Part shown: positions 1 to 64,000 of the stretch, one piece after another
How positions within the stretch are numbered: position 1 is the stretch's first letter
Layout of the letters: every line of letters starts with the position of its first letter
Source: Oopsacas minuta
Lineage: Eukaryota > Animalia > Porifera
Length of the DNA stretch: 64,000 nt
Direction: 5' to 3'
NCBI GenBank assembly: GCA_024704765.1
Contig: JAKMXF010000111.1
Span: 636,619-700,618 of the forward strand
Position numbers and translations under genes: made by a program
Notes under the pieces: generated by a model
Told to the model about the DNA's origin: nothing
Seen by the model: only the letters and a program-made list of their open reading frames with translations
Databases searched by the model: none

Positions 1-181
1 TTTCCTTTATAGTTTAGCTCTAATTTTTGTATTTTCTTATATTTTATTTTTGTGTGTTCTCCACTTATAATATTTCAAAAATTTATAATTATTAATATAC
101 TTCCATATACGGATACATTATTAGCTGTGGGTGGTCTAGTTAGTTACAAGTGAGTACAGGCAGAATACATTAGTTTGACTG

Positions 182-2478
182 ATGGCAGACACACAAACAA
201 GTAGACCTGAGATTAATGGTAGTGTCCATCTATCCTCACAACCTGAGACAAGCATCATAAGACAAGGTTAGTATTTATAATAATTTCTAGAGAAATTGTT
301 TTACCCTCTCTTCTTAAAAGTGAGATCCATCCTCTACTGGGAGAACACTTTCACAAGTATCTGCTCTCTCCTGATAACATTAATGATATTACAAACCTTC
401 AGTTTCTATCCTGGTATACATGCTACTCTGTTAGTACTGTTGGGAAGTTACACAGCATCTCTGCTATTTATTTTATCCTTCATCATATACTGTGTAGTTG
501 TTGGTAGAGAGCCACACAACCCATTCAAGTGAGCTACAGTTATTTATTAAACGAGCCTTTGGCTCGTCGCTTCGCGATGAACTCCGCGCATTGCGCCTCG
601 AGGTATTCAACAGACAAACAAACAGACAAACAACAATTGAGATGTAATAACATTGATGTTGTTTACATTATTCAGACTCAGCATACTCGATTACCCCAGT
701 ATAGTCGTTGAAAGCATGATTCTACCTCAATTTTGAAATTTGTTTACTTTATATTCATAAAAACAACAATAAATTTACATATGATTAATCCAAAAGTGTG
801 AAAATCGGATTCAGCATTTTCGAAATTTTTAATAAAGTTTTATTGAATTATTATTACTTCCTTGATAAACACGATAAATACATAGTTATGCTACAATTTC
901 AAAATTGCATACCATAAATCCTTCCTTGACAACACGGACAAACAAACAAACAAACAACAATTGAGATTTAATAATATAGATATTTAAATGGTAATTGTAA
1001 TCTCTATCCCTTTCTTGTAGTGTTTGGCTATCTGACTTTAAAGTAAATACAGGTTGGGTAAGTTCTCTCATTTCTTAACTCAAATAAATACAAATAAATT
1101 CAATAAACTCTTTCAGATTTTGAATCAGCTGGGTATACTATTAGACTTGATATCACCTTATTTTGTATCTTCATTGAGACTGATATTCTTCTTCAATCTC
1201 AAAGATTCCTTAACAGTAAGTTATCTCTGTTAGGTTATACCAGACCCTGGAGAATACATTAATAGTATTATATTATAGGTAATGACACTACTTTGGATTA
1301 TGAGTTATTTTTCATCCTATATCTCTCTGCTAGAAATAACCTACGTAGGTTAGTTTATTTATTAAAACTGTGCTCATTAACTCTAATATATTCATTGTTT
1401 AAAGTGCAATTACATAGTTTGATTATACATAGCTCATTAGCACTGTAATGAGAATCAGACTCATAAAGTCTACATTCCAACTATCACTACAGCTTCTAGA
1501 GTCCCGGGTTGGTACTCGTGGTGTTAAGATCTACACTAAGACAGGTGACAAGGGTTTAACAAGTAATTACGTTGGAACTAGAATACCGAAAGATGACGTC
1601 ATTATAGAAGCATTGGGTACTACAGATGAGTTATCGTCTCAGATAGGCTTAATACGTGCCTGGATAGCCAGGATACACTCCAACAATTCAGATCATCAAC
1701 ATCTCCTCAAACTACTAGCTAGTGTACAGTGTCATCTACAGGATATAGGTAGTCATATCGCTACGCCTCCTGACACAAAGCAAGCTGGTACACTGCCTGT
1801 ATTCAAACCAGAGCTTGTGAAAGAGCTGGAATATGAGATAGACGAGATGACGTCACGACTCCCTCCTCTCAAACACTTCATCCTACCAGGTGGTGGAATG
1901 ACAGCTGGGTATCTACATGTAGCTAGGTCTGTGTGCAGGAGATCGGAGAGGAGGGTTGTGCCCTTGATACGAGCGGGAGAACTGTCTGATAGAGTAGGCG
2001 TTTATCTGAATAGACTCTCTGACTTCCTGTTCACTACAGCTAGGTGGGCTTCTCATATTGAGGGAGAGAAAGACACTATTTATAAATAATTCCAATTATC
2101 CATGGTCTATTATCTATCTCATTATTAAATCTTAGAAATTGTTTGGTTTTTGATAAGTTTCACACTTTCTCAGCTGTTCTATTAATATTTATGTCTCCTT
2201 TTCTTACAGCTGTGTTTATCCTCTTCTCTGTACCAAAGACTTATGAAATGTACCAGGTATGTAGTAACGATATTTGTAGTTAAGTAAAATATTTCTGTAC
2301 ACTTTATATGCTATTTTGAAGGAAAAGATTGACAAATTCATAAAGAACGCAATGGACCGAATAGAGCAATTACATAAACGGTAAAATTATGGTAAATATT
2401 TTCATTTTCCTACTGTTACTGATACAATATATTCTTAGATATTTGGCTACATTAAAGCCTGATGAAAAGACTGAATAG
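182..2478 (+). CDS. RTN: Reticulon (short RTN-C-like), 8 exons: 182-266, 291-529, 1021-1057, 1117-1215, 1279-1348, 2210-2256, 2322-2380, 2439-2478
   Basis: Hand-spliced GT-AG exons stay in frame and give reticulon-domain motifs: LYWENT...HNPFN, LRLIFFFNLKDSLT, VMTLLWIMSYF, VFILFSVPKTYEMYQEKIDKF. These match LYWRD..HPF, LRRLFLVDDLVDSL, SVPVIYERHQAQID. Confidence 0.88.
551..752. repeat. ~200 bp dispersed repeat, copy 1 (terminal hairpin plus ACAA/ACAG microsatellite), in reticulon intron 530-1020
   Basis: High similarity to the reverse complement of 20429-20630. Perfect hairpin ACGAGCC-TTT-GGCTCGT at 551-567. Confidence 0.9.
935..980. repeat. Partial third copy of the 551-752 repeat
   Basis: ggacaaacaaacaaacaaacaacaattgagatttaataa matches the microsatellite-aattgagat segment of copy 1. 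Confidence 0.7.
1448..2089 (+). CDS. MMAB: Cob(I)alamin adenosyltransferase (PduO type), intronless, nested in reticulon intron 1349-2209
   Basis: KIYTKTGDKG, GTTDELSSQIG, FILPGG, LHVARSVCRRSER, YLNRLSDFLFTTAR motifs; N-terminal presequence-like segment. Confidence 0.96.
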   Translation: MRIRLIKSTFQLSLQLLESRVGTRGVKIYTKTGDKGLTSNYVGTRIPKDDVIIEALGTTDELSSQIGLIRAWIARIHSNNSDHQHLLKLLASVQCHLQDIGSHIATPPDTKQAGTLPVFKPELVKELEYEIDEMTSRLPPLKHFILPGGGMTAGYLHVARSVCRRSERRVVPLIRAGELSDRVGVYLNRLSDFLFTTARWASHIEGEKDTIYK

Positions 2479-2696
2479 AAACTCTACAGTTATTATCAAG
2501 ATTACTATATATATTGCTGCAATATAATATAATGTTACTACTAATATGATATGTTGATGAACAACTTTTACTTTATTGCTACGCAGGATCAATTAATTCC
2601 GAACTTGTGAATTCAATTTCACTTTGTTCTAATATTTAATATTATCACACCTTTATGGAGATAACACTTTATTTACTAATTCATTAGAGGTATTTT

Positions 2697-4038
2697 ATGA
2701 CGGATCAAACAGTGTTTACAACTCGCGGTCATGTGTTCCACATTGACCCAGATTCTAGAAAGAAGTGGATCCCGTCAGCAGAGGGACCTGTTGGTATTTC
2801 CCTATTCTTCGACGAGCAGAGAGGAGTATACCGGTTAGTAGCATGTGATGCTAACCAGAAAGTTGTCCTAAACTCCATGATGCAGACTAATATGACATTC
2901 ACTAAAACTTCTGCTAAGTTCGGTCAATGGTCAGACAAGTCAAGTGGACATAATGTATACGGAGTAGGATTTAGTTCTGAATCTGATCTCAATAAATTCC
3001 ACGAGGAGTTCAACAAGGTATATTTGTTATTAGCTGATTCGTATACAAATACATTATTCTATAATTTGTAGGCTAAAAGCACTATAAAGGGTTCAGACAG
3101 TAAGAAAGATGAGTATCTAGCTTCTGGTATTATAACTCCCAAACCTGAGTTCAATCAGCCGAAAGATCAGTCAGGTGTTAGCTATAAACGACCTACTTCT
3201 ACCGAGATGAGAATTAGATCTCCATCTGATGGATCCAATCAAACCGTCCTCCCGGACACACCCTCCTCCCCCGGATATGTTCCTCTTCCTGCTGCTAGGA
3301 GAGACTCTCTTCAGGATATAGATGCTACTGTAGATCTAGCTACTAAGCCTCCTCCTGGTGCTGATGAACAGCAAGTACTCAGGTATGATATAAATATACT
3401 ATACTATGTTTCATCTAGCTTATTGTTATAATTGTAGATATGAGAGTAAGAGACTAAAGGCTGCCCTCGCTCGTAGCTCAGAGAATGCTAAGAAATGGGA
3501 AGCAGAGTTACAAACTCTAAAGAACAACAATGCTAGACTTACTGCTGCTCTTCAGGATAGTGCTAGTAATGTCAGTGAATGGAAAGCTCAGCTTAAGTCT
3601 TATAAAGAGGAGAGTAGCCGTCTGAAACAGAGGGTTCATGAGTTGGAATCGAAACGAGACGGACAGTCTGAGTCTCTAAGTGCTGATCTTGAAGAGGCTA
3701 GAAGAGGACGAGCTGAGGCCGAGAAACAAGCACATAAGTCACAAGAATCATTTGCTACGCTGAGAAGAGAACTTGAAGAATTGAAAGAAGAATCTATTAA
3801 GGAAATTTCTGAGTTGAAAATAGTCAATAATAATCTGAGAGAAGGATGCACAAGTTTCCAAGAGAAAGTAGGCCAGCTTGAAGACGAACACGGACAACTT
3901 GAGATTGCTTATCAACAAGCCTTAGACGAGAAAGAGAAATCGTTTGAATTACAGAATCTTAATAATGAAGAGCTCGTTTCATTAAAGTCAAATATTAAAA
4001 CCAAAATAGTAGAAATTTCCTCACTAGTTGACTCCTAA
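2697..4038 (+). CDS. HOMER: Homer (EVH1 plus coiled coil), 3 exons: 2697-3017, 3072-3382, 3438-4038
   Basis: VFTTRGHVFHIDPDSRKKW, FTKTSAKFGQWSD, YGVGFSSE; C-terminal LKAALARSSENAKKWEAELQTLKNNNARLTAALQDS; GT-AG introns in frame. Confidence 0.95.
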
Positions 4039-4448
4039 TAGAGCGCTAATGGTAACCTGTTCTCTTATTTTTGATACAATTCAAGGGAATACTAATATTA
4101 CCTAATTCTTATTTTCTATTTAGAAATATTCTAATATACTTTCACAATACACAAATAATTATGTTATATTTATGTGCATTATTAAAACAGTATTCGTCAT
4201 ATTATATTTACTTTTAAAGATTAAAGAAATATACTTTCATACCTAATGTAATTATTTATAGCTTATTGTAGCCTTTGTTAATGAGTGAATTGTCTGTAAT
4301 CTAAAGTCTCGAGGGAGAATTTACATTTCTGTGTGCTAACTTGAGGTTACCTAAGCAGATATCATACTTGCGTAAGTATAGGATAAATTAGTAATTTATT
4401 TTGATTTCATTAGGGACTTAACTTTAGTATAATTCTCATATTACACCT

Positions 4449-4456
4449 TATATAAA
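4449..4456 (+). promoter_or_regulatory. Possible TATA box (TATATAAA) of the PMP-like 7TM gene; spacing favours ATG 4499 as the start
   Basis: Consensus match ~45 nt upstream of ATG 4499, which begins a signal-peptide-like MSKLFCLIFTLLSVILSG. Weak evidence in an AT-rich genome. Confidence 0.3.
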
Positions 4457-4465
4457 TATCTCACA

Positions 4466-7400
4466 ATGATTAAAGTACAAGCAAACTACTTTTCTAAAAT
4501 GTCCAAATTGTTTTGCCTTATATTCACGCTATTGAGTGTAATTCTAAGTGGAAATTGTACAGAAATCCGCTGCAATGCTACAAACATTATCGATTGTTTT
4601 ACTCAAAAGCCCTCGCCTGCAGGAAAGGTCCACCTCGTATTGGATCCTAACATCTCGTATTACCTATCAGAGACATATAAATTCACAAATGGAATACGAT
4701 CATTGACTATAACTAGTCCTAATAATACTGTAATTACGATTCCACAGAATATTACAGTTGAGCTGATTATTCAGAATGTCACTGAAGTTAATTTCCAAAA
4801 TATTACATTTCACGGTGGTCATCCTCGGGTATACCATCATTTCCATTCCTTCCTCACCATCAATAATTCGCGATCTATATACATTTCACAATGTAAATTT
4901 CGCGGAATAATCGGTCTTGCAATTTACATATCGTCTGTTCACAATGGCTATTTCAGCTTAGACTTAACTCAGTCAGTATTTAACGGTACAAATGACCCCT
5001 CGTACCCTTCTCAAGGTGTGCATGTCTGGCTGAATCAAACTGATAATACTTCTGTATCTGTCACACATTCTAAGTTTTCATATTTCAAAGTGGATGCATC
5101 ATCTGCCAACGTCAGTTATCACCAACGTATGAGGTATCGTCCCCTGGCAATAGAACAAATTCGCAACGCTCATTCACCTGATTTTATTAGAACATATGTC
5201 GTGTCTGATTGCAACTTTGAGAATAATAAGGGTTTTGTAGGAGGTGGATTAGGACTATATACAGGCCTCGGTGTGAATTCTCACTATACAATTAGACGCT
5301 GTCATTTCCGGAATAATTCCGTTTATAATACGAGATATAAAAAACAGCAGAAAAATGAGATTGATGTCACAGGGTCTGGGGGTGGAATAGCAGCTCTCTT
5401 CTTTAACTGTAAATACTGTAGACTGAGCATATCCGATTCTACTCTAATTGCTAACAGAGCCACGCTAGGTGGTGGTATTAAAATTGGATTTTATTTCGAA
5501 TCCTCAAACGTGTATATTAACATAAGTAACTGTACCTTCAGGAATAATATAGCTGATTCCGGTGCAGGTTTGTACATAGAATCACAGTTGGTTAAACATT
5601 TAGTGCTCCAGGCTGCTAATTTGTCTAATCTAGACTTCCATAGCAACCAAGCTACACAATTTGGCGCCGGTATTTTCGTAGCCTACCTCCCTCTTATACT
5701 CAATGGAGATTACGTGCGTTTCGTTAACAATACGAATACATCATTTGCAGTAATCTCTTCACAGATTGAAGTACATACTAATTTAACTTTTAAAGATAAT
5801 AGCGGACAGAGGGGCGGAGCTCTCTACTTATCAGACAACTCACAACTCCTCTTAGATCAATACGTGTCTCTGTACTTTGAAAATAATACTGCTAGAGATA
5901 GAGGGGGAGCAATATGCGCAGATTCCATCAGTCTTGATCTACTCTATAGGAATTACGGATATACTTTTTATAATGTACATTGCTTCATAAAGCATTTCAT
6001 AAAGTTTGAATCAAGAACCCCTGATGAGTACACTCAGAATATTACCTTTAAAAACAATAAAGCTCCAAAAGGCTCAGCTATTTATACCCACACCCTCTCT
6101 CCTTGCTCCTGGTACAGTGACAGGCTTCCTTACTCAAACATATCCCTTGCATTAAATTGGTCTACATACCATTACTATAATACAGAAGATGACCAGCTAA
6201 ATTCATCATTAATAGCTACAGCTGTAGCTCACTATACTATTAGCAATGACCATGCTACGCTACAAAGGCTGCTTAAACTATACAATACGGCGGAGTATCC
6301 GCATTACCACGTCAATATTACAGTACAACCAGGGATTCCTACGAAGATATTCTTCGTGGCAACTGATCAGCTGGGCTCCCATGAGGTGTCGATTGCTACC
6401 GTGGAGGCTGATACAGGGGGTAAAGTGAAGCCGTGTACGGTACACGGTGAAGAGTCCATATTTCTGACAAGTTCAGATGATAAGAACTCTGACGATAAGA
6501 GTCAAGTTGAGCTCTCTTTCTGCGGTAACCCAGGAGATGAAGGGAAGGTGTTGTTCAAATCTTTAGACGGTCTAACCATTGAGAAAACGGTGAGTGTTAA
6601 GCTTGCGTACTGTCCAGAAGGAATGTACTTGAATACAGATCACGTTTGTAGTTGTTATAACGTAGAATCTTCTAAAGGAATTCCGTTTTACACACAAGTA
6701 CTAAATTCATCTAAACATCTCTATCCATGGATGTCAAATAATTCAAATGATACATTCGTACAGATGAGCTGTCCATCTAGCTATTGTAACATCAGTATGA
6801 CGTCACATACTATAGGGTTTAAGAACCAACCATGTGTTAACGTTTCTAATAGCAGTGATTGTTTGAATGGTAGAGAAGGTATAGCTTGTAGTAGTTGTAA
6901 ACCTCGTTACGACGGTCTGGAATCTGGTACATTGAAATGTACGAGGCATTGTGGAACATTAGTCACAGTCTTCACTACACTAGCAGTCATCCTGTTATTG
7001 TTGATTATAATAGCAGTCCTCTTTCTAATCCGTACAAGTAGTTACTTAAATGACCATATAGAATTACGTCATAAACTCGGTCCTTATGCCAGATCATTTG
7101 TATTCTTCTGTCAAGGAACTTTTATACTTTACCTAAATACCGAGCCCAGAACTAAAATCGATAAGTATCTCCCACTGCCCCAGATCATTGACAAAACCGG
7201 TCTCTTCCTTAATTACGGTTTATGTTTCACGTTTGGCATTACCTCATCACGTGGAAGAGTATTCGAGGAGTATTTCTTGTATCTAATCGGCTTTATAGGA
7301 ATTTTCTTCTTCGCAATTTTGATATTTTGTTTATTAACCCGCTGTATAAAGGTCCATCGTAAGTTCTCTATCCTGGTCTACGTCCTAGTCACGTATAGCT

Positions 7401-8512
7401 ATTTCACATATGCACCTATCACATTCACTACGTTAAGACTTCTAAGCTGTGGGCTCTTGACCACCTATAACTCTACATCAGGAGATCAACTACAAGAATT
7501 GCATTATGTGTGGTTATATAATTCTACTCAACCTTGTTACGGCACATCCTGGGATACATTTATGACGTCAGTAGCTTATTTAACTCTCTTATTCTACGTC
7601 ATACCGTTGCCTTTTACTTACCTGCTCTTTGCATTTATTAAATACGTAGATTTACGTAAACTCGTGAATAAGTACATTAGAAAGAGGGATGCAATCCGAA
7701 ATAGCTTATCAGCTCAACACAGTACGTCTAAGTTACACTCTTCTTTGAAACTATTTAACAAACTGTCTACTGAGTATGTGTCATGTTTCTCTGAGCCTCA
7801 CTTCGGATTTTGGATTCCTATAACAATGATAACTAGCCTTACTCTATTAGTAATACAGATTAACGGTGCACCATTTAACACCCCCAGTGATAAACAGGCT
7901 CAGTACTTAGCTGTTGTATGCTTCTTCTATTTATATATTCGTGTCAGTCTTAAAATAACAGAAGATATCTACGTTCAGTTCTATGACTCTACATCTATAT
8001 TCTTCCTCTGTCTATCTTGTATTTTCCTTATTATTAAGAACAATATATCTACTCATTTTCTTGACTCCACCACATCCAAGTTTGCTGGTGTAGTCCAGTA
8101 TTTTCCGTTTGTTTCTTACGTGTTTCTATTCCTAATAATTCTCACACCACCTGCCATCAAGTTCTGTGTAAAGAAATCATTTCCTAATTCCCCAGACAAA
8201 GAGGAAACCCCTAACGAACCCCATACTGCCTCAAATACACATTTTCTGCCCAATCAAGCGCACGCCGAGCCTGATAGTGATGAAGAAATAAATGACCAGG
8301 CAAAGCCACTGCTAGCACATGACCCTCTTAACGAAATTAACAATACGAATGAACCCAATAATCAAGGCTCAACACTAAGGCCTGATTACAAAGATATTAA
8401 AAATCAGAGCTATAGCTACTCCAGCGACCACGGTATCAGCTCTCCTGCACTGAGTGGTGATAGTGTTGACATAATCGGTCTTGTCCTGAGTCATGAGAAT
8501 CAGGCAGATTAA
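4466..8512 (+). CDS. Large membrane protein: signal peptide, PMP-like/pectin-lyase-fold beta-helix repeats, Cys-rich stalk, ~7 TM helices; intronless
   Basis: Repeated FxxN...GG(A/G)(I/L) motifs (FENNKGFVGGGL, FRNNIADSGAGL, FKDNSGQRGGAL, FENNTARDRGGAI), CxxGRxGxxCxxC stalk, multiple hydrophobic segments. Confidence 0.8.
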   Translation: MIKVQANYFSKMSKLFCLIFTLLSVILSGNCTEIRCNATNIIDCFTQKPSPAGKVHLVLDPNISYYLSETYKFTNGIRSLTITSPNNTVITIPQNITVELIIQNVTEVNFQNITFHGGHPRVYHHFHSFLTINNSRSIYISQCKFRGIIGLAIYISSVHNGYFSLDLTQSVFNGTNDPSYPSQGVHVWLNQTDNTSVSVTHSKFSYFKVDASSANVSYHQRMRYRPLAIEQIRNAHSPDFIRTYVVSDCNFENNKGFVGGGLGLYTGLGVNSHYTIRRCHFRNNSVYNTRYKKQQKNEIDVTGSGGGIAALFFNCKYCRLSISDSTLIANRATLGGGIKIGFYFESSNVYINISNCTFRNNIADSGAGLYIESQLVKHLVLQAANLSNLDFHSNQATQFGAGIFVAYLPLILNGDYVRFVNNTNTSFAVISSQIEVHTNLTFKDNSGQRGGALYLSDNSQLLLDQYVSLYFENNTARDRGGAICADSISLDLLYRNYGYTFYNVHCFIKHFIKFESRTPDEYTQNITFKNNKAPKGSAIYTHTLSPCSWYSDRLPYSNISLALNWSTYHYYNTEDDQLNSSLIATAVAHYTISNDHATLQRLLKLYNTAEYPHYHVNITVQPGIPTKIFFVATDQLGSHEVSIATVEADTGGKVKPCTVHGEESIFLTSSDDKNSDDKSQVELSFCGNPGDEGKVLFKSLDGLTIEKTVSVKLAYCPEGMYLNTDHVCSCYNVESSKGIPFYTQVLNSSKHLYPWMSNNSNDTFVQMSCPSSYCNISMTSHTIGFKNQPCVNVSNSSDCLNGREGIACSSCKPRYDGLESGTLKCTRHCGTLVTVFTTLAVILLLLIIIAVLFLIRTSSYLNDHIELRHKLGPYARSFVFFCQGTFILYLNTEPRTKIDKYLPLPQIIDKTGLFLNYGLCFTFGITSSRGRVFEEYFLYLIGFIGIFFFAILIFCLLTRCIKVHRKFSILVYVLVTYSYFTYAPITFTTLRLLSCGLLTTYNSTSGDQLQELHYVWLYNSTQPCYGTSWDTFMTSVAYLTLLFYVIPLPFTYLLFAFIKYVDLRKLVNKYIRKRDAIRNSLSAQHSTSKLHSSLKLFNKLSTEYVSCFSEPHFGFWIPITMITSLTLLVIQINGAPFNTPSDKQAQYLAVVCFFYLYIRVSLKITEDIYVQFYDSTSIFFLCLSCIFLIIKNNISTHFLDSTTSKFAGVVQYFPFVSYVFLFLIILTPPAIKFCVKKSFPNSPDKEETPNEPHTASNTHFLPNQAHAEPDSDEEINDQAKPLLAHDPLNEINNTNEPNNQGSTLRPDYKDIKNQSYSYSSDHGISSPALSGDSVDIIGLVLSHENQAD

Positions 8513-8627
8513 CTAATAATTATATTAACCTTAAGAACTGTTACTAAATATCTGTATTGTAAATTTGTTTATTTCCTTTATTAATTAGTTATACATTAGT
8601 CTTATTGATTTCCATCAGATAGTTATA

Positions 8628-11600
8628 ATGGTTGAACACAGGTTGGAGTTAAGCATTGGTTATCTGATTCCTAAGGTACCTACTAAAGACATGCTAATTC
8701 CTTCAGAACACATTTATAACGCATTTCGTACTTGCAACATAACACATCTGGAATCTGTCCCTTCTAACCAGCTGTTACCTATACTACCGAGCTTGGTACG
8801 TATGGTCTTGTATCCGCCTCTAGACAAGAGTGATTTCTGGTACAGACAATCTAAACGCTTCACTCAACTAATCTCAACTCACTCCGCAGCTAATTTCATA
8901 ACTTCTCTATTCTCAGTAGACTATTCAGCTATTGAGGAGGATACATTAAAATCTATTGCTCTTATCAATAAGCTATCTGCTGTAGATTCTCAACACGATA
9001 CTGTATCTCCTCCATCTCTGCTAATTGGAAATATAAGAGAGCTAGCTCTGTTAGATTTCGAGAAATCTAATCCTGATAGGAAGATACGTCTTGTATCAGC
9101 TGAGCTGGTACGATTACTTTACAATTCTGATTCATTTATTGGAGATAAGTACACACCCTCTGAACTTCTCCTCATAAACCCGTACCTCCCTCTAATGTCT
9201 CGTATTATAGTACAGCTAACTCACCAGCTACCTAATTTATTCCCTATCCCAGAGCTATGTGAGGCTCTTATAAAGGTGAACTGTGGTGCTGAGCTAGTAT
9301 GCTCAATCGCAGCCAACAATCCTAACGATTTCGAAGATATTCTTTACTCACTTCTATCTGGAGATGAATCACAAGATGATCAGCTACAATTCAATCCCCT
9401 CCGTATGAAAACACTCTGTCTGTTATGTAGCATGAACCCTGCTTACTTCTCTATCGTGAGGAGAAGATGTGTACAGCTCAAGAAACATATGTCTATAGCT
9501 TTTATACTAGCACTAGAAGAAGCTAATACTATTTCTACGACTTATTTGCATACAGATTCTTCATTAGATATAGAATTGCCTTCCTTCACAATTGACTCAC
9601 TTCTCTCGCAGCCTACTCATGCTAATTATCCTGTTCTTGACTTCTTAAGCTCTATCCTATTGAATAATAGTGACGATAATTGTTGGGTAACTCTGTATTT
9701 GAAACAAGCACTTCGTAAGAATATTCCTTCTCGTATATTCACATGTGTGAAACAACATATTATGGATAGATTACTACGAGCTATACCAGAGATAGGGGAA
9801 GGTGTGAAGGAGGGTAAGTCTCCTCCTTTGGAGCAAATGGACTCAGACAGTCCTCATGAGACAGGAGATTACGAGCACATGCAGACAGAAGGAGCCATCT
9901 CCAGGGTATCAGTCCTATCTCTGACGTCATCTCAGCTAAAGTTTGCTGCCTCTGTCTTACGAGTATTCTGTATCCTCCGTAGACTATGTTCCCTCCCTCC
10001 TACCCATCGAGAGACTGACGTAATATTTAATCTTATCATCACTCCATCTATCTCCTTACAAGATGGAACTGAATTCTTGAAGGTAGCGCTAGGAGCCCTG
10101 CTACTGTGTCCTGTATTCTATGCAGGAGATAAGGAGAATCTCGTGATGGAATGGTACCAGCAACTCGTGCTTATACTCCCAACAGCTGATTCTCAAGACT
10201 TCCAGCTGACTGAGCTACTACTCACTATACATACTCTATCTCATAACTCTAATCAGCAAGCTCTCGTAGAGCTGATATCTGCTATAATGTCTATTCCTCT
10301 CAGGAATAAGTCTTATCAAGTGACTAAATCTAAAGAAATATTCCTCAAGGTATTCACAGATGAGAAATGTAGTCCCATGATCCTATCACTACCTCCCACA
10401 CCCAATCTTAATGCTAACAACACAGATAAATTCTTCATACAGTCTCTACTAGATTTCCTGAAGAAGAAAACTATTCCTTCCAGTATGCAGCATACTCAGT
10501 GGATATTTAAACAAATCTTACAGTGTACTCTCCCTCTACACTCTACAATGCTTCTTATCCTCAAGGAGTACATTACTGGTATTGTACGTGAAGCTTGTAA
10601 AAATAATTCCTCTGTTGTAGATCTGTTATTCCAAAGAAATGACATCATAGAGATGTATAGTAACACATCTTTACTGCATAATGATGATCTAGCTGCACAA
10701 CTCCTTGTCTTGTTCTATCTATTGACTATATTCTCAGATGAAACTATTCCTATCTCTTCTCCTGTATCAGAATACACTGTATCTATGCTACAGCATGTCC
10801 CTATTAAGATGCTTCTTAGCAAGGCCATTAGTCATGCTACTCTATGCAGTGAACTCTATCCTCTATTGCTTAAACTGATTATAGATTGTCTACCTCAGCT
10901 CTGGCTGCCTCAGAATGTACTCAGAGAATTTAACTGTGTTCAATCGGGGATGAAATTAGAAACTAAATGTATACCAGTTCATTTTGAAAAGACTATGAAT
11001 CAAAGGAGCCCTAATCTGCATATAATATTCGTGCTACTCAAACAACTACTCAACTTACATGTAGATAAACTCAGATCATTTATGTCTGTTCTTGTAGAGT
11101 TAATCCCTGATCTACTCTCTCCTAACATAGCTAGACAGACTCAGAATATATACTTAACTCTATGGGAGCGTTTAGAGAGTGTAGAGCCTAGAAGGTTATG
11201 GTTAACTACTGCTAACTGTCTTATTGAGAGTGAACAGGAGTTGACCCATGACGATTTAGCATTTGATCCTCTCCTTATCCTAAACTGTGATTCCCGAGTC
11301 TTCCGTGTCCCTCCTATATACAGTCTACTCCTAGACACACTAGTAGCATATCTAGCCTCATCTAGAGTACATCTGTATCGTATTGAGAGACAGAGAGAGC
11401 TACAAGGAATATTCCCTCCTTCTCAAGATACAGTACCTCCATACGAATTGAGACAGACAATAATATCCACACAAGAGAGTGCTGTAATACAATTATTGAT
11501 TGACATTTGTATTCCTAATGATGAAGACAAGAGTAATCAGAGTCCATTCGGTATGCAGATGACTAATCTTACAGAAATACAATGTCTGTCCTGTTGTCTT

Positions 11601-12131
11601 ATTAACCAGATGTTCATAGCAGATCCTAATCTAGCTCGTATCATTCACTCACAAGGCTATCCTAATCACATGATAGAAATGTTAGTACAGGGAGTACCTC
11701 CTATGCATATCTGTATTGACTTTATACCAGGTCTCTTAGAGGAGTCAGATAGCTCCAGTAGCCTTGTGTTCTGTGTACAGCTAACTGCTTGTCTCTGTGA
11801 ACAGTATCCACTGCCTAAAGCTATTGGTGTATGTCAGAAGGTTCTAGAATATTTAAACAGGAAAGTAAGACAGCTGGATAGTAAGGGGAGATCTGATATA
11901 TTCCGTCCATTACTGACGTCTCTGATACACTTCGCGAAAACTTTCCCTACTTTAAGCGAGGACATAACGCTTCTTCTTTTATCAATTCTAAAGCTTGAAG
12001 AAGCTGTTACTCACAGCTGTGTAGAGAATAGAGATGCTAGTATAAACCAGCTGGAGGGGGCTGTTTCTCTAGCCCAGGCAGTGACAGACACATTTGATGT
12101 ATTACTTGACCTGGTGGTGCTTAAGCTATGA
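8628..12131 (+). CDS. INTS2: Integrator complex subunit 2, intronless
   Basis: C-terminal LTEIQCLSCCLINQMFIADPNLARIIHSQGYP...VPPMHICIDFIP...QYPLPKA...FPTLSEDI matches INTS2; N-terminal LLPILPSLVRM; AFDPLLILNCDSRVFRVPP. Confidence 0.93.
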   Translation: MVEHRLELSIGYLIPKVPTKDMLIPSEHIYNAFRTCNITHLESVPSNQLLPILPSLVRMVLYPPLDKSDFWYRQSKRFTQLISTHSAANFITSLFSVDYSAIEEDTLKSIALINKLSAVDSQHDTVSPPSLLIGNIRELALLDFEKSNPDRKIRLVSAELVRLLYNSDSFIGDKYTPSELLLINPYLPLMSRIIVQLTHQLPNLFPIPELCEALIKVNCGAELVCSIAANNPNDFEDILYSLLSGDESQDDQLQFNPLRMKTLCLLCSMNPAYFSIVRRRCVQLKKHMSIAFILALEEANTISTTYLHTDSSLDIELPSFTIDSLLSQPTHANYPVLDFLSSILLNNSDDNCWVTLYLKQALRKNIPSRIFTCVKQHIMDRLLRAIPEIGEGVKEGKSPPLEQMDSDSPHETGDYEHMQTEGAISRVSVLSLTSSQLKFAASVLRVFCILRRLCSLPPTHRETDVIFNLIITPSISLQDGTEFLKVALGALLLCPVFYAGDKENLVMEWYQQLVLILPTADSQDFQLTELLLTIHTLSHNSNQQALVELISAIMSIPLRNKSYQVTKSKEIFLKVFTDEKCSPMILSLPPTPNLNANNTDKFFIQSLLDFLKKKTIPSSMQHTQWIFKQILQCTLPLHSTMLLILKEYITGIVREACKNNSSVVDLLFQRNDIIEMYSNTSLLHNDDLAAQLLVLFYLLTIFSDETIPISSPVSEYTVSMLQHVPIKMLLSKAISHATLCSELYPLLLKLIIDCLPQLWLPQNVLREFNCVQSGMKLETKCIPVHFEKTMNQRSPNLHIIFVLLKQLLNLHVDKLRSFMSVLVELIPDLLSPNIARQTQNIYLTLWERLESVEPRRLWLTTANCLIESEQELTHDDLAFDPLLILNCDSRVFRVPPIYSLLLDTLVAYLASSRVHLYRIERQRELQGIFPPSQDTVPPYELRQTIISTQESAVIQLLIDICIPNDEDKSNQSPFGMQMTNLTEIQCLSCCLINQMFIADPNLARIIHSQGYPNHMIEMLVQGVPPMHICIDFIPGLLEESDSSSSLVFCVQLTACLCEQYPLPKAIGVCQKVLEYLNRKVRQLDSKGRSDIFRPLLTSLIHFAKTFPTLSEDITLLLLSILKLEEAVTHSCVENRDASINQLEGAVSLAQAVTDTFDVLLDLVVLKL

Positions 12132-12412
12132 TATTCTAATTCTCACTATAGGATAGTTCGCATTGAGTAATGTTAATGGCTGTATAATCCCTTTCGTAAT
12201 ACTAACTTACTCTAAGGCATCATACAGTGATTCTTCTACAATAATATTACTATATAGAAGTTCTCCATTCTTTGGACAGTTTTCTGTTTCTCGATGTTAG
12301 AGGCTTTCTCTTTCATGATATCAACATCTGCTCAGCTCTGGCAGCCACTCAAACACAATAACTACTTACCGAATATAAATACACATAGTCTTTTGATTTA
12401 CATTACTGCATT

Positions 12413-12817
12413 ATGTCTAATCACACTACAAATCATAATCATCACTCCCGTAAGGAACGGAAGGGAGGAATACAGGAGCTGCTGGCTGCTGAACAGAGAG
12501 CTGTTTCTAAGATTAATGAGGCTAAGACTAGGAAAATTAAAAAGATGAAAGAAGCACGAGATGAAGCTCAGAAGGAAATTGATAGTTATAGGAAAGAGCT
12601 TCAGGATGAGTTTGAACAAAAATGGAAGAAAGATAAAGCAGCTGACGAATTCTCTCTTCAAATTCAGCGAAAAGTTAGAGATGAAATGCGAACAATTGAT
12701 TCTAAAGTCAGCACAAACAAGAAACAAGTTATTGAGAAAGTTCTCGTGCAAGTCTATGACATCACACCAGAGCTACATGAGAATTTACAGGTTTCTATCC
12801 CATCAGAAACTCTTTAG
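12413..12817 (+). CDS. ATP6V1G: V-type proton ATPase subunit G
   Basis: GGIQELLAAEQRAVSKINEAKTRKIKKMKEARDEAQKEIDSYR...VYDITPELHEN. Confidence 0.95.
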   Translation: MSNHTTNHNHHSRKERKGGIQELLAAEQRAVSKINEAKTRKIKKMKEARDEAQKEIDSYRKELQDEFEQKWKKDKAADEFSLQIQRKVRDEMRTIDSKVSTNKKQVIEKVLVQVYDITPELHENLQVSIPSETL

Positions 12818-13281
12818 ACATCATTTGAGTAGTTCACATCCTCTAGCGTAATATACATATGCTTATACATAATGAGTGAATAGTTGTTACAATGTATGTT
12901 AATTATTAAACAAATATACTTGGTAACATTGGATCTTATGATACAGCTGTTCCCAACCTTTATCACCCGTTGACCCTATACCATTTTTAACACATTCTGT
13001 GTACACCCTCTCAAAGACTGCAAAACAAATTTTGAGATCCTGTGGACCCCCCGCTGTTGTTATGAACCGCTATTATAATGACTTCCATCCCCTTAGAAAT
13101 ACAAATCAATATAATACAGTATTTATTTAATAACAGTGTAAGGTACTCGTGTCAGTCACTAACAAATTGAAGTGTGAAAACAATTTACAAATCCATCTGG
13201 ACAATTCGAATATTAAATTCAAAGTTATTCCTATTTCCTAATAATTTGTTCATTTATACGCTCTGAGCAGAGTTAGTTCAA

Positions 13282-14490
13282 TCATTGCCAGATAGACGAG
13301 TAGTTACCACATAATCCCAATTGTAGAGGGCCTCCTGCTATGTACATTTTCCTGTTGTCTGGACTGTAAGAGTGCGAGTATATTGCATTGGGTAGTTTTG
13401 GTATAGAGTTAAAGAATGTATAGTAATTGTTATCATGACGGATCCATCCCTCACTGGTTCTCAGAGCTAAATGTTCTCCTTCATCTGTTTCTAGGTACCT
13501 CCATGCTCTCAGGTCGAAAAAGTACACGTTACCACGTCCTGTGCCTATTGAAAGAATATGCTCATTGTATGCGATAGAGCGGACACCCCAGGACTTGTCT
13601 ATTGATACTACTTCCTTGCTGTTATCACTACTTGGCCATTCACGGGGATCGAATAGAGTTACTGCCTGTCTACTGCCAATACCGAATATATTATGTTCTG
13701 GGTTGTACTTCATGCAAACATTCTCTGCACAATGAGACAGGTCATATCTGTATATTGGTTTCAATAACTCTACATCCCAGAGGCTGAGTGCTGCTCTACT
13801 GTATCCTGTCTGCAGTGAAGCAAGTGCATTTAAACGTTCGCTGTATACTAAGGATCTTATCTTGTCTCTAGCATCTTCTGGTTTATTCTCCAATGAAGCA
13901 ATTGGTTCTATTGTAGGACAATGTTCACTATATATTGAATTATAGTTGGAAAAGGTTTGTGAAGCGTCCCACAATTGCATTTGTCCGTCATTAGCCCCTG
14001 TAATGAGTACAGAGTTCTTAAGCCATGTGAGAGAGAATATCCACTCTTGATGTCCAACTCCTAGCCCTAGGGGACTGAGATCTGGTAGCGAGTAAAAAGC
14101 AACATCTTCAGGGAATCCACCAGACACAGCTAAGCATGTATTACTCTCATTTATTCCTATAGCATGGATTCCTCTGGATACGAGATGACTGTTACTGCAC
14201 TGATCTTGATATGAATCTCCACTGTCATCTCTCTTGGAAGGGAAGAGAGTAGGGATTTGATATGTGTAGTTAGTCTCTGAATCTACTAGCCACAACTTGT
14301 TGCATTTCGTTCCGCAAAGAATATTTCTGTTATCCAGCCAATGTGAGCAAAATACCTTGTTACTATCTCCTAGATCATTGCAATACTCCTTCAGTGTAGA
14401 AACGTTTTTCTTAGCTGCCAATTCCTGAATTGATTTTGAGATACCAGTAGAATTTCTAAAGTTTCGAGATGTGAGCCAATCACTTGCCAT
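13282..14490 (-). CDS. DCAF12: DDB1- and CUL4-associated factor 12 (WD40), intronless
   Basis: NKVFCSHWLDNRNILCGTKCNKL, GIHAIGIN, GVRSIAY, IGTGRGNVYFFDLRA, AGGPLQLGLCGNYSSIW. Confidence 0.93.
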   Translation of the reverse strand: MASDWLTSRNFRNSTGISKSIQELAAKKNVSTLKEYCNDLGDSNKVFCSHWLDNRNILCGTKCNKLWLVDSETNYTYQIPTLFPSKRDDSGDSYQDQCSNSHLVSRGIHAIGINESNTCLAVSGGFPEDVAFYSLPDLSPLGLGVGHQEWIFSLTWLKNSVLITGANDGQMQLWDASQTFSNYNSIYSEHCPTIEPIASLENKPEDARDKIRSLVYSERLNALASLQTGYSRAALSLWDVELLKPIYRYDLSHCAENVCMKYNPEHNIFGIGSRQAVTLFDPREWPSSDNSKEVVSIDKSWGVRSIAYNEHILSIGTGRGNVYFFDLRAWRYLETDEGEHLALRTSEGWIRHDNNYYTFFNSIPKLPNAIYSHSYSPDNRKMYIAGGPLQLGLCGNYSSIWQ

Positions 14491-14794
14491 TCAAATTGTT
14501 TAATAATATTAGAAATGTTTATTATTAATTTGGCCTATTTATTTATAACGAATCACTGCTATCTAGCATGCCACTTTCAAAGGTTGTTACCCTATTAAGC
14601 TGATTCATATACATTGGTCTATTTCGTTTCAGCCACTTTTGAATTATTTAATTTATGATTCATTTACTACCGTGCGATATCAGATTTTGATTTACATTGG
14701 AATTTACAGTTACATAATGTGTCTTATTAGTTGTACAATCATTCGCACATGCTCAAACTAATCACATTTTTGATGCAGTTCTTATTTTCACAGA

Positions 14795-15823
14795 ATGTTA
14801 GATTGTATTTTTATTATCTTATTATTTTCATCTTTAATCTCTCTCTCTAACACTCTCTCATATGTTAACCCTGTGTTTTCACCTCCGTTCGATTCCCCTA
14901 TAATTCCTTCAGTAATATATGACTCTACATACAATGAGTATGTGCTAACTCTATCAATGAATGGTGTGGATGGCTATGCTGTACAGATATTACATTCTTT
15001 CTCTCCTACAGACTGGATTTCAGATGGTTGGGCTATTCCCAAATTTCCCTGGCTTTGGCATATGGATTCTCAATCATTTAAAGTAGTCCCTCTTTTGAGG
15101 ACACAGTACAATAATATGACTCTCTTGCTTCTTGTATTTTCAGGTGTTCATGAGGATAAACGCTGTATTGGATACGGTATTACTAAGAATCAAGAATTTA
15201 CTACATTTTCTATCAATGAGAACCCACTATATTGTTCCGATAGTATTTCTGATCTATCTCCTTCTCTATACCAGGAGAATTCACGAAGTAAGGTTAATTT
15301 GATATGGAGTGAGAAAGAACTAGATGGAGCTACTCATGTATACAAATCTGTTCTTCGTGTTATGAGAGGAAGACTAGAGATGGAAGATAGCTCAAAGCAA
15401 CACATATTGTCTGCTAGTAATGATTGGGAAGGGAACAGTATATATGCACCTCATCTGTTCAATTTCCAAAACAAATATTATTATCTCTTCTACTCTGGAG
15501 GTAGCGGAGCATCTTCTGGTATAGGCATAGCTCGGGCTAAGTCAATTTCAGATAAATTCGTAAAGTTTATGCGAAACCCGATCCTTCTCTCAGATCCTAA
15601 TGGTAATTCAACAAGTTGGCATGCACCATCATATCCTAGCGTAATAAATACAGGCGATGGAATAGTCACTATGTTCTATCAAGCACTTTCCTATAAGAAC
15701 AGATCTTCCTTGTTGTTAGACCAGTTCTCATATACGCGTGAAAAATGGTTTGAACTTACTCCCGTGTGTGGCACTGATTCTTGGGATTGGTACCCCTCTA
15801 CATGTTATCACACTATTCCTTGA
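14795..15823 (+). CDS. Secreted GH43-like five-bladed beta-propeller protein
   Basis: Signal peptide, YVNPVF, IYAPHLFNFQNKYYYLFYSGG...IGIARAKSISDKFVK..NPIL, and W-F C-terminal blade typical of GH43. Confidence 0.75.
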   Translation: MLDCIFIILLFSSLISLSNTLSYVNPVFSPPFDSPIIPSVIYDSTYNEYVLTLSMNGVDGYAVQILHSFSPTDWISDGWAIPKFPWLWHMDSQSFKVVPLLRTQYNNMTLLLLVFSGVHEDKRCIGYGITKNQEFTTFSINENPLYCSDSISDLSPSLYQENSRSKVNLIWSEKELDGATHVYKSVLRVMRGRLEMEDSSKQHILSASNDWEGNSIYAPHLFNFQNKYYYLFYSGGSGASSGIGIARAKSISDKFVKFMRNPILLSDPNGNSTSWHAPSYPSVINTGDGIVTMFYQALSYKNRSSLLLDQFSYTREKWFELTPVCGTDSWDWYPSTCYHTIP

Positions 15824-15991
15824 TACTACTGGAATATTCTAGAACTCTTTGTAAATATTCTTAGCTTTGTGTATATTTTGTGAACTTATACTTTGTATTA
15901 GTATTTGATATTTTCACTTACTGTAGTATCCTTATCTACTAAATCTCTCCTATAAGATTCCTCATATTATTCGCATAGCTATTGTGTAATT

Positions 15992-18900
15992 ATGCAGGAG
16001 GCTGACAATGCAGGAAAACTCACTCCTGATAAAATATTGGTGAGATTGTTATTTGATATTATATTCTATTACTCCTTGTTGATTTCGTTGTTCACAGAGC
16101 ACTGAGCAGAGATATGAGGATACAAACTGGAAACACGTGATTGTCCTTAACATTGGTGGTACTATTGCAAGTCATAGAACAGAAGAGGGTGAGTCTTGGT
16201 TAGTACATTTATATGGCAAGTTATGTACGTATATACTCTAATGTTATTGTATATTATACTTTAATTATACATTGCAATTGACAGATTAGCTAACATCTTA
16301 TGGATTTGGTTAACTTCATAATGCAACATATCTTGATAGACGGAGGTCTAGCTACAGAGCTAGAAGCCATAGGATGTGACTTGGGTAAGGACCCGTTATG
16401 GAGTGCACGAGTACTAGTACAAGCTCCTGATCGTATTAAGCAAGTTCACAAGAACTTCCTGCTAGCTGGAGCTCACCTACTAATCACTTCTACCTATCAA
16501 GCTAGTATCCCTGGACTATGTAAGCATACAAACTGTACTCCTCCACAAGCTGAGCACTACATGAAGACAGCTGTGTGTATAGCTAAATCTGCTATAGAAG
16601 AGGTTACTGGTTGTAAAAAATTACGTCATCACCTCCCTCTTATAGCAGCATCTATAGGCCCGTATGCTACATACTTACATGATGCTTCTGAATACACTGG
16701 TGTATATCTAGATAGTATGCCATCTGATATACTATGTGATTGGTATAGAGGACAGCTGACAGTTATGACAGATACTGAAGCTGATATTATTGCCTTTGAA
16801 ACAATACCAGGTCTTAGAGAAGCAGAGATTATAAATCATGTTTTGAAAGAGTTTCCTTCTATCTCTGGTTATATATCGTTTACATGTAAAGACACGAAGA
16901 GATTGTCTCATGGCGAGACGTTTAGACAGGCGTTCTATACTCTCAAGGATTCTCCTCAGATATTCGGTATAGGGATTAACTGTACAGCTCCACAACTCAT
17001 TACTCCTCTGCTTACATCAATACAGGACATACAGCATGATAAACTCATACTAGTGTATCCTAACAGTGGAGAGGAGTGGAGAGAGAGTGCATGGACAGGT
17101 ATTAAGGGTGTTAAACCTCTCACAGAGTACATGATAGAATGGTCTAACCTAGGTGTTAGATGGATTGGTGGATGTTGTAGAGTATTTCCTGAAGATATCA
17201 AAGAGATGGGAATTGTAATGAGCTCATTAAATAATAAATAATATTAATGGTTTATTATTAAATATATTAATAATAATTATTCTATGTTTATGTTATATGT
17301 TTATGTCTCTTAGGATATGCTCCTTCTCCTCCTAATCGGTTTCTAGAAAATCTCTTAAAACTATCTAATTTCCACGATGATTCAGTTAACCTCAGTCTCG
17401 TACGGTCTCTACCTAGATACACGAAGCATGGATTTACTCCCATCGCTTTACCGTAAGTAGCAACATATTTGTAATGTAATTATAGCTAATTATTATTATT
17501 GTAACTCAATAAGAAAACGAGAAGACGACAGGCTCCGTATATTCTACACAATGCATGAACTACTCCCACTACTAGACTCCTCAGATATGAATCAAATAGA
17601 CTGGGTTAGGTTAGCTGTCGCGATAGAACAATTCTACAGGGATTTTGACGGGTTTGTGATCCTCCATGGCACTGATACGATGTGTTTCACAAGCTCTGCT
17701 CTCTCATTCATGCTGGAGAACTTAGGAAAGACAATTATTATAACAGGAGCTCAAGTAAGTAATACATCTCCTGATATTATATTACATATATATTATGTTG
17801 CATTATCTTGTATAGATTCCACTAATAGAACCTGACAGTGATGCTGTTAGCAATTTATACGGAGCTATATACATTGCTGGCAATTATATTATTCCTGAGG
17901 TTAGTTAGAAGTTATTATAAGAACCTGTTAAATGCAATTAATATAGAGCAATTACTTGACGTTTTAATGGAATGTTCATACGCATCCTACCTTTATTATT
18001 TGCTGCAGAATCATTCCTAAAATGGCTCGCTTGCTTATACCACTCTGGTATGCTTTGGCTTGTCCCAGTGCATAAATACTAGTCTGAATAATGCATTGTA
18101 TATATTGATTACTCAATTTTTCATGGCTGAAGCTGCCACCATTACATTTGTAGCTATAGAAAATGAGATTATCCAAACTATTGATTCGTTAATCGATATA
18201 CTCAGACTACGGAAGAAGGAATTATTGGATAATCTAGAACAAATACGAAATAAATACTGCACTCAGAGTGATGAATTTGCTACCAATATATCTGAACTAA
18301 AGGCTTATCAGGAAAAATTGAAAAGGAATTCTGAGAAGAGCAATGCTATAATGAAGATACAAGATCACACACTGCAGAATATTAATAGCGAGATTAAACA
18401 ACTCAATAATTTCGTAGCATTACCCTCACTACATTTCGCACACTCTCTCGGAGAAATTAAACAGTCAATTGATAGTATGGAAATAGTGGAAACATGCTTG
18501 GACCTTACTGAAGGAAGACCTCCTTATACCAGTATAGGGAAGGAAGGAAAGAAAGAAGGGAGGTTCAATTTCCCAGTGAGACTAACAATTGATGAGGTTA
18601 ACAATAAAATACTAATAGTAGACCGTCATAATGCTAGAGTACAAGTATTCTCAATTTTGGGTAAATTCTGTGATTCTTTCGGTAGTAAACAGCTTAAAAA
18701 CCCTATGGGGATAGGACTAGGACCTGATTCTATCTTGGTAACAGACTCCCATCATCATTGTATATTCAAATACAACAGATTTGCTTATAACTATGTTAGT
18801 CATATAGGTGGACTAGGCCATATAGAAGGAATGTTAGACTACCCAACATGTGTTGAGACAGACAAAGCTGGAGATGTATTCGTAGGGGAACTAAATAACT

Positions 18901-21401
18901 GGAGGGTATCACGATTCTCAAGTGATCTAAAGTTCCGTTCTACTCTGTGTAATAGGAAATGCCAGCCTTCTCAGTTAAGGTTAATGGATGATCATTTTCT
19001 TGTAATGAGCACTACTCCGTTAGGAATATTCATGTTCTCATATGGGAATATTCTCCTGCAACAGTTACCTATACAGATACATCAAACTTCAGATATAAGC
19101 GGGTATAATCTCTGTCACTCTTTCTTCGTATCAAAAGAAGGTCTCATATTTGTGCCTAATCTAGCTAACCATTGTATTGACGTTAGAACCAAGAATGGTA
19201 GCTTGGTGAAGAGGTTTGGCAAGAGAGGTAAAGGTAAAGGAGAGATAAACTTCCCATTTGATCTGTGTGTAACAGAAGATGGAAGAATTGTGATTTCTAG
19301 TGGTAATCCTACATCCTCTATTCACATATATTGACCTACTGTTATAGGAGAGTATTGTATTACTTTTGTATTTAGTTTTCTATCATACTTGTATTTTGGG
19401 AATTCCTGGAAAACTATTTTATTAAATAATAAATTACTAGTTTGCTTATGCATACCATCATGTCATTATTGTTGTCATGTAACCTCCTCAACAGATATCT
19501 CTCTACTGCTGTAACAAGCTACTCCGAGGAAATAGAGCTACTAAATTAAGTGCAAATGGATTCGAAGCATTTTCATCTCCCAATGCTCCCCCGATAGCAG
19601 TTAAAGGCACTCAATTGAAAAGCAAGTTCTTCTAAATATGGACAATACTATCTAACTGTGATTGTAACCTTATAAGTATTTAGTTGAGTGGGATATCATA
19701 CACAGAAATACTGAACTAGAGAAGTTTAGAGTGCACACAGATATGAATGCTTGTGTTGCTATTCTCAGAATATATCCTGGAATATCTGCACAAGTAGTAA
19801 GTATACGAATCTACCTTGTACAGTAGAACTCGGATAAGACATACCAGCTACAGCATACATAATGATCACTACTCTGCAGGTTAAGAACTTCCTACAACCA
19901 CCTCTACAGGGAGTAGTGCTATTAACATTCGGAACAGGCAACCTGCCCTCTTACCTCAGAGAAGAGATAGAATCTGCCTGCATGAGAGATATAATCATTG
20001 TTAATATATCTCAGTGCATAAACGGCCCTGTTACTGATACCTATGTGCTAGCAAAGGTATAAATAGCCTCATTATTATTTTTTATTATTATATAATGTAT
20101 ATTGTAGAAGTTGTATGCAGCTGGTGCATTATGTGGACACGACATGACTCCAGAAGCAGCCCTCACTAAACTAATATATTTATTCGGGAAAGGTTATTCT
20201 ACTCAGCAGATAAGAAAGGTACTATTCTATCCCCCTAGCTTTATTAAAGTTATAAATAATATAATTACAGTTTATTCCTGCTAATCTGAGAGGAGAACTA
20301 TCTTGCTATTCACAAGCTAATGAGAAGGAGACATCTAACAAGCTCTTGAAAGCTATGGCAGAACATCTTAGTATAAACTCTAAACAGGTAACAACTATCA
20401 ACAAATCCTTATGTTTACTTTTAGGTACATAAAGTAAACAAATTTCAATATTGTTGTAGACACATACTTTCAATGACAATATTAGTATACTCGAGTATGC
20501 TGAGTCTGAATATTGTAAACAACATCAATATTAATTCATCTCAATTGTTGTTTATCTGTTTGTTTGTCCGTTGAATACCTCGAGGCGCAATGCGCCGAGT
20601 TCATCGCGTAGCGACGAGCCAAAGGCTCGTAATAATAAAGTTATAATACGTACATATCATATACAGGAACTCTTGATGCTACGTAACGTCTTGATACCTC
20701 CTATACTATGTGCTGCTGCTAAGGATGGAGACATGGATATGTTAAGATCCAACCTGGGAGATCTAGAGTCTACTTATGTAAGATTCATCTGGTATTGTAT
20801 ATCTGCTATTTGACATGTGTTTACTAGAGTTATAATCTGGTTAATACAGCTGATTACGACAGACGTACAGCTCTACACATAGCTGTATCAGAAGGTCACT
20901 ATGAAGTAGTGGAATGTCTGTTGAAGTTAGGAGCTAGTGTTCATCAGACAGATAGATGGGATCAAAATCCGTTACGATGTGCTATCGAATACAAGTACGT
21001 TCATTTTCCTTTGTTAATAACAAATGTAATTATATTATTCAATTAGACAGCTGACTATTATAGAACTGTTGAAACAGGCAGGAGCTCATCTTAATGAGAA
21101 TGAATCTACTATTGGAATACAAACCTGCAAGTAAGCAGTATTAGCTATTTACACGTTTGTTATTTAACATAATTTGTATAGAGCAGTAGGAGAATCAAAT
21201 ATTGACATTCTCAAGGCTTGGAGATTAGCTGGAGCTACTCTTGAGGAGGCAGACTACTCAGGTTGTACCCCAATGCAACTGGTAATAGGAACTAAGCTTT
21301 TGTGTATATTCCACATATTTATTTGTTATCTTTCCCGTTTTTAGGCAAGGAAACTACACGATACGAAGATAATAGAATATCTGGAATCTACATTGGAATA
21401 G
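15992..21401 (+). CDS. ASPG: 60 kDa lysophospholipase / L-asparaginase with ankyrin repeats, ~14 exons; hosts two nested genes
   Basis: Spliced exons give NIGGTI (16098-16188), FHDD, LDSSDM...HGTDTM...ENLGKTIIITGAQ, LLRGNRATK, LRIYPGI, TFGTGN, HDMTPEAALTKL, NLRGEL, ankyrin DYDRRTALHIA; stop TAG at 21399-21401. Confidence 0.93.
16300..17241 (+). CDS. Homocysteine S-methyltransferase (MmuM/HMT type), intronless, nested in ASPG intron 16189-17313
   Basis: LIDGGLATELE, ITSTYQAS, IAASIGPYA, FETIP, GINC and GGCC zinc ligands, VYPNSGE. Confidence 0.95.
   Translation: MDLVNFIMQHILIDGGLATELEAIGCDLGKDPLWSARVLVQAPDRIKQVHKNFLLAGAHLLITSTYQASIPGLCKHTNCTPPQAEHYMKTAVCIAKSAIEEVTGCKKLRHHLPLIAASIGPYATYLHDASEYTGVYLDSMPSDILCDWYRGQLTVMTDTEADIIAFETIPGLREAEIINHVLKEFPSISGYISFTCKDTKRLSHGETFRQAFYTLKDSPQIFGIGINCTAPQLITPLLTSIQDIQHDKLILVYPNSGEEWRESAWTGIKGVKPLTEYMIEWSNLGVRWIGGCCRVFPEDIKEMGIVMSSLNNK
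18123..19334 (+). CDS. Coiled-coil plus NHL-repeat protein (TRIM-like, no RING), nested in ASPG intron 17900-19494
   Basis: N-terminal coiled coil; NHL blades GKEGKKEGRFNFPVRL, VDRHNARVQVF, LKNPMGI, LDYPTCV, GKGKGEINFPFDL. Confidence 0.88.
   Translation: MAEAATITFVAIENEIIQTIDSLIDILRLRKKELLDNLEQIRNKYCTQSDEFATNISELKAYQEKLKRNSEKSNAIMKIQDHTLQNINSEIKQLNNFVALPSLHFAHSLGEIKQSIDSMEIVETCLDLTEGRPPYTSIGKEGKKEGRFNFPVRLTIDEVNNKILIVDRHNARVQVFSILGKFCDSFGSKQLKNPMGIGLGPDSILVTDSHHHCIFKYNRFAYNYVSHIGGLGHIEGMLDYPTCVETDKAGDVFVGELNNWRVSRFSSDLKFRSTLCNRKCQPSQLRLMDDHFLVMSTTPLGIFMFSYGNILLQQLPIQIHQTSDISGYNLCHSFFVSKEGLIFVPNLANHCIDVRTKNGSLVKRFGKRGKGKGEINFPFDLCVTEDGRIVISSGNPTSSIHIY
20429..20630. repeat. Dispersed repeat, copy 2 (opposite orientation to 551-752), in ASPG intron 20388-20666
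   Basis: Reverse complement aligns along its length with 551-752; hairpin ACGAGCC-AAA-GGCTCGT at 20614-20630. Confidence 0.9.
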
Positions 21402-21628
21402 TTCTTTTAACTCTATCAGCTTCAATCAGAATTACTCACAGTTGGCATAGCTCATTTATTATATAATATCATGTATGTTATTAGCTTAATTCATTCATTT
21501 TTAACTCAGCAATACGACAACATTCTGTATAAATATATTGTCAAAAATAAATAGTAGTAAACACACCTTACATATATTTTCACCTAAATATACTGCTATT
21601 AGTATTATTAGTTTGTTGGGCTCTATTA

Positions 21629-24112
21629 TTAGCTAAGAGTGAAATTAGTATTCTCTATTACAAGCTGTTCCTCTTTCTTTATTTCCAGCTGTTCCTCTTT
21701 CTTTATTTCCAGCTGTTCCTCTTTCTTTATTTCCAGCTGTTCCTCTTTATTTATTTCCAGCTGCTCCTCTTTCTTTATTTCCAGCTGTTCCTCTATATTT
21801 ATTCCCAGCTGTTCCTCTATCTCTGTATTTTCATTATTAGAATTATTATCCTCTGTCGTTATGAACTCAGGAATAGTTTCTCTTACCGGTGATTCCGCTA
21901 CGAACATATCAATCTCTGACTTCACTCCTATACTGCTGGTGGAGTGCTTCTTAAACTTTTGTGAAACAGATCTCCTTGAGCTGTAAACACTAGCATTTTC
22001 CTTCAGAGTTATTTGGCTATCTCTCTGACTCATATTTCGCTTCCTGCGACGTACTTTCGTTAACAATTCTCTATTGTTAAGAATATACAATAACAAGAAC
22101 AGTAATCCCTGTGGGGTGTTCAGTATTACGAATATCCATTGGAAGAGTGAGACTGAAACGAAGAAATTTAGCACAGCTACTATCCATGGTATCCCTAAGA
22201 CCGGGACAAGTACAAATGTACCCAATGCAACCGTTCTTGCCTGCCTGAACCTCGTCATCTCTTGTATCCTAGTTCTCAAACCCATAAATATCCGAGTGAT
22301 AGCTATCACCAGTAAGAATATGTTTATAAATACTACTGTCAGTGCCGGACCAACGAAACTCCATACGGTTCCGTTTTCTGTAGACAGCCAGCAGTATTGT
22401 CCTTCTACTCCATAATTATTCCAGCGTATTCCGACTGTAATAACAACAATAGGTACTGGTAATCCCCACCCTAGTATCATAAGGTATGGATATATCTTCC
22501 TAGGAGAGAACAGTACATACAGCATGTATAGTACTAGTATAGCCTCGCATAAACTCCAAGAGAAGACAGTCAGGAAAAAGTAATGCAATATGCCCGCAAT
22601 AATTCCACAAGCAATTACATTATCTCTTGCAGTCTGTACCCCGAATATGAAGAATAGCAGAGAGATGGCTAGCGATATTGCAAAGTTTAAATGTACCATA
22701 TACAGATCTTTCTTGATTAGCGCTTTTCCTAAGCACAATAGTATAATGATGGATACTATGAGGGAAATAAGCGATACTACAGACAGTATGTATGTTACTA
22801 TGCTTATTGCTAACTGCTCGGTAGCACTCGTATCATTACCGATTGGGTTAGGATTTATAAGGACACTAAAGCTAGTGAAGTGTGACGTCATACACTCGAA
22901 GTGACCTGAGGTAACTCTCAAGCCTGTCAATCCGTCCATTGCCCACGCCCCGTCTTCTGTCTTCCAATACCCACACTTATGTGAGTAAAGCCCTGAGTTA
23001 ATTAGTTCTGTGTCACTGGCTGACTGTTTGAATTCTATCTTGACTGGTGAATTGAAATGTATTTTCTCATGCTGACCACCTACTCCTAATGTTATGAACT
23101 TTGAAGGTAGTGGCCCAGCTTTCCCCTTGTCCGTAGCTAAATTAATAATGCTGCCCAATCCTTCGCTAATCATCATCCCGATCCTCACTTCTGACTCGCC
23201 TGTCACTTCTTTAAGATAGTTTATCGTTTTTGTGTCCATTTGTATTCCTTCCCCATCAGGAGTTTTTTTATTTGGAAACTTAGCCAAGCCCTCTTCAGAA
23301 GGATTCCCAATAGGTCCTCCTATCACGTATATATTCTGCTCAGAAATTATTTGCTCGGTAGAAGCAGACCCTCCATAATCGCTTGCTATTCCATTTAGAC
23401 TATCTACTAATGTGTTTGTGAGATCAAGTGAATCAACAGCTTTTGACATGTAGCTTCTTAGATTTCGCGGATCTAATACGTTTGAACAAGTTCTGAACCA
23501 GTCACTGCCGAAACTATTTATTGCTTTATCTTTGTCCACTGTATTCTTTTGTAAAATTGATTTTTGGAGAAGTCTCAGACTACCCACAGCACATTTGAGG
23601 TTAGAAGGACTAATGAATGCACCAATGGCATTACTTGGAGGTCTAGTTGCTGTTACTAGAGCTTGTGCTAGCAGCATTCCTTCCGTTATAGGGATAGCTC
23701 CTGGATCATTCATATCTAGATTCTCTAGCTGTTGTTCTACTTGCTCAAACAGAGGATTCTTACAATTATTAAGATCCAACTCCTCCCAATTACCATCTGT
23801 ATTACACATCCGATCAATTGTCCCTTCCAAGTTGGTGCTACCACTTGAGTTGCACTCTGTCATTGCTTTCTGTCCTGTTTGTGTTTTCGGCCATTGGTAA
23901 CCCTCCTCAGTCGTTGCTTCACAATACACTTCGTATACACTACTGCTACAATATGTCCCTGTATATCCTGTATCGCATATACAGTTTATTTGCCCATTAT
24001 CTTCCAAGCAAATCCCGAAATTGCAAGTGGATTCAGTGCACTGACTATTCACTTTTATAATACAAAATATAATGCAATAAACCCCGAATACATTAACAAT
24101 GAAGGAGTTCAT
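21629..24112 (-). CDS. Adhesion GPCR (EGF, HormR, GAIN/GPS, 7TM), intronless
   Basis: Signal peptide, EGF CTESTCNFGIC...CDTGYTGTYC, HormR WPKTQTG...RMCNTDGNW, GPS CGYW...W...C.TSHFTSFSVL, family-2 7TM (LHYFFLTVFSW, GWGLPVPIV, CWLS, QGLLFLL). Confidence 0.95.
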   Translation of the reverse strand: MNSFIVNVFGVYCIIFCIIKVNSQCTESTCNFGICLEDNGQINCICDTGYTGTYCSSSVYEVYCEATTEEGYQWPKTQTGQKAMTECNSSGSTNLEGTIDRMCNTDGNWEELDLNNCKNPLFEQVEQQLENLDMNDPGAIPITEGMLLAQALVTATRPPSNAIGAFISPSNLKCAVGSLRLLQKSILQKNTVDKDKAINSFGSDWFRTCSNVLDPRNLRSYMSKAVDSLDLTNTLVDSLNGIASDYGGSASTEQIISEQNIYVIGGPIGNPSEEGLAKFPNKKTPDGEGIQMDTKTINYLKEVTGESEVRIGMMISEGLGSIINLATDKGKAGPLPSKFITLGVGGQHEKIHFNSPVKIEFKQSASDTELINSGLYSHKCGYWKTEDGAWAMDGLTGLRVTSGHFECMTSHFTSFSVLINPNPIGNDTSATEQLAISIVTYILSVVSLISLIVSIIILLCLGKALIKKDLYMVHLNFAISLAISLLFFIFGVQTARDNVIACGIIAGILHYFFLTVFSWSLCEAILVLYMLYVLFSPRKIYPYLMILGWGLPVPIVVITVGIRWNNYGVEGQYCWLSTENGTVWSFVGPALTVVFINIFLLVIAITRIFMGLRTRIQEMTRFRQARTVALGTFVLVPVLGIPWIVAVLNFFVSVSLFQWIFVILNTPQGLLFLLLYILNNRELLTKVRRRKRNMSQRDSQITLKENASVYSSRRSVSQKFKKHSTSSIGVKSEIDMFVAESPVRETIPEFITTEDNNSNNENTEIEEQLGINIEEQLEIKKEEQLEINKEEQLEIKKEEQLEIKKEEQLEIKKEEQLVIENTNFTLS
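21661..21822. repeat. 24-bp coding tandem repeat, ~7 units encoding EEQLEIKK in the adhesion GPCR tail
   Basis: Unit ccagctgttcctctttctttattt repeats with period 24. Confidence 0.95.
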
Positions 24113-24317
24113 ACTCTAGCAAATTCTCTCTTTTTAAGTTCATATCAGATATTATATATCTTATTCATAATCCTTACATGGGTGATTTAATACTCTCCTC
24201 CTCTCTCTGTCTCGTGATATTGCTATTCACTGGTTAAGTAAGATATATTTCATACTTATTTCATAATTGTAATGCGAGTAGCATTACGATTTACTTATTA
24301 GTTTTGTAGCTTATATT

Positions 24318-25234
24318 ATGTCAGATAGCAATGATTATTGTATGCCAGCTTATAACAGATTTGTAGTAAAGAAACGGAAAAAGAGATCTATTAGAAATAT
24401 ACAGAGTCCTACTAGTCCTTTGAAATTACAGATTAAGTTAGATTCTCCTTCAAAAAGTCCTTCTGGTTATTTTGAATCTCCATACACTTCAGATAGTGAT
24501 TCTTTACGCCCGTCGGACTTAGACACTGACTCTAGTGGTTCCTACCCCACCCCCTCTCTGGAGGTGACAATCCCTAGATACATCTATGACATGTGTCAAG
24601 AAGATGTCGATGTGTCAACTGATGACAGGCTTGACACTGAATCACCTTCCGCCAGTCCATATAATCAGGTAGCCTAAGAGTTATACAAACTATAACTGAT
24701 ATTCTGAATAAGTAATTCTTGTAGCTGAGAATAAGACAGACACAGACAGGAGGCCTAACAGTACGACAGAGAGCTCTAGTGGGTATAGCAGATAGCCAAC
24801 TGTTGGAACTACCTTACTATAATAAGCCTAAAGAATTAACCGAAGAGATGAGAGCTAAAAAGGCAGAAGTTGCCCTACAGAGAAGAATACAGAATCAAAG
24901 GCAACAAGAAATAAACAAAAGAGAAACAATTAAGAGACTCTTAACAAGACAAACTCATGTTAAAAAAAAGGATGATGACAGAAAGCTCTCTCGCTATAAT
25001 CCCAATATATCATATGTAACATACGTAAACAATAAGGATGGTATTTCTATCACTTATCCCAGCTCTGTAGATATAAACCTGAATACACGTATTTCACCAG
25101 ATAGACATAGAGAAATAGCTACATGTGCTGTACCTGATTGTAATACAATCAGTAAGTATAGAGATCCTAGCACACAGCTCCCATACTGTACCCTGGAGTG
25201 CTATAAATCACTCAAACATATGGTACCTACATAA
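24318..25234 (+). CDS. INO80B: INO80 complex subunit B (Ies2/PAPA-1 plus zf-HIT), exons 24318-24668 and 24725-25234
   Basis: LTVRQRAL, ELTEEMRAKKAE...KRETIKRLL, zf-HIT CAVPDC..KYRDPSTQLPYCTLECYK; in-frame GT-AG intron. Confidence 0.88.
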
Positions 25235-25528
25235 TCCTGTTAACAGTCTGTGTTATAATTTGAATGAAAAGAAATAGGAGACGATTGATGTCAATTTCTA
25301 TAATCAATACACGATATACGGTTATTACTATATTCAATTCTTACCATGGCTATCTTACTGTTGGAATGTAGTTAACCATCAACCACTCTGTTGCTAATTG
25401 ACTGCTCTGACAGTAAAAGCTTTCGAGAGCAAAACACCACATTGCATCAATAGCTCAGCTATATAGGGAATTCTGCAAGATTAAATCTAACTGTTCATTT
25501 TATCATTTCCCTTTTAGCAATATTATCA

Positions 25529-28500
25529 ATGTCTAGCGAAGCATACAATCAGGAGTGGCTTCGTGCACAGGAAGATACGAATGCTCTCCTGGAATCTGAG
25601 TTCCCTCAACAGCAGCCGAAACCTGAGAAAGATCGCATGCGTATGTTGAAGCATTTCTCTACTATGTACATCAAGTATGTGTTGGTTTATCGGCGATTAG
25701 AAAACTGTTATGACCAGGTGTTCCATCCGCAGAAGAGAAGGCTGCTAAGAACAACTTTAGAAGCCACAATTGGCAGGATCTTAGAGCTGAAACATGAAAT
25801 GATAGCGTTGGATTTCTCTGAGTATCATTACTTCGATGACTTGCTTCTCTCAATGAAGCTTACTCCTCAAGACATTGATCTACCTATACCAAGGTATATG
25901 ATGTATTTTATTGGTGATATTCGTATTCATGTATTTAGATCGTATTTAGATTCTTTCAAGAAGATACAGCAAATGAATTCAAAGATAGAGAGAAACTATT
26001 AGGCAGTATCATAGCACAGATAGGACCCTTAGATCAAGAAGGTAATAGTGATACTTCTGCTCAGCTGAGTTCAGAGGAGGCTGTGAGACTGCTTAAGGTA
26101 CATGAGAGGGCTAGACAGGGGAGGCTACGTCTCGGTCTGATGAAAGAGATCAGAGCCCGTGAGGAGAGAGAGCGACTAGCTACCCGAGAGAGAGGGAGCA
26201 TCATGCCTCCTTTCCAAGCTGCTCAACAAATTCAACGTTTCTGGAAAGGTTACATAACTCGTAAGAAAACTCAGGAGTTGCGTCGGCAAGAGCTAGAGTT
26301 CATTGGCATGGTTCCTCCTAAGCAAGATCCAACCAAACCATCATTAACTTCTCAGGTAAATTGTATACCTCTAAAAATATTTCAATATCCTGACAGTAGC
26401 CCTTATAATGCACTGTACAGCTTGAGTATATTGCTATACTCTCTGCTGCCATATTAGATTAATTCAAGTTAATAGTATTGCTAAAGCTTTTAAGCTCAAT
26501 CTACATGTTATGCAGTTTTTCGTTTGATATTTTCACAGTTCCTAATAATATCAATAAAGAAGCTCATATTTTGCTATGAACTAATTCTTTCTAGTATCAT
26601 TTACCCATCACTTTATACTCAGTGTTAGCCAGACTGGTTAATTAAACACAAATTCACATTATTTGTTAAATAACAACTTTCTTCTACCAACTTAATATGA
26701 TTTCTGAGTGTCATTAGGAATATATCAGGAAGTTGTGGTAGTTTAGAGTCAGCAGGAATACATGCATATTTGGTAGTAAATCGTCAATTGAAATTCTTTT
26801 TAGTAGTCTCTACTTGTAGAGATGTTTTCTCTTGTATCCTATAGAGATTATGTACGTGCCTTTGGGTACACATAAGTTTGGTTACGATTAGCTAAATCAG
26901 TCTAACCTCTCCTTGAAACAAGCCAGATTTAACCTCATTTAGAGAATTGAATCACTAATCATCTCCACTGACCTCAATATTCTCGAAAACTTACTTGAAG
27001 GTTTCAAAATTACCTCATCATTCGAAAACTTCTTGATTTATCAGGCTTCTGGCGTTTGCTGTCTATTGTTTTGACCCCTACTATTCCATGAACGTCTCTT
27101 CTCTTCCAGCTACGATGAGTTTATGTTTTATTTAATAACCAGCTGCCCAATGTGTCGTTAATAATTGCAAAGTCAAAATATTTGCTTTCAATCTACTCTC
27201 GATCTCAGGCCAAAATTGAGATACGATTAGAATTTGATATGTATGAACTGACAATTCCCTTGACCCGAAAAGGACCTGCATTATCTCAACTAATCGTTAA
27301 AACTTGATGGGATTTCTTTAACAGAATTGCAATTCTTCTGCGAATTGAGTAGCTCTTACATAGCTAATAACGCTAAATATTTCGAATTCCTCTATTCTGT
27401 GAATAGTAGTGTGACTGAATAATTATACTTTGAATAATCTTGCAAGCCATCTGAATTCTAAATTCAAATGCCTGTTATTCTATAGTAATATGAATGTGTA
27501 TGTAAATGAAGATTTTATTTCTAATCTTTTATAGATCGAAAAGATAAGAAATAAACGTAAAACAACTCAGCACCAGAATGAGAAGGATTACATAGAAGCA
27601 CTTGATAGTGTTAAGGATCGTCTGAAGGAGACAGAGGGCCCAGACATGAAGGAACAAATGATGGATCAGATCAGACAATGGTTCATTGACGTCAGAGATT
27701 CTACTGGAAAATTTCCAGAATATCCAGATGATGATGATGGAGGTTCTACTAAGATATTTAAGGAGCAGGTTATAGGGGAAGTAGCAGAACAGCCAGAGAA
27801 GAAAGGGAAGAAGGGGAAAAAGGGAAAGAAGGGAAAGGACAAGAAAGAAAAGAAAGAGAAGAAAGAGAAAGGCAAGAAAGGAAAGGAAAAGAAAGGAGAC
27901 GATGAACCAGAAGGGTTTGTTATGAAACCGTCTAACTTCGCTCCAGCACTCCAAGCAGATTCCATTCAGTATGCAGGAGTCTGGCAAGGGAGAGATGAAT
28001 GTTCTAATTTTTCACAAAAACATGATGCAGAGCTAATAAAGGAGAAGAAACGTATTGAAGTAGAGGATGAGATTAGAGTACAAGTAGATGGACTGATGAG
28101 AGAAGAGTTGAAGAATTTAAAATTTGCAGTGGAGAAAGATAAAGGAGGGAAGGGTAAAAAAGCCAAAGGGAAGAAGGGAAAGAAAGGAAAAGGCAAAGGC
28201 AAAGGCAAAGGGAAAGGAAAGAAAGGCAAGAAAGAGAAGGATCTTACTCCAGACCGTACTATCGATTCGCTATACCAGGAACTAGCACAAGCTGGGATCA
28301 TTATTAAATACCGAAAGACTAGACTGAGCGAGTATGTTGGAAATATTAACTATCTGGCTACTACATTAAGAGAACTTAACCACGAGCCCATGCCATCACT
28401 TGGAGAGGTACGACGTGTTATAACTGAGTATTGTATTCTACCAATGGGATCACAGGCCATACATGAACAGGCCCCTCATGTTAAATCTGTTATGATTGGA

Positions 28501-29640
28501 GGTCCAGTAGGGACCGGAAAGAAGACACTACTCTATTCAATTTGCACTGAAACACAGGCAAACTTGTTTGATATTAGCCCACTTAACTTGATGGGGAAAT
28601 ACACAGGTAAGCAATCTACCACACTGCTAGTACATATGGTATGGAAAGTCGCTAGAGCTCTTCCCCCCTCTGTCGTTTGGATTGGAGATTGTGAGAAAAC
28701 ATTCATGAAGAAAGTACCGAAAACTGATTTATCAGATCCTAAACGCCTCAAGAAGGACATCACTAAATCATTAAAACTTTTAAAACAAGAACATCGTGTC
28801 CTTGTTCTGGGTACAAGTAAATTTCCATTTGATGCAGAAGTGAAGTTGTTCTGTGGATTTTATCAACGATTAATTCTCCTTCCAAGACCTGACTATGCAT
28901 CACGGTAAGCAGTTTGATAAACTTACAATAATCTGGCACTAATGAGGTAGACTTATTTAAGGGGAAATGCTTGCTTATCATCATTAAGAGAGCGAATAAA
29001 TTTATGCTTGCTTATCATCATTAAGAGAGCGAATAAATTTATGCTTGCTTATCAGCAGAATTTCTATTTTTACTAATCAGCTCCATTCGAGACAATCTGG
29101 GAATTCTATGTATAATATTCTAGGTTTCTGTTATCGAATACAAGTTATACAGATTTATGTTGATTGGTTGGCTATTTGTTGCATTGCATTAATTAGACCA
29201 CCCACACTCATCCTTCCTCTGTCTGTTATTTATACTCTCAAATAGTTATGCCTTATATTGTGTCTTTGTTTAGTTTGGATATATGGAAGTATTTAGTGGA
29301 GAAGATGGAAGGTCGGCTTACAGATCCGAATACTGACTACACGACTCTAGCTCGGGTCTCCGATGGTTTCACACCCGGTCACTTCCATTTCGCCCTCAAG
29401 ACCGTCCTCACAGACCGACGTCTCGCTCAGATGCACAGACGTCCTCTAACTGTGAGTGAATTGGTCGCCCCCCTCTCCAAGGTCCAGCATATAGATGTCG
29501 CACAAGAGCAGCAGTTTAAAGATTGGTACGGTAAGACCCCTCTTGGTAAAAAGAGGTCCAAGCTTGCTAAAGGAGACGATGATGATTCGGGCGGTAAGAA
29601 AGGTAAGGGAAAAGGCAAGAAGAAGGGTAAGAAGAAATAA
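25529..29640 (+). CDS. IQCA1: IQ and AAA domain protein / dynein regulatory complex DRC11, exons 25529-25893, 25950-26355, 27535-28904, 29274-29640
   Basis: YDQVFHPQKRRLL, IQ motif IQRFWKGYITRK, KKGK-rich tracts, DLTPDRTIDSLYQEL, AAA GPVGTGKK, LPRPDYASR, C-terminal WYGKTPLGKKR. Confidence 0.93.
28967..29054. repeat. 37-bp tandem duplication (about 2.4 units) in IQCA1 intron 3
   Basis: atgcttgcttatcatcattaagagagcgaataaattt occurs twice exactly, plus a 14-bp partial copy. Confidence 0.95.
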
Positions 29641-30160
29641 AAATGTTTCCTCCCTTTGATTCCCTCATTTATCGAACTTATACTCATACTAAACTATTAT
29701 AATATGCAGAGTGTGCTCTCTAGACTCACGGCTATCTAAGAACATATGTTTTCATAAATTCGACAATATGAACAAATGTTCGCAATTATTGTCGCTGCCA
29801 TTGTGACAGTTGGTTAACGGTGTCAAAGTATTTAGTAATGTTCATTGCGATTAATTTGGTTTCACTAAAAAATATGTTGGAATTAGTATTCTCCTTCAAA
29901 TCGACTTCTAGCAATTAGCTTTTGGCCAGAAATTCACAATAATGTGATAAAACGTTATAAAGTTACAACTAAACCCTTAAAACTGATACTCTAATATAGA
30001 TAGCTAAATTCTCCGTATTCCAGCAAGCAAGTTTTCCGTTGACTTGAACTTTACCATCAGTTTATAGAATATACCACAAGGTTACTTCCACTTAGGTATT
30101 ACTTACCACCATTTTAACACAATTTTTCATACTTTTATGATAGTCTTTTGACAGCAGAGC

Positions 30161-31999
30161 ATGGATTTACTTTGCATGAATACTACTAACGCCATGAACC
30201 AGACCGTTCTTGAATGCTCCACCAGATGCAATGTATCCGTGTTTGAAGGTGTAGAAAGAGATGTAGGAAAAGGCTTTACCTTGTTTATCGTTGGGATTTT
30301 AGGCTTGATAGGAAATATCTTTACAATAGCGCTAATATTCAGCTTCAAGAAAAGACATGTTCCAGATATCCTCGTACTATCCCTTGCCTTCAATGACATC
30401 TACTCTGTATTGTTTCCTATCCTCATTGCTTTAGTCGTATACTTCTATCCACTCAGACTCCCTCAGGGCCATTGGAGCTGTGAACTAATGACACTACTAT
30501 CTCTCCTATCCAGGATTATGTCCATGTTTCTACATACGTTAATAGCGATAGATCGTTTCCTTGCCATTGCAAGACCGTTACAATATCGCCGTATAATAAA
30601 GCCTATCACTGCCATGATAATAATTGTTGTATTCTTCGTGATTTCACTACTAATATCGTTAATTCCTTGGATTTATGACGCTACTCTTGATGCTGAAGAT
30701 CCATCACAATGTCTCCAACACCAATCCATTTCTATTCTTAACATTTGTATCTTCGACTACGCCAAATGGTACTCGATAATTATCTTGGTTCTGGGCTGGG
30801 GCCAGATGATGTTGTTCTTTGTCGTATTTGTTACAACAGTTACGATAGCTCTCAGGTATTATTACAAGAGGACTCGGCTCTTGAAAGGGAACGACAGAAT
30901 ATTACAGGAGTCTCTGAATGCAAGTAGCATCTCTAGGAAGGATTCTAAGAAAGAGACTAAAATCCTGAAACATATCACTAAACTTGGAAGCAAAATGAAG
31001 GAGCGGAAATTGACAGAATGGCTCTGGCTGGAGTTTAGTTTTGAAATACAGTTTGTACGAATGTTGTTCATTCTCTCCATCCTCTTCTACTTAACCTGGG
31101 CTCCATCTCTGATTATCATTACATACGTACTGATAGGCTACTGGAATACAGTTAGCTTGAGGCCAGATGAGCTGATATTCTGGGGAATCAGAATATCTGT
31201 GTTAAACATTGCACTCAACCCGATCATTTATGCAATATTCTCTACACAGTATCGTAATGCTTACTGGTACGCTATAAAGAAGTATCTCTTCTGTTGCTGT
31301 AAGAAATACTTCTCTGAAGATAAGATAAGTCCGTTTGACAGAGACGAGAGGCGGAGGCAGAAGAAGCACCAGTATCTATCAGGAATGTCCAATGTTTCTG
31401 GTGAACTTGAGTCTGATAGTCCGCCGCAGAACTTCACGCGTGGTGCTCAGGCACCAGGATTGGCTACTATTTCTGAGAACAGCTTACCTAAGACTACGGG
31501 AGGCTTTATATCTGAAGATGAGAAGCCATTTCTACCTTCATATCTGTCCAAGAAAGGCAGAGCTATTAGATTTGAAGACGAGAATTCTAGCTGCAAAACA
31601 CAGGACACACAAGAGACTTCTAGCTCTCTTGTTCTTCCTCCCCTTACCCCAGACGATAAGAGGATTAAGACTGGGGCATTCGCAACGGAAGAGGGCGTAT
31701 CTATGTTAGCTATCAAGAGACAGATCTTTGAGGGTTTTACCGTTCAACCCAGACAACCACTGCCTAAGGCCCGGGGTAGGATGACTAAGTTATTGACTGA
31801 AAAGCCTAAACATAAAACAGTGAGAGTGAAAGGAGAGAGTGTGTTAGAAACATCTCAGCAGCAGAAACGAAAAATTCATAAGACAATGCCACAGATCTAT
31901 GCCAGTCCTTACATTGAAGAAACTGACCAACTTTCTCCACCCAAGTTAGATCGGTTAACTTCTCTCCGCCATAAGAGGCCAATTCTTAACCTCAAATAA
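30161..31999 (+). CDS. Rhodopsin-family (class A) GPCR with long C-terminal tail, intronless
   Basis: GN in TM1, LAFND in TM2, IDRF, TM6 FYLTWAP, NPIIY. Confidence 0.93.
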   Translation: MDLLCMNTTNAMNQTVLECSTRCNVSVFEGVERDVGKGFTLFIVGILGLIGNIFTIALIFSFKKRHVPDILVLSLAFNDIYSVLFPILIALVVYFYPLRLPQGHWSCELMTLLSLLSRIMSMFLHTLIAIDRFLAIARPLQYRRIIKPITAMIIIVVFFVISLLISLIPWIYDATLDAEDPSQCLQHQSISILNICIFDYAKWYSIIILVLGWGQMMLFFVVFVTTVTIALRYYYKRTRLLKGNDRILQESLNASSISRKDSKKETKILKHITKLGSKMKERKLTEWLWLEFSFEIQFVRMLFILSILFYLTWAPSLIIITYVLIGYWNTVSLRPDELIFWGIRISVLNIALNPIIYAIFSTQYRNAYWYAIKKYLFCCCKKYFSEDKISPFDRDERRRQKKHQYLSGMSNVSGELESDSPPQNFTRGAQAPGLATISENSLPKTTGGFISEDEKPFLPSYLSKKGRAIRFEDENSSCKTQDTQETSSSLVLPPLTPDDKRIKTGAFATEEGVSMLAIKRQIFEGFTVQPRQPLPKARGRMTKLLTEKPKHKTVRVKGESVLETSQQQKRKIHKTMPQIYASPYIEETDQLSPPKLDRLTSLRHKRPILNLK

Positions 32000-32529
32000 T
32001 CCTTTCTCACTATTTCTTATTCAACAATTTTTACTTATCTACTAATATTTATATTTAATTACTATTTACTATAAATGGCTTTGAGTTCGATTTATTTTTC
32101 ACTAATCAGGGCTCTCGCGAAAACTATGTCTCCAACTAAGTGCATGTTATTCATATAATGTACATGTATAATATAATGTTGGTAGGGTTTGAACCATATT
32201 GTCTCGTGTCAGTACAATATCACAATTGGAAGTACACCCAAAATCTCTATTATTCCAACTGAATTATCGTTAACTTGTATGTACGACCGATATGGAATAG
32301 CCAGACTTTGTTTTTCGAAGTATCTGTCATTTTTATTTATCTTCAATAGCGTATCTACCTTACGTAGTTGTAAAAATTTATGGAAGTTCAACAAGCAACT
32401 GAATTAATATCTACACACTGATTTACTCACGAGTACTTGTTAGTTAGTAATAGTTAATTCATTGCGTCAGTAATTATTATTTATTGAATGTAATAAACAC
32501 ATTAGTGATTAGCTAGTCAATTCTACGAC

Positions 32530-33051
32530 ATGTTCTACAAGATAATTCTAGATCATGAGATTCTATTACATCCGAAATACTTTGGTCCGGACATCAAGGA
32601 GGTTATGAGAAAGAAGTTATACTCCGAGGTGGAAGGCTCTTGTTCTGGGAAATATGGATTCGTGATAGCAGTGACCCGTATTTTCGATAATCAAGAACCA
32701 GGCCTCCTTCAGCCTGGGAGAGGGTTTGTAGTGTTTAAACTGAAATATGAAGCTGTTGTATTCCGTCCTATTAAAGGAGAGGTTTTAGAAGCGATTGTAA
32801 CACAAGTTAATAAAGTTGGACTTTTCACTCAAATAGGTCCTTTGAATTGTTTCGTATCAAAACATTGTATACCCACTGAAGTGAAGTTTGATCAGAATAC
32901 AAACCCTCCCTGTTACAGGAACGATGACGGAGATACGACCATACAGGAGGGCAGCTGTATCCGTCTTAGAATAGTTGGTACTCGTGTTAACGCTATGGAT
33001 ATTTTTGCTATTGGTTCACTAATGGAGGATTATTTGGGTGGCATTAGTTGA
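32530..33051 (+). CDS. POLR2G: RNA polymerase II subunit RPB7
   Basis: [59 protein letters not shown]. Confidence 0.97.
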
Positions 33052-33522
33052 TATATTTCTCAGGCAGAGTAAGCTATTCAGATGCATGCATGCAAGCTTT
33101 ATATTTTATGTGTTTTCATTGTGAATGTCACCAATTATCTGGTCAATAGCTATAACTGAACTGTGTCACTAGATGTGTCCACTAATCAGAAATAGATTAT
33201 TTTAGAAATATCAAAATAAATTCCATAACATATTGGAATAATTTGCATTGTATTTTTCGGTTTAACAACAGCATGTAGAACACGCTACCAAATCTAGTTT
33301 AGTAAACTAATCATTTTCTTACTTACACCTTCCATACAATAATCACACTGTTATATAATTAATATGTTTTAATATATTTTTGTATTTCAAATCATACAAA
33401 CTCTTAAAACACTAAAAGCTTTAATAAAAATATACACTTATATGGAATTGTTGTACAAATGAGTTTTGGTTGTTAAAATTGGGGATTGCTAGACGTTTGG
33501 TTGGGAAACTAGTAGTGATTCC

Positions 33523-36482
33523 TTATCGACAAGAACAAGATCTGACTATTACATCTGGAATTTTCGCTGTTACTGGTTCATTTTGAGCATCAAAATAGAC
33601 AACATTAAGTGATCCGTATTCATTGGGGACACAACATGGTCCTATATGTTTGTTATTATTTGTCGCGTATTTGTACAGAATATCGTAGAATAGATTATTT
33701 TCTGTGTGCCAGTTAAGAGGACATGTACCAGCACAGTAGTTTGCATTGAATGAAGTAGGCGTTTGTATGTAATCCCACCCTAGGTCTTCTTTAAAATTTA
33801 TTTCCAATGGTCTGACACAACATTTCTTCTCATTTCTACCTAAACAGTATCGTGAGGAAACAGCTCTCCGAGATCTCCTGGCCTCAGCGTCTCGCTCGTC
33901 ATAAGACTGTATTATAATTCTTGCTTTGCTCTTCCCTTCATCAACAAGCCTAGTTATCTTCTTGCCATTCTTCAATACTGCTATTCTAATATTAAAACTA
34001 AGCGATATATCCCCACTCCTTGATTTCAGCTCCTTCTTGACAAGATTCTGTAGGTATTTGGTAATATCCAGTGTGTATGTATCCGCACGAAATGCTATGG
34101 TCTTCTTAAGAACCAGCATCTCGTTCCCTTCCTGTGAAATGCACAGCACTAGCTTATGAACGTTAGTAGGTAATTCTGGAAACAAACTCAATTCCTTTCC
34201 AAGTCGCAATCTGAGTTTAGATTTGTAAATGTTTTTGTTTTTTGACAGTATTGTGAGATTGAACATAAGATAGCTGTGTGCGTAGATAGCAGATTGTTGT
34301 GAATCCTTCTGAGTTATCCCTAATAATATTAAAACCGATAAAATATCGTAGCATATTCATTACCATAATTTGAGTCTAGGTAGGTCTGTTCACACTTTTT
34401 AGTCCAAATATTAATAAAGATAAGTTGTAAAGGAATCACGGTTATTTCTATTGAGGTCTGTTATATGCTCATTCAAATACTAAAGTGTTCGACTGATGGT
34501 AGGAAATAGGATTGAGTTATTGATTACTGTAATTGGATTTGGATTTGGAAGCCTTTAATTAGTCTAATGTTCAAGGAGATTATTTACTCGAAGTATGCCA
34601 GCTGATTGAGTTTTTGTAAATTCAAAAGGTTATTAACGGAGCCCAGCTGGGATGTCACTACATGCCATATGTCATAGTATGTATCTCCGATTACTCAAAA
34701 TAAACAGAGAATAAGTCTTATTACTAATTCTCTGTTTTAGAGTTTCTCTACCTTAAGAGCCATTGAATGGTTAAACATATTTCTAATCAGTGAGGAAACT
34801 TGTATGGTCTTCAGGCGACAATTTCTATTGCAAATTTATGAGATTTGGTCATAAAAATTCCGCAATTTCAGTCTTGACTTGCACTAAGGGAAGCCCAATG
34901 CATATATTAGGAATGCAGATAACATTCCTTACGTAAACCAGCTTTTGGGTTTCACTGCTATTGATCTATTCAGCCACTTCAATTAGCAAATTAGCCCATC
35001 TTAATATTAGCAGTTATTCTTGGGTATTCCACTTAGAAATTTATCAAAATAATTAGTCATGTCGCGTACGATAGCAAAATATTTTATATTATTAATTGCT
35101 AATTGATATATTTTAATTTTCGTACATAAACAACAAGCACAAATTCTGTTAATTCGCAATTAATATAATTCCAGTTACTTTATTGATATTCTCTATTATT
35201 TAGTTTTCCGAATCAGAGCCACTAATAACAAATCTTATATTTTGTATAATAATGTCTATTAAGCTAATCCGATAGTTTTCATCAACAAGTTTTAAACATG
35301 TATAGTAGTCCTTCCATATGGCTATCAGTAATCCCATATGGTATATTTCATAGCCTATGACCTTCATGTAGACTTATAGCTTAGTTGAAATTTGCTCTTG
35401 GCATCGTTGCTATCTATTTTCTATGGTTGCTCCTTCAAATTGCCAAATTTGAACTTTTTCAACAGTTACAGTCGTTTGCATAGGAACAATTTTTGCTAGT
35501 AATTATTTGTTAGTAATATCATAAATGCTAGTTATTGTACATCTGAATGACTGCGTATGAAGTCTCATACCGTAACTACACATATATACTTCCAGTAATT
35601 TGGTTTTCATGATAATAACTTTGTGGGAGATTCCATTAGATGAGCGTATTGTTTACCCTGTTTACAGGAACTAACAGCACTAGAGAGTAAATATAAATTG
35701 TTTACGTCCCTATTAATCGATTGACAGTCCTTTGTATACTACAAATAGTGTATTCGTCACCTTAAGGTAACTATATTTGCTTTCTAACCTCAATGCTATT
35801 TTGCAGATTTTAGATGTTTCAAAATAGCACAAAATTTAGTTCATACAATAAGTATGCCAAAATTATTGAATGAGTGACATTGACTGTCTCTATTGCATTG
35901 CAATTGAATATATGATCGTTAGTAAATTACCATTTCTTCTAGAGACAACATTCAATTTTGATTTTGTTGTGGATATATCTCTTCCACACACACAGTACCC
36001 GGTTTATTTGTGTAAATATAATTATTGAAGCGATGCATTACTCTCACACTTTCGAACTTATCCTTTTTTGATCAAATTCATTTTTTCCAACAACAAGAAA
36101 TATTACGGAATTGGAACTTACCGAATTTGTGTCTTGTCTGTGTGACAGTATGTGTTGTGATAGGCATGGCATAGTAAGGAGCTGTGTGAGTGGTACTACT
36201 TGCTACTTGCAGAGATGAAAAGTCTTCCAACATGCTCACTGATAACTCTCTTGGAGCTGTGACATTCGGCGCTTCACTTAGATCTAGTTTTGCTAGAATT
36301 TCCTTTTTGAGAGATTCAATTCGACTATACTTTTCTAAAACTTTATTTCTGACACATAAATTATTATCTGACCCGTTGGCAGTGCTGCTGTCATCACAAT
36401 TGACATTCTCTGTCGTCACAATAGCGTATAACACATCATGTAGCAACAGAGAAAATAAAATGGCTTTATATAATAGTTTCAT
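33523..36482 (-). CDS. TGF-beta superfamily ligand (9-Cys, TGF-beta/activin type), exons 36482-36122 and 34319-33523
   Basis: Signal peptide MKLLYKAILFSLLL, prodomain RIESLKKEILAKLDLSEAPN, furin site RRSRR, mature C..CCVRPL.INFKEDLGW..CAGTC..CCVP..SCSCR; phase-1 GT-AG intron 36121-34320 joins the two ORFs. Confidence 0.92.
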
Positions 36483-37479
36483 TTGCTTTACTCTCTTTTG
36501 TTCTTTGCCGCGAATGTTTATATAGTCCACGTGTAGCAGTGTGCTGTATAGAGCCTATAGAGATCAAGCCCACTAAGTCCTTCGTTATCTTTGGTTCGTA
36601 AAATTGTAAGTAGTTAGTCCCAGGAAGAATCTTATTGCATATCTTTGTAGTGCTTAAATAACAGCACAGAACATCTGGGATGGAGAAACCTATGCTAATA
36701 AAAGTTTTCAGATATGATTAAGAATGCCCGGTGTCATTTCTCTTATATTGGTTCTTAGCTGTTTGTTTTTAATGAAATATTTGGTGGTTTCTATAGCAAT
36801 TAATTCTGTATTATTCGCCTACGATAAATAGCTACTGATTGGATACATATATCAATTTTATTGTATAAAGCCAATACATGGTTTTGGTGAAAATTCCATT
36901 ACTATTATTCTACACTTGGAATTCTTAGAGTTGTTTGCGAAATTATTAATCTATCTTCTCCGTGACACAAATACTCCTCTCCGAATTCAAATTATTTTAA
37001 TTAGGTCCCATAGCTATTTGTTGGATTGCTACGTAATCTATTATGTAATCTATCTAATCAACATTCTATAAGAGAAATCTTATTGATTTGTATATCAAAT
37101 AGAATAATTTTCTTATGATTAATCTCAGTAAATATTCTCAATTACATTCTTTCCTAATCCCAAAAATTTTACTTTCAATGACCACATTCTTTTTGAGATT
37201 TTCATTGTCAGGCATTACAGCTAAAGAAGCTCTTTCCTGTTAAGTAGAATTGGAATGTATTTGACTTGACATATTTTGTAACATTCTCTGTAGGTACTTT
37301 AGTGATACGTAACTATGTCTCCTGATTTAATTCATAGTATCAGCTTTGAATTTTGAATTTAATGCACTTTCTTTAACACAAATACCAATATTGGAATTTA
37401 GCCGATTCTGTTCTCATTGGTAGGGCATTGTAGCATGTAGGGGACTGGAAGTGTATGTCTTTAAGAATTAATGCGGGTC

Positions 37480-37668
37480 GGGTTGACTGAATAAGACCGA
37501 ATTTACAGTGTGAAAAATAGATTTTTCTAAGACTGGAATAAGACCGAATGGAATAAGATACGCCTTACAGGAGCAGTAACGCGACCCCCTAAAGGGGGCC
37601 CCGGCGAAACGCTCAATATCATTGATGAAGTAGGTAATGGGGTGGATTCGGTCTTATTCATGTTTCCC
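37480..37668. mobile_element. 189-bp MITE with imperfect TIRs and a 9-bp target-site duplication (Mutator-like by TSD length)
   Basis: Direct repeat atgcgggtc at 37471-37479 and 37669-37677. Ends gggttgactgaataagaccgaat and attcggtcttattcatgtttccc are inverted (GGG plus a 15-bp perfect core). Internal extra copy of the core at 37535-37549. Confidence 0.8.
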
Positions 37669-38594
37669 ATGCGGGTCCATTGAAGTTTGGTATTCGGTCC
37701 TAGATTATTGATGGTATAATTGATCTTTGGCGTTTTCAAAGGCTAATTTCCAATTTGATATAACATGTGGTATGCAATATTTCCGATGGAATTTGATCCT
37801 ATATCGATTTATTGAGGTAAATCCGGGTTAATTGAGACATTAATTTCAAATTAAGTGACTTTGATTGATTAATAAATTATCAGCTTTGCCACTATCAAGA
37901 TTTCTCTATTCGCAGATTCATCAGTCTGACAATTAATTGGCCCAAACTGCTAATTACATTCTAGACTTATTTCGAATTTTATCAGAACCTGCTCGAGCCC
38001 ATATAATCTAGGTTTATCACTACTATTATTCAAAGTTTAATGTCCAATTCTGATTGAGATTTACTTAGTGGCAATTAATATATACAAAATAATAATAATA
38101 ATTGAGCAGATGTGAATTATATTTGAAATAGAGTGATCATTCTAACGGCCTCAGGCCTTGAAAGGAAGGCCTTAACGTGACAATTGAACATAACACTATA
38201 ATCTCGTGTTCCCATTGAAAATTGATGGCAAAGAGTCTGTGTAATGAATAATAGCTAGTAATGGCAATAACTTTCGACTGACATCTTAATTGAAATTTAA
38301 TTACTAACTCTGAGGTAGTGTTAATTAGGTTTCTATCGAAATATATTGTTTTAGGGGAATTTCTTAAACCCTGTTAATGGTTGTATATTATATGAATTAT
38401 TCATGCTTTCTTCCTTTGGGGAGTTAAGTTTGTTTGAGAATTCCTGGAGCACGAATTAATAAGTTTGTTATGGAATATAACTTTTACGTATTCTGTTAAT
38501 ATGTATATTGTCTGCTCTGTAATAAAAGGATCCTTTATTCTATACCCTGAACCAAAATATCAGTCCTGATTAGTTAGCTATATACGCTTCACAG

Positions 38595-40809
38595 ATGGAG
38601 GAGAAGCTGAGAGATACTGTTGAGTCTAAGGTTAACTCATCTACAGGATTGTGTAATGAATGTACACGTTATCAAGCTCCAGGTATGCTATTCATTATAT
38701 TACTCAATATACTGGAAGAACGATCATTATGTAGTAAATATGAGTTGTATGAAAGATTAAAGTTCTTTGAAATATTCAATTTCCCGGAGTAGAGATAATG
38801 TTAATTCTACACTGCATATTCCCCAGCTATTAATCTCTTGGATCTACTTAGTTAATCCTTGATAGAATGTAATATATTGCAATGCAATTTACCTATCAAA
38901 CTATTCCTAGAGAATAATTACACTGAAAAGTTATACAACACAAGGTTCCAAGATGTAGAGAAGATGATTGATACTACCATACAGATATGCCATATGCGAG
39001 GCTCGGTGGAAGCACAGACTGGGAGCATAATTACAGTCTGTGACGAGCTGTTACGGCTGCTAAAAATGACATGTTACGGTGTGTTATTAATTAACAAATA
39101 CACTTTATATTATGTTATATGAACTCGGTTATTATCTGTTGTTTAAGACCGCAGGCTTTGTTCGTAACATAAACTTTGAAATAATTCAATATGCGAGTAC
39201 AGAGTAGGTATTTGAAACTTCCTATGATAATGCAAGATATTCCATCTGATACTTATCATCCAGGCTTGCTAATTTATGTAATTTTTGGTTAATTATACTT
39301 TTGTTTCGCGTTTTTAGAAAACTTTGAGTTAGCTAAGAAAGTTGAACAACTAACTGACGAATCTAATCGCGAAATCCGCAGAGTTGGTAAGTATAATATC
39401 TGAATTGGTTACTCCTTGGATCTTAAAGTTATATGCTATTCAGATGATAAGGTGAAGTATTTGGATTTGGAACAGAAAATTACGAAGAGAAATTTAAAAA
39501 CTGTGAGAAAGAAATCACGAACAAGTAAGCATTTAATAAATAAAATAAAATAAAATGGAGTATTAATGATATCATCTATAGATACCCCTCACCCTTACAA
39601 ACCTCCTGAAGAACCAATAATTAAACATGAGCATAATAGCAACAGAGTTATCACTACTGATTATGACTCACTCAAGTCACTCTGCAGGGTAGATTATATT
39701 TCTCTAAGTAATACTGTACTTTCTATCTTCTCTCATCTAACTGTGAATAGCCTTGTTTCCCCAATATTTATCAGAAATCTGAATTGATTATCAGTCAATT
39801 TTGGTACTCGTCATTGGAAAATTTCCAGTTTGTATTTTTTGAATTCTCATAATAATTGGCCATCAAGTTGCTTCAACTTTTATTAATTAGTTAAAATATA
39901 GAATCTCCGATATTCTGCTAACTATTTTCTTTACAAATAATTTCTTCTTGCTGTTACCAACTCTTAACACTGCTTTTACCTATAATTTGTATCCTTAGAA
40001 AGAAAGAATTCTGAGATTATACAAATATTTCTGATAAACTATCAATTTCTTGCTTTGCGTCATATACACTTAGGTTTCGTTAATAAGATACGAAGGAGAT
40101 AACATTTTTATCTTCATCATACGCTTACTGTCTACCTCATCTCTCCTTTCTTGTATTTCTAGTCATCTGGGAAGTTAGACTTAGAATTTATGCTCCGTAT
40201 GAACCAATTAATGTCTGACTTTGTACAAGACACTCATACTAACGAGTAAGTTATAAATTAGTTAACGTATGTTATATGAAATAGTTCATTTGTTATACCG
40301 TTAGGTTAAATCTACCTCCCATGGGACAGCTAGAGTGTGAAGCGGTAAGTAAAGGGATATCTTTATAATCTCAAATATAGCATGTGTTCTAGGCCAATAT
40401 CAATGTATGAACAGTTCTAATTTCGAAACGAAGTCTTCACAATTCTCTGAGAAAATTTGACGAATATTCTATTCGTATCAGATTTAATGCCTCAATATTT
40501 AGGTGACTAAACTTGCACAAGTTTATAAACTTCGTTATCGGTTTAACAAGACAAGAGCTCAATCATCAACCACCTATCTTATCAAGGCCAGGTATGTTAT
40601 TGTATACATTACTTATTTCTTATTCAGATTAACCCTCTCTTTTCATTGATAGACAAACAACAATGCCAGCCTCAGGAGAAGTAGATCTAATCTTAAACTC
40701 ATTTGCAGACATGAGGTAGTACCCTGTTTATTAGACTCATTCATTTGTTAGATAATTTGATAATTTGTTTTACAGTAATAATTCCATTGACCAGAAGCAA
40801 ATGGACTAG
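38595..40809 (+). CDS. Unannotated ~270-aa multi-exon protein (coiled coil plus divergent R3H-like domain), ~10 exons
   Basis: Consecutive AG/GT-bounded exons with compatible phases: MEEKLRDT.., ENNYTEKLY.., ENFELAKKVEQL.., DDKVKYLDLEQ.., NTPHPYKPP.., SSGKLDLEFM.., LNLPPMGQLECEA, VTKLAQVYKLRY.., RQTTMP.., stop at 40807-40809. Confidence 0.65.
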
Positions 40810-41065
40810 CAATTTGTAGAAAGAATTGAATGCTTATTCTATAGCTGAATAATCACCGTGAATGTTCCTCACATAGAGTGGTGTAGTTTATTGATTATAT
40901 CTTGATGCAGCTCTCCCCATCCTTCAATTGGACATTTCAGGTCTTCTAGAAGTAGTAACTATCCCCAATTTTATGCATTGTAGCATCACACACACACAAT
41001 ACCATAGTCATTTCTATTTTGCTTTATGTAATTATTGAAACAACTCTTTAGAAATTTATTTAATT

Positions 41066-41176
41066 CAGTGCTTGCCGCGGTTATAAGAACACCGGGTATA
41101 AGATAAAAGCATCATCCTCTGAAGATACTTCTCATATTTTCTGTATAGTTTCTGTTCTTAAAACCGGCATCCACTG
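41066..41176. mobile_element. pogo/Tigger-like MITE (CAGTG...CACTG)
   Basis: Left cagtgcttgccgcggttataagaa versus right-end reverse complement cagtggatgccggttttaagaa; TA on the right flank. Confidence 0.6.
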
Positions 41177-41217
41177 TACAAACTTTCTATTTACAGCGAT
41201 TGAATTATTGTTGAAGT

Positions 41218-42456
41218 ATGTCAGGGCCTAAACCTGCAGTAGAACTTAAAGCCTGGCTAGAGGGAGGTAGAGTATTCCTAACTGATCAAGAGCTGCACTG
41301 CTTCATAACATTGACTAACATCAGTGATAATGAGAGGAGGTCAAGTTCAAGCTCTGACACAGAGAGTGAGCATGTCAACCCACGACTAGCTTGGCTAGGA
41401 GCACAGATATATTGTATCTGTGTAATAAACGAATCAAGAGTCCTACCGCCGAAAGTACGAAGACTGACAGACCCTAATACAGCTTCACCAACTACAAGTT
41501 TTGTTCCTACATCTGGTGAGAAGGGATACTGTATACACTCTACTCCTAGCACGATATTGTTATGTGACCTTCCTCTTAATCCCCAGCAGAGTAAGACTGT
41601 TACTTATCACGAGAAGATACCACTAGGTCCCCCTTCATTCTCTGGGGGTATGGTCCGATATGTGTACAAACTTGTAGTAGGAGCTCAGATTGTAGGGAGA
41701 AGTGCTAAGCTGATTAAACTGCCTCTTCAAGTGATTCCTCTCACCAACAAACTGTATATAAGGAGTCCTGCTATCACAGAAGTTCTGCAGACGAACCCTG
41801 ATGGTATCGCTAACCCCTTCATTGTACCTCTGACCAAACAGTCGAAGGAAAAGTCTAACGCTTTTATAGCTAGTGTACAAGAAGCACTATTCGACGAGTC
41901 TTCTAGGAAGAGTACTCGCTCTTATAACCTTAAACAAGGGATAGAGCAGGGAGATATCATATGTACGGTATACATTGTGAAGCCTGTACATGCGTTAGGA
42001 GATGAGATTGTTATCAGTTTGGACTTCAAGCAAGCTACGAAATTACGTTCAGCTAGAGTAATAGTATTTCTAGAAACAGTAGAAGAAGTTAATCAAGATA
42101 ATCGCAGATCTTCTGGTATTAACTCCCCGGAAAAGTTCCATTACGTCACAGAACATGCTATGCACGCTCAGGACACTATGTTCCTTACAGAGACACACCT
42201 CTCTCTACCTATACCACTCCAAGCTACTCCTAGTTTCAAGACGTCACTTGTCACAGTAAAATGGCAGTTAAGATTTATATTTCTGACAACTGGGCTAGAA
42301 ATATTCAAACCTGATACTGATGGATTCCAGCTGATTAACGCCAATCCGAATGAACTTAAATCTGTCATCTGGGAGCTTCCTGTTGTTGTAATACCTAGTT
42401 ACCCTGGTCCCGCCCTCCTAGACAATCCTGCTCCTTGTGAAGTTATCAGGTTATAA
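41218..42456 (+). CDS. RGP1: RAB6A-GEF complex partner Rgp1, intronless
   Basis: RLAWLGAQIYC, GEKGYCIHSTPSTILLCDL, GPPSFSGGMVRYVYKL, TPSFKTSLVTVKWQLRFIF. Confidence 0.92.
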   Translation: MSGPKPAVELKAWLEGGRVFLTDQELHCFITLTNISDNERRSSSSSDTESEHVNPRLAWLGAQIYCICVINESRVLPPKVRRLTDPNTASPTTSFVPTSGEKGYCIHSTPSTILLCDLPLNPQQSKTVTYHEKIPLGPPSFSGGMVRYVYKLVVGAQIVGRSAKLIKLPLQVIPLTNKLYIRSPAITEVLQTNPDGIANPFIVPLTKQSKEKSNAFIASVQEALFDESSRKSTRSYNLKQGIEQGDIICTVYIVKPVHALGDEIVISLDFKQATKLRSARVIVFLETVEEVNQDNRRSSGINSPEKFHYVTEHAMHAQDTMFLTETHLSLPIPLQATPSFKTSLVTVKWQLRFIFLTTGLEIFKPDTDGFQLINANPNELKSVIWELPVVVIPSYPGPALLDNPAPCEVIRL

Positions 42457-42567
42457 GTTGTATTTGCACATATTTTGTTATTAGCAAGGTAAATCGGATA
42501 ATATCTGTAACAATATAGGAATTGTATTTACATTTTATAATAATATACTGTTTGTTGTCATAGCTTA

Positions 42568-43935
42568 ATGAGTGCAGGAGAGCAAGAGAGTTTACAGGTC
42601 CTGGTGAAGAGAGGAGAGGACAGATTGTTAGTTATTCTGGAGAGCATTGAGGAGAACAAGAAAATCTTATCTAGATTTAAAGAAGAGGAATATGAACTCA
42701 AATTAAAAATAGAAAATACCTTTGCTAAAATCCTCAGAACAGTAGAAGCAAGGAAAGAGTTTTGTTTCCATAAAATCGATCTTGTCTATCAACCAACTTT
42801 CAATAGACTTGAAAGCACAATTACATATCTCTCCGACCAGATGATCACTCTAGAGAAGGTCTGTGAAGATGCTAAACAGTCGAGAACTATATCTTACAAC
42901 GTAGAGACGATAGAAACTGAGATACAGAGGATACACAATGAAGTACAACAACGGAGAAAGACATTCAACTCTATTCTATCTGACAACACAGTTCTAGGAT
43001 CTATACAACTACCTACTATTAAATTCTCTATTCACTCACAGGTAGACCATGTGCTACAGCATCTGGGTAGTATTACACAAGAGTTACCTATTGAGCGTAA
43101 GAAGATAGGACAGAAATTGAAGGAGGTTGCTCTTGAGTCTGTCTACTCGATGGATTCACGCACTCTCTCACTCGCTATCTTCAAGCCAGGTAGTATGCAG
43201 ATACGTAAAGGTAAGATATACGTAATAAACGAGTATGATAAGTCAGTGTGTATTATCTCAAATCAAGGCAAATTATTGAGTGCTTTTTCATTCGCTAAAT
43301 ATGTACCAGATGACGACTCACAACAGGACCTCGCGGTTAATGATAACTTCTTATTCATTTCTGTCTGGAAGAAAGATTGCATAATTGCTTTTGGGCATGG
43401 TGGTATGTTCTATAAAGAAGTAATCAAACTCACTCCGGGTATAGAGTTCAAATCTCCTTACAGCATGTGTGTGACATCAGCACAACAGCTGGTGATAGCT
43501 GATAGAAAGAACAAACGTGTATTAGTGTGTCATCCAGATCTTAACGGAGCTCAATGCGTTATTATGAATCCTAATATTAAATTGATTATTCATTTGACAG
43601 TCACGAGGGAGGACAACATTCTTTTAGCTAACGACTGTCGTGAGGGACTGAAGCCTATAGAATTCCAGCTGTACAATCTCACCGGTCAGTTGTTGTGCAT
43701 AATGCAACCTAGTACACAGCATGTTATTCAGGGATTAGCTGTGTCTTTCCTTAAACATATTATTTTGAGTTGTGGCAGTGGTAACTCTATTTTCATCTAC
43801 AACACTACTCAGTCACATGTATTACAAATTCCACTAGCTAAAGCTACGTGTGTACGCTACATGTCTGAGAAATATCTGTTCGTGTCCTGTATCAACAGAA
43901 TATTAGTCTATGACCTAGAGCACTTAATGCAGTGA
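42568..43935 (+). CDS. Coiled-coil plus NHL/beta-propeller protein (TRIM-like)
   Basis: N-terminal BBC-like coiled coil; EFKSPYSMCVTSAQQLVIADRKNKRVLV NHL blade. Confidence 0.75.
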   Translation: MSAGEQESLQVLVKRGEDRLLVILESIEENKKILSRFKEEEYELKLKIENTFAKILRTVEARKEFCFHKIDLVYQPTFNRLESTITYLSDQMITLEKVCEDAKQSRTISYNVETIETEIQRIHNEVQQRRKTFNSILSDNTVLGSIQLPTIKFSIHSQVDHVLQHLGSITQELPIERKKIGQKLKEVALESVYSMDSRTLSLAIFKPGSMQIRKGKIYVINEYDKSVCIISNQGKLLSAFSFAKYVPDDDSQQDLAVNDNFLFISVWKKDCIIAFGHGGMFYKEVIKLTPGIEFKSPYSMCVTSAQQLVIADRKNKRVLVCHPDLNGAQCVIMNPNIKLIIHLTVTREDNILLANDCREGLKPIEFQLYNLTGQLLCIMQPSTQHVIQGLAVSFLKHIILSCGSGNSIFIYNTTQSHVLQIPLAKATCVRYMSEKYLFVSCINRILVYDLEHLMQ

Positions 43936-44230
43936 TCACACTGTTTCACTTATATCTCAGTTATCCACAATACATTTGAATATTTCCCTCGGCTATATTA
44001 CCCTCAGTTTTCAGTATTTTGTAATAATTGCAATAAGATTGGTTTTAATGATATAATAATATTTATTCGGGTTAGCATATGCATATTATAATTACACAAT
44101 ATCACAAAAGTATCTAATTCCCCCAAATACTTCACTTGAGTATTACTAATCAATACATGATAAATCTGAGGTAGTAGATCTACAGTTTTAGCAATAAAGT
44201 TGGTTAGATTGATGCTACAATACTATCTTT

Positions 44231-46003
44231 ATGGAGACTACTAGTTCAATAGAGCTGCGCTCAATTAATTATGGCCGTACTAGGACAGTAAAGAATGTGA
44301 GGAAAAACAGAATCAGGAAATCTATCTCAAAAGTTTTTCCTTTCTTTGAAACCATCTGTATCTTCAGAGGAGCTTTGTATGTTCTTTTAATCATTTTTCT
44401 AATTCGTATCTTCGTTTTTTTTACTCTTGAGTTCTTGTACAATTTCGGTAGTTTGGGTCATTATCGCCTTTTTACATGTATACGTGGCCCCTCTTCTGGA
44501 CACTCCTTTAATTCCCTTGCCTTCATTTGCTCCCCATTGTTCGGTGTTTTAGCTGACAAATACATCTCTAGACATAAAATAATAAGTTTCGGCATGTTTA
44601 CAATGTTCATAGGTTCCATCGCCTTTATTTTATTCTTCCTTACGACACACCATTTTACTTCTGAAGATCAATGCGAGAAATATGAAGCTTTATTCTCATT
44701 CATTATTCTGTTCTATATAATCGGATTTTCTGCCTTACTCCCTCTCTTACTCCCGTTTGGTGTAGACCAGATGGAAGGAGCGAGCGAACAAAGTCTCAAA
44801 TCTTATTTCGCTTGGTTCTTCGGGGTTCTCAATGCAGGTGCTTTTGTGAGTTATTCTTATTACTTAGGATTCACAGACGTAAGAGATATTAGTTTATACC
44901 AAATAGATAAAGATAATAATCCCAATGTAGTTATTATCTTATTGGCCGGTTTGTTACTTGGAACAGTTTCATTATTCATAGCTATACTTTTGTACAAATT
45001 CCTCGTAAACACTAAACGTCTATCTGTTTACCAACCATCTGGTGATCCTCTAGGCCTTATATGGAATGTAACTAAAAGTGCTATGAACAAATATTCACAG
45101 AAGAGACGGAGACCTAGCATTACTCGTAGTATACAATATTTAGAAGGTTCTCAGAGACTGTTAGATTTGGCTAAAGATGATCACGGAAATAATACCTTTG
45201 AGAATGTGGAGAGTGTTAAAACATTCTATCGAATAATGCCATTACTCCTAGCTTTGATTCCTTATTTCGCTGTGACTAGTGTAAGTACTGGAGCTTATAT
45301 TGAGCAGAATATTTATTTGTTCGATCAGTTTGAAGATTCAACTATTATACCACAGCTAGTTGATCCCTGTATTATAATAATCCTTGTCTTTTTATTCGAA
45401 TTCAACCCCGTGAAGAAGAGATTGAAGTTTTCTAGCATTCTACAGAGAGTATATATTGGTGTATTTTTCGGTTTAGCTAGTCTAATATTTGCTACAATAG
45501 TTGAATTTGTTAGTACCTTCGCTGCTCCTTTTAAACTCTCTTATGGAGCATTACAAGCATTTAAGAATCTTACTCACCCAGATGATCCGGGACAGAAAGT
45601 TAAGGTTTTGCTTTTTAAAATATCATTTCAGTCACCTCAGTTCTTGCTAATGGGGATATCTGAGTTCCTAGCGGTTATTGGCATATTTGAGTTCATCTAC
45701 GCGCAATCTCCACGAGAGATGAAATGCTTCATATACGGTCTATTCCAGTGTATTCGCGGAATCGGTTATATAATCCCATTTATCGTGAATGAGATTCTTC
45801 AGGCTGCAACCTGTGCTTGTTCTAATTGCAATTGTAAAACCTGTGCAGCATATCATTATCAATGTAATGGTGCTCCAACCAATGTCAGCTACACTTATCT
45901 AGCGGGTACACTGCTATTCACACTCTATGTGATATCTCTATATTTTCTGTTCCGTAGATATAAGAAGAGGGTTAGACAGCCTAGGGAAATATGGTATACA
46001 TAG
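44231..46003 (+). CDS. POT/PTR2 family (SLC15-like) oligopeptide transporter, intronless
   Basis: GVLADKYISR, PFGVDQM, YFAWFFGVLNAGAF, FENVESVK, QSPQFLLMGISE, FIYAQSPREMK. Confidence 0.9.
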   Translation: METTSSIELRSINYGRTRTVKNVRKNRIRKSISKVFPFFETICIFRGALYVLLIIFLIRIFVFFTLEFLYNFGSLGHYRLFTCIRGPSSGHSFNSLAFICSPLFGVLADKYISRHKIISFGMFTMFIGSIAFILFFLTTHHFTSEDQCEKYEALFSFIILFYIIGFSALLPLLLPFGVDQMEGASEQSLKSYFAWFFGVLNAGAFVSYSYYLGFTDVRDISLYQIDKDNNPNVVIILLAGLLLGTVSLFIAILLYKFLVNTKRLSVYQPSGDPLGLIWNVTKSAMNKYSQKRRRPSITRSIQYLEGSQRLLDLAKDDHGNNTFENVESVKTFYRIMPLLLALIPYFAVTSVSTGAYIEQNIYLFDQFEDSTIIPQLVDPCIIIILVFLFEFNPVKKRLKFSSILQRVYIGVFFGLASLIFATIVEFVSTFAAPFKLSYGALQAFKNLTHPDDPGQKVKVLLFKISFQSPQFLLMGISEFLAVIGIFEFIYAQSPREMKCFIYGLFQCIRGIGYIIPFIVNEILQAATCACSNCNCKTCAAYHYQCNGAPTNVSYTYLAGTLLFTLYVISLYFLFRRYKKRVRQPREIWYT

Positions 46004-46268
46004 ATGCTGTACGAATATTTTGCTTATATTTATTTGTATATATTTTGATGCATGATTATAATTTGTAAGGTTTTTCAGTTTATTTAGCTTTGAGTTTTTA
46101 TAGATATATTTATTGTTTGTATATTTGTTAGTCCAAAATTGAAAAAGCAAACATTCTTTGTAATAACAAAGGCTACGACGCTGCCTCAGTCAGTCCTGAA
46201 TACTTTGTATATCGAATAAAAGCAACTATTATACTATTTGATAGTATTCGTGTTATACGCGTAGTTAG

Positions 46269-48464
46269 ATGACAGGATTTGACAGACCAGGCATATTCTT
46301 CAGCGACCCGTTCACTACAGACGAACCAGCTCCCCAGGAGCAACACATAAACAGAGTTGCTGCAGTTAAACGTTTCAAAGAGTTTTTCAGGAAATTCCAC
46401 GATGAGAGCAATCAATACAACTACAGAGATCAGTTGAAGAGACATTATACCATCAAGGAGTATTGGGTAGAGGTAGAGATAGAAGATCTTAGTAGTTTTG
46501 ATGATCAGTTAGCAGACAATCTAACTAAACTCCCCGCGGAATATCTCCCTCTATTTGAGGAAGCAGCTACTGACATGGCAGATGAGCTCACTAGCCCTAG
46601 ACCCCTAGAGGAGGCTCAGATGGAACAGGTCCAGGTTACCCTCAGCTGGCAATCAAACCCCTTACAGATCCGTCAATTGAAATCAGTACATATGTCACGA
46701 TTAGTCCGTGTACCTGGTATTGTAGTCAGCTGTTCTAGCCTCAGAGCTAAGGCCACTAGCATAACTATTCGCTGTAGAGGTTGTAACAATACAACTCCTA
46801 ATATAGCTATGAAGCCTGGTTTTGACGGATACTCCCTCCCTCGTACTTGTTCATTCAATGCAGTATCAGGTAGAGACAAGTGTCCAATCGATCCCTTTAT
46901 CATATTACCTGAGAAATGTAAGTGTGTTGATTTTCAGGTGCTGAAACTGCAAGAAAGTCCTGATGCTGTTCCTACAGGAGAAATGCCTAGACACATGCAG
47001 GCGTTCTGTGAGCGATATATGACAGAACGTGTTGTGCCAGGAAACAAGGTAACGTTGCTAGCTATTTTCTCTATCCGGAGGTTAGCAGGGTCTGGACAGA
47101 GGGGTCAGCAAATGGGGGTTGGGCTTAGGAAGCCTTACCTACGTGTGGTGGGTGTAGATGTGTCCAGTGAACGATCTGGACAGAACAGAGGTAGTGCTTT
47201 CACACCTCAAGAGGAAGAGAAATTCCGCATCTTGTCAGCTCATCCTGACGTATACGACATGATATCACGTAGCATAGCTCCCTCTATATTTGGTAGTACA
47301 GACATAAAGAGGGCTATAGCTTGTCAGCTGTTTGGGGGCTCTAGAAAGAGAATGCCAGATGGACTAACTCGTCGCGGGGATATCAACCTGCTGCTCTTGG
47401 GAGACCCTGGTACGGCGAAAAGTCAGCTTCTCAAGTTCGTAGAGAAGGTCTCTCCTGTTGCAGTATACACCAGTGGGAAGGGTAGCAGTGCTGCTGGTCT
47501 CACTGCCTCTGTTATAAGAGACCCTTCTTCCAGAGGATTTGTGATTGAGGGTGGAGCCATGGTGTTGGCTGACGGAGGGATAGTTTGTATCGATGAGTTT
47601 GATAAGATGCGGGAAGATGATAGAGTAGCTATTCACGAGGCTATGGAGCAGCAGACTATCTCTATAGCAAAGGCTGGTATCACTACTACACTCAACTCCC
47701 GCTGTGCTGTACTAGCTGCTGCCAACTCTGTATTTGGACGATGGGATGACACGAAGGGAGCAGCTAATATAGACTTTATGCCTACTATATTGTCAAGATT
47801 TGACATGATATTCATAGTGAAGGATGTACACGATTTGAATAAGGATATCCGTATGGCTAAGCATGTTATGAAGGTGCATTTGAATGCTGTTATGACAGAT
47901 GAGACTGTGGAGGGGGAGCTACCTCTGGAAACTCTGAAAAGGTTTATATCTTTTGCTAAGCAGAGATGTGGACCTCGTCTCTCCAAAGTGGGAGGGGATA
48001 AGCTAGCTTACAGGTATGTTATGATGAGAGGGGGTACACGAGACCAGGAGAGGAGGACAGAGAGGAGATCTGCTATCCCAATAACCGTCAGACAGCTAGA
48101 AGCAGTTATACGTATTTCAGAGTCTCTAGCCAAGATGTCCATGCTCCCGTTTGCTACTGAGACACATGTCGACGAAGCTCTCCGTCTCTTTCAAGTGTCG
48201 ACGCTGGAGGCCGCTAGCTCCGGCACTCTGTCTGGGGTAGAGGGATTCTCTAGTGAGAGTGATCAGGACGAAATCAGGAGAGTGGAGGCTCAGCTGAAGA
48301 GCAGATTCCCTATTGGTTCTCAGGTGTCTGAACAGAGAATCATTCAGGATTTTGTTAGGCAGAAATACAGTGAGAGATCTATAGAGACAGTATTGAGTGT
48401 TATGCTGAGACGAGGAGAGCTACAGCATAGAATGCAGAGAAAGGTTCTGTTTAGAGTTAGATAG
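46269..48464 (+). CDS. MCM5: DNA replication licensing factor MCM5, intronless
   Basis: [23 protein letters not shown], Walker [21 protein letters not shown] arginine finger, [19 protein letters not shown]. Confidence 0.98.
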
Positions 48465-48621
48465 ATAGGATAGTTTGTGTATTGAGGATTAATACATTGA
48501 GAGTTAAGATGTGATTAATTGGCTGAAAACAGTTACAAACGTTAATCTCTGATAATATATAAACTCAATTTAATCTTCTTAGAATTATAAGGTATAACAC
48601 AAGCTGCTAAGATCCTCTAAA

Positions 48622-49032
48622 ATGCAACCTGAAGACTCTTCTGTTCAGAATAACGAGTTCATATTCCCTAATGGGGATATGTATGTAGGAGAGTATATAA
48701 AGCGAGTTGATAGATCAGTTATGAGACAGGGCTCTGGGGTATACACATCACATACAGGGTTCAAGCTAGAGGGTATCTGGGTAAAGGACAAGATGGAAGG
48801 GAGGGGCAGAGCTAGCTTCAAATCAGGAGCAGAGTATAAGGGGTTATTCGTAGACAGCAAGTTCTCAGGAGAGGGAGTATATACGCTACCTAATGGGGCT
48901 ACAATAGAAGGAAAATTTGATGGAAACAAAATAACAGGATCAGTTGTATTCACTGATAAGAATGGCTTGAGATGGTTAGGGGAGTTTAATGACCTGAAAA
49001 ACATTGAAACTTTAGAACTTGAATTAACATAA
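48622..49032 (+). CDS. MORN2: MORN repeat-containing protein 2
   Basis: FIFPNGDMYVGE, GIWVKDKMEGRG, SGAEYKGLF, YTLPNGA..GKF, GLRWLGEF. Confidence 0.85.
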   Translation: MQPEDSSVQNNEFIFPNGDMYVGEYIKRVDRSVMRQGSGVYTSHTGFKLEGIWVKDKMEGRGRASFKSGAEYKGLFVDSKFSGEGVYTLPNGATIEGKFDGNKITGSVVFTDKNGLRWLGEFNDLKNIETLELELT

Positions 49033-49091
49033 TCACTCCCATATGAGTATCTATACTATTATTAATCTCTCTTATATTAGATATCTAATCC

Positions 49092-51062
49092 ATGTCAGCT
49101 GCTCAAATAAAATCACTGAAATCTGACCTATCATCTCTCCAGGAACTTATCCCTGAGCTCTGTCAAACAGCTAAAACAACAGCCCCCAATATCAATCAGT
49201 GTCCTTCTAGGCTATACCCCACTAAGCTAGCTAGAGATATAATTCCTACAGCTGATACTGAGTATGTAGGATTATTAGAACTTACTATTGATAGATTACA
49301 GTATCTTATACAGTGTGTAGTATGTATCCTCGGGTCTCAATCTCCTCCCCTCTCCCTCCTCTCAGCTGTTAAGAAGCTGTCGTCACAACTAACCAGTCGA
49401 GATTCCACTCAATCCCTTTCAGACAACCCCATCTCTTACCCACAAGCTAATAACTCTACATACAAGTGTGTAGCTTCCCAGACCTATGAGACATCATTTA
49501 CTAACTGTATGAATTGTATAGAACTACAAGATGTATTATTACATGTAGCTTGTCTATTCACAGAGGGATTACAACCTCTAGGCTGTGAGAGTAGAGTTGA
49601 CCAGTGTGTACTCTCCTCTCTTGATCTGGACGCCTCTGATTTATTGCCCCCTCGTAAGTGGGCTGGTCCCATGGAAGAGGACGTGAAGTCATTTTCTACT
49701 CACCTGATAAATATTCAAAAGAGAGCTAATGAACTAGAGAAGAATGTTAGAGAGTTGAGTGAGCGACTCTTTGATAAATCCTCTGAGATCAGGGAGCTAC
49801 TTACTCAGCTGTCTTCTGTCAAGAGTGAATCTGTCAAATCAGCTGATCAGATGAGGAATGAGATGGAGCAGGAGAGAGAGGAGAGGAAGAGAGAGACACA
49901 CTCCATCTCAGTAGGCAGAGAGCAAGAGAGGATCAGAGCAGATAAACTACAGCATGAGATCAGCTGTTTACGACAAGACTTATCTTGTAAGTCTGCTACA
50001 ATGCTAAATACAGAGACTAGAGTAAGAGATTCAGAATCTGCTCTTAAGAGAATACAAGCAGAGAACACAGCAAGTATTGATAAAGTAATTAGTCTAGAGA
50101 AAGAGCTACAGGAGAGTGAGAGAGGGAGAATTGATACACAAGCTGATCTAGAAGCTAAGACTGTAACAGTTAAGAAGTTAGAAGTACAAGCCAGCTCTCT
50201 CCGACAGCATGAGACTAAGCTACAGAACAAGTGTGATTCTCTGTTAGGACAAGTATTAAGTATGGAGGAGGAGTTATGTAGATCTCAACAGGACCTTACT
50301 GAGAGTGTTAGAGAGAGAGAAGAGTTGAATAATCAACTGAATTCTACTCGTACAGAGATATATGAGCTGAATAGAGAGCTCTCTCAACAAGTTAATACTA
50401 TTACTAAGCTACAAGATAGTGATTCCTCGTATTCAGAGCTTGTAGATAGTCTTAAGGATAAGTTAAGTAATGCTAGAGATAAGTTAGAAACAGCTGATGA
50501 GAGATGTAGACTCCTCATGCGCTTCTCAGACCCCACAGATACCAGTGATCCATCCCAGACACAAGACCTGATATCAGCTAATAGTATTAAGATACTATTA
50601 ATAGAGGAGCAGAACTCTAAACTCAGACAACAGAGCTTAGCTTGTTCTCTCAATAGTGGTAACAGGACTGAGTTATTAGTTCCTACTCCTCTTTGGCATA
50701 TTCAGGATCTGTCTACTATGAAGGAGAGATACTCACGACTATCTCAAGAGGAAGGGACACTGTCTAATGAGTTAACACAATCTGCTAGTTACCTCGCAGA
50801 TAAGGAGGAAAAGTCTCGTCCTAAATCACTAGGAAGGTGTGGCCAGCTGTTAGAAGCTCTTTCACGCGCCAGATCATATGAGGATGCAGAAACGGATCAC
50901 AGGTTGCAGAAGGATAACGTTACTCACGTATGGTCAGAGGGACTAGACGGTACAGAGAGTAATGTTATTCATAAGATAGGACAGATATACACATGTGATA
51001 TCTGTGACCAGATGTTTCATGACCAATCTAGCCTCATATCACACGGCAGTCATTGTCATTAA
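49092..51062 (+). CDS. CCDC157: Coiled-coil domain-containing protein 157-like
   Basis: N-terminal IKSLKSDLSSLQ...LLELTIDRLQYLIQ, SQTYETSF..C..C, long coiled coil, LETADERCRLLMRF. Confidence 0.75.
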   Translation: MSAAQIKSLKSDLSSLQELIPELCQTAKTTAPNINQCPSRLYPTKLARDIIPTADTEYVGLLELTIDRLQYLIQCVVCILGSQSPPLSLLSAVKKLSSQLTSRDSTQSLSDNPISYPQANNSTYKCVASQTYETSFTNCMNCIELQDVLLHVACLFTEGLQPLGCESRVDQCVLSSLDLDASDLLPPRKWAGPMEEDVKSFSTHLINIQKRANELEKNVRELSERLFDKSSEIRELLTQLSSVKSESVKSADQMRNEMEQEREERKRETHSISVGREQERIRADKLQHEISCLRQDLSCKSATMLNTETRVRDSESALKRIQAENTASIDKVISLEKELQESERGRIDTQADLEAKTVTVKKLEVQASSLRQHETKLQNKCDSLLGQVLSMEEELCRSQQDLTESVREREELNNQLNSTRTEIYELNRELSQQVNTITKLQDSDSSYSELVDSLKDKLSNARDKLETADERCRLLMRFSDPTDTSDPSQTQDLISANSIKILLIEEQNSKLRQQSLACSLNSGNRTELLVPTPLWHIQDLSTMKERYSRLSQEEGTLSNELTQSASYLADKEEKSRPKSLGRCGQLLEALSRARSYEDAETDHRLQKDNVTHVWSEGLDGTESNVIHKIGQIYTCDICDQMFHDQSSLISHGSHCH

Positions 51063-51170
51063 TGTATATCTCTGTTATAAACTCTAATATATATTGCATT
51101 GCTAATATTGACATTATAATTATGGGAGATTTGTGTGTTAAAGTTGTCTATAATTTACTATTAGTTCAGT

Positions 51171-54100
51171 ATGGACTGGCTACATTTCCTGGAACACAAC
51201 TACACCCCACTACAATTCAATTCTGTCCTAACCTCAAACACAGATCGTTTCTCTCTCATACATCTCAATTTCGGTGAGGTATATTTTGAGGATTTTGCAG
51301 TTATCTACTATCCAGAGGCCCGTAACGAGGATGAGATGGTTAAGCTGAAGCAACAAGGGAGACTTAAGTTATGCTCTGAGACTCTCCTATTCGTACCTCA
51401 TGACTCACTATCTCCTCTCATCAAGATACCTTACAAACACTGTGATACGCTATCTCAATGGAATGGAAAATTTCTTAAAAGCATTCAGCACTGTGTGTAT
51501 GTACGTGCTACAGAGAAGGTATTGTTACTAGAAGGGAATAACATAGGACCTTATGAGCAGGTTAAGAAACGGGAGGGATATCTGTTCCGTGTGTTATATC
51601 AGGATGTTACAGCTGTTCTGCCTAAGATACACCGGCTGTACACCATATGGCATCAACCACAAGGTAGAGTATATGAAAAATCCAATTTGAATGCTAATTA
51701 TATCATTTTATATAGATAAAAGAATACAAGAGACTCTGAGATTATCTCATGAACAGTTTGATCATATTCGTTTCCAAAGTATGTGGTTATCTAACTTGTT
51801 TGAGAAGATTGTGTTTGAGAAAGCTGGCCTCCTCGTATGCCCTATGATTGAGAATCCAGGTCGTATAGCTCTAACCAACAGCTATTTATACTTCCAGCCA
51901 CTCAACAATATTTATGCTGAGCCTGTCATGTCCGTCAAGCTGTCAGACCTAAGATTAGTAGAGAAACGGCGTTATCTACTCACTCATATAGGAATAGAAC
52001 TATTCACCAAAAAAGGTAATTACTGATTTTCCAGATTTTTCAAGTCGTATTTTGCACGAATTTCCCTGCTAATACACCCGAACTTACTATTGAGAAAATA
52101 TTTCAAAAAAGTTGCTATTAGGTGAATACATATTGCTAATAGACGAACATCACTGTATAACGTGTTTATATTCCTTGTTTATTAGATACAAGTATTTTCC
52201 TTGCTCTTGAGACTAACTCATTTCGGGAACATCTATACTCACTCATTCTCAAACAAGAAGACACTAAATTGGAGCTTTTACCGGAACTGACAGTTATGAC
52301 AGATAAATGGTCTTGTAAGGAACTGCCAAACTTTGAGTATTTAATGTTCCTTAATTTCAAAGCTAACAGGAGTTTTAATGATATCACACAATACCCAGTA
52401 CTACCATGGGTAATTACTAATTATGATGGAAAGAAGTTGGATTTGAAAGATCCTTCAGTGTACAGAGATTTATCTAAACCTATAGGAGCAATAAACGCTA
52501 ACAAGTTGGCCATTTTAAAGAAGAGATACAAAGAAATGCCTCCACCTAAGTACCTGTACGGTACTCACTACAGTACTCCTGCTTATGTACTGCATTTCCT
52601 AGTTAGAACAGCTCCGGAGTATTTGCTGTGTTTACAGGTGTGTTCATTATAATAAGGAAGCTTAAATTATTGTTATGTGAATGTGTATTTTAGGATGGAA
52701 AATTTGACTACGCTAATAGAATGTTTCACAGTATTAATGAGACATGGCAGCATGCTCTTACAGGACCCTCTGATGTTAGAGAACTTATTCCTGAGTTCTA
52801 CTTATCTCCAGGAGATTTCTTGCTTAACGATGCTCAGCTCGAGCTGGGGGTAAGGGACTCAGGAACTAAAGTCAATGACGTACAGCTGCCTCCTTGGGCA
52901 AATAACGCTCGTGACTTTACAGCTAAACTGCGAGAAGCCTTAGAAAGTGAGCATGTGACGTCACGACTCCACTTCTGGATAGATCTCGTGTTCGGTTACA
53001 AACAGAGAGGAGAAGAAGCAATCAGAGCTGATAATCTCTTCCACTACATTACATATGAGGGAGCTGTTGATATAGATCCTGTTAATGACCCAATTAAGCA
53101 GAACTCACTTAAAATACAAATTATGGAATTTGGACAAACTCCCACCCAATTATTCATAGAGCCACACTCTTACTCTAAGCTATATAACAGCAATACATCT
53201 ATTGATAAGGTATATTCAACAGTTATGCCGACTGCTAATAACAACAACAACATAGCTATTACTCCTGTTATGGTATCCTATAATGATTGGGATGGAATAT
53301 CTCAACTCAGTTTTGAGATATCATACAAACTACATAAAGACAGTATGACAGCAGTCAGCACTCTGCCAAAGCAGAATTCTATCGTATCAGTATCTAAGGA
53401 CCATACACTGAAAATATTCTCCCTCACTAGTCAACAACAGACCAGAAGCACTGTGCTATCCAGTATGGCCCTCTCTTCTTGTCTAGTAATGCCTAATGAG
53501 GATACTATTGTTGTAGGATCATGGGATAACAGTATATACTTCTACTCTGTTGAATATGCTGATGTGTTGCATTGTATGCCTGCACATGACAGTTCTGTCA
53601 CTTGTCTGGCCTGGAGTAGTAATATACTCGTTACAGGATCATGGGATACTTCTGTTAAGGTCAGTATTCAATTGTTATATATAGTGGCTATTAGTTAATT
53701 GTATATTTTCCAGATATGGGATTACACCCCTACCAAAGGGGCGGGACCAATCAACACCCCTCAGATCCGAGGAGATCTTGATCATGACTGTGAGCTAACC
53801 AGTGTTGATATAGATAGTACTGGTGCTCTGCTAGTATCAGGCTGTGCAGATGGTAGTGTATGTCTTTGGGATGCACAGTCTATGGAGAAGATAGCAGAGA
53901 AGAGAATTTCTGCTACTTCTGTATGTTCATGTCTATTCAGTCCAGACAGCAAGTCTCTTGCTGTATGTACAGAAGATGGTATGATACATATATACTCAGT
54001 AGCTGAGGGACTACCACTGATTACAACCAGGAGTCCAGGAGAGCAGTGTAGCTCTATGTTATGGAATGGAGAGTATATTCTATGTGGTGGAATGAGTGGG

Positions 54101-54250
54101 ACATTATCAATACTCTCACTAAAATCTACAGTCACACTAGCAAAGAGAGATGCACATCAATCTGCCATCAGTGCTATTTCTGTAAATAATGACATGCAAG
54201 TTGTAGTTACCGCATCTACTGATAGGAATGTATCTGTTTGGAAGTTTTAA
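51171..54250 (+). CDS. NSMAF: Protein FAN (GRAM, BEACH, WD40), exons 51171-51663, 51716-52015, 52186-52637, 52694-53659, 53714-54250
   Basis: RFSLIHLNFGEVYFEDF, NRSFNDITQYPVLPWVI, YGTHYSTP, DVRELIPEFY, EFGQTPTQLF, WD40 repeats; all introns GT-AG and in frame. Confidence 0.95.
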
Positions 54251-54450
54251 CAATTGACTCTAAGAACCGTTGATATGCTGACAGAATACAGTTGAGAGAA
54301 ACGCCCGGTCCTTATTAGTTACTCCGGATATTGTTGTATATTTTGGTACATTTCACAAGTCCTATTTTTGTGTATAGAATTTATATAATTTCTATACAGG
54401 CTAGTGTTTAATATTTCCAATAATTGTAATTATCATTTCTTTGTCTGTTT

Positions 54451-55342
54451 ATGGATAGAATTGTAGCTAGCTCGATGACAGCAGTAATCGCATTGAAAGA
54501 TTTTGAGGTTAGCAATTTCCTATCTTATTCATTTAATAATTATCCTATATGACATCTCTAGGAGTTGTCGCATAATTCTCTTATAGGTTATTGTCCACAG
54601 CAAAGTCGCAAAGGCAGGATGGTCTCTCCTGAAGAGATTGCTTTTCTTCTTTCCCGGAGATTGTCAAAATACTGAAGCAGCTATGAAGGCTGCTAAATGT
54701 CACCAATTCATAACATGGTCATATGAGAATACGCTTGATATATTAGCCAATAGATTTCCAAATCGTATTATCTGTCTATGTAAGCCGAACTATCTCCATT
54801 TAAATAATTTTGCTTGTTATGATGCGTTCGTTGAAAAGGCGACTACTTTCGGTGATCCTAAATACTCTCCCTCAGTCAAGAGCTTTACTTCTCTATCTTG
54901 TTGTATCGATACACTTTGTAAAGAGAAATATATCGCAGAGTGTATAGATGAAATATCTGTAATGGGATTCAGTAAAGGTTGTATTGTATTGAATCAGCTG
55001 GTATATGAAATACAGATGGGTTTTCAAGATGAGAATATTGCTCAGTTTATTTCCATGCTTAGAGAATTCTATTGGTTAGATGGTGGACATAATGGTACTG
55101 CTGAAATATGGATCAGTGATTTAAATATACTTGAAAGTTTCGCGAGAATTAATCCAAGAATTTACATTGGTGTAACTCCTTACCAAATGAAGTCAGTGGT
55201 TAAATCCTGGGCTGCTAAAGAGAAAAGGAAATTTGTTGAGAGACTAGAGAGTGTGGGTGTGAAAGAAGTTGAAGTTGTTGAACACTTTTTCGATGCGCCA
55301 CCATCCCTAGAAAATCACTTTAATATTTTAAGCAATTTTTGA
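54451..55342 (+). CDS. C2orf69: UPF0565 protein C2orf69 homolog, exons 54451-54507 and 54587-55342
   Basis: FFPGDCQN, NRFPN, GFSKGCIVLNQL, YWLDGGH, VTPYQ, PPSLENHF. Confidence 0.92.
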
Positions 55343-55466
55343 CTGATAATTCATTTTACTTAATCTTTCGTTTATTTGTTGTGTAATAGATATTTGCAAA
55401 GCTAGTACATAGTTGATATGAGAGCTATTCAAAACAACATTTATTCGCATTTCTATCTGTTTTTAG

Positions 55467-58400
55467 GGAGATTTTGATGATAAAGAGTATGTAGAGAGGT
55501 TAGCTAGAGTGGATAATAATGTGAATCTCGGGCCTCTAAAAAAGCCAGAAGAATTTTGCCCAGATGTGAGTTACTACTGTAAAATATTTTTAAGCGAATG
55601 TTATACATTTGTATTTCTTCCCACATCAGGCACTTTTGAAATCTTTCCAAGAGAGTATAATTGTATTGAACCAGCTAAAAACGAAGAATCAAAAGAAAGT
55701 AGATAAGATTGAGAAGCAGTGTTATATTATTGCAAAGGAACATGATGATAACTTGAAAAAGCAGAGATTAATTTTTCAGGTAGATTCTCTACCAATCCTT
55801 AATAATTACTAATTATACATATAGTATACTCTCATTATAACGAGGGCTCGGGACCTCGGATTCATTTTGTTTTCTGCGGGGGTAAAATCAATTACTTTCA
55901 AGCTATAGGGGATAATATCACTTCGTTTTAATGACGATTTCATTATACCCGACTTGGTTATCACGGGAGTTTACTGTACTTCTTCCTATCAGGACTCTTT
56001 CAGAACTTATGAACAACTCGAGTTAAAGGTCAGAACTATGGCTGCTAAAGTTGTTCATCTTGGAGATCAACTGGAAACTGCGAATAAGAAAAAGAATAAG
56101 ACCGATGAAGCTCTACAACTGATAAAGTATTTTAATATATTTCAGAGGAATGAAGAGAATGAAACTAAACTATTTTCAAACAATTCACAGGCAAACCTTA
56201 CGCTATATTACATTATCTGTCTGTTCTCCTATTGTTGTTTATAGCTGTTTATTAGGTATTTGAAGCAGCAAAAGTACTAGACATCCTTACCTCTTTCGCC
56301 ACTGACCTTCCTGACAAGTAATTAATTAATATTATACATTGCTAGACAATATGTAACTAATATATACTTCTATAGATATACAGAGGTTAGGAGTAGAATC
56401 GAAGGTAAGATTGTGTGTGTTTATTACAGATTTGTATCATTCCCATTATTTCAATCAGCTTAGCTAATTACCCTTCTAGCCAAATCTCGAGATACCGAGA
56501 AGAGTTTATTGAAAGAATTCCACCATGCTCACACTCACAATGATACAGAACGAATGCGAAAATGTGGACAAACTCTATCTCTCTTCCCAAAGGTAATTAA
56601 TATCTATAACAGTGGCTGATTATCAGACTTAGTTAATGTATAAATAATTGCTGTCTTTCAATTGAACTTTAATCAATTGATGTATTTCTTAATACTTCTC
56701 ATTACGTGTGAGCTGGCTTCAGGTAGTATTGTTGTTCTACGAAGTGATTATACACTAACAGCCTACTGAGGTTAAGAATCTTCCCATGTGCTCTTTATGC
56801 ATTTGAATGCTTTAAAATCAGTTTTTCAAAAATTATACAAATTAATCGCGGTTATGAATTTCAGAAATTTGAGGTTATTCTTTCGATCACTTTCAAATGA
56901 GATTAGTGTATTCTTCAGGCTATCAGTTCCGATATATCTAACAGCTCTATGCACTGAAACAATTGGTATACTTTCTATTATATTTGCTGGGCAGTTTGAC
57001 GATCAGAGCGTATCTCTCTCTGCTGTAGCACTCTCTCAAGCTTTTATTAATATTACCGGATATTTTCCTATGCTAACATTAACCTCAGCAGTAGACAGGC
57101 TATTCACTAAATCAGATGTAATAGGTAGGAACAAATACACAGGATTGTTGCTACAACGCAGTTTGCTTGTTAACGCATACTTAATGTTACCTATTGCGTT
57201 TATATGGCTGAATACAGAGAATATTATGCTATTACTCAGACAGCCTCCAGAGCTATCAGCACTAGCGGGAGAGTATGTAACCGTTTACATAGCTATTCTC
57301 CCTGCTCTCTGCGTATCATCAGCTGTTGTCAAGACACTACAATTACAAGAAGTAATAATACCTTCCCTACTGATACTCATGTCTGCTAATTTTATAGAAG
57401 TTGTAATCGTATATCCACTCGCGTATTTCACGGATATTGGAGTACGTGCATTTGCTTTAGGCCCGGTTATAGCATTTTATTTTATAGCGATATCTCACTG
57501 TATGTATCTGCGCTGTGTTAAAATATGGAAAAGAATTTGGTGTGGATTTTCCTTCGAAGCATGGGAGAGCTGGTGTCAATATATTTGTTACGGGGTACCG
57601 TTGTTGTTAGTCAATCTACTGGAGATTGTTAGTATTCAGTCAGGTGCATTTATTCTTGGTATTGCATCTTATCAGCCAGTTGTTGACATTGGTATTCACG
57701 TGGTCGCGACTTGTATCAATTCTTTGATTTCAGTAAGCTGTATGTCTCTCTCATTAGCTACTTCTATTCGTCTTTCACAGCTCAGCTATGAGAGTCAGAG
57801 AAAAAGAATCAAAAAGATAGTTATCAACAGTTTAATAGCTATTATCATTATTTCACTATCTCAATCGGTTATCCTAGCTGCTGGTAGCCAGTTCTGGGGT
57901 AGAGTATTCTCCTCTGATCTCCGAGTAGCATCAGGCCTAGCTAATATATTATTTCTATTAGCTGCATATCATCCTTTTGAAGGTTTACTCATCCTATTTC
58001 AAGCTGTACTTAATGGTTTAAGAAGACACCATGTGAATAGCATATTTACATTATTTTTCTGTGTAGTCAGTTTCCCTATAGCTATCATTCTTGCTATGTT
58101 CTTGCCTGATCAAGCACTTGGATATTGGGTTGGGATAACCACCGGATACTTTACACGAATTGTTCTTTATATTGCCATTACAATTGTATACTTATCTGTT
58201 ATAAGCACTGTTTCTTATGCTCAGACAAGAATCAAAGAATCAACTCCACTCGTAGCTAATGATATTCCTCAACATACTGAGATTCCTTGTTATATATCTA
58301 CTGTTGGTGGTTTTGGATGCCTAAAATGGAAAATATTTCTTCTGAAGATTTTGTTGTTATTGGTGTTAGTAATACCATTCATTCCGCTAATAGGATGTCG

Positions 58401-61400
58401 CTACAGTACATACAAGAAAGAAATCTACAATATTAGTTATATACAAGCTCCTCTTGATGTTTTCTGTTTGATATTTTTACCCTTCAACTACACTATCCCT
58501 CTCAACCAAACGATTTAGTTTTACGGTTTAAATATACTTATATTTTCTAATTTCTAAATAATTCATATCATTACAATATGCAACGACTACGTAATAAATG
58601 ATTTGTGGATAGATATCATGTGAACTGGATTACAGTCATATGGCAGTAAGACTATTGTGAATTATGTAATACCCTAAGTTGTAAACCGATGCTATCCAGG
58701 TGCAGTATCATTGAAAATACACAGTATGTATTATATCATATTTTGTATACCAATTATCAACGTCAACAAAATAATAGTAATGACCATGCAATTGACTATT
58801 ATTTGTAAATATGAATGTAGTTAATTCAGTACTAATAATTACACATTATGAACAACATCCAGACTTAGTCTTCCCATGTTCTAACTCAACATGAGACGTT
58901 ACACCGATATTCCCATTCGCCTCTTCTTGCTCGAGTGCATTTCTTGCTATTGCTTCGAAAGCTTGCTCGACATTAATTGCTTCTTTAGCGGAGGTTTCGA
59001 AATAAGGGGTGTTGTTTTTAGAATCACACCATGCTTGTGCGCGTCTTATAGGGACGCCCCGAGTATCTAGGTCAACTTTGTTCCCTAACACAACGAATGG
59101 GAGCTTTTCTGGATACCTAGGGCTAGCCTGAATCAAAAAATCATCTCTCCATGATTCTAGATTCTTAAATGAGTTGGGTTGTGTTACGTCATACACCAGC
59201 ACACAACAATCAGCTCCGCGGTAGAACGCCACGCCAAGGGACTGAAAACGCTCTTGTCCAGCTGTGTCCCAGATCTGTAGAGTAACCAATCTGTCATCTA
59301 TCATTACTTCCTTATTGAGGAAATCTGCTCCAATTGTTGCCTTGTATTTATTCGTAAACTTCTTCTTGACATACTGGTTCATTAGTGAGGTCTTACCTAC
59401 ACCAGAATCTCCCAGAATAATAACTTTAAGTAGGACATTTCTTCTTGAACTCATAGAATGTGCCTTGGCTAATAGACAGTCTAATTTCGAGAATTGACAA
59501 TACTAATATTATATGATGTATTGGCAGTTATTAATTTTATTGTTTCAACGCCTATTATTTATCTCTCTTTCCCTTTATTCACGTTATATATTATCTTTTA
59601 GAATTATGAGAGATGTATACAGGATTTTATAAACCAAGGCACAAAGGTAGGCGAATAATTATATCTTAGGGAATAATTAGATATGTTTGAACCTAGTGTA
59701 TAGCTGCCCCTCCCTGTTAGAACCCAAGTATCCTCTCTACACTATTATCCAATTCCAAATACATATTTGTAAATTTAACGAAGATAGGCAACAGGAATTC
59801 TGTATCATCTAACCAGTGGGATATTCAGCACATTATTTCACAAATAATAATTATACTTAATCAATATTCAAGTCACTGAACTGGAGAACTATATTTATTG
59901 CTGTAGTATAATATTTTGTACATAGTAGTGCCTTTTGAAGATATTAAGTAACTAGCATATTATGTTACAAATATCATACACAGTATTGAACTACCTCTAC
60001 TCCCACTCGAGTAGAATTCTAATAGAATTGTTTGTTAGTGAATGAGACACACTGTCTTTAATATTTCTATCCACATGATAGCCATTTATATAAAGCGGAA
60101 TTTGTATGTATTATCTCTGTTTCCATCAATTTTATATTATTTCCTAAAGTTAAACTCACACGAATTCTAATCCATGATTTTGCAATGATTTTTTTGTAAT
60201 TTTCAGTTTGGATCATTTTCTAGATTGAATTTAAAGGGAAGATTACCCTCTTCAATCAGACCACACAACTATGTCATAAGGTTTGTTTTCGTAGAATTAT
60301 TTCTTTGCAATTTATTTATCGGCGACAGGCAACATAGTTGAATACCGAGATAGCATCCGGCGCCTACCTGTGCTCCATTTAATATACAAATTGATGTATT
60401 GTTTGCTTGAAAGAATAACAAATTATAAATTATCTTCTATTTTGCAAATTTCAGATATTTGCCCCAGCGCTTGGACTCAAATTTTTAGAAAATGGAATTG
60501 TCCAATGTAGTTTATACGTTTATATTTTTTTATAATTCAATAGTTGTACTCTTTCTATCTCGCTAACTACTCTTATATATTTGTTGTTTACGTGTATAAT
60601 TAGCACTGACGATATTCAATATATAATAGTAAATTAATTATCCAACATCAGGCATGTCTAGTTCCTCGGATTCCCCAACCAATGTTCGTAGCTTTACTAA
60701 ACAGAACTTTTTCAATTTCAAAGCATCAGTTATAAAGCCAGCAGGTACACTGTATTCTGATGCTAATTCTTCTCCCAACAATAAATCCACTAATAACAAA
60801 TCACAGGGATTTTCATTTCTCAAACTTGATTCATCTCTTACAGCAAGTGAGATATTACCTGTAGTTGGAGATAATGTAACTACAAATCCTAATCTAAATG
60901 CTAAAGAGATTTCTGATATAAATCCACTTCAACATACAGAACCTAAAGCTTCGAGGAAAGATACAGAAGAAGATTCACATACTTCAAAAGATCCAAAAGT
61001 ATACGTGTTCGGTCAGAAAATAGAGGCAAGGGTTGTTATCCACGAAGCAGAGGCTAGTGAGCCACCAAGCCAGGACGTTAAATCCAGTGCTACAGACGGA
61101 ATAATTCCTAGCGACAATGCTAAACCTCTACTAGGTTCTTTACCTGTACAGAAAGTATTCACAGGGGAAGAGGGAGAGAGAGTAATAGTGGAGATATCCT
61201 GTAAACTGTTTGTGTTCGATTCTAAGAACAAGACATGGCATAGCAAAGGTAGGAACATGTTACACCTGAATGAAGATCCTGATTGCGAGCATAAATCTAG
61301 GATCATTTGTAGGGCGCAAGGCAATCAATTAGTACAGCTGAACTCTCCTATATGGGCTGAAATGCTGTGTGAGCAATCTAACCCAAACTCAGTAAAGTTA

Positions 61401-63081
61401 TCTGCTAATCTAGAGAATGATGGTATCCGTGTAGTGCTGATTCAAGGAGAGAAGAGAGATATATCTAATCTGTTCTCTGCTCTCGAAACAAGAATACTTA
61501 ACTGTAACAATCATAAGGAAGCAACAGCCAAATCTCAACAATCAGACGAAATTGACCTAATCGATACACCAGATATCCCATCTCCAAGAACTCCGACCTC
61601 CCAAGAAACTATCTCTAACAAACGCCCTCTCTGCTCAAAACGATCCACTGTGGAACGAGACGAGCCTAAAGACAATCCTGTCCTAACCAACTCTACTCGA
61701 GACCCTGAGGAAGATGAAGCACAGAATTCATGTAAAAGATCTAAAATTAGCGAGTCTTCCAATCAATGAATTACCCTACTTATTAACATTAGATTAATAC
61801 AACACTTCGCGCTAGAGCTTTCTTCAGTCATTTCTAATTTAATCAGAATATGATAATACGAGCTATGCTTTCCCAATAAAAGTTTCATTGATTGTGTCCT
61901 AATTAACAAGATTCTTTCTACACACATTTTACGATTGATATTTAACAAATATTTTTTGTGTAAATTAATACAGAAAAACAATAAAATCTCTTTCAAGATT
62001 TTTTAATATTACAACTGAGTTGTTCTCTTTTAGACACAGAAAATAATTCTGGATACATTCGATAATCCGGAACAAGTAACTTCTGCTTTTGTGACTCAAG
62101 TATTTGACAAGATAATCAAGGTAAGCCCAATACAAAATATGATAATGGTAATCAGTGAAACCTCCACAAACGGAGCCTGTGGAAAAGGGGAACTTAGAAA
62201 TCCGCTCAATTTTTCACTCCTTGGCACGGAGTAAAAGTAGCGCGGATTCCTAGTCCCATACAAATGAACCTCCACAAAAGGCGGAATTTAGCAGAAACCG
62301 GGTAGCATTTTCGGCGTCCTGACACTCAGTTTATGGCGGTTACACTGTATATTCAGATCTTATTTTCTATTAGACGCATGTAAAAGATGAGTTGAGGGAC
62401 ATCAATAAAGAGACAGACATAGACGAGTATCTGTCAAAGCTGTCAGATCTATATGACAAGTATGTAACATTTATTCTATTATTTGTTATGTATTATTTTG
62501 ATAACATTGTATAGGACAACATTATTGGGTCGAAAGTTAGTTGATTATGAAATGATTCAGGATACACCTACTGCCACCAAACAAATAAAGAACCTCTTCT
62601 ATGACTATCTACATAATTATGCTGAGTGAGTTCATGAACTTTTTTATTTTCCCATGTTTTTAAACTCATAATTTTAGAGAGGAAATCCATAATTTCGGTA
62701 CAAAAGGAAGGACTGAATTAGAAGAGTATTATAAGGTTCTATTTGACACTACAGGAATGCAGAAGAAAGCTACAACAACTTCAAGCGGAGGCTACAAACC
62801 TAGGAGGGAGACAATAAGAAATGTTACTGTAGATGTCCTATTCGTTTCTCAGGATTTTATAACTAACATTCTCAGTGCAACTAAACAGTGTATCAACCGT
62901 TGTAAAGTTGTACGTAGCAGATTTTTTATTATTTGTCTATCTCAATATCATCTAATTTATTCTTGTTACTAGCTGTGTAATCCTAATGAACTCTCTGTTA
63001 CTGTCAAGTTAATATACAAGACAATGATGGAGCTGATATGTAGAGATCATCTGGACTATGCAGTTAAACTCGCACTCACAG
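55467..63081 (+). CDS. EXOC5: Exocyst component 5 (Sec10), partial: first exon unresolved, gene continues past the window. Exons include 55467-55565, 55630-55779, 55993-56190, 56256-56317, 56376-56404, 56480-56592, 59602-59646, 60224-60280, 62034-62120, 62374-62459, 62515-62625, ~62678-62909, ~62972-63081
   Basis: Spliced translation is colinear with Sec10: [101 protein letters not shown]. Confidence 0.92.
55822..55976. mobile_element. pogo/Tigger-like MITE flanked by TA, in EXOC5 intron 55780-55992
   Basis: Left (t)agtatactctcattataacg versus right-end reverse complement cagtaaactcccgtgataacc; TA on both flanks. Confidence 0.6.
56797..58518 (+). CDS. MATE family (SLC47-like) transporter, intronless, nested in EXOC5 intron 56593-59601; start codon uncertain (56797 or 56854)
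   Basis: [59 protein letters not shown], ~12 TM segments. Confidence 0.92.
   Translation: MHLNALKSVFQKLYKLIAVMNFRNLRLFFRSLSNEISVFFRLSVPIYLTALCTETIGILSIIFAGQFDDQSVSLSAVALSQAFINITGYFPMLTLTSAVDRLFTKSDVIGRNKYTGLLLQRSLLVNAYLMLPIAFIWLNTENIMLLLRQPPELSALAGEYVTVYIAILPALCVSSAVVKTLQLQEVIIPSLLILMSANFIEVVIVYPLAYFTDIGVRAFALGPVIAFYFIAISHCMYLRCVKIWKRIWCGFSFEAWESWCQYICYGVPLLLVNLLEIVSIQSGAFILGIASYQPVVDIGIHVVATCINSLISVSCMSLSLATSIRLSQLSYESQRKRIKKIVINSLIAIIIISLSQSVILAAGSQFWGRVFSSDLRVASGLANILFLLAAYHPFEGLLILFQAVLNGLRRHHVNSIFTLFFCVVSFPIAIILAMFLPDQALGYWVGITTGYFTRIVLYIAITIVYLSVISTVSYAQTRIKESTPLVANDIPQHTEIPCYISTVGGFGCLKWKIFLLKILLLLVLVIPFIPLIGCRYSTYKKEIYNISYIQAPLDVFCLIFLPFNYTIPLNQTI
58846..59454 (-). CDS. RAB7A: Ras-related protein Rab7, intronless, antisense-nested in EXOC5 intron 56593-59601
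   Basis: [66 protein letters not shown]-terminal CCS prenylation motif. Confidence 0.97.
60654..61769 (+). CDS. RANBP3: Ran-binding protein 3-like (RanBD), intronless, nested in EXOC5 intron 60281-62033
   Basis: FNFK and YVFGQKI motifs; Ran[47 protein letters not shown]. Confidence 0.85.
   Translation: MSSSSDSPTNVRSFTKQNFFNFKASVIKPAGTLYSDANSSPNNKSTNNKSQGFSFLKLDSSLTASEILPVVGDNVTTNPNLNAKEISDINPLQHTEPKASRKDTEEDSHTSKDPKVYVFGQKIEARVVIHEAEASEPPSQDVKSSATDGIIPSDNAKPLLGSLPVQKVFTGEEGERVIVEISCKLFVFDSKNKTWHSKGRNMLHLNEDPDCEHKSRIICRAQGNQLVQLNSPIWAEMLCEQSNPNSVKLSANLENDGIRVVLIQGEKRDISNLFSALETRILNCNNHKEATAKSQQSDEIDLIDTPDIPSPRTPTSQETISNKRPLCSKRSTVERDEPKDNPVLTNSTRDPEEDEAQNSCKRSKISESSNQ
62153..62347. mobile_element. 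pogo/Tigger-like MITE in EXOC5 intron 62121-62373
   Basis: TIRs cagtgaaacctccacaa versus reverse complement cagtgtaaccgccataa; right flank TA; internal copy aacctccacaaa. Confidence 0.7.
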
Positions 63082-63198
63082 GCAAGTTCATACATCAATA
63101 AATATGAATATGAAATAATGAATTGTTGGATAACCGGAATGTCTGGATCCATTTCTCTACCTATCTATTATTCTATTATCAATTGACTTAATCTATGA

Positions 63199-64000
63199 AT
63201 GAGTCGCAACAAACATAACAAACAAGTTGCTTCTAGAAAGAGTACTCCTGCTCAGCTTCCTAATATTTGTATATTTCAGTTGGGATCGTCTGATACAGGA
63301 GAGGAACTCCCTAAACATGGTGTATATCTTTATTCACACTCCTCCTCTCCCTATCTTCTCTGTGTCTCACTGGATAAGCTACTAGTGATCGACAGTTCTG
63401 ACAGAGAGCTGTATGCAGAGTATAAAGCAACTGAGGACATGTTTAGCTCAGTAATAGAATATACAGGTCTCATATTGGTAGGCAGTGTACTAGGTTATGT
63501 ATATTCAATCAGTTTAGCAAACTTCCATTGCAGTCCTCCCATACATGTCCATGATGGTTCTGTTATTCAATTGATAGCTCATCCAGTAGAGAATACATGG
63601 ATTGCTAGTATTGGCGGAGACGGGTATCTGAAGCTGATAAATATGCAAGATGATATGAGCAAGTTCAAACGAGTACACGACAGGTTCTTACTTCAGCTAA
63701 AGATTTCGGGGGAAGCTAGTGCTATGTCATTCTCTCCTCAAGGAGATTGGTTGTTGACCAGCTACGATAATGGAATAAGAGCATGGGAGATTGAGAGGAA
63801 GAACTTGAGCAAGGATAAGCGGTTCAGAAAGACAGCTCCTCCTTTCTCTGTTCAGTTATATGGTAGTAAATTCCATCAGTCTACAGTGGAGCGTATCGTG
63901 TTTATAAGAGATGACGTAGTAGCTTCTAAAGACAAGATAGAACAGTGTGTCCTATTGTGGAAGTTTGACATTGATGCAGACGTATGGCGTATGAGTAGTA
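63199..64000 (+). CDS. WD40-repeat protein, EED/ESC-like, 3' truncated by the window edge (absent from the ORF track)
   Basis: Uninterrupted frame of 267 codons from ATG 63199: HDGSVIQLIAHPVENTWIASIGGDGYLKLIN, SFSPQGDWLLTS, FHQSTVERIVFIRDDVVASKD..CVLLWK. These resemble EED HGNAINELKFHP...SKDHALRLWN and IHRNYVDCVRW..ILSKSCE..CWK. Confidence 0.75.
   Translation, partial: MSRNKHNKQVASRKSTPAQLPNICIFQLGSSDTGEELPKHGVYLYSHSSSPYLLCVSLDKLLVIDSSDRELYAEYKATEDMFSSVIEYTGLILVGSVLGYVYSISLANFHCSPPIHVHDGSVIQLIAHPVENTWIASIGGDGYLKLINMQDDMSKFKRVHDRFLLQLKISGEASAMSFSPQGDWLLTSYDNGIRAWEIERKNLSKDKRFRKTAPPFSVQLYGSKFHQSTVERIVFIRDDVVASKDKIEQCVLLWKFDIDADVWRMSS

Follow-up and report, generated by a model that had tools for sequence, protein, structure and literature searches.

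Spliced-leader (SL) trans-splicing is real in a crowded locus of the glass sponge Oopsacas minuta, where one leader is joined to AGs placed shortly before start codons. The window, by which I mean the whole stretch of 64,000 nucleotides of contig JAKMXF010000111.1 (assembly GCA_024704765.1) that was analysed, is ordinary O. minuta genomic DNA, though very compact and conserved; the nested genes in it are genuine and old, and fit closely within the introns of their hosts. The explanation that best accounts for these observations together, to which I would give a probability of roughly 0.6, has three parts: a compact window, SL trans-splicing of many of its genes, and guest genes that are transcribed as separate units. 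In such a scheme the leader would be made elsewhere in the genome, its acceptor would be a canonical AG lying 0-25 nt upstream of the start codon, and the joining would discard the upstream outron; trimming of the outron may in turn let 5' regions overlap the 3' end of a neighbour or the intron of a host, and would thereby permit tight same-strand packing.

The process itself is already on record for glass sponges, since a leader of ~37 nt has been described in Aphrocallistes (PMC10282587) and SL trans-splicing in hexactinellids was reported by Douris et al. (2010), as far as that work is relayed in PMC7986045. No operons have been reported for hexactinellids (PMC7986045), and the O. minuta genome paper leaves trans-splicing unmentioned (PMC10280926). 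The locus described here shares with the published hexactinellid cases a short non-genomic leader and a compact genome in which single-exon and nested genes abound (PMC7986045, PMC10282587), but those reports give no map of acceptors relative to start codons. What is new is the sequence of the leader in O. minuta over its 20 nt at the 3' end, the position of the junctions to the nucleotide, 1-16 nt upstream of the ATG, and the conservation of acceptors in other glass-sponge assemblies.

A leader joined to AGs before start codons

The RNA test consisted of the assembled contigs of one run (X4) over 12330-18329 (6 kb). This run is RNA-like, with GT..AG joints and depths of 300-5000 in genes and 17-27 in two intergenic bins, and two other runs (X1 and X3) are DNA-like, with even depth and no joints. 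Contigs lose rare forms, and the assembler cleans them. A search for transcript contigs by means of exact window proteins returned a genome record or nothing, and so added no RNA ends. The features on which the test bears are the following:

13139..14496, minus strand: DCAF12 (ORF and Pfam; abundant RNA)
14777..14778, plus strand: upstream alternative trans-splice acceptor AG of the GH43-like gene (X4 loose end)
14792..14793, plus strand: trans-splice acceptor AG, 1 nt before the ATG at 14795 (X4 loose end)
14795..15823, plus strand: GH43-like single-exon gene, leader-spliced (ORF; Pfam Glyco_hydro_43 exactly at the cut-off; RNA)
15977..15978, plus strand: trans-splice acceptor AG of the host ASPG, 13 nt before the ATG at 15992 (X4 loose end)
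15979..21345, plus strand: ASPG (asparaginase + ankyrin), a host gene (X4 joints; Pfam Asparaginase, Asparaginase_C and Ank; 3' end estimated from ORF pieces)

Among the loose ends listed for 12330-18329, a single non-genomic leader ending ...TCTTCATAAAAAACTTACAG occurs at three junctions in two genes. At the GH43-like gene the loose letters AAAAAACTTA precede 14776 and, with the genomic CAG, make ...AAAAAACTTACAG joined to 14779, and the loose letters AAAAAACTT precede 14790 and, with the genomic ACAG, make the same leader joined to 14794; at ASPG, 18 loose letters (TCTTCATAAAAAACTTAC) precede 15977 on a contig of depth 620 that also carries the joints 16038>16097 and 16187>17313. Each of the three acceptors is preceded by 10-11 pyrimidines in 15 nt, the start codon is the first ATG after each of them, and the known 20 nt of the leader contain no ATG. 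The contigs break at -14 and -21, which hints at variants of the leader. A preliminary description of this DNA had proposed that a shared non-genomic leader would be found exactly at a set of AGs that it named; this was borne out at 14793, and the leader was found in X4 at AG 14778 and AG 15978 as well.

Even with up to 3 mismatches allowed, no copy of the 20-nt leader turned up in the 64-kb window, and Rfam and tRNA scans of the window for an SL RNA gene came back empty. The leader followed by GT had 0 matches in metagenome contigs and in the retrieved loci, and more than 80 scattered matches of a 16-mer were taken as chance, since the longer pattern found none. A literature search for the leader letters returned unrelated primer matches only. 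A colinear contig of undefined strand (14467-14805, depth 16.7) lies upstream of the GH43 acceptors and is set apart by its low depth from the gene body of DCAF12, while no such contig lies upstream of the ASPG acceptor. The GH43-like gene, with an X4 depth of 1300-2700, comes first after a divergent gap and yet is trans-spliced, so the leader is no marker of a downstream cistron.

Acceptor-like AGs across the window and in other glass sponges

The preliminary description had listed ten coordinates at which a start codon seemed to follow an acceptor, and all ten do have an AG at or within 1 nt. Eight of these sites (1440, 8617, 25516, 38594, 41196, 42562, 49080 and 60651) rest on sequence only, for instance:

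8617..8618, plus strand: acceptor-like AG, 9 nt before the INTS2 ATG

Its broader claim, that many start codons in the window follow a pyrimidine tract and an AG, holds above chance: 15-17 of the 29 start codons have, no more than 15 nt upstream, a YAG whose preceding 15 nt include at least 8-9 pyrimidines, while for control ATGs from non-coding DNA the share is 16-27% (p ~1e-4 to 1e-5, with thresholds picked after seeing the data). Any YAG within 25 nt is weakly enriched (22/29 versus 57%, p=0.03). A pyrimidine count was used as the criterion, an acceptor matrix from automatic intron calls being too noisy.

Comparison between species points the same way, with a YAG at most 25 nt from the ATG in all three species in 7 of 12 orthologue sets, where ~0.2 would be expected (p ~0.005). 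Other glass-sponge assemblies preserve the order of the genes, their nesting and the AG upstream of the ATG; the homologues there are DNA-like contigs and were used for synteny, not for 5' ends. In the species represented by assembly L007 the AG is kept while the spacers grow to 500-945 nt, so the acceptor is not tied to tight spacing. The leader is probably not used by every gene. The abundant DCAF12 RNA stops ~6 nt before the ATG at 14490, not after an AG, and no YAG is found near this ATG in three species; the NHL-repeat guest of ASPG likewise has no YAG at most 25 nt from its ATG in three species and an RNA end away from any AG, and on these grounds both genes would fall outside SL use.

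The ASPG host and its two guests

The nested locus that was covered by RNA holds two single-exon guests on the strand of their host:

16284..17342, plus strand: HMT guest transcript in ASPG intron 2, coding sequence 16300-17241 (X4 contig of 1059 nt, depth 396; Pfam S-methyl_trans)
18055..19334, plus strand: NHL-repeat guest in ASPG intron 5, ATG at 18123 (X4 contig; Pfam NHL)

Five ASPG introns are confirmed by RNA (16040-16097, 16189-17313, 17453-17513, 17755-17815 and 17900-19494), with HMT inside 16189-17313 and the NHL gene inside 17900-19494. The host is cleanly cis-spliced over both guests, as seen in the joint 16187>17313 across HMT and in a loose end after 17899 whose letters match the sequence from 19495 on, across the NHL gene, and the leader-bearing ASPG contig is itself spliced across the HMT-containing intron. 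In this nested locus the gene seen to carry the leader is the host, and not its guests.

The HMT contig begins at the G of the ACAG at 16284, one of the ten listed sites, and extends unspliced for 29 nt into host exon 3. Among the X4 contigs its 5' end shows neither leader letters nor a leader contig, although equally short leader contigs are present at 14776 and 14790, and by depth arithmetic it is the only contig in 16188-16313. Since assembly drops rare forms and cleans the contigs, the missing leader at HMT is weak evidence. Were 16284 a plain start site, its falling precisely on the G of the predicted acceptor would be a strange coincidence. The RNA of the NHL guest has its 5' end at 18055 (..ggtatgct before the end, TTGGC from it onward), which does not follow an AG.

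No X4 contig covers 15930-15976, 16188-16283 or 17930-18054, with the flanking genes at 280-2600x, and therefore the run shows no sign of a precursor, either polycistronic or reaching from host to guest; the short ASPG introns and the intron flanks upstream of either guest likewise lack contigs. The bin depths of X4 over 15930-16129, 16130-16329, 17130-17329, 17330-17529 and 17930-18129 are matched to 0.1 by the listed contigs, which leaves no further contig over the spacer, the introns or the guest 5' ends. Judging from contig ends, each of the two guests seems to be transcribed on its own, from its own 5' end, and not to be a piece freed from the host pre-mRNA by leader addition. The earlier proposal that guests are released from their host by SL addition is thus weakened, not refuted, within these 6 kb, by an HMT transcript that lacks the leader, an NHL transcript that starts at a non-AG and the absence of upstream RNA; nor did its expectation of RNA across adjacent cistrons find support for GH43-ASPG, the one pair covered, where contigs, which can miss rare precursors, leave 15930-15976 empty.

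Three further ideas about this locus were set aside. A fusion of ASPG exons 1-2 with HMT is ruled out because the host frame meets a TAG at the junction (O. minuta and L004), and a start codon donated by the leader to the ATG-less HMT of relatives is ruled out, for the known 20 nt, by an in-frame TAA. A guest-to-host ratio from a further run, X5, which stems from another organism (95-99% alike), was dropped, as its holes may represent divergent non-coding DNA below the likeness cut-off.

Close packing, nesting and operons

Gene calls from the ORF listing and Pfam give 31 genes in the window, 27 on the plus strand and four (DCAF12, an adhesion GPCR, TGF-beta and Rab7) on the minus strand, a skew with a two-sided binomial p of 3.4e-5. 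Distances from stop codon to ATG between same-strand neighbours are 59-427 nt, for example 168 nt from GH43 to ASPG, 115 nt from PMP-TM to INTS2 and 59 nt from MORN to the CCDC157-like gene. One run of closely spaced genes stands out:

41218..55342, plus strand: eight co-oriented genes (Rgp1, NHL-like, POT, MCM5, MORN, CCDC157-like, FAN and C2orf69)

Its spacers measure 59-295 nt, acceptor-like AGs stand at 41196, 42563 and 49080 among others, and gene order and strands are the same in the glass-sponge assemblies L006 and L007. Nesting outside ASPG comprises the following features, the guests of EXOC5 being, like the eight-gene run, sequence-based calls:

1349..2209, plus strand: putative reticulon-like host intron holding MMAB (coding sequence 1448-2089; Pfam Cob_adeno_trans), with an acceptor-like AG at 1439-1440
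55467..64000, plus strand: EXOC5, a host that runs off the window (Pfam Sec10_N, Sec10_HB)
56797-58518, plus strand: MATE, guest of EXOC5
58846-59454, minus strand: Rab7, guest of EXOC5
60654-61769, plus strand: RanBP3-like, guest of EXOC5, with an AG at 60650-60651
63199 onward, plus strand: WD40 gene, guest of EXOC5

Sec10_N falls at 55909-56241 and pieces of Sec10_HB flank the four guests, a layout that recurs in L006, while the reticulon identity of the first host comes from a motif seen by eye, Pfam and Atlas searches on its fragments having been empty. On recount the layout is as first described, namely 31 genes (27 on the plus strand) and seven single-exon guests, six of them co-oriented, in three hosts, the third recognised by eye. 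That co-orientation had been read as a signal in its own right; the count stands, but 6/7 guests equals the 21/24 background (Fisher p=1) and so reflects the local strand bias.

The preliminary description went on to suggest that long precursors are cut by leader addition, with introns acting as cistrons and host splicing competing with guest release; with the leader addition coupled to upstream 3' end formation, this is a model that I regard as possible but doubtful. The spacers of the eight-gene run suit it, and the 59 nt between MORN and the CCDC157-like gene leave little room for a conventional promoter, but L007 retains the AGs across its much longer spacers. The main 3' contig of GH43 stops at 15885, ~93 nt short of the ASPG acceptor, a gap resembling nematode intercistronic regions, and the sole AATAAA on the 3' side of MORN falls within the next coding sequence; against this stand the three stretches devoid of RNA amid deeply covered flanks. 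The HMT transcript speaks for the model in that its 5' end falls exactly on a conserved CAG and its 3' end runs unspliced into host exon 3, and against it in having no leader contig, as does the non-AG start of the NHL guest, whereas the leader is found on the host itself and on the gene after the divergent gap. The clusters are kept in other hexactinellids, which also favours the model, while the orientation of the guests is no more than background. Of the overall interpretation, then, SL addition at AGs before start codons has been upheld (three junctions, two genes), and operons with introns as cistrons have not, the X4 contigs having shown neither precursor RNA nor a leader on the guests. 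That true glass-sponge operons exist here, nested ones included, with host splicing competing with guest release and the HMT leader lost in assembly, I consider unlikely.

Start sites and upstream exons

Another reading takes some of the CAGs, with HMT as the example, to be initiator-type start sites of genes with short 5'UTRs, with no splicing involved. The HMT contig does begin at 16284 with no leader or upstream RNA, and the initiator consensus BBCABW is matched by GGCAGAT in L004 and TGCAGTA in L005, and in O. minuta save at -2. In O. minuta and L004, TATA-like motifs at 26-34 nt upstream add to the resemblance, but such strings are common in DNA of 63% A+T; a conserved block, CAGATTAGCTAA, reaches downstream of the AG, where an acceptor would not need it, and yet CAG and TAG sites close by have been proven to act as acceptors, so that on balance this reading seems quite improbable.

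That the AGs are ordinary cis acceptors and that unannotated upstream 5'UTR exons supply the shared letters is most improbable of all, for although a cis 5'UTR intron would give an identical genomic picture, and a leader seen only on two neighbouring genes 1.2 kb apart is still compatible with a shared distant cis exon, the 20 nt find no match in the window, the leader sits on two different genes at three acceptors, and SL trans-splicing is documented in hexactinellids (PMC10282587).

Relation to known systems

The analogy with snoRNA and miRNA host genes, drawn in the preliminary description, is apt insofar as an intron of the host encodes a product on the host's own strand, but such hosts are defined by release of the product from the host transcript, and both guests here have 5' ends with neither upstream host-intron RNA nor a leader. 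Nested genes of flies and mammals lie mostly on the strand opposite to their host. Like animal nested genes generally, those described here are complete single-exon guests in introns, and RNA shows the ASPG host spliced across them; unlike them, the guests are mostly on the host strand and nearly fill the intron, with 95-155 nt of 5' flank.

Operons resolved by SL addition are exemplified by the SL2 operons of Caenorhabditis. Similar to the SL operons of nematodes, tunicates and chaetognaths (PMC12460157), the window has co-oriented, functionally unrelated genes, spacers of ~60-300 nt and an acceptor before the downstream ATG, with the leader added in the case of ASPG; it differs from them in that no polycistronic RNA was seen, no operon-specific leader is known, the leader is also found on a gene that stands first in its run, and the spacers vary in length from species to species.

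SL trans-splicing has a patchy distribution among animals and a debated origin, and because sponges branch early, the extent and precision of its use in glass sponges bear on whether operon-like packing co-evolves with trans-splicing. Nested cistrons, if true, would be a new way for protein-coding genes to share one transcription unit. On the practical side, an AG a few nt before the ATG offers a usable rule for re-annotating O. minuta and its relatives. The public O. minuta gene models merge some guests with their hosts and omit others.

A spliced leader joined just before start codons

Spliced-leader (SL) trans-splicing acts here at AGs that lie right before start codons, and it can be read directly from RNA. 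I compared four sequencing runs, as assembled contigs, with 12330-18329, a stretch whose minus-strand gene, gene beyond the divergent gap, host (an intron-rich gene) and two guests (single-exon genes within its introns) serve as internal controls. Two runs (X1 and X3) are DNA-like, with even depth, the stretch covered by one or a few contigs and no splice joints, and a third (X4) is RNA-like, with four GT..AG joints and a depth that falls from 300-5000 in genes to 17-27 between them. Three loose ends in X4 (contig ends without genomic match) fit a single non-genomic leader, which reads ...TCTTCATAAAAAACTTACAG once the adjoining genomic letters are added, and which has no match in the whole window at up to 3 mismatches.

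Leader junctions in run X4
before 14776, AAAAAACTTA, genomic CAG next, joined to 14779
before 14790, AAAAAACTT, genomic ACAG next, joined to 14794
before 15977, TCTTCATAAAAAACTTAC, genomic AG next, joined to 15979

The GH43-like gene has two alternative canonical acceptors, 16 and 1 nt upstream of its start codon, and ASPG has one, 13 nt upstream. The preliminary description had proposed SL addition at ten AGs (1440, 8617, 14793, 16284, 25516, 38594, 41196, 42562, 49080 and 60651); an AG is found at or within 1 nt of all ten coordinates, and 14793 indeed carries the leader in X4.

Across the window, 15-17 of 29 starts have a pyrimidine-preceded YAG no more than 15 nt from the ATG, versus 16-27% of control ATGs (p ~1e-4 to 1e-5), while a bare YAG within 25 nt is only weakly enriched (22/29 versus 57% of controls). 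A YAG within 25 nt is found in all three species compared for GH43, ASPG, Rgp1, NHL-like, POT, MCM5 and CCDC157-like, or 7 of 12 gene sets where ~0.2 would be expected (p ~0.005; HMT was omitted, its start codon being unclear in the relatives). Spacers in the L007 species, at 77-945 nt, are mostly longer than those of O. minuta, and the AG still adjoins the ATG, which argues that the acceptor is independent of operon-like spacing. Most of the remaining start-proximal AGs in the window are probably leader acceptors too, with a chance of roughly seven in ten at each site that has a good pyrimidine tract.

Plain start sites appear to serve a minority of the genes, DCAF12 and the NHL guest among them; in all three species both are without a YAG at that distance, in agreement with their RNA ends. 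Abundant DCAF12 RNA departs from the genome ~6 nt before the ATG with no AG there (14467-14497, minus-strand gene), and low-depth RNA (17x versus ~2000x) spans the entire 300-nt divergent gap between DCAF12 and the GH43-like gene. The break on the DCAF12 side could alternatively be a minor leader junction on the plus strand, at AG 14467-8.

Gene layout and nesting

Exact protein matches put the window on scaffold JAKMXF010000111.1 of O. minuta (Hexactinellida; GCA_024704765.1), at ~636,619-700,618. It (G+C ~37%) carries a dense, mostly single-exon gene set by open reading frames and Pfam domains, and tRNA and Rfam scans of it gave no match. The plus strand holds reticulon-like, MMAB, Homer-like, a 1348-aa PMP-repeat membrane protein, INTS2, V-ATPase G, GH43-like, ASPG, HMT, NHL, INO80B-like, an AAA protein, a GPCR, RPB7-like, a 273-aa gene, Rgp1, NHL-like, POT, MCM5, MORN, CCDC157-like, FAN, C2orf69, EXOC5, MATE, RanBP3-like and WD40; the minus strand holds DCAF12, an adhesion GPCR, TGF-beta and Rab7. 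I thus arrive at the same count as reported earlier, 27 of 31 genes on the plus strand (two-sided p 3.4e-5). The repeats of the 1348-aa protein (4466-8512, single exon) are those of Chlamydia polymorphic membrane proteins (PMP), which is unusual in an animal gene. Spacers from stop to ATG between same-strand neighbours measure 59-427 nt; the 59 nt are those between MORN and CCDC157-like (49032-49110), whose mRNAs probably overlap, since the sole AATAAA past MORN sits within the CCDC157-like coding sequence (49106).

Nesting had been described as seven single-exon genes within introns of three hosts, six of them co-oriented, and this holds.

Hosts and their guests
ASPG: HMT, NHL; RNA-confirmed
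EXOC5: MATE, Rab7 (minus strand), RanBP3-like, WD40; Sec10 domains flank the guests on both sides
reticulon-like: MMAB; putative host identity, from a motif seen by eye

The co-orientation itself carries no signal of its own, because it equals the regional strand bias (6/7 versus 21/24, Fisher p=1). The nested genes are both real and ancient. HMT, CCDC157-like and GH43-like have homologues of 53-74% identity in other glass-sponge-like assemblies, on ENA contigs of Mb scale. Among the loci there, L004, L005 and L129-L134 match 8.6-24 kb of the window in gene order and strands (INTS2+, V-ATPase G+, DCAF12-, GH43+, ASPG exons 1-2, HMT+, NHL+, ASPG C-terminal exons, adhesion GPCR-). L006 and L007 do so for 41-62 kb, from Rgp1 through EXOC5; both have MATE and RanBP3 as nested genes, and Rab7 (minus strand) is called in L006 only. 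In one more species, a Logan contig has HMT (50% identity) with an ASPG GGT-motif exon directly upstream.

Public O. minuta gene models in the window merge neighbours, or guests with hosts, or leave guests out, the merged ones being a 1098-aa model, C2orf69+Sec10+MatE, RanBP1+Sec10_HB and HMT+asparaginase. Fusions or omissions fall at 24318-29640, 54451-58518, 60654-63101, 16300-17241 and 1448-2089; MMAB and HMT are not present as separate genes, and the MCM5 and POT models begin at internal ATGs.

Are guests released from host transcripts?

The ASPG host is cleanly cis-spliced across its guests. The X4 contig with the leader at 15977 also bears the joints 16038>16097 and 16187>17313, so ASPG combines trans-splicing at the 5' end with cis-splicing over the HMT intron, and a loose end behind 17899 matches the sequence at 19495, a splice across the NHL guest. 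The X4 bin depths could be rebuilt from the listed contigs, agreeing to the first decimal.

Depth of X4 by bin
15930-16129: 95 nt x 619.7 / 200 = 294.4
16130-16329: (58 x 619.7 + 46 x 396.2) / 200 = 270.8
17130-17329: 517
17330-17529: 622.9
17930-18129: 75 x 277.6 / 200 = 104.1

Given this agreement, no further X4 contig lies on the final 47 nt of the GH43-ASPG spacer, in ASPG introns 1 and 3, or in the host-intron sequence that precedes each guest (96 nt of intron 2 in front of HMT, and the stretch in front of NHL). The contig for HMT, 1059 nt long at depth 396, begins at 16284, the G of its ACAG and one of the ten proposed sites, and has no leader letters. With a leader ending in ACAG, the contig would have begun no later than 16281 and shown loose letters; a leader contig should have appeared here, given that leader contigs with only 30 aligned bases were reported at 14776 and 14790. 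The NHL-guest contig begins at 18055 (..ggtatgct|TTGGC) with no AG directly before it.

At this one tested locus the signs therefore run against guest release, the leader being on the host and on the first gene of the run and not seen on either guest. Of the proposal that SL addition cuts guests out of host or polycistronic precursors, leader addition at AGs is borne out and release from precursors is not supported here, where neither bridging RNA nor a leader on a guest was seen; this evidence, taken from the assembler-cleaned contigs of a single run and from those of its loose ends that were listed, is suggestive and not decisive. Some guest transcripts may continue into the next host exon: the HMT contig extends beyond the stop codon of HMT and an ATTAAA (17257), over the host acceptor and into ASPG exon 3, to 17342. 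Unspliced host intron RNA is absent elsewhere in X4, and depth is 801 on the ASPG exon 3-4 contig against 620 on the exon 1-2-3 contig.

At the 5' end of HMT, O. minuta, L004 and L131 share a short block, CAGATTAGCTAA, letter for letter, while the rest of the intron is not alignable.

The CAGATTAGCTAA(C/T)A block (12-15 nt)
O. minuta window: 16282-16296
L004: ~5969-5985
L131: ~3942-3958

Two reading frames meet a stop in the block (TAG and TAA), among them the host frame, whose stop comes directly after the AG. The sequence is also compatible with an initiator-like CAG, and in two species TATA-like motifs lie 26-34 nt upstream; the block may therefore serve as an acceptor, as a start site or in both roles. 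In the two relatives (L004 5972-6256; L131 3945-3973) the HMT frame is open from the CAG with no ATG until about codon 85, and an in-frame AAT CTG G slightly upstream suggests a non-AUG start.

Relation to known glass-sponge systems

Hexactinellid SL trans-splicing is on record, with a ~37-nt leader and 2432 nested genes in Aphrocallistes, and the O. minuta annotation is credited with only 83 nested genes (PMC10282587); the O. minuta genome paper makes no mention of trans-splicing or nested genes (PMC10280926). The window is therefore a new case of a known kind, resolved better than before. Operons in hexactinellids were not reported up to the SLIDR/SLOPPR paper (PMC7986045), and the idea of operons and of nested cistrons is a testable extension.

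Three repeats were also seen. The C-terminus of the adhesion GPCR has EEQLEIKK repeats, encoded by a 24-nt tandem repeat at 21651-21822 (7.2 copies, 92% matches), and 28967-29054, in an intron region past the AAA-protein exon that ends near 28905, holds a 37-nt unit duplicated perfectly in tandem (2.4 copies). In DNA and RNA runs alike, depth rises sharply at a short multicopy element at 13004-13060, which occurs once in the window and is flanked by loose ends on either side.

Follow-up and report, generated by a model that had tools for sequence, protein, structure and literature searches.

Spliced-leader (SL) trans-splicing has a patchy distribution among animals, having arisen or persisted in scattered groups. 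Operons are known from a subset of these, among them nematodes, tunicates, flatworms and chaetognaths. Here we compare the known systems with a run of nine same-strand genes, Rgp1 to EXOC5, in a window of Oopsacas minuta DNA (the whole stretch analysed, 64,000 nt). In the SL2-type operons of C. elegans, whose downstream genes receive a specialised leader, about 100 nt separate the upstream 3'-end signal from the downstream trans-splice acceptor. The sponge run likewise consists of co-oriented unrelated genes, has a TATAAA (51076) 88 nt before an acceptor, and shares monocistronic mature mRNAs and a discarded spacer; in contrast to C. elegans, the first gene of the sponge run, too, seems to be given this kind of leader, and we observe no polycistronic RNA. 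The operons of Ciona and Oikopleura dioica combine a single leader class with a compact, intron-poor genome and almost no intercistronic space. The sponge resembles them in its single leader class and its compact, intron-poor genome, and the sponge genes MORN and CCDC157 have nearly no space between them either (at most 14 nt), whereas most gaps in the run measure 100-300 nt, above typical tunicate intercistronic distances, and both the sponge lineage and its leader sequence are unrelated to those of tunicates. The polycistronic transcription units of trypanosomatids are long same-strand runs of unrelated genes in which polyadenylation is coupled to trans-splicing. In the sponge window about 24 of the 29 genes lie on one strand, and the two processes would similarly be coupled over short pyrimidine-rich spacers; unlike trypanosomatids, the sponge has ordinary cis-introns, interspersed opposite-strand genes and TATA-like boxes, and shows no sign of genome-wide promoter-less transcription.

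Glass sponges have been described before as SL trans-splicing animals: hexactinellids are counted among the trans-splicing groups (PMC7986045), and the Aphrocallistes vastus genome paper describes a ~37-bp leader (PMC10282587); neither source reports operons. For O. minuta, the genome paper puts the average distance between genes at 2 kb and is silent on both SL trans-splicing and operons (PMC10280926). What the present analysis adds to this published work is coordinates for the SL RNA genes of O. minuta and for one acceptor. In the literature searched, including that after PMC7986045 (2021), we found no report of sponge operons.

A conserved run of nine unrelated genes

The first-pass annotation had proposed nine functionally unrelated, co-oriented genes with short gaps, and open reading frames and Pfam bear out both genes and gaps exactly (Table 1). 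In the order Rgp1, NHL, POT/SLC15-like, MCM5, MORN, CCDC157, NSMAF, C2orf69 and EXOC5, the stop-to-start gaps are 111, 295, 265, 157, 59, 108, 200 and 124 nt. The protein atlas clusters of the second gene are NHL (0.95), and its structure matches are NHL beta-propellers at TM 0.5-0.57; the CCDC157 protein is a coiled coil with a C2H2-like finger at the C-terminal end. NSMAF, C2orf69 and EXOC5 were searched exon by exon. The four NSMAF introns (51664-51715, 52016-52185, 52638-52693 and 53660-53713) are confirmed by joints and loose ends in the RNA run X4. C2orf69 has a short exon 1, placed by sequence only, ahead of its main exon; a further predicted acceptor lies at about 54399. The first resolved EXOC5 exon has no in-frame ATG and is preceded by an acceptor AG at 55465-55466; in related genomes Sec10_N is called directly after C2orf69.

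Table 1. Features of the nine-gene run (positions are those of the window)
Feature	Position	Strand	Basis or remark
Rgp1 predicted acceptor, ctatttacAG	41195-41196	+	sequence
Rgp1, head of the run	41218-42456	+	ORF; Pfam Rgp1 1e-32
NHL predicted acceptor, gtcatAG	42562-42563	+	acceptor listing
Coiled-coil and NHL-repeat protein gene	42568-43935	+	ORF; weak Pfam NHL
Conserved non-coding block TTGCAATAA(G/A)ATTGGTTTTAAT, NHL-PTR2 gap	44026-44050	+	identical in three genomes
POT/PTR2 (SLC15-like) transporter gene	44231-46003	+	ORF; Pfam PTR2 1e-19
MCM5	46269-48464	+	Pfam MCM, MCM5_C and related domains
TATATAAA box	48556-48563	+	motif listing
MORN acceptor-like cttcttAG	48581-48582	+	motif listing
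MORN-repeat protein gene (MORN2-like)	48622-49032	+	ORF; Pfam MORN 4.5e-11
MORN-CCDC157 gap, 59 nt	49033-49091	+	sequence
CCDC157 predicted acceptor tatattAG, 11 nt before ATG	49079-49080	+	sequence
CCDC157	49092-51062	+	ORF; atlas CCDC157 0.97; PF28226 CCDC157_N
RNA-free spacer CCDC157-NSMAF, 66 nt	51097-51162	+	X4 contigs; poly(A)-signal-like hexamers
NSMAF spliced-leader acceptor AG	51163-51164	+	RNA contig
NSMAF/FAN	51171-54250	+	Pfam PH_FAN, Beach, WD40 on exon ORFs
C2orf69	54451-55342	+	Pfam C2orf69 3.6e-55
EXOC5 (Sec10), first resolved exon	55467-55565	+	translation; comparison with L012 and L014

These unrelated housekeeping genes form a tight, conserved cluster on one strand: four further glass-sponge assemblies, five with this one, keep all nine in the same order and orientation. 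Synteny extends to the flanks, an opposite-strand Rab gene and a TGF-beta gene; because these are just as conserved, it proves little, and we rejected it as operon evidence. Nor is co-orientation peculiar to these nine genes, since the plus strand already holds most genes of the window. In a genome sample (200 kb in 10-kb pieces; 59 ORFs) gaps below 300 nt separate 7 of 26 tandem pairs, two of which resemble split genes, versus none of 14 pairs in other orientations (p = 0.035); we set these statistics aside, the sample being underpowered.

The spliced leader of NSMAF and its RNA genes

An X4 contig that starts at 51163 carries at its 5' end the loose, non-genomic letters AAAAAACTTAC, which together with AG are the end of the SL RNA exon. 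X4 splices all four NSMAF introns and is therefore RNA; the leader tail string is absent from the 64-kb window, and the acceptor ATTAG/TTC (the slash marks the junction, here and below) is conserved in three genomes. NSMAF mRNA is thus SL trans-spliced, at the only acceptor in the window with direct RNA proof.

The genome contains small multi-copy SL RNA genes with a leader exon and a consensus donor. The string AAAAAACTTACAG/GT occurs nine times, against two for a control, always on other contigs and each time within a conserved gene of ~130 nt with the donor GTAAGT and a TATAAG box. The junction core, ...CTTACAG/GTAAGTTGGC, is present in at least 11 exact, dispersed copies. The consensus folds with the donor inside a hairpin, followed by two stems, one of them with a compensatory change, and by a candidate Sm-like site, read from the sequence as AGUUUUUGA in L007 and AAUUAUUG in others. 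There are three sequence variants, and the 11 loose NSMAF letters match all three. Neither the window nor an SL RNA gene matched any Rfam family. A related species conserves the leader: in a distant glass sponge, whose CCDC157 is 53% identical (L018), an RNA contig (L020) shows AAACTTCATACAAAACTAAATACAG attached at an AG of the genome that precedes the Rgp1 ATG by 96 nt. The leader ends in ...CTTCATACAAAACTAAATACAG there and in ...CTTCATAAAAAACTTACAG in O. minuta.

Acceptor-like signals before start codons are above chance. Over 32 gene starts from five genomes, some closely related and so not mutually independent, the mean best score in the 45 nt upstream of the ATG is 11.41; shuffled sequences average 9.68 (sd 0.64), with 0 of 1000 shuffles reaching the observed value, and the reverse-complement and after-stop controls give 9.41 and 9.66. 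At MCM5 the AG (46267-46268) abuts the ATG, and in all five genomes a pyrimidine tract with an AG stands 0-5 nt ahead of the start codon. On these signals, acceptors other than that of NSMAF may receive the leader as well; among the X4 loose ends listed, none falls on another acceptor. The acceptor strings quoted in the first-pass annotation are all present, although at NSMAF the one RNA contig that shows the joint uses ctattAG, not ttcAG (51168-51169). Its suggestion of trans-splicing holds directly for NSMAF only, the one gene with leader-bearing RNA, and gains from the SL RNA gene family and from the similar leader on Rgp1 of the related sponge.

Gaps, promoter-like elements and transcription units

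Several transcription units, rather than one nine-gene operon, are the most likely organization of the run. To the fuller reading, that there are several units, some of whose mRNAs are SL trans-spliced, and that MORN-CCDC157 and probably NSMAF form one precursor, we give roughly an even chance. It draws on MORN-CCDC157 and CCDC157-NSMAF, the only two spacers too small to accommodate a separate promoter. In the first, X4 contigs reach at least 49066, so that no more than 14 nt remain from the end of the covered 3' UTR to the predicted acceptor. The homologous gap in L012 and L014 (59-64 nt) has TACTAAC about 21 nt past the MORN stop and 28 nt before the AG, and the CCDC157 precursor therefore starts inside or upstream of MORN. 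The 59-nt gap is taken up by 3' UTR, branch point, pyrimidine tract and acceptor, with essentially no space left over for a promoter. In the second, the CCDC157 contig (X4 record 15) ends at ~51096, downstream of the TATAAA noted above; at 51104 the depth has fallen to 0, and cover resumes with the contig that begins at 51163. Because two gaps are too short for a promoter and one gene carries the SL, part of the run is probably an operon, and we infer that MORN and CCDC157, probably with NSMAF, are co-transcribed. Their single precursor would be cut into single-gene mRNAs by 3'-end formation on the upstream gene and SL addition on the downstream gene, the leader, ~46 nt long and encoded by small SL RNA genes on other contigs, being joined at an AG a few bases before the start codon.

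The operon proposed in the first-pass annotation keeps these two very short gaps in its favour and is not demonstrated: no RNA spanning two genes was seen among the assembled contigs (which cannot show single molecules), several gaps are promoter-sized, and the TATATAAA box precedes MORN. The same evidence feeds the alternative that there is no operon and that nine genes have nine compact promoters, SL addition serving only to trim a short outron and supply the 5' end. The run would then be ordinary dense syntenic packing, as its equally syntenic flanks would suggest, with the promoters of CCDC157 and NSMAF inside the upstream gene. We regard this as a real possibility, on balance doubtful. 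The divergent gene pairs in the window share spacers of just 205 and 304 nt, enough for two promoters, so gaps of 157-295 nt could hold promoters and are not too short for them; in distant sponges the same gaps span 184-944 nt while gene order is unchanged. The TATATAAA box lies 27 nt before the onset of MORN RNA, which falls between 48580 and 48596: X4 depth, of no use for comparing expression between genes, is 0 at 48481-48579 (from 17 nt past the MCM5 stop; some contigs may be hidden by a filter) and 1007 at 48596. The segment 48556-48582 may be either a promoter with its start site or an SL acceptor. RNA contigs are missing from two of the three gaps examined, and the statement of a 2021 methods paper that hexactinellid sponges have yielded no reports of operons or polycistronic mRNAs (PMC7986045) points the same way; the contig breaks themselves, at ~51096/51163 and in the MCM5-MORN gap, fit operon and non-operon models alike. 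Against independent promoters, the 59 nt before CCDC157 are already taken up, and a core promoter, a start site and an outron complete with branch point would all have to fit into the 66-nt spacer before NSMAF. A promoter within the MORN coding sequence is possible, but read-through transcription is a more economical explanation than promoters embedded in coding sequence.

Look-ups of further RNA returned little. An exact-protein look-up for MORN among O. minuta RNA contigs gave no record, and in the L010 species MORN, NHL and MCM5 were found in the genome only, Rgp1 alone giving RNA contigs. In a 34%-identical species, the 383 nt before CCDC157 on a 2.5-kb contig (L013) contain neither a MORN ORF nor a leader; the contig, of unspecified library type, is uninformative.

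A single operon of all nine genes, with its promoter in the 4.7-kb spacer that precedes Rgp1, a precursor that runs from Rgp1 to EXOC5 over at least ~14 kb and SL addition resolving every downstream gene as in nematode or Oikopleura operons, is very unlikely: the shared orientation, the acceptor-like signals ahead of each ATG, the block-wide conservation of order and strand, the TATAAG box near 41099 (~100 nt ahead of the Rgp1 acceptor and aligned in three genomes) and the lack of an E2F consensus upstream of MCM5 in all five genomes speak for it, but X4 RNA is nil at 48481-48579 beside MORN cover of ~1000-fold or more (subject to the filter), the TATA box upstream of MORN points to a start site of its own there, the conserved NHL-PTR2 block may be a promoter element, and gaps reach 944 nt in relatives. 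As a marker of an MCM5 promoter the E2F site was dropped; besides being absent, it is weak evidence either way in sponges. The NHL-PTR2 block is the sole long stretch of its gap that is identical across three genomes; it is probably the NHL poly(A) signal with a U/GU-rich downstream element, and may alternatively be a CCAAT-type promoter element for PTR2. Promoter locations in the run are best taken as candidates, and the sequence hints conflict, TATAAG standing before Rgp1 and TATATAAA before MORN.

Implications for glass sponges

That glass sponges have true operons, with MORN-CCDC157-NSMAF and perhaps longer stretches transcribed as one SL-resolved precursor and conserved across Hexactinellida, we put at a little short of an even chance. 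The leader sequence and acceptor rule would improve the annotation of 5' ends and start codons throughout the O. minuta genome. Should these gene pairs be co-transcribed, sponges would be added to the animals that bear operons, beside nematodes, tunicates, flatworms and chaetognaths. Porifera would thereby gain their first described operons, and the link between spliced leaders and operons would reach an animal lineage that was among the earliest to branch off. Such operons would bear on whether a compact genome with a spliced leader leads almost automatically to operons.

Gene content and conservation of the run

The AT-rich window (G+C about 37%) is densely packed with long ORFs, mostly without introns, with far more of them per kb than in 10-kb pieces sampled from the contig's initial 400 kb. 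About 24 of the 29 recognisable genes in the window (1-64000) lie on the + strand. The genome comprises 61,460,524 bases in 365 contigs; the published assembly has 365 scaffolds, about 61 Mb and 36% G+C (PMC10280926).

Nine + strand genes occupy 41218-55565: Rgp1, NHL-repeat, POT/PTR2 (SLC15-like), MCM5, MORN, CCDC157, NSMAF/FAN, C2orf69 and EXOC5. Searching spliced genes exon by exon, we find that Pfam profiles uphold the names given in the first-pass annotation for Rgp1, NHL (weakly), POT/PTR2, MCM5 (all domains), MORN, NSMAF/FAN (PH_FAN, BEACH, WD40) and C2orf69. The protein atlas identifies CCDC157 (0.97; PF28226 CCDC157_N) and calls the NHL product an NHL propeller protein. The stop-to-start gaps originally reported, 111, 295, 265, 157, 59, 108, 200 and 124 nt, are exact in the ORF map and sequence. 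In the EXOC5 5' region (window 55418-55565; 16178-16400 in the related contig L012), the earliest conserved coding exon lacks an in-frame ATG and its acceptor overlaps a TAG; upstream of this exon, by 49 nt in the window and 28 nt in L012, is an ATGAG that is +1 out of frame in both.

CCDC157 homologues of 53-72% identity lie on large contigs of other glass-sponge assemblies. Gene order and strand are the same in four of these (L010, L011, L012, L014; Rgp1 was not called in L011). The gaps are alike in the two closest genomes, where MORN-CCDC157 measures 59 and 64 nt, and widen with divergence, to 184-944 nt in the species with 53% identical CCDC157. The flanks are conserved too: upstream GPCR, RPB7 and, on the opposite strand, TGF-beta, followed by a spacer kept at 4.6-9 kb in both related sponges in which this flank was compared (L018, L019); downstream MatE, an opposite-strand Rab gene and RanBP1. 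Synteny is thus a broad trait of these sponges and is no particular sign of an operon.

A further short tandem gap in the window (8513-8627, 115 nt) separates a 1348-aa protein with Chlamydia-PMP-type repeats from INTS2, which has an acceptor, tttccatcAG, 9 nt upstream of its ATG.

Coordinates of introns, flanking features and spliced leader (SL) RNA genes (loci L001-L009; C, contigs of the O. minuta genome)
Feature	Location	Strand	Basis or remark
TGF-beta gene	33523-36530	-	mature-domain exon and probable propeptide exon; points away from run
Gene-free spacer (4.7 kb)	36531-41217		separates TGF-beta gene from run
NSMAF intron 1	51664-51715	+	X4 contigs
NSMAF intron 2	52016-52185	+	X4 contigs
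NSMAF intron 3	52638-52693	+	X4 contigs
NSMAF intron 4	53660-53713	+	X4 contigs
SL RNA copies	C10 47280, 77418, 92154
SL RNA copy	C16 67145
SL RNA copies	C19 67062, 82150
SL RNA copy	C41 92623
SL RNA copy	C133 200365
SL RNA copy	C313 344885
SL RNA copies	C348 25636, 29468

A leader joined at NSMAF and its source genes

Four sequencing runs, as assembled contigs only, were aligned to 48445-54444. X1 and X2 are DNA, the former holding the whole stretch in one identical contig and the latter containing Nextera adapters; X4 is RNA, because each of the four NSMAF introns is skipped in its contigs or marks a break in them. X5 is low-coverage DNA from 2024 whose label names another organism; it covers 48445-54205 at about 97% identity, and the gaps hold more changes and small indels than the coding sequence does. 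Its source, about 3% diverged, is presumably closely related to Oopsacas or a diverged population of it. Within NSMAF intron 2 (52037-52130), a 31-nt stretch matches a separate 1068-nt genomic contig in X1, and one low-depth RNA contig has a GC..AC joint (52067/52130); these may reflect a small repeat or an artefact.

One X4 contig, among the loose ends listed, begins at 51163 with 11 non-genomic 5' letters, AAAAAACTTAC, which together with genomic AG (51163-51164) give AAAAAACTTACAG. In this one contig the acceptor is ctattAG; the ttcAG first proposed lies five bases further downstream. Followed by GT, AAAAAACTTACAG occurs nine times in the genome versus two for the control, always on contigs other than the window's. 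Aligned, these SL RNA copies form a small conserved gene in which a leader of about 46 nt (TTTGCTTTACAAACTTTTACTACAAATCTTCATAAAAAACTTACAG) follows a TATAAGTAG box at a distance of about 27 nt and ends at a GTAAGT donor, with box, leader and GTAAGTTGGC donor in each copy; 3' of the donor come a pair of short stems and an Sm-like site rich in U. There are three variants (L001-L006; L007; L008/L009). Relaxing the pattern brings the genome count to at least 11 exact copies and 3 with one mismatch; beyond the copies in the table, three on C166 have the junction TTTACAG or TTTGCAG. Rfam has no family matching the SL RNA gene. The leader tail is found nowhere in the 64-kb window, and the leader is therefore supplied in trans. 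In the species with 53% identical CCDC157, RNA contig L020 joins AAACTTCATACAAAACTAAATACAG at genomic tcttatttAG, which precedes the Rgp1 ATG by 96 nt, so the first gene of the run carries a similar leader in a distantly related glass sponge.

For 32 gene starts from five genomes, the highest-scoring pyrimidine tract plus AG within the 45 nt ahead of the ATG scores 11.41 on average, versus 9.68 (sd 0.64) for shuffles (0/1000 reaching the observed value) and 9.4-9.7 for reverse-complement and after-stop controls. NSMAF ATTAG/TTC is identical across three genomes, and MCM5 has an AG 0-5 nt upstream of its ATG in all five. An MluI-box-like ACGCGT 12 nt upstream of the MCM5 ATG (46257-46262) is not kept in four related genomes, and no E2F consensus was found in the gap upstream of MCM5 in any of five.

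Transcription units within the run

The first-pass annotation proposed an operon; a leader is shown by RNA at NSMAF, and no RNA molecule crossing two genes was seen among the assembled contigs over 48445-54444. We give about even odds to several transcription units, one of them a small operon of MORN and CCDC157, probably with NSMAF, possibly driven from a TATA box at 48556. The 59-nt MORN-CCDC157 gap comprises 3' UTR, a branch-like site, a pyrimidine tract and AG, and X4 coverage reaches at least 49066 within it; L012 and L014 have a perfect TACTAAC there, which follows the MORN stop at 21 nt and precedes the AG by 28 nt. This leaves no room for a promoter, and the CCDC157 precursor must therefore begin within or upstream of MORN. 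Ahead of NSMAF, X4 coverage stops near 51096, 15 nt past TATAAA, is zero at 51104 and restarts at 51163, which leaves 66 nt free of RNA ahead of the proven acceptor, similar to an intercistronic region in nematodes.

Both gaps speak against a promoter for every gene, an arrangement we regard as a lesser but serious possibility. It accords with the absence of two-gene molecules and with TATATAAA at 48556, 27 nt ahead of the MORN RNA start, a spacing equal to that estimated from TATA box to leader start in SL RNA genes; in this MCM5-MORN gap X4 depth is zero at all listed positions from 48481 to 48579 and about 1000 at 48596. Since divergent gene pairs in the window make do with shared spacers of 205 and 304 nt, the gaps of 157-295 nt may well hold promoters, and a conserved 25-nt block in the NHL-PTR2 gap (44026-44050) could be a CCAAT-type promoter element or a poly(A) signal. 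That all nine genes form a single operon is improbable.

SL trans-splicing in hexactinellids has already been published (PMC10282587, PMC7986045), and the mechanism is of a known kind. According to PMC7986045, a methods paper of 2021, hexactinellids had no reported operon or polycistronic mRNA, and we found no later report of sponge operons in the literature searched. The O. minuta genome paper is silent on leaders and operons (PMC10280926). A sponge operon, if true, would be a new member of a known mechanism.

Follow-up and report, generated by a model that had tools for sequence, protein, structure and literature searches.

In the cholinergic locus, the VAChT gene is nested in intron 1 of ChAT in the same orientation and draws on the first exon and promoter of its host, with alternative splicing picking the protein that is made. 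The exon shared in this way is non-coding. A second kind of compact arrangement is the spliced-leader (SL) operon of nematodes and tunicates, and SL trans-splicing has also been reported in glass sponges. Gene nesting is common in this group: Aphrocallistes vastus has 2432 nested genes, against only 83 in the annotation of Oopsacas minuta (Francis et al. 2023, PMC10282587).

Here we describe a locus of O. minuta in which six intact genes lie within five introns of the exocyst gene EXOC5/Sec10, four of the six (C2orf69, MATE, RanBP3-like and WD40) on the host strand. We are confident that the host is one conventional 21-exon gene, with five introns colonised by other genes and its exons joined by ordinary cis-splicing. 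As VAChT does in ChAT, C2orf69 lies in the first intron of its host on the same strand and appears to use the host's first exon, but the exon shared by EXOC5 and C2orf69 would be coding, supplying the first 11 residues of two functionally unrelated proteins. The locus resembles SL operons in its tightly packed same-strand genes and in a candidate leader at the acceptor upstream of one guest (60603/60604); it differs from them in that the guests sit inside introns of a gene that is cis-spliced around them, and polycistronic transcription is only putative here. A further likeness is to the nested genes of A. vastus, whose study reports genome-wide counts and does not describe the EXOC5 locus (PMC10282587): the guests are complete and mostly single-exon, the hexactinellid genome is compact, different species share the arrangement, and the host is broken by automatic annotation, whereas here a coding sequence of 2.1 kb hosts six genes in five introns. 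Nesting per se is therefore already known; what is new is the wrong public annotation and the probable first exon common to C2orf69 and EXOC5.

The EXOC5 host gene

The window, a 64,000-nt stretch of contig JAKMXF010000111.1 from O. minuta (Hexactinellida), was lengthened with sequence L001, with which it is identical at 15155 of 15155 overlapping bases. EXOC5 spans about 11.9 kb, from window position 54475 to extended coordinate 66375, with the final 2.4 kb falling outside the window. The 2145-nt coding sequence (exon 1 plus 2112 nt assembled from exons 2-21) encodes 714 aa and has no internal stops. The model is colinear with the full-length ORF P0099 of a Vazella pourtalesii Trinity transcript, at 87.7% identity across 714 of 714 residues, and along its full length shares 33% identity with a metazoan Sec10 of 715 aa. 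In Pfam, exon 4 by itself matches Sec10_N (PF20667; E=3.6e-10), as does the Vazella ortholog (88% identical; E=3.7e-15), and the Sec10_HB helical bundle (PF07393) is matched by all three public gene fragments and by P0099 (E=1.6e-91).

Table 1. Features of the EXOC5 locus in window coordinates; positions beyond the window are given as extended or L001 coordinates.
Feature	Position	Strand	Content	Evidence
EXOC5 exon 1	54475..54507	+	MTAVIALKDFE, donor GTTAGC	peptide match to N-terminus of Vazella transcript
C2orf69 body	54587..55342	+	inside EXOC5 intron 1 (54508-55466)	Pfam C2orf69 E=5e-50
EXOC5 exons 2-7	55467-55565, 55630-55779, 55993-56190, 56256-56317, 56376-56404, 56480-56592	+	stop-free	colinear with Vazella P0099
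EXOC5 intron 7	56593..59601	+	3009 nt; MATE and RAB7, tail to tail	
MATE-family transporter gene	56854..58518	+	single exon, 554 aa	Pfam MatE
RAB7 gene	58846..59454	-	single exon, 202 aa	PDB best Rab-7a E=2e-98; Rab9 far weaker
EXOC5 exon 8	59602..59646	+	45 nt	RNA joints on both sides in one contig
EXOC5 exon 9	60224..60280	+	57 nt	RNA joint 59646>60224 and loose end at 60280
EXOC5 intron 9	60281..62033	+	1753 nt; RanBP3-like gene as sole guest	
RanBP3-like gene	60654..61769	+	single exon, 371 aa	Pfam Ran_BP1; PDB RanBP3 Ran-binding domain E=3e-22
EXOC5 exons 10-14	62034-62120, 62374-62459, 62515-62625, 62678-62909, 62973-63081	+		gene model; part RNA
EXOC5 intron 14	63082 to extended 64389	+	1308 nt; GC donor GCAAGT; WD40 gene as sole guest	
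WD40-repeat gene	63199 to extended 64296 (L001 5159-6256, minus there)	+	single exon, 365 aa	Pfam WD40
EXOC5 exon 15	extended 64390-64513 (L001 4942-5065)			found downstream of WD40 gene
216-aa gene	intron 15, after exon 15	-	sole guest of its intron	

Exon 1 is kept with a GT donor in three glass-sponge-like assemblies (L002, L003 and L004) and is present in the public model P0001. The gene begins one exon upstream of 55467, where the earlier note on this DNA had placed its start. A first exon close to 55467 was sought and rejected: the 124 nt between C2orf69 and that position contain one out-of-frame ATG and no donor. A second in-frame ATG for exon 1 lies at 54451. The introns separating exons 2-7 measure 58-213 nt, with a GC donor for the one at 56191, and exon 7 ends in AAG|GTAATT; the shortest exon, at 56376-56404, has 29 nt. 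Exons 8 and 9 keep their length and their AG/GT flanks in four genomes. Micro-exons are defined strictly by a cut-off of about 27-30 nt or loosely by one of 51 nt; exon 8 passes the loose cut-off only and exon 9 passes neither, so that the two exons, which the earlier note had called micro-exons, are short yet not strict micro-exons. All the exon coordinates in that note, those of these two AG/GT-flanked exons included, proved exact. It had also put about 60% of Sec10 before 63082, close to the actual figure, as the coding part inside the window stops at residue 470 of 714 (66%). EXOC5 continues past 63199: inspection of the downstream sequence found the seven remaining exons in L001.

Splicing of host exons around the guests

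RNA contigs were compared with the O. minuta locus over 56470-62469. Run X4 was treated as RNA from its behaviour, while runs X1 and X3 were DNA-like, with even coverage of introns, and the EXOC5 joints are absent from these two runs. Contigs of run X4 contain the joints 56592>59602, 59646>60224 and 62120>62374, all GT..AG. A single RNA contig carries exons 7, 8 and 9 with exact GT..AG joints and skips precisely the 3009 nt of intron 7. At intron 9, which has no listed joint, short loose ends of 15 and 13 letters answer each other, one reading the start of exon 10 after 60280 and the other the end of exon 9 before 62034; further loose ends run from exon 6 to exon 7 and from exon 11 into exon 12. 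EXOC5 exons are thus joined to one another across introns 6-11 in RNA of O. minuta itself. For introns 1, 14 and 15 the Vazella transcript and conservation argue for the corresponding joints in O. minuta, the transcript reading ...LSLT|VMKSS across the position of intron 14.

Host exons joined on either side of a guest are accordingly seen in RNA for intron 7, as a joint, and for intron 9, as loose ends, and in the Vazella transcript only for introns 1, 14 and 15. The placements proposed in the earlier note hold up well against these data: MATE (+) and RAB7 (-) tail to tail in intron 7 by their coordinates and the joint 56592>59602, RanBP3-like (+) in intron 9 by the reciprocal loose ends of exons 9 and 10, and the WD40 gene in the intron opening at 63082 by the discovery of exon 15 downstream in L001 and by the Vazella joint. 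Its count of four genes in three introns was too low; C2orf69 in intron 1 and a minus-strand 216-aa gene in intron 15 bring the total to six in five.

How might such a gene be expressed? On the reading we favour, host pre-mRNA is read through the guests, and its exons are joined by cis-splicing at strong GT-AG sites and two GC-AG sites, with exon 1 (33 nt) most likely spliced either over a 79-nt intron to the C2orf69 acceptor at 54587 or else to EXOC5 exon 2. The other five guests are complete single-exon genes: MATE (+), RAB7 (-), RanBP3-like (+), WD40 (+) and the 216-aa gene (-). Ordinary cis-splicing suffices for EXOC5, and an unusual mechanism is neither needed nor shown.

Public annotation of the locus

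At NCBI the locus is split into three gene models, namely C2orf69+Sec10+MatE (965 aa), Ran_BP1+Sec10_HB (556 aa) and Sec10_HB (215 aa). Taken at face value, this annotation would make the parts of EXOC5 either genes in their own right or remnants in decay, which we consider extremely improbable. Joints in the RNA span the presumed borders between genes, the first of which is already refuted, and the contig with exons 7-8-9 and the loose ends linking exons 9 and 10 place the pieces in one transcript, as the earlier note had it; in Vazella, moreover, a single transcript ORF runs through all 714 aa. The models themselves fuse unrelated families, and the Augustus version used predicts no nested genes by default. 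Nor are the pieces pseudogenes, because the reading frame stays open over 714 aa, pN is much lower than pS (0.08-0.15 vs 0.55-0.90 in the short exons) and four genomes share the layout. The public annotation cuts one conventional EXOC5 gene and its guests into three chimeras and contains no correct EXOC5, C2orf69, MATE or RanBP3-like protein. Such chimeric models distort the number of genes, orthology tables and statements about lost genes in a genome that is used in the debate on early animal evolution.

Guest genes and their conservation

All six guest ORFs are intact, and two or three other genomes carry an ortholog of each in the corresponding position, 44-89% identical. In L002, L003 and L004 the same host exons and guests are interleaved in the same order, save that RAB7, present in L003 and L004, is missing from L002. 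This layout is kept although synonymous sites are saturated. The MATE orthologs (542-561 aa, 55-72% identity) and those of the WD40 gene (57-68% identity, found only in glass-sponge-like assemblies) occupy the same positions in all three assemblies. MATE, RAB7 and RanBP3-like are each represented by RNA contigs, though contigs cannot reveal the start, end or strand of a transcript. The RanBP3-like gene is preceded by an acceptor, TTAG|CACTG, at 60603/60604 and followed by AATAAA at 61875. In C2orf69 and the WD40 gene, by contrast, neither AATAAA nor ATTAAA occurs ahead of the following host acceptor. The 216-aa guest has no significant match in Pfam or among PDB sequences; an Atlas fold and feature search, the basis of the assignment, points to a predicted RecA/Rad51-like P-loop protein.

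C2orf69 and the first exon of EXOC5

The C2orf69 frame opens at an acceptor, TATAG|G (54586/54587), in all four genomes, and its first ATG comes only at 54683. The 32 codons before this ATG are conserved (pS 0.64-0.85 vs pN 0.05-0.19) and include an FFxGDxQ block that is invariant in nine of nine aligned C2orf69 proteins. As these codons open exactly at the acceptor, C2orf69 probably borrows EXOC5 exon 1 as its own first coding exon. The donor of exon 1 is in phase 0, in phase with C2orf69 and 79-116 nt upstream of it in each of the four genomes, and a public BRAKER/Augustus model made with RNA-seq hints uses the junction from exon 1 to C2orf69. In the Vazella transcript exon 1 is joined to the ortholog of EXOC5 exon 2; a Vazella C2orf69 transcript was sought in the protein collection and not found.

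It is also conceivable, if rather unlikely, that C2orf69 is an independent nested gene with a start of its own, either through a trans-spliced leader at 54587 or at the ATG at 54683. ORF callers in the other assemblies do pick a 219-aa ORF from the ATG, and the RNA compared, which covers 56470-62469 only, includes no junction 54507>54587. A start at 54683, however, would forfeit the invariant FFxGDxQ block that is under purifying selection, no ATG occurs among the 20 letters known from the 3' end of the candidate leader, and an in-phase host donor lies only 79-116 nt upstream in each of the four genomes. If C2orf69 does share the host exon, two unrelated conserved proteins would be co-regulated via a common coding exon in a basal animal.

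Transcription of the guests

With four of six guests on the host strand and exons of 45 and 57 nt standing amid whole genes, the locus is a good test case for how a host can be spliced while its guests are polyadenylated. We infer that the guests have promoters independent of the host. Conserved non-coding blocks of promoter-like appearance lie upstream of MATE and WD40 within the host introns, among them a motif AACCGGAA that precedes the ATG of WD40 by 60-80 nt in four of four genomes, and the two guests on the opposite strand require promoters of their own. All of this speaks against the locus being a single transcription unit, an improbable arrangement in which promoterless same-strand guests would be cut out of EXOC5 pre-mRNA by SL trans-splicing and polyadenylation, as if in an operon set within introns. 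One hint of it is a stretch of 18 foreign letters joined at the acceptor that lies 50 nt upstream of the ATG of RanBP3-like, in a group for which, as noted above, SL trans-splicing has been reported. This candidate leader has no match in the 69 kb examined, with up to 2 mismatches allowed, and the leader sequence itself is not printed in glass-sponge papers. Against a single unit, too, the WD40 gene has no AG in the roughly 50 nt before its ATG.

Other observations that would fit a single unit are the short distances from host donors to guest ATGs (117-373 nt), an RNA contig (56563-58480) that continues unspliced out of host exon 7 across intron sequence and into MATE, and a Vazella isoform, P0010, which ends exactly at the intron 14 donor and therefore reads into the WD40-bearing intron. 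Unspliced contigs, however, are expected of any pre-mRNA, and they are blind to where transcripts start and end. In its most complete form, which we likewise regard as improbable, the EXOC5 locus would yield up to five unrelated proteins from one promoter: EXOC5 by cis-splicing, C2orf69 by way of the shared coding exon, and MATE, RanBP3-like and WD40 by leader trans-splicing and intron polyadenylation within the host pre-mRNA.

Upstream of EXOC5 exon 1 lies the motif ACGCCCGGTCCTTA, which has 3 loose matches in the window against about 1 expected and is not a general promoter word there. An Rfam search of 54000-64000 (E<=0.1) gave no match, leaving EXOC5 introns 3, 8 and 10 without a known RNA family. 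A further contig joint, 59280>62153 in run X5, has the non-splice ends AG..AT and adjoins a repeat; we disregarded it as repeat-related. Within the 253 nt of EXOC5 intron 10 a repeat occupies about 62153-62318.

Structure of the host gene

In the glass sponge Oopsacas minuta (assembly GCA_024704765.1, contig JAKMXF010000111.1) EXOC5, which encodes Sec10, carries six genes in five of its introns, and its exons are joined across them by ordinary cis-splicing. An earlier note on this DNA had proposed a multi-guest host with four genes in three introns; its observation is confirmed and its interpretation supported, with the gene count and gene limits corrected here. The locus record L001, identical to the window at 15155/15155 shared bases, adds 5.4 kb beyond the window end, and our extended coordinates carry the window numbering on (window position = 69455 minus L001 position). 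With exon 4 as query we retrieved two proteins of the same cluster, of 471 and 714 aa, both Trinity transcript ORFs of another glass sponge, Vazella pourtalesii (EukProt EP00800), and the longer one served as guide for placing 21 exons. The resulting product is 714 aa long without an internal stop. Aligned with the Vazella protein over 714/714 residues it reaches 87.7% identity, and its end-to-end identity with a 715-aa animal Sec10 is 33%; Pfam Sec10_N and Sec10_HB are found in both that Sec10 and the Vazella protein. The introns of EXOC5, most of them 52-75 nt, are GT-AG throughout, save those whose donors lie at 56191 and 63082, which are GC-AG.

Exons (Vazella-guided model), longer introns and guest genes of EXOC5. 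"Ext." marks extended coordinates; exons 15 to 21 lie beyond the window.
Feature	Position	Strand	Remarks
Exon 1	54475-54507	+	peptide MTAVIALKDFE
Intron 1	54508-55466		959 nt; guest C2orf69
Exon 2	55467-55565	+	
Exon 3	55630-55779	+	
Intron 3			213 nt; nothing recognisable
Exon 4	55993-56190	+	
Exon 5	56256-56317	+	
Exon 6	56376-56404	+	
Exon 7	56480-56592	+	
Intron 7	56593-59601		3009 nt; guests MATE and RAB7
MatE ORF	56788/56854-58518	+	
RAB7	58846-59454	-	Ras-family GTPase; best solved relatives Rab-7a (E about 1e-98), Rab9 far behind
Exon 8	59602-59646	+	45 nt
Intron 8			577 nt; nothing recognisable
Exon 9	60224-60280	+	57 nt
Intron 9	60281-62033		1753 nt; guest RanBP3-like
RanBP3-like	60654-61769	+	RanBP1 domain; closest to Ran-binding domain of RanBP3
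Exon 10	62034-62120	+	
Intron 10			253 nt; repeat
Exon 11	62374-62459	+	
Exon 12	62515-62625	+	
Exon 13	62678-62909	+	
Exon 14	62973-63081	+	
Intron 14	63082-64389 (end ext.)		1308 nt; guest WD40 gene
WD40 gene	63199-64296 (end ext.)	+	
Exon 15	ext. 64390-64513	+	
Intron 15	ext. 64514-65454		941 nt; guest 216-aa ORF
216-aa ORF	ext. 64547-65197	-	ESM Atlas fold/features
Exon 16	ext. 65455-65541	+	
Exon 17	ext. 65600-65711	+	
Exon 18	ext. 65774-65930	+	
Exon 19	ext. 65987-66045	+	
Exon 20	ext. 66113-66214	+	
Exon 21	ext. 66283-66375	+	stop codon included

The large ORFs described earlier for MatE, a Ras-family GTPase, a RanBP1-domain protein and a WD40 protein are present with Sec10 pieces between them, and all boundaries claimed for those pieces are flanked by proper splice signals (AAG/GTAATT at 56592, TTTTAG/AAT at 59602, AAG/GTAGGC at 59646, TTCTAG/ATT at 60224, AAG/GTTTGT at 60280, TTTTAG/ACA at 62034 and CAG/GCAAGT at 63081). 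The guess that the WD40 gene sits in the intron opening at 63082 was correct. The 216-aa ORF gave no significant match in Pfam or PDB sequence searches; in ESM Atlas its fold and features put it among small eukaryotic RecA/Rad51-like P-loop proteins. Intron 10 holds a short repeat family (62153-62318) at a depth about 10-15 times single-copy in the DNA-like sequencing runs, with flanks (62153-62185 and 62246-62281) common to many contigs and variable letters between them; no second copy occurs within the 69 kb examined.

Splicing of the host

Four sequencing runs were mapped on 56470-62469, and the joints and contigs described here are limited to that span. X1 and X3 have even coverage over exons and introns alike and so behave as DNA. 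We take X4 as RNA from its behaviour, since its depth is zero in intron 8 and uneven in other places and its ends carry adaptor tails. One X4 contig skips both 56593-59601 (3009 nt) and 59647-60223 (577 nt), with the same contig depth listed for both and, after a "cut +2" correction, GT..AG ends where predicted; a second skips 62121-62373. For intron 9 the splice support consists of short reciprocal loose ends: ACACAGAAAATAATT after 60280 gives the opening letters of exon 10, and CAACTATGTCATA before 62034 gives the end of exon 9. Other loose ends bridge the exon pairs 6/7 and 11/12. Over the same span, neither X1 nor X3 has any of the joints or links listed here, indicating that the spliced form is absent as DNA; the EXOC5 pieces thus belong to one transcript and not to separate ones. 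Run X5, filed under a second organism code, matches 56695-61357 at 95-99% identity; its depth is low and even, it shows numerous substitutions and small indels, and its source is probably DNA from a different Oopsacas population or a close species.

Age and novelty of the arrangement

Three other glass-sponge-like loci (L002, L003 and L004, on long ENA-assembly contigs) were reached via MATE orthologs of 55-72% identity. Their order is C2orf69, Sec10 exons 2-7, MATE, RAB7 (-), two short exons and RanBP3-like, then Sec10 exons 10-14, WD40, exon 15, the 216-aa gene (-) and the last Sec10 exons, from which L002 departs only by the absence of RAB7. The 45- and 57-nt exons that the earlier note had placed between guests are unchanged in length and retain AG/GT flanks in 4/4 genomes, with pS of 0.55-0.90 against pN of 0.08-0.15 across genome pairs; with synonymous sites near saturation, the arrangement is old. 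RAB7 was not found anywhere in the 21.7 kb of L002, where exon 8 comes 120 nt after MATE (L002 11687-11805 between them), so that this gene was gained or lost after the layout arose and the guest set of the intron changed during glass-sponge evolution. Among the related assemblies, L002 diverges most.

Nested genes in glass sponges are already known, and EXOC5 is a well-documented case of the same phenomenon. Aphrocallistes vastus has 2432 of them (12.4% of genes) and extensive microsynteny with O. minuta, in whose annotation only 83 were counted, for which annotation software disallowing nested predictions was blamed (Francis et al. 2023, PMC10282587); nested genes go unmentioned in the paper on the O. 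minuta genome. Public annotation here consists of three chimeric models (C2orf69+Sec10+MatE, 965 aa; Ran_BP1+Sec10_HB, 556 aa; Sec10_HB, 215 aa). What is new is the EXOC5 structure corrected against them and, likely, a first coding exon common to C2orf69 and EXOC5.

A candidate shared first exon

Exon 1 belongs to EXOC5, since in the Vazella transcript it is joined to the exon 2 counterpart (MTAAVTLIDFE/GDFNDTEYVERL) and its peptide lines up with other animal Sec10 proteins at their N-termini. It lies 176 nt 5' of the first C2orf69 ATG, and it and its GT donor are conserved in 4/4 genomes. The C2orf69 frame is open for 32 codons 5' of that ATG, and in 4/4 genomes its opening coincides exactly with a splice acceptor, the frame being closed by the TAG of the acceptor itself. 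These codons contain an FFxGDxQ block invariant in nine aligned C2orf69 proteins (molluscs, an annelid and others) and have pS of 0.64-0.85 against pN of 0.05-0.19. Taken together, the open frame at the acceptor, the invariant block and the pS/pN values argue that the 32 codons are translated and that a start codon further upstream must be used, for which exon 1 is the only candidate in the DNA. Its donor and the C2orf69 acceptor are both phase 0 and 79-116 nt apart, a normal intron size for EXOC5, and the public model LOD99_194, built by BRAKER1/Augustus with RNA-seq hints, uses exactly this junction. The main alternative is that a leader carrying an AUG supplies the start; glass sponges are reported to have a trans-spliced leader, about 37 nt long (Francis et al. 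2023, PMC10282587). On the sequence evidence we lean, with some reserve, towards C2orf69 and EXOC5 sharing a first coding exon and promoter, splicing making the choice.

The stretch 5' of exon 1 (54296-54400) has blocks conserved between O. minuta, L004 and L003, namely ACGCCCGGTCCTTA, GGTACATT and TTTATATAATTTCTATACA, which probably form the host promoter; ACGCCCGGTCCTTA is not a common motif within the window. O. minuta also has an in-frame ATG 8 codons 5' of the conserved start (54451-54474, MDRIVASS-MTAV…), where the public model starts; this stretch is gapped in the alignment to relatives, whose exon 1 matches start at the conserved M.

Expression of the guests

RNA contigs map to MATE, RAB7 and RanBP3-like. 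A 1919-nt X4 contig (56563-58480), colinear with the genome, runs from host exon 7 across the donor, unspliced, into MATE; it represents host pre-mRNA left unspliced or else a MATE transcript with its start in the host exon. The 471-aa Vazella isoform (P0010, TRINITY_DN1063_c0_g1_i3) covers exons 1-14, and its frame closes immediately past the donor of intron 14 (…LSLTG); the transcript thus continues into the WD40-bearing intron rather than splicing it, which means that part of the host RNA extends into introns that carry guests. Against purely host-driven expression, however, stand conserved non-coding blocks 5' of MATE and WD40 inside the introns, such as AACCGGAA before WD40. In intron 14 (63125-63150, with orthologous counterparts in L002-L004), TTGTTG(G/A)(A/G)(T/A)AACC(G/T)GAAT lies 60-80 nt 5' of the WD40 ATG in 4/4 genomes, with an ETS-like CCGGAA core in three of them.

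At the acceptor TTAG/CACTG (60603/60604, within 60585-60604), which lies 50 nt before the RanBP3-like ATG, one X4 contig has 18 foreign letters attached, TCTTCATAAAAAACTTAC. They are not found in the 69 kb examined and would fit the 3' end of a spliced leader, consistent with the one reported for glass sponges (PMC10282587).

The distance to the next host acceptor is 124 nt for C2orf69 and 93 nt for the WD40 gene, and neither stretch contains AATAAA or ATTAAA. Two guests are antisense to the host, and the stop of one, the 216-aa gene, is only 33 nt from host exon 15 (extended 64514-64547; L001 4908-4941), so that the 3' untranslated end of this gene must run into the exon in antisense.
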